A stretch of 64,000 bases of DNA from Bugula neritina (lineage: Eukaryota > Animalia > Bryozoa). The position numbers and the translations under genes are program-made. Below, in pieces: positions 1 to 64,000 of the stretch. The stretch spans positions 12,708,818-12,772,817 of the forward strand of contig OZ037772.1 in NCBI GenBank assembly GCA_964035545.1. Direction: 5' to 3'. Positions within the stretch are counted from its first letter, which is position 1. The number at the start of each line of letters is the position of its first letter. The notes beneath the pieces are model-generated. The model worked only from the letters and a program-made list of their open reading frames with translations, was not told where the DNA came from and ran no database searches.

Positions 1-139
1 GAATCCTCATCACTTGGTTAAAAAGTAATGCTGATTGTTGGCCAATAACAGTGGAGTTTGCATTCACATTTTAAGTGAACCTCTACGACTTCTAATATTC
101 AATACACACATGCACAGCATACACACACACACATATATA

Positions 140-335
140 GGATAAAACTTGGCTAATCCAAATTTTATCCAAAGATGATCACTACCCAGCACTCACTGAA
201 TCATATGAGCACCTGCTTGAACAATTCAAACTAAGACTCAGGTTCAAGGAATTTCGGGTTCAATTCGTACAAACTACAAGAAATATTACAGTAGTTTTCT
301 ACCATAGACAATCAGAAATTTGAATATTGGATCAA
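140..335 (+). mobile_element. Degenerate 3' fragment of CR1/L2-group LINE ORF2
   Basis: Translates (with frameshift and stop) to ILSKDDHYPALTESYEHLL...SIRTNYKKYYSSFLP*TIRNL, matching the C-termini of the LINE ORFs at 3129, 15818 and 55706. Confidence 0.75.
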
Positions 336-507
336 ATACATCAACCAAATCATCCTCCAATTCCGAGTTCTTACCACAAACACGCTAACATGGCATGTTT
401 TTAAATTCAAGGTTAACTCTTTTTAAATATATTTGCTGACTACTGATGCATAAATGTAAGTTAAAGTTGTAACCTAAGGCACATGTGGCACACCCTTTAT
501 AGTTTAT

Positions 508-955
508 TGTAGTGGCTGTGGGAAGTACACATCCCATTGCCCCTGTCTAAGTATTCATAACAGAACAGTGACAATATATAATATTATAAGTATTATGAGT
601 CAAGGGACTACAACTCCTTTGGCAATGCCGCAACTACGTGCGGCACCACATCACACTCTGCGGTGATACCGCCGGAACCTTCTACTAGCCAATCAACCTC
701 AACCCTCTGAATATAAACAGCGCCTTCCGGCGCCCAGCCTCAGTCTGAAGATAACTGTCAAGTAGACTAGTGTGTTACCATATAATTGTTCTATATGCAA
801 TACTCATGGTCTTGTGTGTATCTAATTAGACTTCCAATAAAGCTCTTCTATAAACCTCAACTATTTCGGTTTCTCTCGTAACCTCATAGTGAGGTATGCA
901 GCAGTAATTCGCAGTACAATAAACACCCATACAAGTAGTGCACAAAATTACAACA
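508..955 (+). mobile_element. Solo LTR (Gypsy-like)
   Basis: TG...CA ends; 4-bp TSD TTAT (504-507, 956-959); CCAAT, TATAAA and AATAAA in order; homologous to the LTR at 1081-2693. Confidence 0.8.
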
Positions 956-1080
956 TTATACCCAACAGGGTGGCTTAGTGTGCAGAAAAGTTTGACAGGT
1001 GTCGGCATGTATAAGTTTAATATCAATATGAATGTAAAACATGATAACCAATAGAATACTTTTAGTTATACTTATACTAT

Positions 1081-2693
1081 TGCTATAGTTTTATGCACTA
1101 CTCTTTAGGGTGTTAATGTGTACTCAATAATTACTGCATATCCACTGTGAGGTTATGTAAAGAACTGAACCAGTTGATCTTTAATGAGAGAACTGTAATA
1201 GTATTTCAATTATGCACACTAAAAATCATATAGAATTATAAAAGAAAAAAGAATACAAGAAGTAACTACTACACAAGTGAACCAATCTATTTAACAACTA
1301 TTGACTAAACTAGCTTTGGGCGCCGGAAGGCATTGTTTATATACAAGGGGTCGATCTCGATTGGTTAAGATAAGGTTCCGGCGGTATCACCACAGAGAGT
1401 GATGCGATGCCGCACAGGACTGCGGCATCGCTAACGAAGCTGTCGTCCTTGAGACATTAGTTGCCTCATAATATATTGTAAGTATTAGGTAGGGGGTACT
1501 GAGGGGGGTGACACGACATTTCACAAATGTCAATTCAAAAACATCTATTTCAAAAAAGACAATTCCCAATTTGACAATTTCCAAATTGACAATTAATAAA
1601 TTGACTTTTAGAAAAAAGACATTTCTAAAAATGACATTTCACAAATGATACGGCCCAGTTGGGTGTGAGCTCGACCGGGTCGAGAATAAGTTCATATAAA
1701 CGTGGGCAATTGCAGATCGGGACTGTTTGGTAGCTAACACTACTTCCGTGATAGCCTAACTCGCACGGGTTTATATTTGTTGCTGAAAGCTTTAAATCTT
1801 GTCAAGTTTAAGTTGAAATAATTACTACTTATTTACTTTTACTTTTATACTTGTATTATTGCGTGATGTTACTATTGTGGTGGCTCGTGGAGCTACCAGC
1901 AACACAATACGCAAGGTTGCGTATTGACCCGGAACAATGTATTAGCCAATTAGCTAGGCTGTTTTATGAGTAATAGTAGCAGCTTCGCGCTACTAGCTCA
2001 GTTGAGGATAGTGCTGTAAATTAAATAGACGTGCGTATCATTACTGTTATACATTAGATTTTATTATGTATTCTTGTATTAAAATATAACGATATCTACT
2101 CGATTTAACTCGGTGAGGTTTCTCTAGTGATAAATAGACTCTCTTGGTGGCACATCAACCCTAAATCTGAAAAACATAACACTATGTACATTATATGTTA
2201 TTTAATTTTATTAACCGTATTTCATAAGTTAAAACTGAAAAGTAAGAAGAAAATGAAACACGGTTAATAAAATTAAATAACATATAATGTACATAGTAAC
2301 ATCACGCAATAATACAAGTATAAAAGTAAAAGTAAATAAGTAGTAATTATTTAAACTTGAACTTGACAAGATTTAAAGCTTTCAGCAACAAATATAAACC
2401 CCGTATGAGTTAGGCTATCATGGAAGTAGTGTTAGCTACCAAACAGTCCCGATCTGCAATTGCCCACGTTTATATGAACTTATTCTCGACCCGGTCGAGC
2501 TCACACCCGACTGGACCGTATCATTTGTGAAATGTCATTTTTAGAAATGTCTTTTTTCTAAAAGTCAATTTATTAATTGTCAATTTGGAAATTGTCAATT
2601 TGGGAATTGTCTTTTTCGAAATAGGTGTTTTTGAATTGTCATTTGTGAAATGTCGCGGATTCACTGAGGGGTATACTTCCCACAGCCACTACA
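1081..2693 (-). mobile_element. Solo LTR of a related family, inverted, interrupted by a MULE-like element
   Basis: TG...CA ends; TSD CTAT (1077-1080, 2694-2697); aligns with 508-955 once 1507-2662 is removed. Confidence 0.8.
1507..2662. mobile_element. Non-autonomous Mutator/MULE-type foldback element
   Basis: About 370-bp near-perfect TIRs with subterminal GACATTTC/GACAATT repeats; G...C ends; 9-bp TSD ACTGAGGGG (1498-1506, 2663-2671); extra internal hairpin at about 2180-2297. Confidence 0.9.
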
Positions 2694-3128
2694 CTATGAC
2701 CATAACAATCAGTATCGGCGCCACCATGATCTAGATTACTAAATTTAATCTCAGTCTCAATATGATAACAATGCCTATATTTATATAAATAGCAACATTG
2801 ATTAACATGAAATAAATATTTCAATAATAAATTAGAATATCAATATGATAAGTCATAACATAAAATAAATTCAAATCAAGTACAAAATTAAATATTGCTA
2901 TCACTATATGTATTAGTATAAGTATAACTGTAGTACTATTAGTATTAATATAAATTAATATATTACAATTAAAATTACTATAAGTATATTTATTATTATT
3001 AATAATAATATTAAATTTAATTATTTTACATCAAATTAAAATTTAGTTATTTAACTTAACTAACAGTTATACTTGTAGTAAATATAATACCAATAGTATT
3101 ACTATTAGTATAACTATAAGTATAAGCA

Positions 3129-3719
3129 GTGTTGGATCATGCTGACTCAACCAAATACCTTGGTGTAACACTGCAGTCAGACTGTAAATTTGACCAACAC
3201 ATCCTAAAAAAGGTTCTTGTTGCAAAACGGCAATTAGGTATGATAAAACGTTCACTCTACTGGGCCCCCAGGAGAGCAAAGCTTATTGCCTACAAAGCCC
3301 TCTGTCTCCCACACTTGGAATATGCCAGTGCAGCCTGGGACCCATCTAGTAAAAATCATATAAATATAATGGAGAATGTTCAAACATGTGCTGTGCGTCT
3401 TATCTCTAACAGCAAAGGAAGAACTGATATTGGGGAAGAGATGAAAAAGCTGTGTTTGGAGCCGCTTGATCTAAGGAGGAAAAACCGACGCATCAGCCTT
3501 CTCCTAAAAATATTGTCTAAGGAAGAACTACATCCAACTCTGAGTGCTGCCTATGATGATTTTCTAGATCAGCGGACCACAAGCACTGTACAGACTCGGT
3601 CTCAGGTTGCAGGATTTCCCAGATCAGTGAGAGCGAACAAGAATGGGTATCTTTATAGTTTTCTCCCAAGAACAATAAGAGATATGAAGATCAGCACTGA
3701 TCACACACAGACAAGCTAG
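3129..3719 (+). mobile_element. 5'-truncated CR1/L2-group LINE (RT thumb and C-terminal region)
   Basis: KYLGVTL, YKALCLPHLEYASAAWDP and SFLPRTIRD motifs. Confidence 0.9.
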
Positions 3720-4640
3720 TTAGCCTGTTAAGTTAATCTGCACAAGAATGTTAACACTTTTTAGATTACTGTCCAAGTACTGACAACTTAGTTTTTTATA
3801 TGAGGCACACCCCTTCTTCCCTCTAGGGAGGTCCAGTGTGGAAATAACATCGACAGGTATCGACAGGTAAGCATTAAACATAACTCAAACTGTATAGATA
3901 GTAATACTACTACTAGTACTACTACTAGTACCAGTAGTACTAGTATAATACATGAGATAAGTATAAGCGTCAAGCATAACTGTATAAGTACTACTACTAC
4001 TAGTACTACTACTACTAGCACTAGTAGTAGTAGACTAGTAGTAACTAGTATAAACTACAAATATAATACATAAATATACAACTTATAAGTTATATACATT
4101 ATAATTATTTTATTGCGTAGTAAGACTGAATAAAGATATAGTTATAATAATAATTATTATTATATTTAAAATATAACTATTTAACTATATTTTAATTTAG
4201 TAACAGTTTTACTACCATAACCATTACCATCACCATCACCATGAGTATCAATAAGTGAATATCCATTACCTCAGTTGAGGTAGGACTTCCACAGCAACTG
4301 GAAAGTCTATAGGGAAGCCTCTAGTAACTAATAACAAATAATATTAGTATTATATTTATAATATTAATAATAATATACATAATATAATAATATAAATAAT
4401 AATAACTATAAGTATAAGTATTATATTTATAATAATAATAATCATTTTGTAACTCAAACTGTAAGTATTGTTAAGCCCAAAAGTAATAGTAATACTAATA
4501 ACTAAAATATAAGCAATACTAATCTAATACTAATAGTATTATTACTATATAAATAATATTATGTAAATTGAAATTAGTTCGTATGATTTTGGCGACTCCA
4601 TATTATTATTCCGAAGACATTGGTGGGGAAAATCGGCCGT

Positions 4641-4667
4641 ATTGCGTATAAGTCAGTTTCGTTTTAC
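4641..4667. promoter_or_regulatory. Shared composite motif ATTGCGTAT-n-AGTTTCGTTTTAC (C/EBP-like plus IRF/ISRE-like), copy 1
   Basis: Near-identical to 20802-20827; lies in a short CpG-containing patch. Confidence 0.4.
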
Positions 4668-5909
4668 TACTATAGTGGAAGTGGTCCTCGCAAGCAAAGG
4701 TATAATAATATACATATATTACTCCGCCTGAAAGCAGAGTGGAGTATATGCCCTTTAACCCTTTGCTTTGAAGAAGGTAAGCCGGCCATAGCTATGCATT
4801 ATCATTTGGGTGTGTGTACTGTATAATAGAAATATTGTATTATCGTGTAATGATTTTATTATGAATATACAAATATATAAACTTCTCAGTTTTGCCAGTC
4901 ATCACAGAATATAAACCAAACTGATCATCAAAAATAGAAATGCAAAAATGGCAAACATGTTTGAAAATAAAACAAATTATAATGAAATAGATAATTTCAA
5001 GGTGATCAAAATTTACACAATTGTAAAAATAGCAAACTGGAGTGCATTATTGAATAGTAGCAAAAAGAGGCAAGAAATGCTACAGGTGTAAGACCACATC
5101 CTCATCAGCATTTTCAATGGGCTGATTTGATATAGACAACTTACATAATTACCAAGATATTACTTTTGAAAATAGACATTTGGTGATAGACTGGGGTATC
5201 TTTAGTCATATACTGTGCACAGCTACATGGTAGGCTAGATATGTTTTGAACTTTTACTATGAAAATAATTCTCTTATAATTGGACTACACAAGAGGAGCT
5301 CATCACATGCTGCTCTCTTGGTTGGTATAAAATTCCAAATATCAATTGCTTAGAAAACTTATCAGTTTAAGCTAGGCTCCATGTTTGCATGTTTAATAAA
5401 ATAATTCAAAATACTTTCTAAATTTTGAATTATACTGGTGTTCTGGCAAACTCAATTAAGAATATGTAGAATAGCTTAGAAATCAACAAATACCACAGTT
5501 GAATCAGTCAATATAAATTATTACAAGGCATACATATCTTGTCTGTTGTGCATACATATACTGGATATTAAGTATATATACTCTATATTGGGTATATAAT
5601 ATCCTGTATATAATGTATATTATATACTGTGTATAATAATTGTTCCTTAAAAAATCACTTGAAAGTGTGTCTGCTTACATACTTTGTCGGGTTTATAATA
5701 TAACTTTGATTGTTTGCTGTACTAGAAAATATAACCTCAGTAAATACCATACTACAATCTAAATAATGTAAGGGGTTTCCTACATAAGAACTTTTCCATA
5801 ATTTCAGCTAAGCTAAATAAAAACCATAAAAATTGGGGCAAGTCAAAAGAAATGCTATATGACTCTTGGTTCCAAAACTGAAGTTTTGCAAGCCAGAGGA
5901 TTTTTAAAG

Positions 5910-8900
5910 CTAAATTTGTTGAAATGTTCCTAGATATTTTGCTAGCACCCACGCAAAAATTGTGACAAAAATTGGGACGGCTACAACTAGGTACAAGCAA
6001 ACACAGCTTGGAGAAAAGATTTCTGTGGTAGTTGTCGTCACATCTTTATGCACTGTTAGTAAAGTGCCATTTCTAAAATGCAATAGGATGGAATAGATTA
6101 GAAACCGTTTGTCCTGAAACTAATATTTTGATCGAAACTTCTCGCTTGAAAAATATAAACACAACAGAGAACTTTGCAACAGCAATACACAAACACCTTC
6201 AATTTAGTCAGTAGGTTGCAGCTCTAATCCTGTTAATTAAGCTAATAAACTTGAAACAATACAATTTGCTAAGGAAATGTAAAGGAAGATAATTTTAAAC
6301 TGCTAACCCATTGTCACCATTAGCAGGTTGTAGGTCTCCTCTTTGTCTAACTTGGGAATGAGGCTGCTCAACTCTAACTTCTGGCTGAGGTTGCCCTGAA
6401 TTGTCTATAATAAACCAGACATTTTAAAACATCAAATGGTATTATGAGGCAGGCGTTAAACATTTAGCCTGCTCCCTGTATTGCCAGGCTAAGTTGGCTT
6501 TATGCATTCCAGGGGGACAGCTCAAAACACCCGCGAAAATCTTCAAGTTTATGTTTTAGCTTATCTTTTTGTACAGTAGTTATGATTTTCAATGTAAGAT
6601 TTCAATTATTTTACAATATTAATCGGTATATAGCCATTTTTTTGACAAATCCGTAAAAATTTAGTTTCTCTTCTATTATATAATAAACATTTACTTTTCC
6701 CATTTATACTATCATGGTAATAACATCATTATTAAATTTGTATTATAAATTATATCGACTGGTTTTCATGAACTCGAAGCTATATAAATCTACAAACTAT
6801 TTTTATTCATTAAAGTTGAATTGATTTTTTAAACAGAGAACAACATGAATATTTCCATTATACCAACCCACCATTAAGAGCTTTCAGTTGGCGAAGAATT
6901 TGCTTGTTTGCATTAATCATTTGGTTGCTGATTACATTTTGCTTTCTAGTATTTCTTTTTATAGACTTGGCCAAAGCGCTGGTCTCCTCTCTCAACCTTT
7001 TGTGCTCAGCTTCATGTTTTCGGAATGTAGCATCTACTCGAGATGTGAATGGCTCAAACCGCTCTTTCACAAACCTTTGCTGAACCTGTACGGACTGGTC
7101 AACCTTGTCTTTCAGCCCAAGATACATTTTTTCCATTTGTGTTAGCTTTTGTATAATCACACTCAACTGCCGTTTAGTGATTCCAGACTGAATACGACCA
7201 AAATACTTTTTCAATTCATCACCCGCTTGATGGTACAACTGCAGAAACATTTTCATCACCTCAGCAGCATTTTCATCTTTAGCTGACACTTCCTGAACAA
7301 CTTCATCAAGTTCTGGCATCAACTCTTGAATGGTGGTAAAAGTGGATAGCCTAATGAGAATATTTTGTTCTTCTTTGTCGCTTTCAACCTATACAATATT
7401 GAAATGGGATCAAGTTTTAATCCCCAGCTGCCCTAAGAAGGAAACACACACATTGCAAGCAAAAATCTATGCAAGCATTATGTTATTAGTATATATAATT
7501 GCACATTTTCATCCTTCTAGCTATTCATAAATAAGCCAATTTATATGTTTATAAGATCCGAGTAGCAAAATAAGAAAACTGCTACACAGAAAAGCTTCAA
7601 AACACACATTTAGAAAAATTTTGGTTAGGATAAGAAATAATTTATTGTCAAATGTATGAATGTCAATCAGGTTTCTAAACCTAGCTTTTGGTAACCTAAA
7701 AATTTGTACAACATGTAAAACTTTATTGAACTATAACTCAGCATTTCAGACGAAGAGATTTTAACCATTACACAGATAAATAGCAAAAAAATCAAATTGT
7801 CATTAATAACTTTTTTCAACAATATTGTTCAAGTTTTTCTGTAAATACTTTTATAATAATAATATTATGTTACAGGAAATAGAACTTTAATAGATATAAT
7901 AATAAGCTATATTGTAGATTAATGTCACAGCCCTACCACTAAAAAGCTTGGAAACTATCCCTAGATTATCACCGACCTACACACAAAAATTTAAGATGTT
8001 AAAACCTAGACTCGTTTGAGTTCTACTCCATATAATTAACCAACCTGCACAGGTTTGAAGTAGTTTTTCTTCTCATTTTCTATTCCTCTGGGTGCCATCC
8101 TGCCATCCTGCTCCATTTCCTCCTAGAAAGTTTTGTAAAATTCAATAGTTACAAAACCTTTCAATATTTAGTGATTATCTACTATTAGACAGAGTTCTTT
8201 TTGACATTTGCATTTTGAAGGATGCTGACTCAATCTATCTTAAAATAGTAAGCGTTGAATATTAAAAGACATTGTGAAGAAAAACTAACTTTTTATATTC
8301 CTCTCAAACATTGCTATTCAAAATTGTAAAATAATTGCCACCACTGGGAATCGAACCCGAGTCCTCTGGCTTGCAAGCAAGTGTGCTACAATTACACCAC
8401 GGAGGCCACTGGGTACACTCAACACTACACACTGAAGGATAAAATAGCCAAGCTGCATGGAATGCATAATTTGGGCATTGAAAGAACATTTTATTTAGCT
8501 AAATGTAAATTCAGAGGAGGCATAGACAAGAAGTTAGTTGAAAGAGTAGTTGAAGAATGTGCTGTGTGTAGGAGCATTGACCCTTCTCCAGTGCAGTGAG
8601 AAAGAGGAGTTCTGGAGGTCAATGAGAATTGGTATAGGCTGGCAATGGATGTGAGTCATTATAATAGTGTACTATACTTGACTATTATCTACTGTGGATA
8701 AAGTTGCAGAATGAGACTGCTGACTCTGTGGTAAATCAGCTACTAAAGGTGTTTCAGCAACGTGGTCCACCGACAGAGTTACTGTCAGACAACGGACCAT
8801 GTTTCAGAGGTGACAGATTGGAACAGCTACTTAGGCAATGGGATGTACAGCACATATTTAGCTGTGCTTATAGAGCATCTGGGAATGGTGTCATAGAGCG

Positions 8901-11900
8901 CAATCACAGGACTATAAAAAGAATGGCAGCTCGAACTAGATCCTCAATAGAAAATATGGTATTTTGGTACAACAACACCCCAAATAGTAACAATGTAGTA
9001 CCCTCATAAAGTTTATACAGTTATGATGTAAAGCTGCCTAAAGTATCACCATCAACAATAGGCAAGCCCACAGACATTACAAAAAAACCCCTAAAATGTA
9101 GGAGACAAAGTTTATGTAAAACCTGTGAATTCTAAATGCACAACTGCAGGCCACAGGGCATGATTACCAGGGTTGTGTCAAACACTGCGATGATGGTAGG
9201 ATGGTATGACACGACATATAAGTGATGTGCGATTGGCTAATACAGGGAACAGGGAAAGTGTTGACATTTCGTCCAGTACAAAACAGCAATCTCAGGTACA
9301 TGGAGACATTGAAATTAACCTGAGCCCAGATAATGCTGATGAGGATGTGGATGGTGAAAATGTTGAGGAAGGTGAAAATGTTGAGGAAGTGATTGACCGG
9401 CCAGTAAGAGATAGACGGCCACCCAGGTGGTTGGCAGACTTTTATGTAGATGACTAAACGTTTTTCCTTTTTGTTTTATTATATATCTGTTTGATCTGAT
9501 AAGATCAGGGGGAAATGTAATGTGCATGACATTGCATCATGCAGTTGTCTAACCGTTTTTTAAATATTATTATAGTTGTGTGGTTTTCCTTTATGTCCTA
9601 AATTCCCTTTATCTTTGTGGTTTATATATATTATATTGTCTGTCTTAGAAATGTGTTCGTAGTGATTAGTTGTGCTTTCCAAATAAAGATATTTCAGTGA
9701 ACTTTAAGTATAATACTGTTACAAAAATGAATGCATCAAACTCAAAGTTATTTTAGGAAAAACTCCCTATATATAAAATTGAATAAATTCAGATAGAAAT
9801 ATTTTAAAACTGATCTTGCATTTTACAAATAATTTATAATTAGAAAATGCTTTTACTGACAAGGTTTGCTTAATAGTGTAGGTGATTTTATATAGATAGC
9901 ACATTTGTGATGCACACACTCTATAGAGTATAGAACATGACTTGAAAGATTGGCTCAGAGTGAAGGTCACTGAAATGAAATATGCCAGTGAAGAGGCTAC
10001 TTAGTAGACTTTAGCTGAGGAGCCACTGCATCAGTATTTTCCAAGTTACTACTATTCATGAACCATTACACAACAAATTATCAACAATTACTGCAAGCTG
10101 CATGTTTTTAGCCCGTATATAAATAATAGATATTCATGAGACCGCATAATATTATATATATACTATATTATATACATATTATATACATAGATAGATACAA
10201 AGTATAATAGTCACGTTGACATATTTAAACTAGGTAAGTCAGTGTGGGGTTGCGTCTTGCATTGATAGAGATAACTTGTACAACAGTAAGTAAGACACCT
10301 GTTACTGTTTGTCTTGGGCAATATCAATTTTAGATTTAGAAACCCCTATTTCAAATGGCTACTCAATCAATAGAAATAAGGTTTCATAGGAGGCTTTTTA
10401 AACAATCTTTTCTTGTATATGGAAATTTCCACAGAATGTGTGTTATAAATATCTGGCAGCTGTTTTTGCAGACTAGTTTGAAAAATTAATAAAAAATATT
10501 TTCAACTTTGGCATTTTTCATTGCACGTTACTAGAGCCATCCTGCAGGAAACTAATTTTACGGCAACTAAGACCACTGAAAAGACCCAAAGCCAATGCAA
10601 TGTCAACTGAAACCTGGTAAACCAGTGACTGTGTCAGACTCAAATAGCAAAAGAAATCAACTAAAAGTTTTTCAGTTAAATTTATTCCAATTGTGCATAG
10701 TTCTAAGCTTCAAAGCCTGAGCTGCCTTTTCTAGATAATATTGTTGATCAGTAAATTAGTTTAACATAAAAATATTCATCAAAATATCGTATTATTACAT
10801 AGATAAATTTTCTGAATATGTGGCATGTATTAAAATGCCAATCTTGAGTCATTATTGACTGGTGACAAAGCTAAGACTTTGTGAAGTATTTTAACCAAAA
10901 AATGTAATTGCAACCAGGAACATTCATCATCAAAGCAAAGAAAGCATAGTACTATAACAATATTTTGTAGAAGGAACTTACCCTACTAGTAGAGGCCGGG
11001 TTGTCAAGAAGATCATCAAGGTAATCATCAGAATCTGACAATAAAAAACTACATGTATATGAATACATTTATCTGGCACTCAAGAAGGAAAACCAATGAT
11101 CAGCACCATCCACAATCACATTGAGGCAATTAATGGTGAGTGGGAGAACATCATACCATCTGCTCCTTACCATTTTTCATAAAACTATCCCCAGAACTAT
11201 GATACTCAACTCCTACAAACCTGATTCATCAGATGAACTTGCAGTTGGGTTACATATTCTACATTTCGTGTCACTACAACAAAACCATCAAATCTAGTGC
11301 TCAAAGATTCCAATGGTTAAAAATTTCTATCTATTTAAAGTAGAAACCTCATATTTGACTAGCTTTACATGTTAAATTAAAAATTTGGTTAATAGCAGAG
11401 AAAAGTAGATACATTCAAAACATTATTGGCATTATTCTTGGCACAATAACAAAAATTTAGAAACTACTCTAAAAGCAGCGAATCCAGTCGAACACAAAAC
11501 TGGGGCTTGCAAACCAGAGCTTCATACACAAACTTTACAAAAATTTATTGCTCAGTCTAACAGTTATAAGAGTAGCTAGTTCATAGGCTTAGAGCCTCGG
11601 ACTTGGAAACCTGTGATGGACAAAAACATAGAAATGTATAACTGCATTTACAATTAAACCTATTATATATGCCATTAGAGTGACTAACTACTAGTACCCT
11701 CGATTCAAAACTAAAACTGTTCCGAGAAAGGTTATATTTACAAACTGATAGCTGAATGAAGAAAAAGAGATAAGCAATTACCTTGTGTCTAAGCATGCTT
11801 CGCAAATACAACGTCCTTCACTGCAATATCTAATCTCAGAGTCAATGAAATCCACTCCGCAATGGCTGCATGACAGCTGACGTGGCTGCAAGAAAACACC

Positions 11901-12747
11901 ATAGACATTATAGACGCTGATAACAACTAATAGAATAAATACAACTACTAAATGTGAAGCTGCTATGATATTCAATATCTCTTCTGGTATATAAAACCAC
12001 CAAACAACATAAACATGAGATTCATAGATTATGAAAGCTTAAGATAGGACAAACTGTTACGTTATCAGGCTCAAACATGCACCACCACCAACTAGCGATG
12101 CAGGTTTACTAACACATCAAGCCTAGAGATAGTGTCAACACAGCTAAACAAATTGATAAAGCAAGGTTTTACCAGCTACATTAGCTTTCCATTAGCTTAA
12201 ATCTAATGTGAAACCAACCACTTGTCTCTTGTTGCCAATTAATGGTAGCTAAAGGGTATGAAATAATATTGGAAGTCTTTAGATTTACCGCAAAAAGCAG
12301 TGGCAAATGCACACCGAAGTTCTATTTTCAAAGCAGCATATATAGATAATGTCCAGGAAGTTCTATAAATCTATATATTTAGGATTTGGTATCTACATAT
12401 CTTATTTCTAATAAAGGAATCGCATAGTTCTCTTAGTTTTAATAATTTTCATTTAAAGAAGCTAGAAACTAAGTGATTTCTTTGTACCTACTGTATATTT
12501 ATGGCTTCAAACTGTCTTCCAAAGAGCTTTCCCTTTTGATAAGAATAATAAATTCAATTTCATTACCCTTATTGGTGACAATCTTGCTTGCCAGCAAAAG
12601 CAAAAATCTATTCCCTTCACAAAAAAGCTCAAAAAATTATTTCTTTATAAAAGTATCAACCCCACCTTTGTCAATTGCATGGTTTTATAATGTAAAACGT
12701 GTTCATACCAAAGCTATGCCAGTGTTGTTTGAAAAAGCTGCAGCCAT
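5910..12747 (-). CDS. Spliced gene A1: SINA-type RING finger, acidic linker, coiled coil and C-terminal tail anchor (putative membrane E3 ligase)
   Basis: Phase-consistent GT-AG exons 12709-12747, 11782-11885, 11221-11273, 10982-11034, 8045-8122, 6872-7388, 6308-6404, 5910-6072. RING-like CSHC..CSEGRCICEAC..CRIC; ends LYLVVAVPIFVTIFAWVLAKYLGTFQQI*. A possible upstream exon 13128-13174 has an AT donor. Confidence 0.75.
8325..8429 (-). mobile_element. Single tRNA-like LTR of the miniature LTR (TRIM) family
   Basis: TGTAGTG...TTTACA; A-box-like TGGTGTAATTG and B box GGTTCGATTCC; homologous to both LTRs of 54684-55010. Confidence 0.85.
8430..9723 (+). mobile_element. Gypsy 3' fragment: integrase pseudogene, PPT and 3' LTR (9516-9723)
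   Basis: Zn-finger remnant (H..C-x2-C), RLAMDVSHY, LLSDNGPCF, NGVIERNHRTIK; PPT AGGGGGAAA; LTR TGTAATG...TGTTACA with AATAAA. Confidence 0.9.
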
Positions 12748-14659
12748 TTCCTTCTTATTTAGGTACCTAAAACAAAAATAAATTTTACAAGTTTAACTGA
12801 AAGAATTATATTTAAATAATTACACACAAAAATTTTCAACTAAAAAAACTTATCTGTGAAATCCCTTATTATGAAACAGATGGAACTTTTGGTCTATTTC
12901 AAAAGGACAGCTTTGATCTAATGGGTAATGGGTTTTGTGGAGAGATTTTTGCTAGACAAAAGTTTGATGTCAACATGCTAGAGTTCTGTCTTACTTCTAA
13001 GCCCATTGGCATTGGTGTCTGCTAACCATTAGTTTAACTTATCACTAATATTTACCCTGCGACTGCAGCTTGACTCAGTAGGCTGATGTCAGCACAAAAC
13101 AGAAATTAAAATTACTATTAAACTTATCGAGCTTCTAACTCCTGCATAAGCACCCTATCAGAAGATGCTGCCATTGTAGCTATGGAATATGTGGTAGCTA
13201 AAAAAATGCCTAAGACATGGGGCTCAGCTCCAGTTCAGTTCATATGCCTTTCAGCAGTACAGCTCAGGGTTAAGGTCAAGATACCCTAACTAGGCTATCC
13301 TTCAAAATGCCAACCAGGTCAGTGTATAACTAAAGATAATAATTACAGAAACCAGAGCCAATATTTTTCCCACTTTTCAAAATTATGAGGTGAGCTACAT
13401 TGTACCAGTAACAAAAAGGATGTTGTAATGAGCCACACACGGCAGCAGCCAAAGGCCATCTTTAAATAGCTGACGGAGCTCATTATACAATCATAGCAGC
13501 AAATTAATAACATTTTAGCATGATACCGAAAGGTATCTAAAGGCTGGGGACAGCCATCCGGATGTTTGCCAGGGGATGGTCCTGTCGTGTGGAGGCAATG
13601 TGCCACAATGTGGTTGACCAGATTTTGTTGCAAAAGTGCTTTAGAAAACATCTTGTTTAATATTCCTGGTGTCAAATGCTGTCATTTCTGGTCAGTAAAG
13701 TGTTTCTAGCCCTTAAAATATGATATCCATGCATAAGTTTTATAGCTATATTATTACACTTTATTCACTAATCAGAAGCCAGTCTAAGGCAAGCTAAAGG
13801 AGAACAAAAGGTTCGCTATACTCTTTTATCTTTTTCTTGTAATTTGTTTTGTAATTAACTGCAATTATGTTATGTGCTGAGTTAATAGCCTTTAATACAT
13901 TTTGTCTTGTCATGCGCCATATTATATACATATTATATTATATACTACATATTACTCAATTATACTGTATTCAAATTATAATGCTTACCCTAATTTCACT
14001 ATTATTGAAGACTTCACGGTGTTGGTTTATGAGCTAAAGTGTTAGTGATCTGTAGAGTTGGTGAACTAGAATGAACTAATGAACTATATTAATACCAACT
14101 TTCACCTGCCCCATCTGACTACACTCATAATGGCATCAGTAAAGTTTAGTTATTCAAAAAAGCTTGCTGGGTCCCTAGCAGACCAGTAAAACTGTTATAT
14201 ATATACCTATTTATATATAAACAAACAAAAATGCAAACAAACACACAGTTTGTGCATATTTGAAAATGTTAAAAACTTTCTATGGCATCAATTTGTTGTG
14301 GATAATGCCATATAAAAGATAGCTGAGTCCCCACTTCAAATGAGTTTTCGTTTACTTGCATAATGTAAAAGAAGTTGAAAGTTATTCAATAAATGATTTA
14401 AGAGGAGAATTTTTTCTTAGAAAAATAAGTATAAAAATGAAATTTTGTGTGGCAAAAATCAAAAATTAAATACCATGCTGATGGCTACAAAACAAGAGAT
14501 TTATTATTTGTTATATGCTTCAAGGTTTTGCTAATTATACCAGATTGCTATTCAAGTTGATTTCAAAATTTATCTACATCCCAACAGCTGATAAAATCTT
14601 AATAAATAAGTATAAATATATGATTTTATGATTACAAATGACGTACAGTACATTACACA

Positions 14660-14900
14660 AATTATAACATGCGGTCCAATATAAGGTTTGACAGATATAC
14701 TTCATCTAAAATCAACAATGTTAGCAAAGTATTTGGCCGGGTTAAACATGTGATCTACAACACTCGCATGAAAGCAACATTAATTGCATATCTCAGTCTA
14801 TGCAGGCCTATTTTTGAGCATGCTGACATAAGGGAACTGAACATGACCAAAACTTAATTTTTAACTTCAAAGAATGATGCGGCATCAGTGATGCTCATAC
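14660..14900 (+). mobile_element. Degenerate LINE RT fragment
   Basis: LIAYLSLCRPIFEHAD resembles LAYTSLCRPLLEYAD at 55706. Confidence 0.7.
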
Positions 14901-15817
14901 TGATCAAAACTTTTGAAGACATTTTTGGTGAAAATATGTTTTCATTTGCTGAGGATAAACTATCGGAATGGTTAAATAATACTTGATCTGCTAAGAAAGA
15001 AAGCAAAGATAAATTTTTCTATCCTCACAGAACTTAAAAGCTTAAAAACCTAACTTAGCTACATGCTAGATTTATTTATTTATAAATTAAAACAAAAGCA
15101 ACAAAAGATAAACTCACTAATTTTGCCTTAGGTGCTACTAGAGAAATTTATTTTTAAGAGAGGACTTAATATCCATATTGACATTTTATTAATAGAATAA
15201 ACATAAAAGTCAGCACATAGATATTCATAATGATCCTAAAAGTCAAGTAACATTCATACTAATATGAGTATCAGTCCCAGATTGATATTCATATAATTTG
15301 ATATTCATATTAGTAATATATAATCAGTATAAATGATAAAATCAAATAGTAGCTACTAATACTAAGAGTAATCAAAATTAAAATAGTAAATTAGTATAGA
15401 AAATATGTACAAAAATTTGAATTATAATTACATCAACATCAATGTTTAACATATTAATATTTATATTCATATTTAATATAAATATTCTTAATGTATGTTC
15501 ATGTCAATAATTGTTAGTAGTTAATTTCAATGTTTATTGCAATTATTATTATATTTATTACAATTACACCCACACTCATCAGGGCAATGCATTAATTTAC
15601 TAACACTAATTCAGTAACTGTAATCACGATATCATTCATATTGATATTCATTATACTTGACTTACTTGCTTGACTTACTTGAAGATGCAATCACGTTAAA
15701 CCGCTAGATTAATGTAAGCGACGTGCCTCGTTTGGTGAACAGAATTATTAAATGTAGTTAATACTTTTATCACATAAGTGCAGTTCTGTTTTAAGACTTT
15801 GGTGCCAGTACAGGGCC

Positions 15818-18500
15818 TTATGAGGCCTGTCTGTGAGCAACATTTGATGTAATTTTCATATCACATATTGTTCTGGGTAGGAAGATGGCATGAAATAGTG
15901 AGGTGTTAGTCCTAAAAGTGGTGGGCCTGCCATTTGACTGGGACCTGGTGGTAACTGATGTAGTGGGCTGGTCGATGAGGTGTTCATACGATTTTGAGAG
16001 TAAAGGATGATATTCCTCTTTGGCCAGGATCCGCATCAAGAGACTAAGTCGTAGGTCTTTGCGCCTGAGCCACCCCTGCCTTTAATACCTGCTACAAATC
16101 TCACAGCCTGCCCTTGCACTTGCTCAATTTCTACTACAGCCTTCTTGGAGCTAGGGTCCCACACAGCAGCAGCATATTCTAGGTGAGGACGACACAGAGC
16201 TTTGTATGCTATTAACTTCGCCTTTTCTGCTGCCCAATACAGTGCCCTTTTAACCATCCCGAGTTGTCGTTTTGCTGTGAGTAATTTCTGCTGGATATGC
16301 ATGTCGAACTTCAGGTCTGATTGTATTGTGACACCAAGATACAACGCGTGGTCAACAACTGCGAGAGTCTGGCCTCCAAGTGAATAGTTATGTGTGAATT
16401 TCTTGTTACTGAAGATAATGATCTTGTTTTTTTTTTCACATTGAAAGACATACCCATCCTACATGGCCAGGAGTCCAAAGAGTTGCGGTTGTGCTGAAAA
16501 CGGGCTGTGTCCTGCTGGCTTGTGATGGTCTGGTACATTAAGGTGTCGTCTGCAAATAGGGCGACTGGGCAATCTACCTCGTTTGAAAGGTCATTGATAA
16601 ATATCAGAAAAAGCACAGGCCTGAGAACTGATCCCTGAGGTACCCCTGACGAGACTGGGAGACTGTTTGACACCTTACCATTAAGTATCACCCGCTGGGA
16701 CCTATCAGTAAAGAAGTTATGTATCCAGTGAAGTATTTGTGTGTCAATTGTTCTGATCCTGGAGAGTTTTTCCATTAGAAGTGCATGCGGCACCTTGTCA
16801 AAGGCTTTTGTGAAGTCAAGCACCGCAGCATGAGTGCTCAAGCCTTTATCTGCCACACTGAGAATATCATGCATGGTGGCACAGAGTTGTGTCTCACATG
16901 ATAGCCCTTTTCTAAAGCCGTGCTGTCTGCTGTGGAGGAAACTATCTATTTTCTCTAGTAAAATACCAAGAACGATGTGCTCTAGTAGCTTACATGGAAT
17001 GCTGGTTAGGGAGATTGGCCTATAGTTGTTGGCAGAGCTCCTGTCACCACTCTTGAAGATAGGGGTGACATTGGCAGATTTCCAACTGTCAGGGAGTTCA
17101 CCATGCTGTAAGGACTTGTTATAGATCTGAGTCAGGCCTTCTGCAGTCAGATGTGTATCAATTGTAAGGTCAGCTTTACGTAGTTGGTCTGGCCTTGGAG
17201 CTTTCCCATTTTTAAGGCCTGCCAGTAGCTTCTTCACTCCCTCAATTTCAATATGGGTGGTGGGTTCATTGGCATGTGTCTTTGGTAGCTTTTGAAGCTG
17301 GTGTCCACTGTTGAATTGCTTGTGAAAGTGGTGATTTAGGATATCTGCACACTCCACGGCATCATCTGTGGACGAGTTGTTTGGCTTGGTTAGACGAATG
17401 AGCTGTTTACTAGTTCGCGTACCCCTTAGGTGTTAGTAAAATGGTCTGCAGTTGCCTTCAGCCAGAGGTTTGCATATGCGTGATTCCAAATATGCCTTCT
17501 TGTGCTGTCACATATTTTTCTTTGCCTGCTTTCTGTACTGCGCATATAACTTATGATCAAAAGGGTCACCTGCCTTTTTAAATCTGTTATATAGAAAACG
17601 CTGCTTTTTAACCATTTTTCGGCTATCCTGGTTAAACCACATTGGTTCAGCATCGTTTGGTGATCTCCGAGTTTTCTTGGGAACACACTTATTAACTGCT
17701 TCCCGCTTTCCTGTGAAAAACTCCCACATTGTATTGACATCATCTAAATCTGAGAGTTTATGTTTGATTTCCTTCAGAGTGTGCTGAAAGCTGCCAAGGT
17801 CAACCTCATTGTACGCTTTAAATGTGTATTTTGACCTGTTCTTGTTTGCACGAGAGGAAAGTTTGGCTGTCAAAATGAAGTGGTCACTTAGCCCAGGGCG
17901 AATAACATTGGCATCAACTACTTGGTCTGGTCTGTTGGAGCATATTAGGTCTAGAGTGTTACCATGTATATGGGTCGGCCCAGTAATAAGTTGGTCAAGG
18001 TTATGTTGTGCTAGTATTGACAAGAATGCCAAATTAGGTGTTTTGTTATGAGACAGTGGTTTTACTCTGGGGCCATTTCAGTCAATACCTGGCATGTTCA
18101 TATCACCAATTAGTAGCAGGTGATCATTTGGATATTTCATTGTAACTTTCTCCAAGACTCCATGCAGTGGGCCAAGATCCCTGGCAGTTGGGGGTCTGTA
18201 GTAGCATCCTATAAGCAGGGACTGATAAATAATGATCTCAATGTTACTTGCATTGTTGCAAGAAACCTGTTCCACAGAAATCACATCATTGATGGCCAAC
18301 AAAACCCCACCCCCATGTACATCTTGGTCTTTCCTAAAAATGATTTTGTTTTGGTAATCAAAGATTTGATGGTCAAAGATTGTATGGTCCAGGTGGGTTT
18401 CAGTCAGACAGATGACGTCGTAATCATGGGTATCAGCAGAGAGCTCTTCAGTTTTACCTTTGGCTGACCTTATGTTCGTGGCAAATGTTTTTAAACTGTC
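15818..18500 (-). pseudogene. LINE ORF2: AP endonuclease and reverse transcriptase, multiple frameshifts
   Basis: NIRSAK, VICLTETHL, YYRPP, IGDMN, TLDLI, SDH (APE); NYRPISLTS, QHGFR, LDFTKAFD, GVPQGSVL, FADD (RT). Confidence 0.92.
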
Positions 18501-19484
18501 AGTAAGTTGGAATTCTCTGAGGTTGGGCTGTGCTGGTTATTTGAGTGGAGAACTATGCTCACTTCCCTCCATTCCCCCAAGACAGGATCTTCCTTTTGTA
18601 TTTTCAGACTTCTTATCCTGTATTCTCCATCAGTATCAGGGCTATGCTTTAGATCTCTAATTCGCTGACGTAATGCATATTGTTCTTCTCTTTTTTCCTT
18701 ACTTTCATCTGGCTTGACAAACACATTGAGCGACCTTAGAGAGGCATTCGCTCTTTTAATTAACTTCCACTTACTTGCCTCGCTGGTAAATTCCACCTTG
18801 ATAGGTCGGGGTCTGTTTGGATCTACAGATCCACTTGTTCGAAGTCTTATAACACTTTTTGGTTGCCGATCAGGTTGGGCATCGCTGTGTTGGAAGCAGT
18901 AGTTTTTCATTAGGTCTTTTACTTGATTCAGTGCAGTCATTTCTTCCTTTTCCTCAATCCCATAGACAATAGCATTGTTTTTCCTTGCTTGGTGCTGGTT
19001 TGTGTCGAGGTGTTTCTGGAGAATGGCCCGAGCACTCCTGTTAATCTCTTGTGTTTTTCGCATACCCTCATCATTGGTTTTAACAGCTTCTGCATAAGAC
19101 TTTTCTAACTTTTCCATCCTCATCTCAAGGCTATTATTGGCGGGAGTCATGTTTTTGATCAGACTTTCAACATTTGACAACTTCTCTGATGCGGCTGTGT
19201 TAGCAGCAATCACTGCTAGACTTCCTAAGGAAGCATCCTCATTTCCTATGGAAGCTGATTCAATTTGGGGACAGCATGTGTTACAAAACCATTTGATACC
19301 TTTTTTGTCGTTTTTGTCAAGAAAGCTTACATCAGCATTCTGAAGATCTTGACACATTCCATCTAGTATTCATTTTGTGCTGCTTTCCCTCTGAGTTCCT
19401 ACCACTCATGTAGCAATCAGCCTCCTTGCAGATCTTACAAAGTGTTTCAGCTGGCTTCTCAGTCTCATCATCAAGAGCAGGCAT
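18491..19484 (-). pseudogene. LINE ORF1 (PHD-like Cys cluster, coiled coil, RRM-like region), frameshifted near the N-terminus
   Basis: CKIC...WFCNTC; RKNNAIVYGIEE; RPRPIKVEF. Confidence 0.85.
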
Positions 19485-20801
19485 GCTTTTTATTTTGTTC
19501 AATCCAAGTTTGAGTTTATGCTGTGCTTATAATAGCATTAGCCCACCCAAGAAGGCGTGACTGACGTTAAAATGAACTTTCTACAGTTTGTTACTCTCGA
19601 ATTTGGGTCTTAGAGTTTAAGTTGGTTAAAAAAAAATTATGTCATGAGTATAATACTAATAGCAGTAGTAGTCGTAGCACTAGCACTAGCAGCAGCAGCA
19701 ATAACTGAAAGACTAAGGGTGGCACTAACAGTAACAGTAGTTGCAAGACTAAGTCTAAGAGTAAGAGTATGAGTAAGTTAAAGTAGCAGTAGTATTATTG
19801 TCACTATGGATATTAAGTTCTGGTCAGTTTCTAAGACTGAGTCACACAGGACCAGACTTTTGAGTCAAATCAATAAGCACCACTGCCTCTACTAGAGACT
19901 CGAATGTTAAAATTACGTTAAAATGTTAAGTTTAAAATTTGGCGTCCTTCATTCTGACTAATTATTTTAATTTACTAAATTAGTATTTATATAAATATAA
20001 TTTAAATTATAATAGTAATAATATATTCATATCACCAGTCAGTATGACTATGTCTATTAGTATTAGTATTACTATCATTATGATTATTAGGTTTAATATA
20101 AGTATTAAATTACACATTCACATTGTAAAACTCAATATTTCAATATTTAATATTACTCTTAGTCTTATTACTTATTAATTTTACTTTTAGATCATTGCTA
20201 ATATTCATATTGAGTATTAGTATTACTATTAGTATTACTACTACTACTAGTATTACTAATACTAATAGTAATACTATTACAATCAGATTTATTATTATAA
20301 TTATCATTAATATTATTAATATCACCACAAGTATAAATTTAAAATAACTATTAGTATTACTATTAGTTTATTACTATTACTAATACTATTAGATTTATTA
20401 TTACTATTACTATTAGTATTACTCTATTAGTATTACTATTAGTATTAGTATTACTAATTACTTTTAGTTTTACTATTACTATTACATTAGACTTAGTATT
20501 ACTATTAGTATTAGACTACGACTTAGACTAACACTTACAGTAACTCTAAGTTTTAAGGAGCAACTTTCGGGGGAGCTTGCTAGCTAGATTTCTTACTACC
20601 CTAATTCACAGATACCTGGACTACATTTTAATTAAAAGCTTTCAGTTATAATAAATTCTCATTCCTGATTTATTTCATTTGTCGTTTGTCAGTTGTTCTA
20701 TTTCACTAGAAAACATGGCGCCCAGTACAAATTCACATTCCCAAAATTTTCATTATTTTTCAAAAAAGGCATCCCGAGACGTCAATGGGGTAATTGGTCT
20801 C

Positions 20802-20827
20802 ATTGCGTATGGGAAGTTTCGTTTTAC
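20802..20827. promoter_or_regulatory. Shared composite motif copy 2; putative promoter of gene A1
   Basis: CpG patch with AACATGGCG (YY1-like) and a minus-strand donor CAG|GTATCT near 20617. Confidence 0.4.
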
Positions 20828-23152
20828 CGTAGCGTAATGTCCCTCCTGGCACTTATTAGCAAGCAGAATAACTAAGGTAATCCCACAGCATCCATTATTT
20901 TAGTAGTTATACACCACCATAAGATTTGGGCTAGTATTTTTGCACTTGTAGTTAAAGTTACAATAAAATGCTTTGGTAGAAATGCCTTTGTAGCCCCACT
21001 TGAATCCATGTTCAGAGTTTAATAGTGAGGCCAGTATGTCAAACTAAATGCATGGCACGAGGTGAAGGGCATATCTTGTGACATGCTACTAGTGACATAA
21101 TAATTTACTTCTGCCATTATTTAATACTGGCAGCAGTACTTGCTAACAACTTATAAAATTATTTCATGTAACTAGCTACCTGAACTTCGATAACATTGGA
21201 TCTATGCCAGGTATGCATAATCCAGGCCAGTAAGTGTATTATAGTTTATGGGCTCAGATACATAATGCACAATAGCAAACTTTGTAGCATAGTAAATATG
21301 CTAACAAAGCCCAGTATAGATGCAGTCAGTATATACTGGATAAACATTTTTAGTAGTCTAGTACTGTAGCCTTGTAGTATGTAGTATTCAAGAACATGTT
21401 TATAACTATTTTGTTTTGTTATGGTCAGTTCTTGCCTTGCCCTGCCATATATTAGCTATATTAGAAGTTCATAGGTAATACCTTCAAAAGTACAATGAGT
21501 GTTAACTGTTCTATATATGATAGACGCCATATAAAATAGTTTAACCTATATATACACCATATATTATAAGTTGGGTTGGTTTCAAAGTCTACGGGAGGAT
21601 TCTACACTCCATATCAAGAGACAATACTCAATAAATGAAATTATGCAATGCTATAATTTAGATGCTAAACTTGAAGTTTATACTATAGCTGATGAAATTG
21701 TTAGCTCTATTTGGACTATTGCAGTGTTGAGTTTACCCAGTAGTCCCTGCTTGCTTAGGTGACTTTCTTGTCTTGACAATAATTTTTTGACTGATTATAC
21801 ATACACTATGTCATCTTTTATAATTCATCTTGAACATTTTTTCCCTTTAGCAAATAAACACAAATTTACTTCACACGACAATATTCTTAAATTGCAATGC
21901 AAGTCTAAATTAAATATTTTTAGATATTTAAGATATGACAATGGTTTATAATATTATGCGGCATAATTCTCAACATAATTAATACACTGTAGTACAGTGT
22001 ATTAGTTGTATGAAAGTGTAAGGTTCTTTGCAGTTTTTATTACATATTATCATCAGTAGGCTTTCATGTTATGGCTCGACTTTTTAACAACTTTTAGCAG
22101 TTGTCTCCCATGTCTTTATTATATTTTACCAAAGCATTATCAATTAGAAAAGCAAAGGAAACTATACATAAAAAACAATAAATGTGAATTTGAATTGGAA
22201 GTATTATTGAATGTAATGCAGATTAGCAAATATTTTAGAAAACATGTGAAATTGATTACCAGACACATTTTACCATATGTACATTCGTTGATAGTCTCAA
22301 TGGTAAATTCATTTCATCACACTTATTTGCTGGGTCCTGACATAATACGTTATTGCCTAGTGTTTGCCAAAAACATTATTAATAAATTTGCTTGTTTTTC
22401 TTGTTGCATATTTCATACAATTTTTACTTTTTAGAGAAACCATTGATAAAAATTCAGTCAGCATGTTTTTAATTAAAATTTTAAATTGAGTATTCTGTAG
22501 AGTTGAACACTCCAACACACAAGCAATAGCCCAGTTCAGGGTATATAGCTGAACTTTAAATGGCAGTTTCAATTAGAAGTTATAACTTATTAATGTGCTA
22601 TATTTTTAGTTAACAATTTGGAGTCATCCATGTTAAACCTGTTAAACTGTGAACTCTGCATTTTCCTATTAATAGCCTTTATGATTTATAACTTATGAAA
22701 GCAAACGGAAGTAGTGGTAATTTTTAGATATTATAACATAATATATTGCTAGCTTCTTAAAAGCTGAAGTATAATAATTATATTCTAATATCTCAATAAA
22801 GAAAATAAAGCCCATCACCATTATATTATATATCAGCAAGACAACTACCAAACAACCCGACTCTGGAGAATTTACTTTAATGTACTAAAGCTATAGAAAA
22901 ATTACTAACATGAAAATGTTTTTAAATTATACACTTAGTATAAAGCCTTTCACTAGGATAATTTCGCTTCTATTTATATATTTAAAGCTCACCAATACCA
23001 TAATATACTCCTTACTTGGTTAGTATTAAACTCAAGATATATTGTCCCTTATAGCTGCTATTAATATGGCTATTTAGAATATAACATCACAAAAGCCAAT
23101 AAAGTTAATCAGCTGTATAAAATTGTATTAAAATTATATCCGTGCATTGAAA

Positions 23153-23440
23153 TCAATTTTTGGAAGGGTTAGCGGCACTAACCCATTGGATGAAAGCTTT
23201 GACTCTTTTTTTCGCACCTCTACATTTCTCAGAAAAATAATCAAACCAAGTTTCCTCATCATCAGAAGTTTCAGCAGCTGGCCTCGATTCTAGTTGTTTC
23301 CTCTGTTCTGCAATCGCCCGGTCTTTGGTTTCTAATTCCTTTCTTTTCAAAGCCTCTATTACTAAATTTTGTTCTTCAAATTGCTCCTTTGAAATATTGT
23401 TTTGATTCAGTTGATCTCTTATAGCACTCAGCTGCCCTTA
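23153..23440 (-). pseudogene. Remnant duplicate of the GTPase terminal exon
   Basis: QLSAIRDQLNQNNISKEQFEEQK...EETW aligns with 24548 and 63065; in-frame stop upstream. Confidence 0.75.
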
Positions 23441-24547
23441 TTTTTGTGAGCATATGAGAGAATAATGGTTAGATACTTTATTATAAGCATATGAGATGTA
23501 ATAATAAGTGAATTTTTGACCATTTGGCACTCCATAATGACAAACAGTATCATGTTATAACCTTCAACTTTTATTAACTGTTTGTTCACAGATTTAGACA
23601 GATCTGCAAGTTACAGTGTTTGCCCAACGACCGTCAGTTATACTGCTATAGTAAACAACATTCAATGATGTGCCTAAAGCACTTTTCAACGAATATAATG
23701 GTAGTTAATGGCCCGTTTATTGCTATGTTACATAATTACTACTATTATTTTTCTCACCTATCTCGCTTTGTCCTGTAGTGGGATAATTACTACTATTATG
23801 TCCTTGTTATATATTGCAGAAAAAGCATAGCAAATAAAGCTAATTTAGTTTTAAAATATTAATGAATTTGATAAGTTGTATGCAGCAGGTATAATATTAT
23901 ATTATAGAGGTATCTTATTATACAGGCATATGTTACATAACTGCATATATTATATTATGCAAGTATAATATATGCAGTTACAATATATGTAAATATCATA
24001 TACAATGTATCTTTGTTTGAGGAGTCTCAAGTTTCTAATTTCTACTTTATTGTCACTTCATCAATACAAAGTATAATATAATAGTCATTGTGAACCAAAA
24101 GTCAAACATTTTCTCTTCAAACAGAAAGTTGCTTTAGCTATTGAAGCTAATGTATACAATATAATATATGGCTATTGTTATATTATATATACTACAGTAT
24201 ATAATAAGTCGTAGTCTTTACTTTTAGCTGGTGCAAGATTAAGCTTTGATTTGGATATCAATGGTAATAAGTTTAATTGTGCAAACAAAAATAGCAAAGT
24301 TCTAGAAATGCAGCCAGAATATGAATATTCTAGTTATCTAATTATCTAAAAAAACTTTTTATACAAAAACGGTTGGAGTATTGCTGGGGTACATATAGAA
24401 CTGTCTTTTGTTTTAAAGCAACTGGTTGCACTCAATATTTGATGTTATTAATGCAAAAGTACTATTTCTATTAAAACTAGTTGAAAAATATTCTTTGCAT
24501 TAAAAGTGGTTACACATTGTAAACCCACATTAATATATATCTTAGTT

Positions 24548-27147
24548 TTAAAAAAACCTTTTAAACAAATTTTCATATGCAGTTTGTGCAATGAACCCAG
24601 TGGCATTCCCTACACCTCTAGCAGCACCAGATGTACATTTTGCTGCTCCTTCAGAAAGTTCTTCTGCCCAAGTGGGCTCAAAGAGTTTAGCCAATTCTTT
24701 TAATTCTTTTGACTCCAATTGTTTTTCAATCTTTTCAATTTGTTCAGCTAGAGATTTTAATCCATCTGTTTTCTTAGACGTTAATTTTTCTTTTTGTTCT
24801 TCAAATTGCTGCTGTGAAATGAGATTCTGACTCAACTTATCCTGTAGAGATGTTAGCTTCTCTTCATATCTCTGCTTGATCTCTTGTCTTGTTCTTCTGT
24901 TCTGTGTTGCCAGCGCTTCTTTTTGTTGTGAAATAATTGCCAACTTTTTAAATTCTTTCAGTGAACTCGCCTTTTGCTCTGCCTGGTGTTCAAGTTTTGC
25001 TTCATACTTTTCTTTTAGAGCTTCTTCTTTAGCTTCTGTTTCACGTGCTAGCTTTGCATTTTTTTCCTTATATTGCTGTTGATTCAACTTATTCTCTTTT
25101 CGTTCCTCTTCTAAAATTCTTTGTTGTTCATCACACTTCAGTCGATTTTGTTCCAATTCATCCCTCATCTTTTGCAGCTCTTTTTCAGTTTCTTCATTTT
25201 GCTTTTTCTTGGCTACCAGCTGTTCAAAGATTTTTTTATAATCTTCGATGGCCTGTCTTTTGTCACGAAGAAGCTCCAGATACTCTCTATAAACATAAAT
25301 AATTATGTCTGCTTTAAACAATATTGTTACTATTATAAGCAACATATGCTTATTTTTTAAACTGATTTCTTACAGAGTATGTGGGTTTTCTGCATATTTA
25401 GATACACATTTATCACTCTGAAACATTTCTAGGGTTTCTTTAAGTATTCTCTCCGTCTCTTCAGTAACATCTGCATTTTCTTCAGCCATGGCTCTTTTTC
25501 CAATTTTCTGCAAGAAAACTAGTTAGCTTAGTTAACTGATGAATGCAATTTCAAACTAGTCAAAAATACTGGAATATTGCTATTAGATCAGAGTATTTTT
25601 TCTGTTTCTCACAATTTTTCACTTGTTTTATAAAAGTTTATTATATAATTTAAACAATTAAATATGATTTAGTTTACAAGAACAAAAATTTTTATGTTTG
25701 CTATTTAAATTTCACTGGCATTTTTAATCTTATAGAAGTTTTAATCAATTAATTTAAACTTCAATGCAGCTATACATGATATTGTAATAATTTTATGCGT
25801 AGAATGTTATGATTCGCTGCATGCAATTATTGGTGTGGGTTGTTAGCTGATTGAACACAGTGACTCTTTGTAGGAGGGTATTTATGCACAATAAATAAGA
25901 AATGTAATACTCACAATCCCCTTTATTTACTCCATAATATATATAAATCCAAAAGTAGCAGTTAGGGAGGACAACTCCTTACATGTATGGAAAACTTACT
26001 AGTAAACTGGTAAACAAAGTATAAGATAATTAACTAAGTGTGTTATTGTCCTGGCTTGGTAGCTCCGAGATGCGTCCTGTTGTGCTGCTGGCTGAAGACT
26101 GACTCTACTGTGTTGAGGGCCTCCTTTTATACGTTGGGGAACATTCCCACCAGAATGTTCCGAGCGAATTCGAGGGAATTCGCTCGAATCGCAGGGGATT
26201 CGCAGGGCTAGAATAAAGGAATCGCTCGAATCGAGCGAACTTCGCAGGGAAATCCCGGTTATCTTGATTATATAAGTGTTCCTGTGAGCCGTCAGAAACA
26301 ATAGCTAATCCAGTCACGTCGGTAGTAATAAGTAGCTGGGAATAATAGCTAATCCTATCATTGCCAACATAACACTTAGCTGTTACAATACTATGGCTAT
26401 GTAATGATGTATATCTAAGAAAACACGCATTCCATGGGAATGAAGATAATAATAGTAAGGGGGATACAAGCATTAGTTACTATACACAATTTTACCACAA
26501 TATGAACTTTGTTATCCCTCCAACATTTGAGTTATATTTGTTCAATTAGAGAAGAAATGCAAGGATGTAACATCTTTGCATTTCTTCTCTACTAGAAAAA
26601 TTTCAAAAGTGGATTTAAGACTACAAAAATTATTCATATTTAACTATATAGAAAAAGTCAGGTTAAAGCAGCTAATTGAAGTGGGTTTTATAGCAACTAA
26701 TCAATATTCAAAGCTTTTAGTTAATAGCTATAGCTGTATTGGAGATTAAAGCAGTTAACCACTCAGTCACATTCAACTGCTTGCTGCACATTGTGAATGT
26801 ATCATTCTTCATTTCCTGCTTCTTGTTGGTCTGGTAAATAAAACGATATGTTTCAACTATTCTTAAGATATCTGTAATCACCTCCATTTCCTGGTTATAA
26901 AAGTCCAGAGCTTTCTCATAAGCTTTTGAAATCAGAGACTCAATGAGAGCATCTGCAGACGTAAGGATTGTCAGTTTTCCCATCCTCACAGTACGCTGAT
27001 GCAATGCCTGCAGTAATATAAATCAACAACAGACGTAAGTTGAGATAAACTAGCATCTTCTAACATCAGTTTCAACTCTAGCTAACTGCTTCTTAAATAT
27101 GTACACACACACACACACGCACACGCACACACACACACAACACACAC

Positions 27148-27205
<58 letters not shown>

Positions 27206-30200
27206 CACACACAGCTACTTCACTCCTCAAATGCTAAAACTATAGACAGCTGAAGGGTGCTTTGACATTTAGTTGTATTGTGAAAATATCATTAAAGTTG
27301 GAGTCTAAAGAGGACTGTGAAATATTCACAGAGGTTAGACTACCAGATTGCCAGTGAGAAACCAAACAGCTAAACTAAAACTGACTAATGTATTATAAGT
27401 CTATCTACATAGTACCATGTTTAAAGTATAGTATTAGGAACGTCCATGTTTAGCATGTTGACTATACATGTCATAATGTGTCTACTTGCTAAAATAAACA
27501 ATCAAGTTTATATATAGAGACTGCATTATTGAAAAATAAAGCTAAAAACTGCAGCTTATAATTTATATAATCAGATATTTCATAAGTAAGCTACAATTTG
27601 ATTTAAATGAGTGCATTTGAATCAAATGTAGTGAAACATATAGTATCGTGATAAATACTTCGAAATGTCTCAAAGTTTCCTCGCCATTACAGAGGGAACT
27701 CTCTTGAGTTGCTGGTAAGTCAACAAACACGTATCTGAACAACTTCTTTGCAGCCAGAAGGAAAGTCATATCTACACCTGTGAACATAGATAAGAGATAC
27801 ATATATATAGTGATTGGTGGATATAATGTAAAGTATCTGCCATGAGCTGTCCAGACCTATAAATCAGAGCTTATTGGTCTATTTATTATAAGCACAGCTA
27901 TTGGTTACTATAAAATGAAATTGCTGAGGATTGACTGACCATATTATAAATAAATTTCCAAAGTATTTAAATTGTTTAATAAATATAGGTATGTGTAAAA
28001 GTTTGACACCCCCCATCCCCCTATACTTGTAAATAGTTAAACAAGATTTTCAATCTCCTTATATAGTTTAAACGATTTGAAGTAATATTGTTATATATGG
28101 TTTTGCAGGCCTTTTCTAGTGTAAGTAAACATTTTTAAATAATTTTTAAGTGATAAACTATAATATACATGGAGTTCCTATATAAGATAATGTGAGATGA
28201 ATCACAAAACCAACTGTGCCGGTGGCAGCCTGCTGCCTAGCAGCCATTGGTGCTAATAGTTACTCAACTTAAATACACACAGAAACACTGATACGTTATG
28301 TGCAAAATCCTTTCCGTACACAAAAACTATCTCATTATACAATTTTTTTCATTTTGCTCACCAAATAAAGCTAAAATATCAAACCCTACAAAATTATGTT
28401 TCAGTGTCAAATTTGACTGCACAGAATTTTTAGCACCTCTCTATTGCTAAGCTTATGTTATACAATTAAAAATAATTTAATAAAGTTTCATTTGATATAA
28501 ATATTTAAAGGTTTTCAGTCTGTAGAACAATTCAGAAATTTCAAGCAAAGAAGTAAATTGGTAAAAAAATGGGGGGGGGGGAGGGTGTCAAAATCGTATA
28601 TTATTCTGATGGCCTGGCAAATCAATACAGGAAATGGTTTGTATGTTATGTTATGTTATGCATTAGTTTGCCTTTATATAGAAAAATTATATTAAACAGT
28701 GCAGGTGAAATTAGCAAAATATATTAGCAAGTATTCCTCAACATTTACTTAATTGTTTATTACACGGTAAATGGCATAAAGTTACCCAGACACATACAGC
28801 AGGTTCTCATAGAATTTACACACTTCATACTGTAAACAGCATATTTTTATTGTATATAAGTCGACTCACTGTCAACTCCCAGACTTTCTCCATCTGAACC
28901 ATCAGTAACCTTGGATCCTGGTCCAGGTACAGCAAAAGTGGCAATTTCTTGAAAAGTCTTTTTAATACCAGATGCAAACCGTCTTATGACATCAGACTCA
29001 GCATTATCAGCCTAGAAATATTAAGATTAATAATAAAGTTAACTTTACCTAAATAAGTAAATTGTGCTTGTACTCTTTTAATGTAAGCATTATGTAATAA
29101 GCTGAACTTTATTAGGTTAATAACGCCAATCAAGAACACCTAGCCATGAAAAATTAAGCTGCTGTAAAAACAAAACAATTTTGGCAGCCAAAACTGAACT
29201 TAGCTAGGGCAGCATATTGCAGTTATAACATGCTGGGAAGCAATTTTAAACTTCTTTAGTCTTGTGTCATGAAATGTAAAAGCAAAAATTAGAATTCATC
29301 ATTTAGAATCTGCATAGCAGAGTATATAGGAGATGCTATTCTTACAATTCTAGTAAACAGGAAGTCTTTCTTCCCGTATTCTTTGTCCCCATTGTAGTCT
29401 CTCAGCAGGTAAAGGAGTGAACAGTTTAACAGTGGATTTTCAGGGTCTAAATCTGAGAAATGCTGACACATCTAAAAATAAACCTATAATTGTTTCAGAG
29501 TCACTCTACAACATGATATGAAGTGCATTCATACAGTAGCTATAAAACATTAACCTGTATACAACTTATAACTAAGTTGCCAAATATTCAGTCAAGCACA
29601 GTTGCAATTGAATTATGCAGTATAGCCTATAATAAAAAGAACATTAAGTGACTTATTAACAAATTACAACTTCCACTTAATGAAAGGTCACCTTATTTTT
29701 ATACTTTTTAACTGAACCTTACCCTGGTTCTAAGAAATGTTTTTAAATAAAGTTTTTATATCTCTAAGTGGTCACCATAAATATAGTCCATCAACAACTT
29801 ACATCAATCCTTTCCAAATCATTGGTTTGTAGAACACTTTTTAGGTTCAGTATCTGAACATTTGCCAGTTGTAGTCCGAGGTACAAAATCAAGTTGTCCA
29901 AAGTTGGGGTGCTCATCAGACTGTCCCCTGTTCCTTGGCAATCAACCAGCACTATCACAATCTAAACACCAACAACATATTACAATTAAAAGGGCAGTTT
30001 ACTATCTTGGAAGTGTGTAAGCCTGCATGCTTATATAGCAATCTGGTGTCACCTACAGCTGACTGTTTGCCAACATTTCAATATTATATCTTGTGACTCT
30101 AACTTTGATTCTCTACATGTATTAGAACACCATGAGTACAATCATAAGCAATTCTATCTCTGACAATGCCTTTCAGGACATATAAGTTGTACAGTCTTGT

Positions 30201-31810
30201 TAAAAAGTTTGTTCAGTCGGAGTGTTGAAAAATAATGCAAGTCATTTTATTAGTATTGAGCCACTAATTCTTTATCAGTGACAGTGCTATTTCTGTTTGA
30301 TTCTGGACAAACTGAGCTGAAAATTTTTCTGGCAGATATTCATTGTTGTTGTATCGTAATTTTGAATTTGTCAATTTTCTTCTCTTGCTATGCGCAGAAA
30401 GCAGTACAACTATTATAATTTAAGTATAAAACTAGCTGCTGCAACATAATAGCATAGTGTTATAGGCGTGGCCTATACAATATGCTACTACTATATAACA
30501 ATATATTATTATTTGGTTAGTGCATAAATAAAAAGCCAAAAACTCTCAATTCCAATTTATATATTAATGACTCTGAATATAAAATACTTATGAGGCTGTC
30601 AAAATATTCAATTGTGTTTGTTACGGTTCCAGAGGTAAAGTTGTTTGGTGTTTTTGTGTTTAGATTCAGAGTTTTAAGCTTTGCCTCACACACCTGAGAT
30701 TTTTTAGTTAAGTGAGATTGGTCAATTAAAAACCCCAATAACATGCAAAACATTGGTATATTATACATTTCCATCTATAGTCAGATTGGGACGTTTTATT
30801 CACTAGATTCAATTATAGAAACATGTATATATAAGTCAATCAGATTGTTTTAAATATGATATCGTATATACTGCATATTTTATTCGATTTAGAAAATATT
30901 TGTACAGATAATAAACTTACATCATTGATTAGAAACCCTCTGTTCCAAATCCAGATTCCATGAGTCACAGACTCTGTACTCTGCTTCCATTTCCCACCTT
31001 CTATTTTTTCTTTTGATTTCTCCCAATCTGTGTCGTCTCCAAACTTGAACAGAAATTAAAATACAATTGTTTTAAATCACATGCATTACTAAATTAGATT
31101 GCTTTGAATATGCTAATAATAATTTAGTAAGTGTGATCTTCACCATATGGCTTCATGCCCTCTCTATGGTCAGGAAATTTATTATGTTTATATCTAATTA
31201 TTTAAAATTATCTGCTTTAATCTGTTTTTGTTTAATGCCAACAATTAATTAGTTTGTTGATGGGCAGCTTTTTAGTATTTTGTATTTTGGATGAGTTAAA
31301 AAATTGACTATGAAATAGTTTAAAACCTGGAGCTCACTTATTATACTCTATAATAAGAAGTTGTCTGTCACTTACAAAATATACAGCTTTAGTAAAGACT
31401 ACAGTGTGGTATGTAAAGAAGTATAAGGAGTGTCTCAAATTGTATATTAGTCGGTCAAAAATGAACCGATGATTTATTATAGAAATAATTTACATCATGA
31501 ATCTTGAGTCCTCTTGTTTTCCTATGCAAGATCCTATTACACTAGATAAAATACTGTTACTAACTTCCTGGTAGTGGTCCAGATACGTCTGCATGAGATT
31601 CAAGAGAAAAGATTTCCCTGATCTGTAGACACCAGTTATTGACACCAAGAAGAATTTCTTCTCTCTGAATGCAACATTAGCATTTATCAGCGCTTTAATT
31701 TCTTGTACCTGGAATAAGGGAGTATCTCCTTCCCCGATGTTATTCTTATTTGGTAATCTGATCAGCTGGGTTGAATGCTCCGGTCTGATCTGAAGATCAT
31801 GTGCTTTTTT
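24548..31810 (-). CDS. Spliced atlastin/GBP-family large GTPase with a long C-terminal coiled coil and no TM hairpin (5' end unresolved)
   Basis: GT-AG exons 31565-31810 (P-loop GVYRSGKS), 30921-31043 (THGIWIW), 29803-29961 (DCQG), 29346-29471 (LLRD), 28870-29011 (FAVPGPG), 27659-27777, 26882-27007, possibly about 26771-26830, 25374-25507, 24548-25286; phases all compatible, no internal stops. Confidence 0.9.
25783..26499 (-). mobile_element. Solo LTR in a GTPase intron
   Basis: TG...CA; TSD ATAT (25779-25782, 26500-26503); minus-strand TATAAAAGG and AATAAA; GAAnnTTC motif cluster. Confidence 0.8.
27102..27212. repeat. (CA)n microsatellite
   Basis: Read directly. Confidence 0.95.
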
Positions 31811-32015
31811 CTAAGAAAGATACCTCTTTATATACCAACACCAGTAAATACCTTTAGTCTTGATAGCAGATTTTATGCTCACAAGTTATTTCCATAATTC
31901 AGCTATGCAAAATCAAAACCCATAACAGTTGTAGCATACCCAAAATGTGACTGGTCCCAAAACAGTAAAGTTTTACAAACTAAAGGTCTTTCAAAACTAA
32001 ACCTTTTAAAGTTTT

Positions 32016-33897
32016 TTAGATTTCAAAATTTCCAGTTATCTTCATGAATAGCAGGCAAGTTACAAGGGTCATAAGTATTAAAAATACAACCTTTTGAAGT
32101 AAGTTTAGGCAGCTTGTTAAGGTGATGCCTGTGTTCAATGCTGTCGTGGGTGTGTTTGTTACTGGGGGAGTTTCATTGTTAAAATATACAATCATATTGT
32201 TGTATATTTTTATGCAGTGAAGCTACTAATTTGTGGGTTATGTGTGTGTTGCAAAGCTAGAACATACTCTTTGTGTGTTTAAGAGAGAGAACTGGAATTG
32301 TAATCAGTGGGAGAATAAACTATATTATTTATATTACTTTACAATTACAGTTACATCGAGATAAGAGTCATTTACATCAGTAAAAGCTACACACTAGCAA
32401 TCACATTAACCCCCTGTTCACTCCTACAGTACACGTTTCTCGATATCAAATCTTCCCGTTCCTTTTTTCTCTACCACTGCAGGTCAAAGAAGTACATGTT
32501 ATCAGGAATCAGTGCTTTGGAACAGGTTAAAACCTGAGCTTAAAAATCAGTCTAATCCCAGTGTATTCATGCAGGGCGGGTGTAAGGTTTTGCCTTCTTG
32601 CCGGAGAGCTATGACTTAACTTAACTGACTTACTTTACTGACTTACTTAACCGACTTAACTTAATTCACATAACTTGACTGACTATACTGACTAATTGTT
32701 AATCATTTTAGGCCCTGCGCTTTCACTAGCCTCTGCTATGGCGCACCATTGGGCCTCATCATTACCTCCTTTGGGTGATCCCTTGTATTCTTTTTACTTT
32801 ATGTATATATTGATGAAATAAACAAACAAACAAACAAACACATTGCCGTATCGCAAACCGTAACAGTGATGACAAAATGGCATCGCTGTTACATTTTGTC
32901 AACAGGCGTTCACACATTGACGTAAAAGTACAATGCATGACGATGAGCTGTGACTAATCATAATAAAGCTATAACTCTTGTCTGCAGTGACTTGTACGCC
33001 TTTTGATATTATTCACTTATTTGTCGAAACATTCTTTTCAGAAGATATGATAAAAATGTTATTGACTAGATAAAATCAATTTAAATAGGAAGTCTCTTTT
33101 TTAAATATATGAGTCTTTAAAATAATTGTGCAAACTAATTTGAATAATAAGTATTTAAGCCGTCTATATAATTTTTAAGTTTTTGGTTTGCTTGCTTTTG
33201 TAATTTTTAAGCTGAGTTTAATTCAAAAAACCGTAAAAATTTTTTAATCCTTTAAAACTTTTGAATTAGTTAAATTAAATCAACAATAAGCGATTAAAAT
33301 AAACTAGCGAAATGTTCTTTAACTTTTAGTACTAGATCAGCTCTACCCAATAGGAGCCCGACATTATTTTTTGAATAAAGCACTGCTTGATCCACGCCGC
33401 AGCGTGTACCGGTGTACGATTCAGCCTGGATGTGATCAAAGTAGGCGGACATTTGCTGTTACGGCGTACGTTACGACAATGTATGAGCAGGGGTTAAGAA
33501 TCCTACTAGCCAAGTGTCACTGAGCGTACAGAACCTCCTGCTTATAAAGGAGGGCTTCATGCTGATTGGCCCTGCGGATTCAGGTTGTCAAGCCGCAGCA
33601 TGGGCTGCCGTGTGGCATCCCAGAGTGCCGTGGCATGAGTAGATTGAACATAATACAATAATTAGTCATAATACAGAACGCATAGGTTAAGTTCCAGGTA
33701 TACGAAGAGGGAAGGGGGTAGCACGATATATCCTATGGCCATCAATACAGTTCTTAACTCTAAGTTGTTGCACTAGCCTTGCACTAAGCAACTGAAATTG
33801 AAACAACTTCATATGTTTCACAATATATAAAGTATTATTATATAAACTATTTAATATAATTATACAAATATATATATTTCATATTATAATCACATAG

Positions 33898-33988
<91 letters not shown>

Positions 33989-36900
33989 ATATATTTTATA
34001 TTATTACCTAAATATGTAATATAGTTTATCTCACGTGCAAGTTTATAGTCGCTATCTCTGTGAGAAACCCCTGATGAAAAGGGTTTTTGTTAGAACGGGC
34101 TAAGGACTTAATTGTTCAAATGAGGCACAGGAGCAATTATGATTGGATGCTCTTCTTAACATCACCAATGGCTTTTAACAGGGTTCGAACCCATAACTTT
34201 GTGTTCATAAAGCAGCCGCTTTAACCTCTAGACTACGGGGTTGATATACAGTTTATATTATTATATAAATATGTGACCTGGCACCACAAAACAAGGGATG
34301 TATATAAAATGTTGGAAACCTAGTTATTATTATGGAGTGATAGAGCAGACTTTTCCAAACATTTTGCACTTTATTTGAAGTCTCTAGCATCAATAGAACT
34401 CGAGATATCAGTATTTAAAAACTTGAACGTTTTTAGAATTTCTAAATTACTGTTTCGAGAAAATCGCGTTTAAAGTTGGCAACTCTAGAATAAGTTGAGA
34501 ATTATTTGTTTACAATTTACAAGCCTTAGCAACGGGTCTTTGTATAATAGGAATAGTGACAAATTTGGTATCAAAATAATTGTGAAAGTTTGGGCTTTCT
34601 GTTAAACTAAATTTCATGCTGCCTCAACATAAAATTAGGTCAAATATGGCCGCCAAACTTTTTGTCGAATTTATTTGTCAATTCGCTTTTTACTTTGTTT
34701 AATGGTTGAAAGGTTTAACAGTTCCAGCAAAGAAGAGGATGTTTCAGCAAGTTTGTGTGTTGAGATATTTAAATTAGGCATCCAAGTCAGCAGGAAATCA
34801 CATAAAACAAAATGGCAGCTGCTTCCTCTTATACATTGAATATCTCTCTTTCCTCTAATATATTGTGTAATATATCAAACTGCAGCTATTGAGCTGTGCT
34901 GTTTCATAATTATTGCTAAATGAGTAGAACACTTATGAGAAAATTATTTGAATATTATGAGATTATGCGAGGTTCATTCATAAATATCTTTATAATCTCT
35001 AACGGCAACTAAATTTAGCAATTGATTTGGCCGAAATGTTGAAAATATAAACATAAAATCAGCTATTAGAACTTTTGAGTTTTATTAGGCATTAATATTC
35101 CCATTTAAAACATCAAATACATTATTTTAAAAAACCAATTAAATGCAGTAAAAAATCCAGCCTGGATACAACCATTATGCTTGAATTAACTCTTATCAAG
35201 AAAAGAAAATTAGATAGCTTCTACGGTTTTTGCAAAGAAGGCACTTTTCATCTTTCTACTTTCTTGGTCTTCATAATATGAGTTTACGGAGTATGGACAC
35301 ATAACATCATGTATGTGGCAAAAGCTTCATCACTATCATCAGCTGATTTTCTAGCAATTAGAGATGCTGCTACTTGACCTCCATCCTGCCAATCTACCCA
35401 CTTATTGTCTATTCCAGAGCTGAAAGTACAATGTTGACTTTTTTTAAATAACAAAAGGAAACGGTAGCTTGATTAGAAATTATACCCAGTTATATTACAA
35501 AAATTTAGTTGGCTAAACACTCTTGTGGTACTATTATGGCAGCAGTTAATTGTGATCCTGCATTTCATCAACGTTTAAATTTATTGAATTAAACAGAACA
35601 ATTTGAATTAAAAAAATGCTTGATAATTTTCAAGCACATCATTAAAAGACTGCAAACCTTTTTATGAATGAAATAAGCAGAAGCCATAACCTTGCAAGCC
35701 AAAATTCGGAGTGTCTACATTAGAAGTATTAGATTGATAGGTAGCAGAGTTGTGTAGGTATAAGTCTTCACTCTAATGCCCTCACAAGTGCACTTTCTAA
35801 AATGTACAGAATATAGGATTATTCTATATTAACATAGTATTATCAGTAAAATTACACATTATGCACTTGAATATCTAGCATCTCTGCAATTGGCAATTTT
35901 GAAGCAATGTCTTTAGATAACTATTAACCACTCAGGCATTTAATTGAGTAAAAAAGCTAGCTAAGTGCAATTGAATCTATTAAAGACATTTACTATAAAA
36001 TCAATTTGAATTCAATAAATTACTTTAAAATATGAATAAATTTTTGCTCATCTTATAATAAAATTAAAAAGTTTAGACTATTTATGTATTCAGTTAGTGT
36101 TACTACTCACTAAATAGGACTAAAAGTAACTTACTGAAAAACTAAGTCAGTCAACTATAGAATCATCATGAACTCGCATTAATATTTTATCATTATACTC
36201 ATTTACATTTAGTCACATTTATCATTTCAATTTGGTTATAGGTGATGCTTTTATCAATATAAATATGATTATCAATTGAGTTTTGATAGTAACACTAACT
36301 GTAAGCCTGCATAATGTGATAAAGATTTTATCATTATATTTTAAATCAAACTTTGAGCTAATTTAAAAATCACAAAAGGAACCGGTAGTTTGACTAGTAC
36401 TAGTAGGCCTAATGTTAATACTAATAGTAATAGTAATCAGTAACTGTATTGACAAAATCTAAGACAGAGGCTAAAAGTTACTAAGACTAAGAGTAAGAGT
36501 AAGTCTAATGTAAATTGAAATATTAACTATAGAATAAATCAATAAATATAATACTATCAGTATGAGTATCAAGTTTTAAGAGCAAAGGCGAAACTCAGAG
36601 TCAGACTCAAATACTAATACAGTAATACTAATGAGTAATAAGTAATAGTAAGAGTGAATTTATAATTATTAATTATTTATACTTATACTATAAGTATAAG
36701 TAATTAATAATTATAAATTCACTCTTACTATTACTTATTACTTATTACTAATGTAAATGTAATACTAATAATATTAGTATTACATTTACTGTATTAGTAT
36801 TTGAGTCTGACTCTGAGTTTCGCCTTTGCTCTTAAAACTTGATACTCATACTGATAGTATTATATCATTCATGATTTACTGATACTGGTATTTGGTAGTA

Positions 36901-37832
36901 AAACCAAATGTAACTCATTAATATTAATAGTATAACTATAACTTATAGTTATAGTTATACTATTATTATTAATCATAATGAGTTACATTTGGTTTTACTA
37001 CCAAATACCAGTAAATCATGAATGATAATCATTATGATTATCATCATGAGTAACCGTACCTCAAACTGTGAGTCATAGTGAGAGTCATTTAAATAGTTAC
37101 TAGTTGAGTAGTAGTACTAGTAGTAGTATAGAATAGAATAGACTAAGACATACTGATAGTGATACTCCTACGGCTACTCCTAGTGATACTGATAGTACAA
37201 ATATTAATAAATTGATAACTACAAATAATCTTGGCAACAATTCTAAGTTAGTAGCGTAAATGATTGTTTTGAGTATAATTACCTGTATTGTTGCGGTTTT
37301 CAAGCTTGAACGCTAAAGATAAAGATTAAGTTCAGCATTTATCACCAAAGGGCAAAACAGCTCAGTAACTTAAAAGCTAACTTTGGATGGAACGCGATGA
37401 AAAACTAAACTTAGCCTTCGATTTTTAATATGATGTTTCTGACAGTACGAAGAAAGAGGTGGAAGCTAAATTTATTTGATAAAAAATAAATTTGCAAGAT
37501 CTCACGCTATGAAAATGACTAAAATTGTCCTCTTTCTTTAATTGATAACTTCGCAATTTTTTCATCATTTAGAAAATTGAAAGCCTTAGTTACCAACTTT
37601 AAATGCAATTTTAGAGCTGAAGGAATCATTAAATGCTTACGAAAGTATGATTTTTGAAATCCTTGGATTTTTTTGCATTAGAAAAGTTTAAAATCTAAAA
37701 ATTGGAAATTAATTTCAAATTTAAGTATTTCCAAATTAAGCCTTCATTTACTACACTTAATAAACGCCGCCACATCCCCGGTTTTGTCGCGACTGGTCAC
37801 ATATATATAATACATTTCTTATTATTGCATAA

Positions 37833-37871
<39 letters not shown>

Positions 37872-37896
37872 ATAATTGTATCGTTGCTCTTTTCCT

Positions 37897-37991
<95 letters not shown>

Positions 37992-38194
37992 GTTATATAT
38001 ATACGTGTATATATAACACGTATATGTATATATACATATATATACATATACGTGTTATATATACACGTATATATATAACATATGTATATATACATATATA
38101 TATATATTTATATATATATATATAACATATGTATATATACATATATATATATTTATATATATATAACATATATGTATATATACATATATATATA

Positions 38195-38292
<98 letters not shown>

Positions 38293-38311
38293 AGGAAAAG
38301 AGCAACGATAC

Positions 38312-38379
<68 letters not shown>

Positions 38380-38437
38380 GTTATATATATACGTGTATAT
38401 ATAACACGTATATGTATATATATGCATATATATATAC

Positions 38438-38475
<38 letters not shown>

Positions 38476-38566
38476 GTATATATATGTATATATACATATA
38501 TATACATATACGTGTTATATATACACGTATATATAACGTATATATATAACCTATGTATATATACAT

Positions 38567-38611
<45 letters not shown>

Positions 38612-41600
38612 AGCAAGGTCTCGCCACAAAAATGGTTTTGGTACGGACTGAGAAGAAGTTTTAACAAATCTCTCACTTTTATTAATTTTCTTCTAAATCG
38701 TAAAAACTACAAGTAACATAAAGAATACATATAGGTGTGCTAAAACTCATACAATACAGTTGTTCAAATACCAGCAAACATCACGATATAATATTAAAAT
38801 ATAACAGCAATAAAAATTGTAATAAAAGACATAAAGCATTATCAAGTTAAAAATAGCAAAGAATAATAATAAAATACCTTTATTCTCTTGACGAGCTTGC
38901 TATAATATCTTCAAAATTTAGCTCTTTGTCACTTAACTTAACAAAATAAGTAGCTCAGCTTAGGCTACATGAGTGACTGTCTTTTTGGAGTTTCAATGCT
39001 GCCTTAAATACCAGGGCAATCACAAAGAAAAGGTAATTACATCTAAATTTAGCTATAATTAGGGTCAGCTAACTATGGGGCACATGTAATAACCTCATAA
39101 AGGAAGATGGATCAGTTCCTGTCAAACCCATAAAAGCTGACTTCAACAAAGGTGGCGGTTAGGCTTTACCAATTATTAGGCAGCTGACTGCTGCACAGGA
39201 GAATGAACTATCTAATAATAACAAATATCACCATTAAAAGCTAAAAATAAAAGTTCTAGTGGTATTTGTAACAAGGGCTATCATGCTTCTTTGTTAGATC
39301 CTTTACACTCCCCCCTTTAATTTCACTCAGGGAAATTAACTAAACTGATTCAAAAAAATTAACTTTCAGTAGGTTCTAATTCATTTAGGGCACGTATCAA
39401 ATTTAGGAGGGCCTAAACAAGAAGATTAGTTTTTGAATTGGCCTCTCAAGCTGTGTTTCTGATTTTATTCTTCTACCCTTTCTGTCTAACTTTTCTGCAT
39501 CAGCTATGCTAAGCCTAACTCTCCTAACTAAGTTGTCATCACTAGGAAATACTTCCACTACTCTGCCTAATGGCCAATCTCGCCTGTTTTTGTCATCACT
39601 AACTAAAAGTACTACATCTCCCACAGCAATGTTAGCAGCCCTTTTCAACCATTTTGGCCTGGATTGAATTTGTTGCAAATAATGAGTGCGCCAACGTTTC
39701 CAAAATTGATTTACCAACCCTTGAACTACTCTCCAACGTTTTCTACAGTATACATCTTGTTCATCAAATTGACCAGGAGGAGGCAACACTACTTTGGACT
39801 TCATAGTTAATAGTTGGTTGGGAGTTAGTGGCATTGGGTAACTTTCATCTGTTTGAGATATTAGTGGCCTGCAGTTAACTATTGCCATTACCTCATATAA
39901 TAAAGTCCGCAGTGTACTAGTATCTAGCCTTGTGCTGTTTATAGCTAGCATTGAGTTTAAGACAGACCTGATTGTTCTTATGTGGCGCTCCCAGACACCA
40001 CCCATGTGACTTGAGTGGGGAGTGTTTGTAACCCACTCGAAGCTATTACTTTCAGAAAAGCTTTCAATTTTTCTAGTTGCTTCTTTTGCAACACTTGCTA
40101 GCTCATTAGCAGCACCTATAAAATTAGTTCCCCTATCAGTGTGTAATTGTCTGATGGGCCCTCTAATAGCTATGAAACAGCGCAATGCATTTATAAAGGC
40201 ATCAGTAGATAAATCGTCCACTAACTCAATGTGAATAGCCCTAGAAGCCATGCATGTGAATATAACCCCATATTTTTTTAATTCTTTTCTGTTATCCTTA
40301 ACAACAAATGGGCCAAAACAATCACTGCCTACATATGTGAATGGAGGGGTTGGTTCTATTCGTTTAGATGGTAAATCTGCCATTTTTTGAATTTCTGGTG
40401 CACTTCGTGTTTTCCTACATGTGACACAATTAGCTATTTGAGAGGAGACCAAAGAATTACAGCCTAAAATCCAATAGCCTGAATTTTGAATTTGAGCAAT
40501 TGTCATCCCTCGACCTTGGTGCATTACTTGTTTGTGACAGTGGTCAACTACTAACTTAGTGATGTGAGACTTTTTTGGCAAAATAATAGGGTGCTTTTCA
40601 CCATAGGCAAGGCTTGAATTTTTTAGTCTTCCCCCTACTCTTAGCATATCATTTTTATCAGTAAATGGGTCAAGTTTGAGTATTTTGTTACTCTTGGTAA
40701 CTTTTCCAGCCTTAATTTCCTTGCATTCATTAGCTAGGAACTCCATTTGAGCCCATTTTAAAATTTGCATCTTTGCCTTTTCAGTTGATGCCACATCTGA
40801 CATAACTGTGGTTTTGGTTTGTTTACATTTAGCCCTAGCTATCTTTTGTAGTGTACTAATTGCTCTAACAGCTGATGAGAGGCTAGAGAAAGCTTTGAAT
40901 TTCTCATTCCATGATTTACTGAGGTCATTTACTGCAACAACATGTGTGGTGGCTTTGACCTCTGGGTCATCACTAGCAATATCAAATTTGTTCCGAGTGG
41001 TTAGCATGTGAGTCAAATCTGGCTCGTGTAGAAAGCCAGGCCCATTGAACCAACAGGAATCTAGCAACTTGGCAATAGATGAAATTCCCCTAGATGCTAT
41101 ATCAGCTGGGTTAGATTGTGTGTTAATGTACTGCCATTGGTTAGGTGTACTAAGATCTCTAATTTGTTGCACTCTATTTGCAACATAAACATGAAACCTC
41201 TTTACCTCATTGGTTATGTAGCCTAGAACAACTTTTGAATCTGTCCAAAATATTTCATCTGTGATATTTTCAATTTTAAGATCTGCTTTAAGAGAATCAG
41301 CCAATTTTGCAGACATTACAGCTGCTTGTAGTTCAGCCTGAGGTATGGTTACTGACTTATTCAATGGAATTACTCTGGATTTAGCGCTAAGCAAAGCAAC
41401 ATGAACATCACCATGGTTGTTTACAAGTCTGATATAGGAGCATTGACCATAACCTATTGCACTAGCATCTGAAAAGTGATGCAGCTCAGTTTTCACAATT
41501 GTATCAAAATTAGCAGGATATATGCATCTAGGTATTGCTACATTGTCTAGCATGTTAAATTCATGTTTCCAGGAGAGCCACTGAGCACTAACATCTTCAT

Positions 41601-44600
41601 TTACTGGGGCATCCCATGTTGTCCCATCTTTACATATAGATTGCAAAATCTTTTTGCCACACAGTATGAAAGGAGATAAGAAGCCTAGAGGGTCAAATAA
41701 AGATGCTACTGTTGACAAAATTCTACGCTTTGTAGCTGGCTCAATTTGTTTGAGATTCATTGAGAATTTAAAATTGTCAGACTGCGTGCACCATTTAATG
41801 CCTAATGCTCTTTCCATGGGCAGAACACTGTTGCCTGTGTTCAAATTCAAGTCCTTAATTGTTTCAGCTTTTTCTGAATTTGGTATTGTATCTAGGAGTT
41901 GTGTACTGTTGCTTACAAACTTATGCAACCTAATATTTCCTGTTTTGCAAAGATCCACTGCTTGAGAAATTACATTGGCCATGTCTGTTACTGAATTTAA
42001 GCTCAATAATCCATCATCAACATAGAAATCATTGATTATAAAATCTTTAGCTCTAACACTGTGTTCATCGTTTGCATCGTGATTTTTATTTGCCAAGTAA
42101 CGTAAACCAAAGGTGGCGCATCCTGGTGAAGATGTCGCACCAAACAAATGTACAGTCATTCTGTACTCTGCTACTTTGGTTAAACTAGCATCAGTGTACC
42201 ATAAAAACCGAAGGTAGTCTCTGTCATTTTTGTGAACTTTGAACATGTGGAACATTTTCTGTATGTCGCACATAATCCCTACTTGGCCTTTTCTAAATCT
42301 GTGTAGAACACCTACCAGCCTATTCATTAGGTCAGGGCCCTGAATAAGATGGTCATTGAGAGACAAGTTTGCATATTTAGCACTACAATCAAAAACTACT
42401 CGGATTTTCCCTGGTTTTTTGGGATGATAGACACCAAAATGTGGTATGTACCATGTACTGTTGTTTTGAGATTTTTCACACTCTGGCACTAGCTCAGCAT
42501 CACCAGCATCAATTACGTCATTCATGAATTTTAAATAATCCTGCTTCAAGTGCTCATTCTTGCTAAGTTTAGTCTTAAGTGACTCAAGTCGCTTTTCAGC
42601 CATCAAGCGGTTATTGGGTAGGTAGGGCTTGGCATCAGTTTTAAATGGCAAAGGCATGGTGATATAACCCCCTTCATTTTGCTCAATACCTGCTTCTAAT
42701 TTGGAAACAAATAGCTTATCTTCTTGTGACATAGTTGTGCATGCTCTAGTTTGATTTTCCATGAAGTCTTGCTGTAGCAATTCAAGTACATTTTGAGGCA
42801 ATATTTGCTTGCTTGAGTTTGCAGTAGCACAATCAAAGGTTACAGCTGTCTGTTCATTTTTGCATGCATGCTCATTGGTCAAGGTTACTGTCCTACAGCA
42901 CGTGCTAAATTGCTTACTGCCAGGGTAGCTGGTATTTCCCACAATGCACCACCCTAGAGGTGTTCTAACAGCAAATGGGTCAGTGTCATGAGATCCTACT
43001 ATTAACTGCTGTGGCATAAGTGCTTTAGACACATCATAACCAATTAGCATAGAAACTGGTACATTTTCAAGACTTGGGAATTCATGTGCTATTTGCTGCA
43101 AATGAGGCCATGCATTTGCTACTTTGGCAGATGGAATATGTGACTTGTCAAGGGGAATAACTTTAGTTGAATATGCACAAGGAATAGCTATTTTGTCAGC
43201 ATTGTTATACCCACGAACCATCAAACCACTGTACCTACAGCATTCATTTGAGCTTTTAGTGCCATTCATAGTTGTAAGTTTTAATGAGGTTGCTTCACCT
43301 GGTGCATTTAAACAATCTGCTGCTTGAGTTGTAATAAAGGTAGTGTCAGACATGGTATCAAGCATAGCATATACCAAGATTTCCTTTTCGGGTGCACTTG
43401 CATCACACAGCCAGACTGGCACTACCATGGAACTCAGGCCAGAATTAGCTCTTACAGTACTACAGTTGTTTGCATTGCTAGCACTATCTATGTTTGATGC
43501 TACATTTCCTTTATCATTGGTTACACTGCTTTTGCTAGTAACTTTGCTACTATAATGACCATCATTTTGGGTATAACTTCCACTATTAGACGGAGACCTT
43601 CCAATATTCCCTGCATTGTCACGTGTACTACCATAATGCATGCTAGTGGGGTGCTTGCCTTGGCATTTTTTGCAGATACATACTTTGTTGCATTGAGCCT
43701 TGATGTGATTTGCCTTAAGGCATTGAAAACAAAGCCTATATCTACTTGCATACTGCTTTCTTTCATGTACTGACAACTTGCCAAACTTGAAGCATTCATC
43801 AATTTCGTGGTTACTCATGTCACAAAATATACAGTGCTTGCTTGATGTAAGAGAAGTTACACGTGTGTTAGCCACTGGTTTACTATAACTGCTGCTTATT
43901 GGTCTTTTAGCATCTATCCTATCAGCATGGTCCACACTAGCTGTCACAGGGTCATTAATAATATCAGATTCAGTTTTTACAAACTCTACAAACAAGCCAA
44001 ACTTTGGATAAGCACCATTTGCCTTTCTAAATTGCGTTAACTTCCTTTTCCACCTACTTGACATCCAGTCAGGAAGTTTTTCATACATGGATTTATTTTG
44101 CTGAGAATCATTGAGAATATTTAACTCATCAAATCTAAGCATGGCAGCTTCACATTGGCACAAGAAATCTGAATATTTCTGAATAGAAATTCTGTCATGA
44201 GGTTTGATCTTAGGCCAATTATTTAGTTTTGTTCTAAAGGATTCAGCTACTGTATAGCTAGAACCAAAACGTTCACGTAAAATTTCCTTTGCCTTACAAT
44301 ATGCATCATCACAATTTAGTAGGAAATATCCACTAATTGCCTCCCTTGCACTACCTCCCACATATTTTTTCAAATAATGAATTCTATCAGATTCAGGAAT
44401 ACTAGTTCTCTCAATAAGAGTTCTAAGGGAAATTTCCCAATCAGCATACTCAAGAGGGTTGCCACAGAAAACTGGTGGTTCAGGTATGGGGAGACGATTT
44501 ACATGCATAGCTTTAGTTATAGAATCTGCAAGGACATGTATATCACTGATATTGTTACTGCTCAAAGACTGCCCGTTACCTATTGCTGGATGCTCATTGT

Positions 44601-46601
44601 TTAAACTAGGTGCTATAACATTCAAATTTTCACCTACAGCTACTCTTTCGAGAGGAGGAATGATTGGGTCGCCATGCAAAGAAATTACATCAAGAGCGTC
44701 TTCTATTTCCTCCCTCTCATCTACATCATATTCTTCTAATACGTCACGCCTAACCATAATTCTTTGCTTTTTAGCTTCTAATTCGCTAGCTTGCAATTCT
44801 AATTGCATTGCATCTATTTGTGCTTTCAACTGTGCTTGCTTTCTTAAAGTTTCTAACTCTATATCAACATTTGCTGCTGCAAGTTTATTCTTAACCACTC
44901 GAATTGACCTATTACTTTTAGCGGAAATGCTACTAGCCTTAGTTGAATGCTTAGGGCTTTGAACTTCAAGAGGAGGTGAGGCACTGTGTTGCCCTTGATC
45001 AATTTCAGTACTTTTTGGCATAGATTCAAGAACTTTAGCCATTGTTTCTACTTGCTTAGCTACCTCACTAAGATCTTCACTACTACTGCTAGTTGGTAAA
45101 TTGCCAAGAACATGCAGCTCGGTTTGAGCTTCTAAAACTGCGCTTTGCATCTCAGAAATGTTTTCTGGATTATTAACTGGTTGACTTTTCAACAGCTTGT
45201 TAAATTTACGGATACAAGAATTTACAGACTTTAATCCTTTTACCAGCTCATTTTCTTGAGCCTTTTCAGATAAACCCCTAGTTCTGCTACTTTTCCTAGT
45301 TTCAGAAATACGGCTACCACTATGTATAGAAGACATGATTTTTGTTTCAAACACCACTTAAAACGTTACAACTAATTTGTCAAGTAATTACTAAGCAATT
45401 TTCCTAACCTATGAATTCATCAACCTAACACCACCAGAAAATGCCAACTAATTAATTTCAACAATTAACAAGGAACCGACCTCACCCTCAATGCAAGGTC
45501 ATCACATGCAATACAACAAAGGGACCAAATAATACTCCTATATACTAAGTTACTATAAGCCCTAGATTGCCTGGTATTTAAGAATATAATTGCTCACCCC
45601 TTCTTCTACTTCCGGAATGAATGGAGGTTTCAATTAATTCCAAATGAAATGTTAATGTTAATGCTGAAATTGTCCTCTTGGCTGAAGGTACGACTTCTTG
45701 GAAAGGAGTGGGTAGGTAGTAGGGAAAATGCTGCGAAATGGAACTTGACGGACTGCTATCTCTAGTTGGAGACGAGGACTTCACTGCCGACTCTCACAAC
45801 CACTTGGAAAGGAATCTTTATTCTCTCACCACCACTTGGAAGCAGCGCTTTACTGCTTCACCACTTGAGATAAAGTTTTTACTGTTGAGCAAGGTCTCGC
45901 CACAAAAATGGTTTTGGTACGGACTGAGAAGAAGTTTTAACAAATCTCTCACTTTTATTAATTTTCTTCTAAATCGTAAAAACTACAAGTAACATAAAGA
46001 ATACATATAGGTGTGCTAAAACTCATACAATACAGTTGTTCAAATACCAGCAAACATCACGATATAATATTAAAATATAACAGCAATAAAAATTGTAATA
46101 AAAGACATAAAGCATTATCAAGTTAAAAATAGCAAAGAATAATAATAAAATACCTTTATTCTCTTGACGAGCTTGCTATAATATCTTCAAAATTTAGCTC
46201 TTTGTCACTTAACTTAACAAAATAAGTAGCTCAGCTTAGGCTACATGAGTGACTGTCTTTTTGGAGTTTCAATGCTGCCTTAAATACCAGGGCAATCACA
46301 AAGAAAAGGTAATTACATCTAAATTTAGCTATAATTAGGGTCAGCTAACTATGGGGCACATGTAATAACCTCATAAAGGAAGATGGATCAGTTCCTGTCA
46401 AACCCATAAAAGCTGACTTCAACAAAGGTGGCGGTTAGGCTTTACCAATTATTAGGCAGCTGACTGCTGCACAGGAGAATGAACTATCTAATAATAACAA
46501 ATATCACCATTAAAAGCTAAAAATAAAAGTTCTAGTGGTATTTGTAACAAGGGCTATCATGCTTCTTTGTTAGATCCTTTACAATATATATATATATATA
46601 T

Positions 46602-46678
<77 letters not shown>

Positions 46679-49600
46679 CATATATAATTAGTTTATGAAA
46701 TATTGTAAGAAGATGATAAACTAACCAATTGTCATCATCAGCTGGCTGAGGGTTTACTCTTCGTCTAACTTTTGGGGGTCGCTCTGCATTATAGAAAGAA
46801 ATCTGACTAGCAACTTGACCATTAAAGATTTTAAAAAAAATGTACATATAATTAGCAGTTAGTGGAAAAATACATAGCCTGTTTTCTACATAGCGTATAA
46901 ACAGTATGCTAATCCCTGGGTTAATGAAGCTTTATTTGAAAAGTTAGAAGGAGATCTGAGCAAAAATGATAGAGCCTTCACACTTTTTAAAAAACAGCAG
47001 TAGCGAGTAGCATATCATACTTTAATTTGTTTTATTTCGACATAAAAATTATGACATTTATAACATAAAATAATATCTAATCTATAAACTTAACTTAGAA
47101 CACTTGTGGGCTCTAATAATGATTTAGCATTATATATGCATCTGTTCAGCAAGAAAAATTGAAGTTAATTATGAGAATAGGGAAATATTTTAAGTTAGCT
47201 ATTTTTAATAAATTGCTATCTTTAAAATTTTAAGTTGCAACAAGACATTTTTGACTCAACTTTTTAAACCCTAAATTTATTATCCTTCAACAAAGTTAAT
47301 AGGTAGTTATCTTACCTGTTTTTTCTAACCGTGAAATCATTTTTTCATATCTTATATTTTTCAAATTTATATACTCTGTTAAAGCGCTGATCTCTTCTCT
47401 CAACTTTTCATGCTCAGCTGCATGTTTCCGAAAGGTAGCGTCTACTCTATCTTTGAATGGCAAATCTTTATGTCTTTGTATGGAATAGCCAACTTCGTCT
47501 CTCAGCCTAATGAATTTCTCTTCCACTTCTGTTTGTCTCTGTCTCAGCTCGGCAGCTTCTTGTTGGCTGATGCTAGACCCCAGCTGACTTCTGTACTGCT
47601 CAAAGTCATCATCAGCTCGACGGTACAACTGCAGACACTCTCTTGTCCCAGAGGTGCCTTCTCTGTCATAATCTCTGAGTGACAATTCCTCAACAACTGC
47701 ATCAAGCTCTGGCATCAACTTGTAGACTTTGCTATCGACTAGTTTAATGGGAATGTTTTTTTCATCCATTTCACTCTCAGCCTACACCATATAAAACTCA
47801 GCTGAAAAAATTAGTACTTTCACGACTTTCATCCTACAATTATTTGATCTAGACTACGTTCATGTAAACAGGATAGAGCTTTATTGTTGAATAGTATATA
47901 GTTAATTATTTTCCTAAAATCAAGAAGATATTAAGGTATAAAAAAATTATGTCCACACATGCAGCAGCTCATGCATGTTAATGTCTGTTTGAAAAAGCAC
48001 ATTTTTTTACCATATATGTAACAGAATATTAGTTTGAAAATATTTTAACATGCAGGCAGTCTATCTTTGTATATGGCCTATATTATATATATTAAATGTA
48101 AATTTAAAAAACTATAAGATATTTTTTAAATCTTTGATCTATGTGTGAATCAAATTGTTAGAATTTAAACTAATAGTACTAAAATCTTAGTACTGCTGAG
48201 GTTAAACAAAACTATCTAATATCTACAGCTATATTCAACTAACCCGCACTGGCTTGACGTAGTTTATCTTCTCGTTTTCTGTTTCTCTGGGTGCACCCTA
48301 CAAAGTTTCATAGATGTTAAACACTTACAAGCTACAAAACAAAATATTCCAATACTTGCCAATTATTAATACATTGATTGCAAATTTAGCAATAATATTT
48401 GGTTGTATAGATAATGAGTTTAGGTTTTGACCCTCATTTCTGTTTTCACAAGCAGCTATAAAACGAACCTGCTTATAGAGCGTTTCAGGGCCTAGCAGAG
48501 TTTGTCCTTTAGATGCAGAGTCTGGTGGTAAGCAGTCCTGAAATTTATAACACTACACAGAGAGAAATATTAGTGCAGTGCTTGCACTAAAGCTGTTCAA
48601 AGAGCCTTTTATTGTCGGTATAGCCTGCACCACACCTTTAATAGTTGTTAGACCTGCACTTATTTTGATGAAATTGAAAATTAATCCGATTAGTGTAAGC
48701 TGAAAAATATTTTGTAGTAGCTCTGAAACCACTTAGTTGTTAAGTCAACGCTACTTTTCACAAGTATTACGTAATTATCATCCCTAGGTCTTAATGAAGC
48801 TAAACAGTAATTGATAGGAGCAGAAAGTGAGGTCAATGCTACAACTACATATGTTTAAGCAAAATTTTATTTACATAAGAATTATGGAACAATCCGCAAT
48901 TGTGCACCTAACAACATTATCCGTTCACATGTGCACTAATGATGATCACAAACCTTTATAGGAAGCTAGGATAGAGTTGAACCCTACATTTGGGTCATTT
49001 CGATTGGTGCTTCCCAGTTAGATGCTATTTATACATTTTACGTGCAATTTATTTGAATACTATTGAAATTTATGTGCATTTAAAAAAATTTGAGTCAATT
49101 GCTTTTTATAATTGGCACACAAATAAATTTCTTTGCTCTGCATAAACCTATTAATTTTGCATTTTCTATATTTGTTGTTTTTTGAAAAAATGTTATTATT
49201 AATGCATTTAATGGTTTTTTTCAACACAAATTTGAAAAAATTTAAATATTATTGCAATTATATCATATTAATGGTTATTTTATGTTTAGCAATTGATATG
49301 AAAGTTATAATTTTATAAGGGTATATAGGTATATAATACTTAGTACCAAAACAAAGAATACAACCTAACTGAGGAGCATATAAGTGGAATGAAACTCCTT
49401 CAACCTACTAGCTGTTTATGATTTCGGAATTTTTTTGAACCCAAGACATTTTCAAATAGCTTGTTACCAGACTACTATTAAACATTGCCCCAATCCGTTT
49501 ATCAAAGACTTAAGTTGAATTTATCAACAAAAAATTTCAACTGCACATATCTCTTGCATGGGTAGTTTAGGCTTCACTAGTCAATTTCATTCATGGAAAG

Positions 49601-52600
49601 GAAAGCCAACTAATTTAAAATGTGTGTAAAAGAGAAATCAGGGAGATGCATCATTAAACTCCAATGTACTCAGTTATCAGCAAATGTGTTTCAAACAAGA
49701 AGCTTAAAATTAACAATGAAACAAGCTAGTGAATAGTCAATTGTGGATCAGTTGAACCACTTCAAAAGCCTTGTGTAAACTTGTGTAAACTACCTGGTGG
49801 AACAAAAGAAGATGTTGCATAACAGAGCTATAGTAAGGAAATATTTAAATTGTGATTCAAAGGCAAGAAACTGGCTTACCAAGCATCGAAAGCGCAAAAC
49901 AAAGGTTATTACATAACAGCACATAGTTTTCATTCACTGCTATTGACCGAAGAAATATTCTGCCGGCATAGTGAACACCAGAGGCTCAGACTAAGAGGTT
50001 GTGCTTTGAGATTCAGTAATTTGTGCTTCCAAACAACCTTACAACATGGAAAACATTGAATCATTTCATCACATGGGTAAAGATTGCAGCTACCTCTCAG
50101 AGATAGAAGATGATCACTTTCTTTCAGAGTTAGGAACTGAAGTTGTCATTGCAGCAAAAGGTAAGCTCAATCATTTGCTTAACGTTGTCATTTTGATTTT
50201 ATATATCACAATCACAATGACAGTATGACTATTGCTGTATACAGATAATTGAATTTGTGCAACTATAACTTTTAAGAAACCACATTAACTGATATTTCCC
50301 AAACTACTCTATTCCTACATCAATTTGAATTTGATACAAGTTTTCCTGTAACAATATATTTTCAAAAAATGTAGCGTTTTATTTCCACTTCACCTTCTAG
50401 CAATTTGTGCTAAATTCATTAATTTGAATTCCCCCCCCCCCATTGTAGAAGTATTCATATTGTTAATAATGCAGTTTAGCAGCCTACAAGTAGTTATTAG
50501 CCTTAAGCAGCTGCCAAGCTAGCTTCTTGTTTTATAGCTAAGTACCAAAATGCCAATATTAGTGGTGAGTTGGCAAATTTTTTTATTAACTTCCGTGCTA
50601 CCAGTTTATTCTTTTATTTATCTTTGCACAGCACAATTAAATATAAAAACATGTTTAAGTAGCAATATTTTTCTTGGTAGTACTTTATTTGTTTTTCAAT
50701 TTATAGACATACTGAAACTTATCAATATTTGTTATCTCGATATGAGGGGTCCATATAAAATGCTGACTCCAGCTTAAATTGTGGTTCACTGACATTTTGA
50801 GATAATTTTAGTGCAGAGAAGCTTCTATTAACTAAACTAATTATGCCCAACAGCTCTTGCATTTGTAATTAAGAAAGAAGTAAAATAAAATGATGGCCAA
50901 AATTTTTACTAAATTGTGATAAGCTCAAACTAACCCAAACACTACGCAACATAATGATCATAAGTTTGCCAAAGCCTGTATGGTTATTCAGAATCAAACG
51001 ATTGGTACGATGGTGCTGAAAATATGCTGAAAGATTCATAGCTAACATCATTGATACTATTAGTTTTGGCCTTAGACTTCAGCTTCTTCAAAGTTGAACT
51101 TTATTTATAAGCTGCTTGTGATTGTATATGGTAACCAAATGTTTACTGTTCATACTAATACAGTTTAAATATTACCCAACTTTTATCTTTTGTTGTAGAT
51201 CCCATAACATTTTTTAAGAACATGCACTCAAAGATGCTGAATAGGAGCACAAAAAAGAATTTGACCGCTACAAAACTTCTAATCATGCCGAGACCTTTAG
51301 CCTGCAAGCAGACGCACTCACCACTACATTACAAGCTTCACTGGGTGCTCTCGACACTACACCTCACCCACTTCTCAAGAACTCAGCTGCCTTTTTTATA
51401 CTACTCCTTCTAGCTTCCCTGACCACTCAACTCCTCTCGGAGTTCTACCACACTTTACTAAATGCTGAAATTAGTTATAAAACTTCCCCCTCCCCCCCTC
51501 GCGTACTTGGGTTACTATCACAGACCTCGGACTTGCACACAGGTGTGCTAACCGTTACACACCACAACTGCTTGGTTATCGCTACACTACAGAGCAAGAA
51601 TGTAATGACACACACTATGGTCTTAGCAGGTTCTGCTAATATTGAGAAAAGTTAACTGAATTTACAGTCGTAGAAAATTCTTCAAATGCTTATTTTCATG
51701 TTTTTTTTTCTTATTTTAATCTTTAGAAGTTATTTTTTGTTGCATTTCTTATATTCAACTATCATATACAATAAAATCCACATTACTATACTCTCATACT
51801 GGTTAGAAGTTATGACAAGTTAGTTCAGAGTGATCAGTAATAATTTTTGCAGAAGCTTATTTCCAACAAAAATTAGAGCAGCATGGAACATTTATAAGTT
51901 CAGCTTTGAATATAACTTAGTTCAGCATTGAGCATATCTAAGATCATCATTGAACAGAAATAAGATCATCATTAAACATATATAATATCACTATTGAGCA
52001 TAAATAAGATCACCATTGAACATATATAATATCACTATTGAGCATAAATAAAATCACCATCGAAAATATTTAAGCTCACCATTGAACATATATAAGATCA
52101 CCATTGAACATAATTTGGCTCATTGTGATAAATACAAAGAATCAACTTCACAACTCTTTATATCAACATTGATCTAACACACTATTCACTGTGAACAGTA
52201 CCTGACACTAATTTCTGTTCACTGCTGGTCAATTTAGGGATCCAAAAAACGAGAGGTTTTAGTTGTCAGCTTATGTTCACTCTAACACTAATATTTCTCT
52301 CTGTGTATAGTTTTAATTAACTGTATTAAAATTGAAACAGAAGTCTAGCTAAACCTAAAATGGACAATTGAAAAAAAACTTTCAAAAGTTTTGAAATGAT
52401 ACTAAACAACTGATGCTGCAATACCTAACAAACCAATGCTGACTTTGCATGTGCTATATTTTTTATGTCGTGTTGTGTGGTGGTATGTAGTGTAATAGCA
52501 TGTGACAATAAGATGGTGCTGACTTGTAATGTATTACATGTTGATTTATTAGGTACAATTATTAAGAATATAAACTGATAATAACACTTTGGAATCTAGC

Positions 52601-53514
52601 AACTAACTAACCGTTTAGCAATGACTGCACATGCATTATGTATAGATGCTGACTATGACAATAATAAGGAAGTGCATGATTCACACAGATCTACTAAGTA
52701 TAGCTATTAGGTATAGCAAGACTCTAGGACAGCATAATGGCATGCATGATTTATAGAAAAGTTATATACCTCAGCTAATTTTTGCTGCTTGGAAATAGTT
52801 GTTCGTGGCATTGGAACTGGTTTCATGGCATAATCTGACTACAAAACAGACTTATCTGTGCACAAGCTGGTTCAACTACCATTGTAGTTACTGAAAAAAA
52901 TTTGTTTAAAAGTCTATTGTCATCTGCTTTTCAAACTAAAATCCTAAAATGCCTATTTTAAGCAATACGAGGAAAGGCAATCTATGAATTTAGGTGACAT
53001 ACATTTTGCATTTGAGTTAGTGAAATCTGAGTATAGAAAAAATTATAGTCACAAAGTTGGCTAGAACGTTTTTCTGGTCATATCAATTCACTTCCACATT
53101 TTGTTTATTATACTATGGATAAAACTTTTAGATAAATAATAATTAAATAATAATTTTGAATAAAAACTGTGGCTAAACAATACATGTTTGAGAAATAATT
53201 ATTGGTAGTATATATAGCATGGTCATATCAGACTTAAAGTGTGACCACAAAAAACTCCCTAAAGGTATCATTAGAAAATTGTTTTTTTTTAAACATATCC
53301 AATATCATACCGAAGTTAGCGAACAGCCAGTGAGTAAGTCAGCTGTCTCATTTTCGAAATCAACTATAAAACAAAGATATAGTTTAAACTATATATATAG
53401 GTAAATATTTTCTATGCAATGACTAAGAAATGGGTAAGGTATAACCAAAAACCTAACACTTGAATTTTATTTTACAAAGGTTGCATATGATAACTTTGCT
53501 GAATTTTATATAGG

Positions 53515-53558
<44 letters not shown>

Positions 53559-53903
53559 TTACGAGCTAGCAATTTAATTATAAATAAGTATACGAGAAAC
53601 ATTGTTGATTTATTACTTTATTAGGTAAAGTAATTATATACTGATATTTCGGGTACCACTGTACCCATCTTCAGAGTAGCAATGAATGAAATTCAAAAAT
53701 TATTACGTTACGTTAGACGTTAAGCATGACACAAGGAATAGAGAGTGGCAGTTATTGTAAATTATTGAAACTTAGGGAGATAATCTTATTTTATATTACG
53801 CAGGTCAAAAATTATACTGATTTTCTTGCATAAAAATAAATTAGAATTGACAAAAAAAAAAAAAAAACTAATAAAGTAATAAATCAACAATGTTTCTCGT
53901 ATA

Positions 53904-53972
<69 letters not shown>

Positions 53973-54339
53973 ATATATATATAATATAACATATATATAT
54001 AAACAATATTGTAAACTTTTTAGTGGTTCCACTTGCTAAGAAATTTTTAGAGTTGTGAATGAAAGTTTCAACTAGCAATTAGAAAATAAGAAAGCATTTC
54101 GAATAATACAGCTTGCATGTATAAGAAGATATTTTTAGTATTGGCTACTAACTCACAATGTTAACAAAATAATACTTCAAAAAGGCTTCATATGCATTTA
54201 TATTATAAACTTTTCCAAAACTAGTAATAATATATTATTAGCATGTGCGCAAATGTTTTTGCTTTAAGAGAAGATGAAATATTTACCTGCAGATTGAATT
54301 AAATTGTGACTCTGTAAGTCGCATGCTCTGCAGGAAGAT
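32016..54339 (-). CDS. Spliced gene A2: paralog of A1 (coiled coil and tail anchor, no clear RING); possibly partly pseudogenised
   Basis: Exons about 54288-54339, 52770-52838, 48470-48538, 48244-48295 ([18 protein letters not shown], like A1 APRGIENEKKNYFKPVQ), 47314-47781 ([15 protein letters not shown]), 46726-46783, and last exon 32016-32178 (163 nt as in A1, ends [24 protein letters not shown]) with an AA acceptor; 5' exons uncertain. Confidence 0.6.
32410..33493. mobile_element. TTAA-flanked MITE (piggyBac- or Harbinger-like)
   Basis: TIR CCCCTG(T/C)TCA(C/T)ACATTG..CCGTAACAG; TTAA on both sides; left TIR split by the insertion at 32422-32838. Confidence 0.75.
32422..32838 (+). mobile_element. 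Retroposon 3' end inserted in the MITE TIR
   Basis: Ends AATAAAC(AAAC)n and splits the TIR precisely. Confidence 0.6.
33903..33988. repeat. (TA)n microsatellite
   Basis: Read directly. Confidence 0.95.
34030..34243 (-). mobile_element. tRNA-head SINE
   Basis: A box TAGTCTAGAGG and B box GGTTCGAACCC, followed by a non-tRNA body. Confidence 0.6.
34273..37800 (-). mobile_element. 3.5-kb DNA transposon derivative, Sola1-like, with decayed exons
   Basis: Imperfect TIRs GTGACC(T/A)G(G/T)C..ACAAAAC..GGGATGT with further subterminal matches; 4-bp TSD ATAT (AWWT); exon-like remnants at about 35210-35420 and 35690-35796. Confidence 0.65.
36546..37026. repeat. Two adjacent spacer-less AT-rich palindromes
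   Basis: 36546-36865 and about 36864-37026 each fold back on themselves with nested hairpins. Confidence 0.9.
37801..38606. repeat. Complex (TA)n array, continuing at 46584-46675 beyond the BEL insertion
   Basis: TA runs with ACGTGT/ACACGT variants and an inverted duplicate of a unique segment. Confidence 0.95.
38607..46583 (-). mobile_element. Full-length BEL/Pao LTR retrotransposon
   Basis: 701-bp LTRs 38607-39307 and 45883-46583, identical by eye; TG...CA; TSD ATATA; poly-G PPT at about 39308-39318. Confidence 0.97.
39403..45357 (-). CDS. BEL/Pao Gag-Pol polyprotein (1984 aa)
   Basis: Three Cys/His knuckles; protease LDTMS; RT KIRVVFD and FYVDD; RNase H FSDAS and WTDS; integrase GSDCFGP, TDRGTNF, GGVWER; uninterrupted. 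Confidence 0.97.
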   Translation of the reverse strand: MVFETKIMSSIHSGSRISETRKSSRTRGLSEKAQENELVKGLKSVNSCIRKFNKLLKSQPVNNPENISEMQSAVLEAQTELHVLGNLPTSSSSEDLSEVAKQVETMAKVLESMPKSTEIDQGQHSASPPLEVQSPKHSTKASSISAKSNRSIRVVKNKLAAANVDIELETLRKQAQLKAQIDAMQLELQASELEAKKQRIMVRRDVLEEYDVDEREEIEDALDVISLHGDPIIPPLERVAVGENLNVIAPSLNNEHPAIGNGQSLSSNNISDIHVLADSITKAMHVNRLPIPEPPVFCGNPLEYADWEISLRTLIERTSIPESDRIHYLKKYVGGSAREAISGYFLLNCDDAYCKAKEILRERFGSSYTVAESFRTKLNNWPKIKPHDRISIQKYSDFLCQCEAAMLRFDELNILNDSQQNKSMYEKLPDWMSSRWKRKLTQFRKANGAYPKFGLFVEFVKTESDIINDPVTASVDHADRIDAKRPISSSYSKPVANTRVTSLTSSKHCIFCDMSNHEIDECFKFGKLSVHERKQYASRYRLCFQCLKANHIKAQCNKVCICKKCQGKHPTSMHYGSTRDNAGNIGRSPSNSGSYTQNDGHYSSKVTSKSSVTNDKGNVASNIDSASNANNCSTVRANSGLSSMVVPVWLCDASAPEKEILVYAMLDTMSDTTFITTQAADCLNAPGEATSLKLTTMNGTKSSNECCRYSGLMVRGYNNADKIAIPCAYSTKVIPLDKSHIPSAKVANAWPHLQQIAHEFPSLENVPVSMLIGYDVSKALMPQQLIVGSHDTDPFAVRTPLGWCIVGNTSYPGSKQFSTCCRTVTLTNEHACKNEQTAVTFDCATANSSKQILPQNVLELLQQDFMENQTRACTTMSQEDKLFVSKLEAGIEQNEGGYITMPLPFKTDAKPYLPNNRLMAEKRLESLKTKLSKNEHLKQDYLKFMNDVIDAGDAELVPECEKSQNNSTWYIPHFGVYHPKKPGKIRVVFDCSAKYANLSLNDHLIQGPDLMNRLVGVLHRFRKGQVGIMCDIQKMFHMFKVHKNDRDYLRFLWYTDASLTKVAEYRMTVHLFGATSSPGCATFGLRYLANKNHDANDEHSVRAKDFIINDFYVDDGLLSLNSVTDMANVISQAVDLCKTGNIRLHKFVSNSTQLLDTIPNSEKAETIKDLNLNTGNSVLPMERALGIKWCTQSDNFKFSMNLKQIEPATKRRILSTVASLFDPLGFLSPFILCGKKILQSICKDGTTWDAPVNEDVSAQWLSWKHEFNMLDNVAIPRCIYPANFDTIVKTELHHFSDASAIGYGQCSYIRLVNNHGDVHVALLSAKSRVIPLNKSVTIPQAELQAAVMSAKLADSLKADLKIENITDEIFWTDSKVVLGYITNEVKRFHVYVANRVQQIRDLSTPNQWQYINTQSNPADIASRGISSIAKLLDSCWFNGPGFLHEPDLTHMLTTRNKFDIASDDPEVKATTHVVAVNDLSKSWNEKFKAFSSLSSAVRAISTLQKIARAKCKQTKTTVMSDVASTEKAKMQILKWAQMEFLANECKEIKAGKVTKSNKILKLDPFTDKNDMLRVGGRLKNSSLAYGEKHPIILPKKSHITKLVVDHCHKQVMHQGRGMTIAQIQNSGYWILGCNSLVSSQIANCVTCRKTRSAPEIQKMADLPSKRIEPTPPFTYVGSDCFGPFVVKDNRKELKKYGVIFTCMASRAIHIELVDDLSTDAFINALRCFIAIRGPIRQLHTDRGTNFIGAANELASVAKEATRKIESFSESNSFEWVTNTPHSSHMGGVWERHIRTIRSVLNSMLAINSTRLDTSTLRTLLYEVMAIVNCRPLISQTDESYPMPLTPNQLLTMKSKVVLPPPGQFDEQDVYCRKRWRVVQGLVNQFWKRWRTHYLQQIQSRPKWLKRAANIAVGDVVLLVSDDKNRRDWPLGRVVEVFPSDDNLVRRVRLSIADAEKLDRKGRRIKSETQLERPIQKLIFLFRPS
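51250..51591 (-). mobile_element. Miniature LTR element (TRIM) with tRNA-like LTRs, diverged copy
   Basis: Two TGTAGTG-starting direct repeats; internal GAGTTGAGTGGTCAGGGAAGC shared with the 54684 copy; 5-bp TSD GAGCA. Confidence 0.8.
51926..52112. repeat. 22-bp minisatellite, about 8.5 copies
   Basis: Consensus CATTGAACATATATAAGATCAC. Confidence 0.9.
53556..53908 (-). mobile_element. Penelope-like element remnant in a (TA)n array
   Basis: About 40-bp inverted repeat (53585-53624, 53868-53908) enclosing a minimal hammerhead motif. Confidence 0.6.
53639..53678 (-). ncRNA. Minimal hammerhead ribozyme-like motif
   Basis: TACT-CTGAAGA-T-GGGTAC agtg GTACCC-GAAA-TA-TC-AGTA. Confidence 0.6.
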
Positions 54340-54683
54340 GCCATGCTGCAACATATTGAAAGACGGCATTGTATGTGAAATCAACTAAATTTAATTGCAT
54401 ATTTCATAATTACATAACATTAATCTAATTCAATTATGTACAATTAATTAAACTTTATCTGAAGCCTGAAGGTGATTAGGCTGTGCCCAGCAAATGAAAA
54501 TAGCCTGCAATGGAAGTTAGCTGTAATTAGCATAAGTTTTATAGTAGCAGTAAACTCAAAACTGATTGGACACATCATCCACAATTATCCCAAAATCAAT
54601 TCAGCACAAAATTCATTATAAAACAAAATAGTATGTAGATGAAAACTAGTATATATATTAGCAATATTTTAATACTACATATG

Positions 54684-55010
54684 TGTAGTGTTGAGTTTAC
54701 CCAGTGGTCCCCAGTGGTGTAACGGTTAGCGCACTTGCTTGCAAGCCAGAGGTCTCGGGTTCAATTCCCAGTTGAGGCAAAATTATTTTACAAGCTATTT
54801 CGGCCTTTAGTGAAGTGTAGTAGTTGTACTCCGAGGGAGTTGAGTGGTCAGGGAAGCCTGAATACTGAATGAGTAGTAGATAGGCCAGTGGAGTTCAGAG
54901 AACTGGGTGGGATATAGTGATGAGTTTACTCAGTAGTCCTCGTGGTGTAATTGTTAGCACACTTGCTTGCAAGCCGGTTTGATTCTCAGTAGGGGCAAAA
55001 TTGTTTTACA
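54684..55010 (+). mobile_element. Miniature LTR element (TRIM) with tRNA-like LTRs
   Basis: LTRs about 54684-54792 and 54913-55010; purine-rich tract before the 3' LTR; 5-bp TSD ATATG; A and B boxes in the LTR. Confidence 0.9.
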
Positions 55011-55426
55011 ATATGTAACCTGAAGTGTGTCAGGGATTCATTAAAGGCAATAATGCTCTTCACAGTTGAAGTGCCGTAACTAAGCTGAACAGAAATAATT
55101 AAAAATAAAAATCTAGCGCTGGGTTTAATTGATTCCTATGAGAATATAGTCAAACACGTTATTATACAACTTCTACTAAGTCATCAACTTAAACCTAAAC
55201 GAACACAATTTATTTATAGGAGCATAACCTAATTTTTTAAGAAACTGATATAAAGATTTAACAGACAAAATAATAAGCAAAAATTTAATCGAATTTTCAG
55301 CTTTAAAATTATTTTTTCAAATTAAGAAAAAAAAGCCATTTAAAATTATAATATAATATAACTTTTATTTGTGATAAGAATACAAAAGACTTTTGATTTT
55401 GACCATCATATGATTTTTACGATTGT

Positions 55427-56565
55427 AGGTAAAAATGGCACCAGTAAAAATGGCGCAAGTAAAATTGACACAGGTATAAATATAATGGCACAGGTAATAA
55501 TGGCACAAATAGAAAAGTAGGTGAAATTAGTAGCACATTGATGTTAAGATTTCCCAAACCCTTAAACCCCAACCTTAAATTCAAATCCCCTAACCCCCCT
55601 CCCAAATCCCAATATTGAAAATGTCCCATTTTCACCTATATACTTCTCCATTTGTGGCATTAGGTCAATATCGATGCAGTATATAACTGGTCCCAACAGT
55701 GGAAGATGCCTTTTAATGAAAATAAATGCCATGCTATATCATTTGGTCGCCAAACAGGCCTTCCATCTTATAAGCTTGGGAGTACACCTGTCCAATGGAT
55801 TGAAGAGACCAAGTATCTCGGTGTGACCATGCAGAGTAACCTTAAATTTGACAAACACATTGTGCTGAAATCACAAAAAGCTAGCAGAGTCTTGGGAGCA
55901 ATAAAGTTTGCTCTCCATGATGCTCCAAAAAATGGCAAACTCTTGGCTTACACCAGCCTCTGCCGTCCATTGTTGGAGTATGCAGATAACCTCTGGGATC
56001 CTTATTTAAAAACCACCATACATGATATAGAAATGGTTCAGAACCGTGCTGTGAGGTTCATATCAGGTCTCAAGGGGCGAGAGAGTGTTAGTGACGCTCG
56101 ATGCAAACTGGGTCTACTACCATTACAAGCGAGGCATAAAAATCATAGACTCACACTATTGACACGTATTCTACAGTCTGAAGCCACACACAGTACACTT
56201 TCATCAGACTATGATGAGGTTGTGGAAAATCGCTCTCTCATGTCCGTAACTACGAGATCAGCAACCCAAGGTTTACCCAACTCTATTTCTTCTCGCTCTA
56301 GCTGTTACCACCAAAGTTTCTTACCAAGAACGATACGCGACATGAGAGGATTTACCTAGCTTACCTATCAATTTTCCTTTTAAATATCACTATCTAAATT
56401 GAATAATATCAGCGGTAATGCGGAAGCACTAAAACAAAACAACGGAACACTCACTGTCACACACATGAGGCGCTCTACTATGGTCAATGAAGGTCAAGAG
56501 GCGTTCTACCTCATCAGAGGTAATCAGAGAGGTAATTATTACCTGTGCCATTTTTACCGGACACC
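55427..56565. mobile_element. Degenerate MULE-like MITE hosting a LINE fragment
   Basis: Subterminal GGTAAAAATGGCAC repeats at left and inverted GTGCCATTTTTACC at right. Confidence 0.55.
55660..56359 (+). mobile_element. 5'-truncated CR1/L2-group LINE
   Basis: WKMPFNENKC, KYLGVT, YTSLCRPLLEYA, SFLPRTIRD. Confidence 0.9.
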
Positions 56566-57374
56566 GATTCGTACAAAATATATCCTACAATGCTGTGAGA
56601 CAAAAATGATTGAACAAAATCCATTCAACTTCACATAGTACATAGGACACTGTTGCACTCTATAAAATTAGGAATTTTTTCTAGAAAATATGTTTTATGC
56701 TAGAAGGATTCAGTAAATCGAAAACATTCAGTGGTAAAAGGTAAATGGTAAGAACTCAGACACTACCTATCATGACACGATCCACAAGAATAGTGGTTAT
56801 TACTGCATAATTGGATTTTTGGAAAGCCCAAATCTCCTCCACATAGGCTACAGTTGGATGAATAGGCGGCCTAAAAAGAAAACATCTATTACTGTAACCT
56901 CAACAAATAATCTTTTATTATGAGATGCAATAGAAATCATGGCAAAATAGTGTTGAAAAAAATTAAAAGCATGCAAAAAATATATTTTAGTACAAGTGGA
57001 TTATTTTGAAACAGAGTTGAAAATTAAGGATAGAGACTGAATAGAGCTGTAATAGAAAAATCTTAAACTGATTTGAACTGATGACATAGTCTGGTCACGT
57101 GACCAGATTATCAATAACTTTCAACATTACTTAGTGTATAAAATTCAAATTAGTTTCCTCTTGTATATAGGTTTGATTGCATGAAATGTTTATAAAAATA
57201 AGGTGCTGTGACTAACTTAATGCAATAGAAAACTGTTTTAACTTTTTAAAACATTACATATATTAAGTATAGCACAAACTTTTAACAATCCTAAAATATT
57301 GCATACCAATATATACTTAAAAATAAGCCCTTAAATATGGGGGTAAAGATTATATCTTGATAAATTGTAGGTTT

Positions 57375-59760
57375 TGTAAGAATTTTAGCAAAAAAACATA
57401 ACTCTTTGTATCACAAAAGAGAGAAGGCAATTCCAAGTGTACGATGTTTTTATTAGTCTGCTTCCAAGAACAAGTATAATAGTCTGTATATAGGTAGTGT
57501 TCCTTCCAAGCTTCAGCAGTAGACTGAATCTATGCTGGTGAGCTCGCCCTTTTATACTCTAGAATTTGGAAGCTGTTCGAATTCTAAAATATTCCATCCA
57601 ACTTAGGATTGGATCAGATGTTCGAAAATAGTATTTGGGCATTCAATCGACAGAATTGGGCATTCAATCGACAGAATTGGGCATCCGATTTAGAATCAAA
57701 CGTCCAAATCCGAATTTGAACTTACATAAGTGAACAAAATAAAATGAACAATAAAACTACGCCAAGATCTTAATTATAATAACAGCAATTTAGGCATTCA
57801 GAAAGCTAAACCAAAAATTTAACTGTAACAAAAATTAGGGCATTCAGAAAACTACGCCAAAATATTAACTATAATAACAACACAAATAAAAAAGTTAAGG
57901 CATGAATAGATCACCAAATCTACTACATCCTCTACCTCCCCCCCCCCCCCCCCATCAAAACATACCCCTTTTCAATAACAGAAAAACTATTCAGTTCCCA
58001 CAGAAAACCAAAAAAGCATACAGAAGAAAAACAATGATGTTAACCGGAAAATATATTATATGACGAGCTCAGCAGTATAACTGCTGGAAGACACACGTGG
58101 TTAGTATACTATTTAAAAGTTTTATTATCTCCCTTCTTACTTACTGTCTTCCCATTCTTTACACCTCCCTGTATGCTAAAGATAAAAAGCAACTCCGACA
58201 CTTTTTTAAAGAGGCATTCAAATTAGGCATCAAAGATCTTGGGGATATCGACAATCTAATAGATGTCAGAACTAAAACCTTGCTACTACAATATATATAC
58301 ATGATGACAATCATTTTCTACATGACTTTCTTGAAAAGTGCCCATCAGGACGATATCGTACTATTAAATACAGAAGCACATGGGGCAGAGATTCTTTTAT
58401 ACGCCAGGCAGCACTCAAGCTAAATAAACTTGTGTAATAATTTTTGCTAATTGACTTCCAGCCTCGGAGACTCGTTACTCCTATTTTTAAGCCATGTATG
58501 TTACACTTTTATCATTTTTAGTATCATGAGCATCGTATTTAACACCTTTTTTCACAACATATATCTTGTTAGTGATAGAAATAAAATCAATCAATCAAAA
58601 AGCAAGTAGTAAAACACATAATATATATTATCCTCTGGGTGTTCTGTGGTCCGGGTTCATCGCCTAGCCTTGCTAACACCACCCGTAGAAGCTTGGTAAT
58701 GGCTAGTTTGGTGGCTCCAGCTTTGGCATCGTCCTCCTGGCTTTAGATCGGCCAGCGTGACCAGCGTTGAAAATCCAGTCTCCGGAGGTTGGAGAAACTC
58801 CTTAGCACCCGGGGCCGAGTGCGGTTGGTCGTTGATAGCTCTGGAACATACTTCTGACCATAGTTGTCAGCTGTTATAGGAGCCTGCCTTTCTCAGGTGG
58901 ATTGATTTCTCTTTCTGTCTGTTCCCTGATAGTCTGAGACCCCAGATGGATAGGGCACTTGGCTCTTTACAGTATGCTCCACCATGGGCTGCCATTCCAT
59001 GTAATCACACTGGTAATCATTTAGGTACCTGGGGGGGGCCTTCGGGTGCACTCGCTCTGCCTAAAGATCGCAAGGGGTGTGGAAGCTGAGTGTCCACAGA
59101 GAGGGTGGCCTTGCCTCCCTCACCTCAAGGGTGGAGATGTCCTCTACCCCCCCCCCCCGGAGCCACCGGGGCTTACCTTGGAGCTAGCTGATCTGGGGGT
59201 CCAGGCTGGGGGGGGGGGCGATGCCAGTCTGGAAATGATGATTTCCCACTCCTGTGGCTGAGTTGTCTTCCCTCATCTGACTGATTGAAGAGATGACTCT
59301 AGCAATGGGGGCGCCTGCCCAGAAGCATCCTGGATAACCCAATATGGCTTCAGCCGCTGCTCACTCTGTACCAAGATCTGCTCAGAGCTCTTCTTGGTAA
59401 GTGTGATTGGACAGGATCTCCACGATGAACTTGGGCTAAAGTTTAGCTGACTGTCCAGGACGCCTACAATGACAGTCCATCCAAACCCAGTCGCCTACTT
59501 GGTACAGGGGGGTTCCTCGAAGTCTCCTGCTCACACCTTCTACTGCTTCTCCTGTAGAATCTCGTGGGGCCATCTGCATCCTGTTGATCAGCTCCCCCAC
59601 ACACTTATATACTGAGGCCTCGAGTGCAGGAACATGGTAGGTCAGGTGATATAGAATCCAGTATGCCGGCATGATTTGCAGCAACACCACATCCCATTCT
59701 TCTTGACTCCCGCCTAGGAGTAGGCTCCTCAAGGCATCACCCAAGATTCTGTTGCCGGCT
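57375..59760 (-). mobile_element. Gypsy 3' fragment: integrase C-terminus, poly-G PPT and 3' LTR (57375-57927)
   Basis: NRILGDALRSLL..EEWD and YQVGDWVW..KL motifs; G-run PPT at about 57930-57953 followed by TGTAGTAG; LTR ends TTACA. Confidence 0.75.
58030..58597 (+). mobile_element. LINE 3' end (Rex1/L2-like) nested in the Gypsy fragment
   Basis: FKSFIISLLTYC..HFLHDFLEKCPSGRYR..DSFIRQAALKLN after a frameshift; AATAAA and (ATCA)n tail. Confidence 0.8.
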
Positions 59761-59764
59761 CCGC

Positions 59765-60300
59765 AACTCCATTTCCTTGCAGCTGATATGGAGTTGTCTG
59801 ACTCTGATTCACAGCTGATCAATCCAATTTGACAATTTTTTCATCTCCTCTCTGTAAATTGTACATGTCTTGTTATAGCATTTGTGAGTTTGGCCATCAG
59901 CTCAGCATGATCAGCAAGCCAGGTTTCCATTCCCGCTGTTTCTCTAACACCTCGCCAAGGAAATTTTTCAGCTCTTAATATTTTTCATATTTCTGTTTGA
60001 TGCACAGCATTTTTGAAATAAAGATTACAAATTTTCCCAATACTTATTAAACTTTGCTTCTAACTTGTGCACATCACCTTCCAATCTTCGTAATTCATTT
60101 TCAGACAAGAGAGTTTGCTGTTTTTGTTTTTGGTTTATTGCTTTAAGCAGTATTTCTGAAGCTTGTTTGACCAAATCACCAATTGTGGACACAGAAAAAT
60201 TGTATAATTTGTGAGTTTCAACAAACACACTTACTTCACCTTTTGCTTCAAATTGTACACCAAGTGGCAAAGTCAAGGTAAAATAACATACATATTCAAC
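59765..60300 (-). pseudogene. Decayed coding region, possibly an env/fusion-glycoprotein-like remnant
   Basis: LPLGVQFEAKGEVSVFVETH, a helical stretch, then ERR*KNCQIGLISC; stops and a frameshift. Confidence 0.3.
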
Positions 60301-63064
60301 TTTTGCTCAAAATAAATACCAACGTTGACTGAACTGAGTTCTTTACAGTAATCCATACCTTGTATTTATTTTCCATTTCCACGTTTTGAGAATTTGTGGG
60401 ATTATCTATAAACAAATCAAGTCGAGAAATTACTAGTCATGTGACAAATCAAGTTTTCAAGTAAAAGTATTAATAATTACTTAAACAGTCTTGTCATCGT
60501 CATACATTATTATACAGAAAGTTTGCTCATTTTTATTGGTTAAATCAACAGAAGTAAAACTAATTTGTTGATATGTTAACAAAAAATTGCTGTCTCCTTG
60601 TAGAAAAATGTACAAAATACTGCAAATTGATTAAAATCGATATTTATCTCAAACTTTAGAATGACAAGCAAGAGACTTTTAAATTGGCTGAATAAATGTG
60701 TTGAAAAGTGAAACTAAATAACTTGCGAATAATAGCAAGTCAGCTTAACTTCATATACCAACAACTCGGTATGTGCTACAAAAACAGCATTATACACTTG
60801 TAGACACTCTCAACACTTCTATGTAATGTGTGTTTGTCATCACACATCTACTTATCAACACAAGTTAGAGCTGGTAGCTATAGTAGATCTCTACTAACAT
60901 GCACCAGTCACAACTCAAATACCTGTATTAATCCTCTCTATCTTTCAAGTCTACCGTATCTACACAATAAAAAGCAGGTCAAGTGCTGTACTATGAATAT
61001 TTTAGATTACAATATTAGCACCTTTGATGTGCTCTTCAAGTGATTTCATCACCAAGTGTAAAAGCTTATTATTGTTCAAGTATAGAAATAAAAATCAATA
61101 TCATACTGAATCTTCTGTATTCCAAACCAAAAGAAACTGAAGCAGAAGTCATTGTGTTTAATAAGTATGTTATAGATAATCAATATATAGACTATACATG
61201 CAATTAGAATAACATGAATATTTAATGTAACTCTTAAAACAATTCTGTTAATATTATTGAACAATGTAGTCATGTATAATAATCTCATACAAAGTGAAGA
61301 GATAACAGAGACAAATAGATGGAATTACATTAAATACTGTAATTGAATAATCAGAAATAAATTCTATGATCAAAGTATGTCTAAACCTTATATTTATCCA
61401 AAGCTAAGTTCAGCTCCAAGCTATGACAAGCAGTATCATGTTATGACCTTCAACTTCAGCTGACTCATTTGGAACGTTCTACAAGTTACGGTGTTTGCCA
61501 AACAATGTTTAGTTATACTGCTAGTAAGCAAAATTCAATGATGTGCCAAATACTTTTCAATAATTACAATAGCAATGGTTAAGCATGATATTATCCAATT
61601 ATACTACTGCTACAGTATTTCACTGTATTATATATATAAGCATAGAGCATTATATAGTAACTATATAAAGTATATTCACAATAATTGTATATGCAAGTAA
61701 GTGTGTGTTTCTTTGCAAATAATATTCTTCATTATTATCCTTTGTAAACTGTGTTATACCTCTGCCTTGTCACAACTTTTAGCAGTTGTCTCCTGCTGAA
61801 TATTCTTTCTAGTTAAGTTTAGAATAATATAAAAACATAATAAAAACACAAAATATCAAGATTGAAAAAGTTAACTTAAGTTTGGAATATTGATGAATTT
61901 GCAATAAAACAAAAATCGATAAAATGAAAAGGTATTACCTATTAATTATAGACAAACCATTCTATTACGGTCTGAAGATATTATACAAAAATATATATTA
62001 TATATGACCAATAAGCAGCTGAGTTTATCAGGGCTTAAGTATTTGATTATAGTTATTATTTTCAAAATTTGGAATCGTTTATTTATTATATTTATGAAGT
62101 TATTTCACCTCCTGGCTCACTGGTGTATAACTATATTATTATTATAATTACACATGACACAGTATTTGTTACGAGCTGTTTTATACGTATTATATATCTA
62201 AATATTTACTTGGTGATAAAATATTGTGAAAATTACATATAGGTGTGATGACACCTGCATGTATATTTTACAAGAACGGTTAATGTATTCATAGTTCATA
62301 CTGGATCCCTTGAACCAATTACTTTCAAGCAGCTATATAAGTGTGTCAATTATAAATGATAATTAATAATAGCTCATTGCTTGTGTGACAAAAGTATTTA
62401 TGTTATATAATAATAAATTAATCTACATTATTATATATTATAATTTGACAAAACAAGTCAATTATAATTAGAAGAATGTTTTGATTTTTTTGGTTTTTTT
62501 TTATGCTGATTACGCAACACAACACTGTGGGTTGTTTGCGTTATATATTTTATATTTTACTAGCAGTTATCCACTTTTAATTCCATTAACTATTTTCAAA
62601 TTTATATTTTGTAACTTTTGATCAATAACTTTAGGACATTAAAATGATTTTAGACATAACTTGATAGTGTGCATAACATCAAAAATTTATCCTGAGTGCT
62701 TGCTAGAATTGTATTAAATTTGTTTGTTTTGTTGTATCAATATAATATAATATATATTATATTTGTTGTAGGCTATTAACATAATGTTAATATATTTTAT
62801 TTTTTTGATAAAACCATTTGACAAACGATTAGCAAATATTGTATTACACCCGGATGCATCACATCACATCACAAGATAATGTGTTAAGAAATTCGTATAA
62901 AAACTCTCACTGAACTATTAGCTTATTTCTATTAATGCAAGACTACATCCAGAAATATTCAAAACAAAAACATTTTTTCTAATAGAAATACTTGAAAATA
63001 AAAAAATTTGTAGCTTTAAAAACAGTCATACATTGAAAAAACCGCTAATCCAAATATCTCAGTT

Positions 63065-63490
63065 TTAGGAGAACAGCTTTTTAAAACCTCCAAAAAGTGT
63101 TGTGACTCTGTCATATGCAGTTTGTGCAGTGACTGCAACTGCATTCCCCACACCTCTAGCAGCACCAAATGTAAGCTTTGTGGCTCCTTCACCGATATCT
63201 TCTACCCAAGTTGCCTCACTATCACCAGAGGTTTTAACTAATTCTTGTAACTCTTTCAACTCTAATTGTCTCTTCAATTCCGCAGTTTCTCGATTTTTGG
63301 ATTCTATTTCTTCTTTTTCAAGGGACTCCATTTTTAATCTCATATCTTCAAATTGCTGCTGTGAAATCATTTTCTGATTCAGTTGATCCTGTAGAGATTT
63401 TAGCTGCTCTTCATGTCTTTTTGCTATTTCTTGTACTTCCCTTCTATCCTCTGTGGCCAGCTTTTCTTTTTCTGACAAAATAATTAACTA
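63065..63490 (-). CDS. Terminal exon (partial) of a second atlastin/GBP-like paralog
   Basis: Aligns with 24548 (SLQD..ISQQQFE..ELKEL..TW..EGA.K...GAARGVGNA...AQTAY); homology breaks near 63500. Confidence 0.75.
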
Positions 63491-64000
63491 AAATATTAAC
63501 ACCTGCAGGGCCTCCCGCATAGAGCAAGTGTGGGGTGCCGAAGGGAGGTATACTGCACTCAATAGGGAAAGCTTTTCTGTTTTAATCAAACTGAAATCCA
63601 ATGTTTATTCTGTCAATTCATATGTAATATTTTCTAAAATCTTGAAAAAACAAACTGAAACAGAGATTAAAAGCCACATAATTAATACAGTGATCTGCTA
63701 TTGGTGGTAACAATACAACATTGAATTTATAATAGCAAAGACCATGAATATAATATCTAGAAAAGTCACCTTCCATGTTGCCAATTGGTTGTCATAGCAC
63801 TCACAGAGAAAACACAAGTATAGCCAGTAGCTGCTTCTGAAGTATTCATATCCTCAATCGCAAGCTAATTCTATAGAGCAGGTGTGAGCTGAAAGGTTTA
63901 CTGTACTGCACCTAACAGTAAAAGCTCTCCTGCGTAGATCAAAATAAAAGTTAATGTTTGTTTTATTTCTGTCAACTCAAATTTAATCTTTTTTAACATC

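Follow-up and report, generated by a model that had tools for sequence, protein, structure and literature searches.

Here, we identify a start-less GTPase gene in a 64,000-nt stretch of DNA (the window) as the product of a rearrangement that very probably deprived it of its start-carrying micro-exon, so that its body now lies behind the 3' flank of a RING-coil gene, A2. This structural reading rests on sequence comparison. What became of the gene afterwards is less certain: that it is a recently orphaned gene, not yet decayed, is the best explanation, and one that we hold to be about evenly balanced between right and wrong. An initial annotation had instead proposed that one locus switches between a tail-anchored and a GTPase isoform.

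All genes discussed are on the (−) strand of the window, and its proteins have their closest relatives in Bugula neritina and Watersipora subatra. The non-coding DNA differs by ∼8% from that of B. neritina. Seven B. neritina-type GTPase copies were compared, on contigs L033, L035, L036 and L037. Spliced models were joined for phase checks and local comparison, while databases were searched exon by exon or with natural proteins; metagenome scans returned no relevant locus. Splice donors were scored with a matrix built from 31 predicted donors of related genes.

A GTPase body without a start

The GTPase sequences in the window are the following.

24548..31789 (−): GTPase body of nine exons and 631 codons with G1-G4 motifs and a coiled coil, no TM segment and no CaaX
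31789-31565, 31043-30921, 29961-29803, 29471-29346, 29011-28870, 27777-27659, 27007-26882, 25507-25374, 25286-24548 (−): its exons
23153..23689 (−): second GTPase remnant, a promoter-like piece and part of a last exon
63065..63484 (−): last-exon fragment (3' half) of a GTPase paralog that is otherwise missing here; identity to B. neritina last exons 83-84%, upstream DNA devoid of a P-loop exon

Thus, two further GTPase copies are left in the window only as last-exon pieces. The initial annotation described the first exon of the GTPase as a Met-less phase-0 exon with a stop just upstream and all later exons as intact, and the letters bear this out: the AG at 31812-31811 opens a phase-0 frame that runs to 31565 with an in-frame stop directly upstream, and the later exons, including 29961-29803 with the DCQG motif, are open and bounded by GT-AG sites. 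Residue 66 of 631 is the first Met, behind the GKS at residue 58. The motifs lie at residues 53 (GVYRSGKS), 102 (THG), 123 (DCQG) and 193 (RDY); together with PF02263 (GBP_N) on two exons they place the protein in the GB1/RHD3 (atlastin/GBP) group. Its nearest named matches are bryozoan atlastin-like proteins, and 395 of 539 residues (73%) are identical to B. neritina ATL1 (P0165). In exon structure and sequence, the body matches a bryozoan TM-less atlastin-like subfamily, of which it is the sole near-complete copy found in this genome. The C-terminal two-helix TM hairpin of atlastins is absent, the maximal 19-residue hydropathy after residue 300 being 1.01, as is the C-terminal CaaX of vertebrate GBPs, the protein ending in NLFKRFF.

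Comparison with relatives changes what is to be explained. In seven of seven B. neritina-type copies, an 8-10-codon phase-0 ATG micro-exon reading MGxxxS lies ∼250-1,300 nt before the P-loop exon (L033:6360, L035:746/10001/16692, L036:10001/18153 and L037:11350), and a Watersipora relative starts with MGSEES. We take this micro-exon to fit the N-myristoyltransferase consensus, as a predicted motif. Two more distant paralogs in this genome also have a Met-less phase-0 P-loop exon, here behind a 9-codon ATG exon that does not start with MG; they lie head to head, 2.6 kb apart, at 13071785-13074719 of the contig, ∼300 kb from the window, and are conserved in B. neritina (L034), where the NCBI model P0004, an ortholog of one of them, starts with a 9-codon ATG exon. 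The family order is promoter, 5' UTR exon, short ATG micro-exon, phase-0 intron and P-loop exon. In the window cluster, a micro-exon with MGxxxS before the P-loop exon is undetectable. Judging from these sequences, the Met-less P-loop exon that the initial annotation took for an anomaly is the norm of the family, and the anomaly is the missing micro-exon. The proposed acceptor at 31810 also gives way: the one homologous to the family's is the CAG before 31789, and the AG at 31810 sits in DNA resembling the 3' flank of the A2 paralog A1, a similarity that is weak alone (p=0.02).

Two observations concern the B. neritina copies themselves. In the model EB796_007879 (P0162; L037:10001-16096), the end of one tandem GTPase is joined to the beginning of the following one, and a good micro-exon at 11350 is passed over; this fusion is probably a gene-model error. 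In the P0164 gene, an internal deletion reaches from exon G5 to within the last exon (L035:13050-13760), like the fragments in the window.

The RING-coil gene A2 and its paralogs

A2 and the sequences between it and the GTPase are arranged as follows.

60359..60376 (−): predicted first coding exon, MENKYK, phase-0 donor (score 8.0), in frame to the RING and to 31810/31789
56870-56767 + 54345-54287 (−): Sina/SIAH-like RING finger on two exons
53363-53311, 52838-52770, 48537-48469, 48297-48244 (−): linker exons, all with phase-0 donors, the first three predicted from frame and splice sites only
47781-47316 (−): helical/coiled-coil exon, phase 1
46783-46726 (−): exon 6, phase 2, ending in TG
38607..46583 (−): full-length Pao/BEL LTR retrotransposon (Peptidase_A17, RVT, integrase) in the last intron, on the same strand as A2
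32195..32408: dispersed repeat that borders on the splice site of the last exon; in one copy the match extends to 32179
32016..32178 (−): tail-anchor exon, open, 163 nt like that of A1, acceptor AA, hydropathy 2.45, p=0.003-0.01 to the A1 tail
31811..32015 (−): 205-nt spacer, an A-type 3' flank (score 98 versus a shuffle maximum of 47, to about 31830)
5910..12747 (−): paralog A1 with RING-like finger, coiled coil and tail anchor (368 aa), no GTPase downstream

The initially annotated start of A2 at 54339 does not hold; 54345-54287 is the second RING exon of this gene and the predicted start is at 60376. Upstream of the GTPase, no ATG exon of first-exon type lies nearer than this predicted first exon, 28.6 kb away. 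The RING shows an eight-ligand Cys/His pattern across its two exons, and the first exon alone matches Pfam Sina_RING at E=0.078 with 13.6 bits against a cut-off of 29.3. A2, A1 and A0 are RING-coil-tail-anchor genes of 368-371 codons with mostly matching phases. For A2, dN/dS is 0.70 on one exon. The two LTRs of the Pao/BEL element are identical (701/701). B. neritina contig L031, which carries the A2 ortholog, stops right behind the coil exon, so that the last exon and downstream sequence lie beyond the DNA read.

The array around A2 is variable. In A1, the RING exon (11885-11782, (−)) has Arg in place of the His ligand of A0, A2 and A3, and 189 nt behind its tail exon a 39-nt candidate exon (5721-5683, (−); acceptor 8.5, donor 6.6) is in phase with A1 exon 6. 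This candidate is possibly part of an anchor-less A1 isoform or a 3' UTR exon, and its acceptor may be the counterpart of the AG at 31810; we dropped the idea that it is a GTPase remnant, as the acceptor context alone aligns (p=0.02). Past the right end of the window, A3 (L013:9914-6200 + L014:298-272; about window 90200-94300) is an open 612-codon RING-coil gene. Its last exon of ∼356 aa looks protease-like by eye, gave no Pfam hit and follows the same phase-2 intron that precedes the tail-anchor exon in A0-A2. The RING-coil genes of the array exchange their last exon at this single phase-2 intron, which leads to either a tail anchor or a protease-like domain. Another RING gene, A4 (L013:2960-2325 + L012; about window 87000-75000), has low-complexity and 276-aa coiled-coil frames, and its upstream region and UTR exon are homologous to GTPase promoters. 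Among mobile elements, a Ty1/copia-like element with a 1398-aa open frame (L011-L012, window about 72330-67680) is absent at the matching place in the B. neritina-type L033, and elements that by eye are LINE-like, with broken reverse transcriptase frames, lie at window 19600-15700 and 56400-55400.

Breakpoints of the probable rearrangement

The junctions comprise the following.

60912..63063 (−): spacer, promoter region and 5' UTR exon (60959-60923); the same block leads to a GTPase gene in B. neritina and to A2 here
60826..60922 (−): left switch point; the intron behind the UTR exon is of A type, like A4, not of GTPase type (score 51 versus a shuffle maximum of 38)
31803..31812 (−): right junction, where A-derived DNA meets the final ∼14 nt of the GTPase intron

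In B. neritina, L035:7660-9837 covers the DNA behind the stop of a GTPase together with the promoter region and 5' UTR exon of its successor, P0164, and window 63063-60912 matches this block at 85.5% over 2238 nt. Collinearity breaks ∼10 nt past the UTR exon; it is restored from 31803 onwards, 14 nt ahead of the family acceptor at 31789. Accordingly, 460 nt in B. neritina, including the micro-exon, correspond to 29 kb here, including all of A2. The adjacency of A2 and the GTPase is derived and absent from all seven B. neritina-type copies read; the right junction is a derived feature of this lineage. None of the family copies compared has an A gene directly upstream, and neither A1 nor A0 has a GTPase downstream.

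Since the A and GTPase families share their 5' segment, the promoter and UTR exon, crossing-over there is plausible. The left junction could have arisen in either direction and the GTPase body is, by intron, a mosaic of B. neritina copies, so that the comparison agrees with a single insertion as well as with a plain 5' deletion; the mosaic also makes single-gene orthology soft. A2 exon 1 may be a diverged GTPase micro-exon. The P0164 micro-exon finds its best match among 290 tiles of the insert in this exon, which would favor a GTPase rescued through A2 exons; other probes equal that score elsewhere. For such an origin, both ATG and donor would have to be lost and the frame altered, and a start with ME is also found in A-type first exons.

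A tail-anchor switch is not supported

Several elements of the initial annotation are present in the sequence. The last exon of A2 ends 205 nt upstream of the GTPase frame, at 32016, and AAG|GTTGTA occurs in phase 0 at 32091/32090. The AA acceptor of this exon is real in the sense that one contig from a public DNA run covers 31622-32273 with 0 differences and at the depth of its neighbours, the run possibly being the assembly's own source. Nevertheless, we consider it highly improbable that the GTTGTA donor serves a regulated choice between the tail anchor and the GTPase. The spacing is as described and the donor is weak but possible: at 4.9 it outscores six of the 31 real donors and ranks among the top 5% of intronic GTs. 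However, the exon could be entered only through the AA acceptor (score −1.5), which is abutted by the dispersed repeat, or a cryptic AG at 32112 (score −7.4). A1 does have the hexamer at the matching place (CTA|GTTGTA), but as a donor this scores 1.3, below all 31 annotated donors; we therefore read the shared GTTGTA as Val-Val codons of the membrane helix. A1 has no GTPase to join, and inspection of paralogs and relatives gave neither the adjacency, absent in the seven B. neritina-type copies, nor a conserved usable donor or acceptor. Recruitment of the GTPase to membranes by a coiled coil shared with a tail-anchored partner also loses its appeal, as relatives with a predicted N-terminal lipid anchor need no such partner. 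What stands of the earlier proposal is one probable transcription unit and a conceivable RING-GTPase product; what falls is the switch mechanism.

Two other routes to a start fare little better. A bicistronic unit resolved by spliced-leader trans-splicing, with which we group an assembly artefact, is likewise most improbable. The short 205-nt spacer resembles operon spacing, but a leader supplies no ATG, the first Met after the acceptor being behind the P-loop, and the literature match found concerns chaetognaths. An artefact gains some room from the possible identity of the confirming run with the assembly's source, yet one error-free contig spans the junction. Slightly less remote, though still very unlikely, is a new local start, in which a promoter in the repeat drives ATG 32195 in the tail-exon frame, spliced at 32090 or 32063, or ATG 31895 in phase 1 is spliced to AAG 31803. 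These ATG-donor pairs are open and in phase; their donors score only 4.9, 1.3 and 4.3, the 31803 acceptor −4.2, and a promoter in the repeat is purely hypothetical.

A possibly orphaned gene or newborn chimera

Under the orphan model, a member of the tandem GTPase family would have lost its micro-exon in this lineage through either a single insertion of A2 into its first introns or a plain deletion of its 5' end, with the homology of the A and GTPase promoter/UTR exons as the likely substrate for unequal crossing-over. Transcription of the GTPase could then come only from the A2 promoter. Default splicing would run through the A2 exons to exon 6, beyond which the AA acceptor would be unusable; exon 6 joined to 31810 or 31789 gives a TGA at the joint. 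The predicted product is an anchor-less RING-coil protein from an NMD-type message with eight introns behind the stop, and no GTPase.

Several lines of evidence support this model. First, the micro-exon present in all seven B. neritina-type copies, and its counterpart in the two distant paralogs, is undetectable here. Second, collinearity is preserved on either side of A2, and the spacer is an A1-like 3' flank. Third, neither A1 nor A0 is followed by a GTPase, nor are the other GTPases preceded by an A gene. Fourth, in A2 itself the last-exon acceptor is dead, a repeat borders the splice site, an LTR element in the last intron is very young and dN/dS on one exon is 0.70. The TGA formed by exon 6 and the P-loop exon and the two GTPase copies reduced to last-exon pieces also count in favor of the model. 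Against the model stand an open frame without lesion, a dN/dS like that among B. neritina copies and the status of the gene as the only near-complete copy of its subfamily. Apart from the missing start, there is no lesion in the 631 codons or the splice sites. In simulations, an intact frame had P<0.004 if the gene had been neutral over 25% of the lineage since the B. neritina split, and 0.15 at 10%; thus, if lost, the gene must have been lost recently, roughly within the last tenth of the lineage. dN/dS to the B. neritina copies is 0.23-0.47, compared to 0.17-0.41 among those copies, and six non-synonymous and five synonymous changes are private to the window GTPase (p=0.08 versus neutrality).

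The same intact frame and purifying-level dN/dS would suit a gene that was rescued after the same rearrangement as a chimera, by canonical phase-0 splicing from an A2 donor to 31810/31789, a possibility that we regard as real but doubtful. Five annotated A2 donors are in frame with the GTPase, those at 60358 and 48243 scoring 8.0 and 10.1. Splicing from exon 1 would give an unanchored MENKYK-GTPase, from the linker exons a RING-linker-GTPase-coil protein and from a weaker donor in exon 6 at 46769 a RING-coil-GTPase-coil protein. The spacer contains neither AATAAA nor ATTAAA, which together with the dead tail acceptor would favor read-through. Rescue would require that well-formed exons are skipped and that transcription passes the same-strand 8-kb LTR element, and no RING-GTPase fusion was found among relatives in the searched length range. 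It is unlikely that a RING E3 and a GBP/atlastin-like GTPase, joined recently by recombination between promoter-sharing families, are expressed as an in-frame RING-GTPase-coiled-coil protein; such a protein, having shed the tail anchor as well as the myristoyl anchor, would be a case in which the RNF112 architecture arose independently and very recently.

If orphaned, the GTPase illustrates birth-and-death evolution in what is probably an immune gene array, an ordinary case but a well-resolved one, and it cautions against reading every start-less exon that follows another gene as a splice switch. If rescued, it shows a domain fusion at its very beginning. A more solid by-product is the dedicated phase-0 micro-exon of the B. 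neritina copies, which with its predicted N-myristoylation adds a third membrane-anchoring solution to the TM hairpin and CaaX.

Comparison with known systems

The B. neritina ATL1-like genes (P0164, P0165; GCA_010799875.2) and the W. subatra atlastin-like and GBP4-like proteins share with the window GTPase the GBP_N GTPase, a long coiled coil, the lack of a TM hairpin and the exon structure. These relatives have their own ATG micro-exon with MGxxxS, and in two Watersipora proteins the C-terminus reads CSIM or CTIL; the window copy lacks both a start and a lipid motif. BmAtlastin-n also combines a GTPase and a coiled coil without a TM segment (PMC4926086), and vertebrate GBPs combine lipid anchoring with birth-and-death evolution (PMC9005921). 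The TM-less GTPase-coil design is common to all of these, and the bryozoan copies add a predicted N-terminal myristoylation motif.

RNF112 is one gene encoding a C3HC4 RING, a GTPase, a middle domain and a predicted C-terminal TM helix (PMC12012479). In contrast to RNF112/neurolastin, the RING and GTPase of the window could share one chain only if the rescue splice were used, for which in-frame joins exist on paper; here, two separate families were joined recently, and no C-terminal TM helix follows the GTPase. Any likeness of the locus to RNF112 would be convergent.

In tandem arrays, unequal crossing-over yields chimeric or truncated genes. The locus resembles such products in the breakpoint in a shared homologous 5' segment, the mosaic paralogs and the leftover fragments; it differs from the usual tandem-array chimeras in that two unrelated protein families share a promoter/UTR exon.
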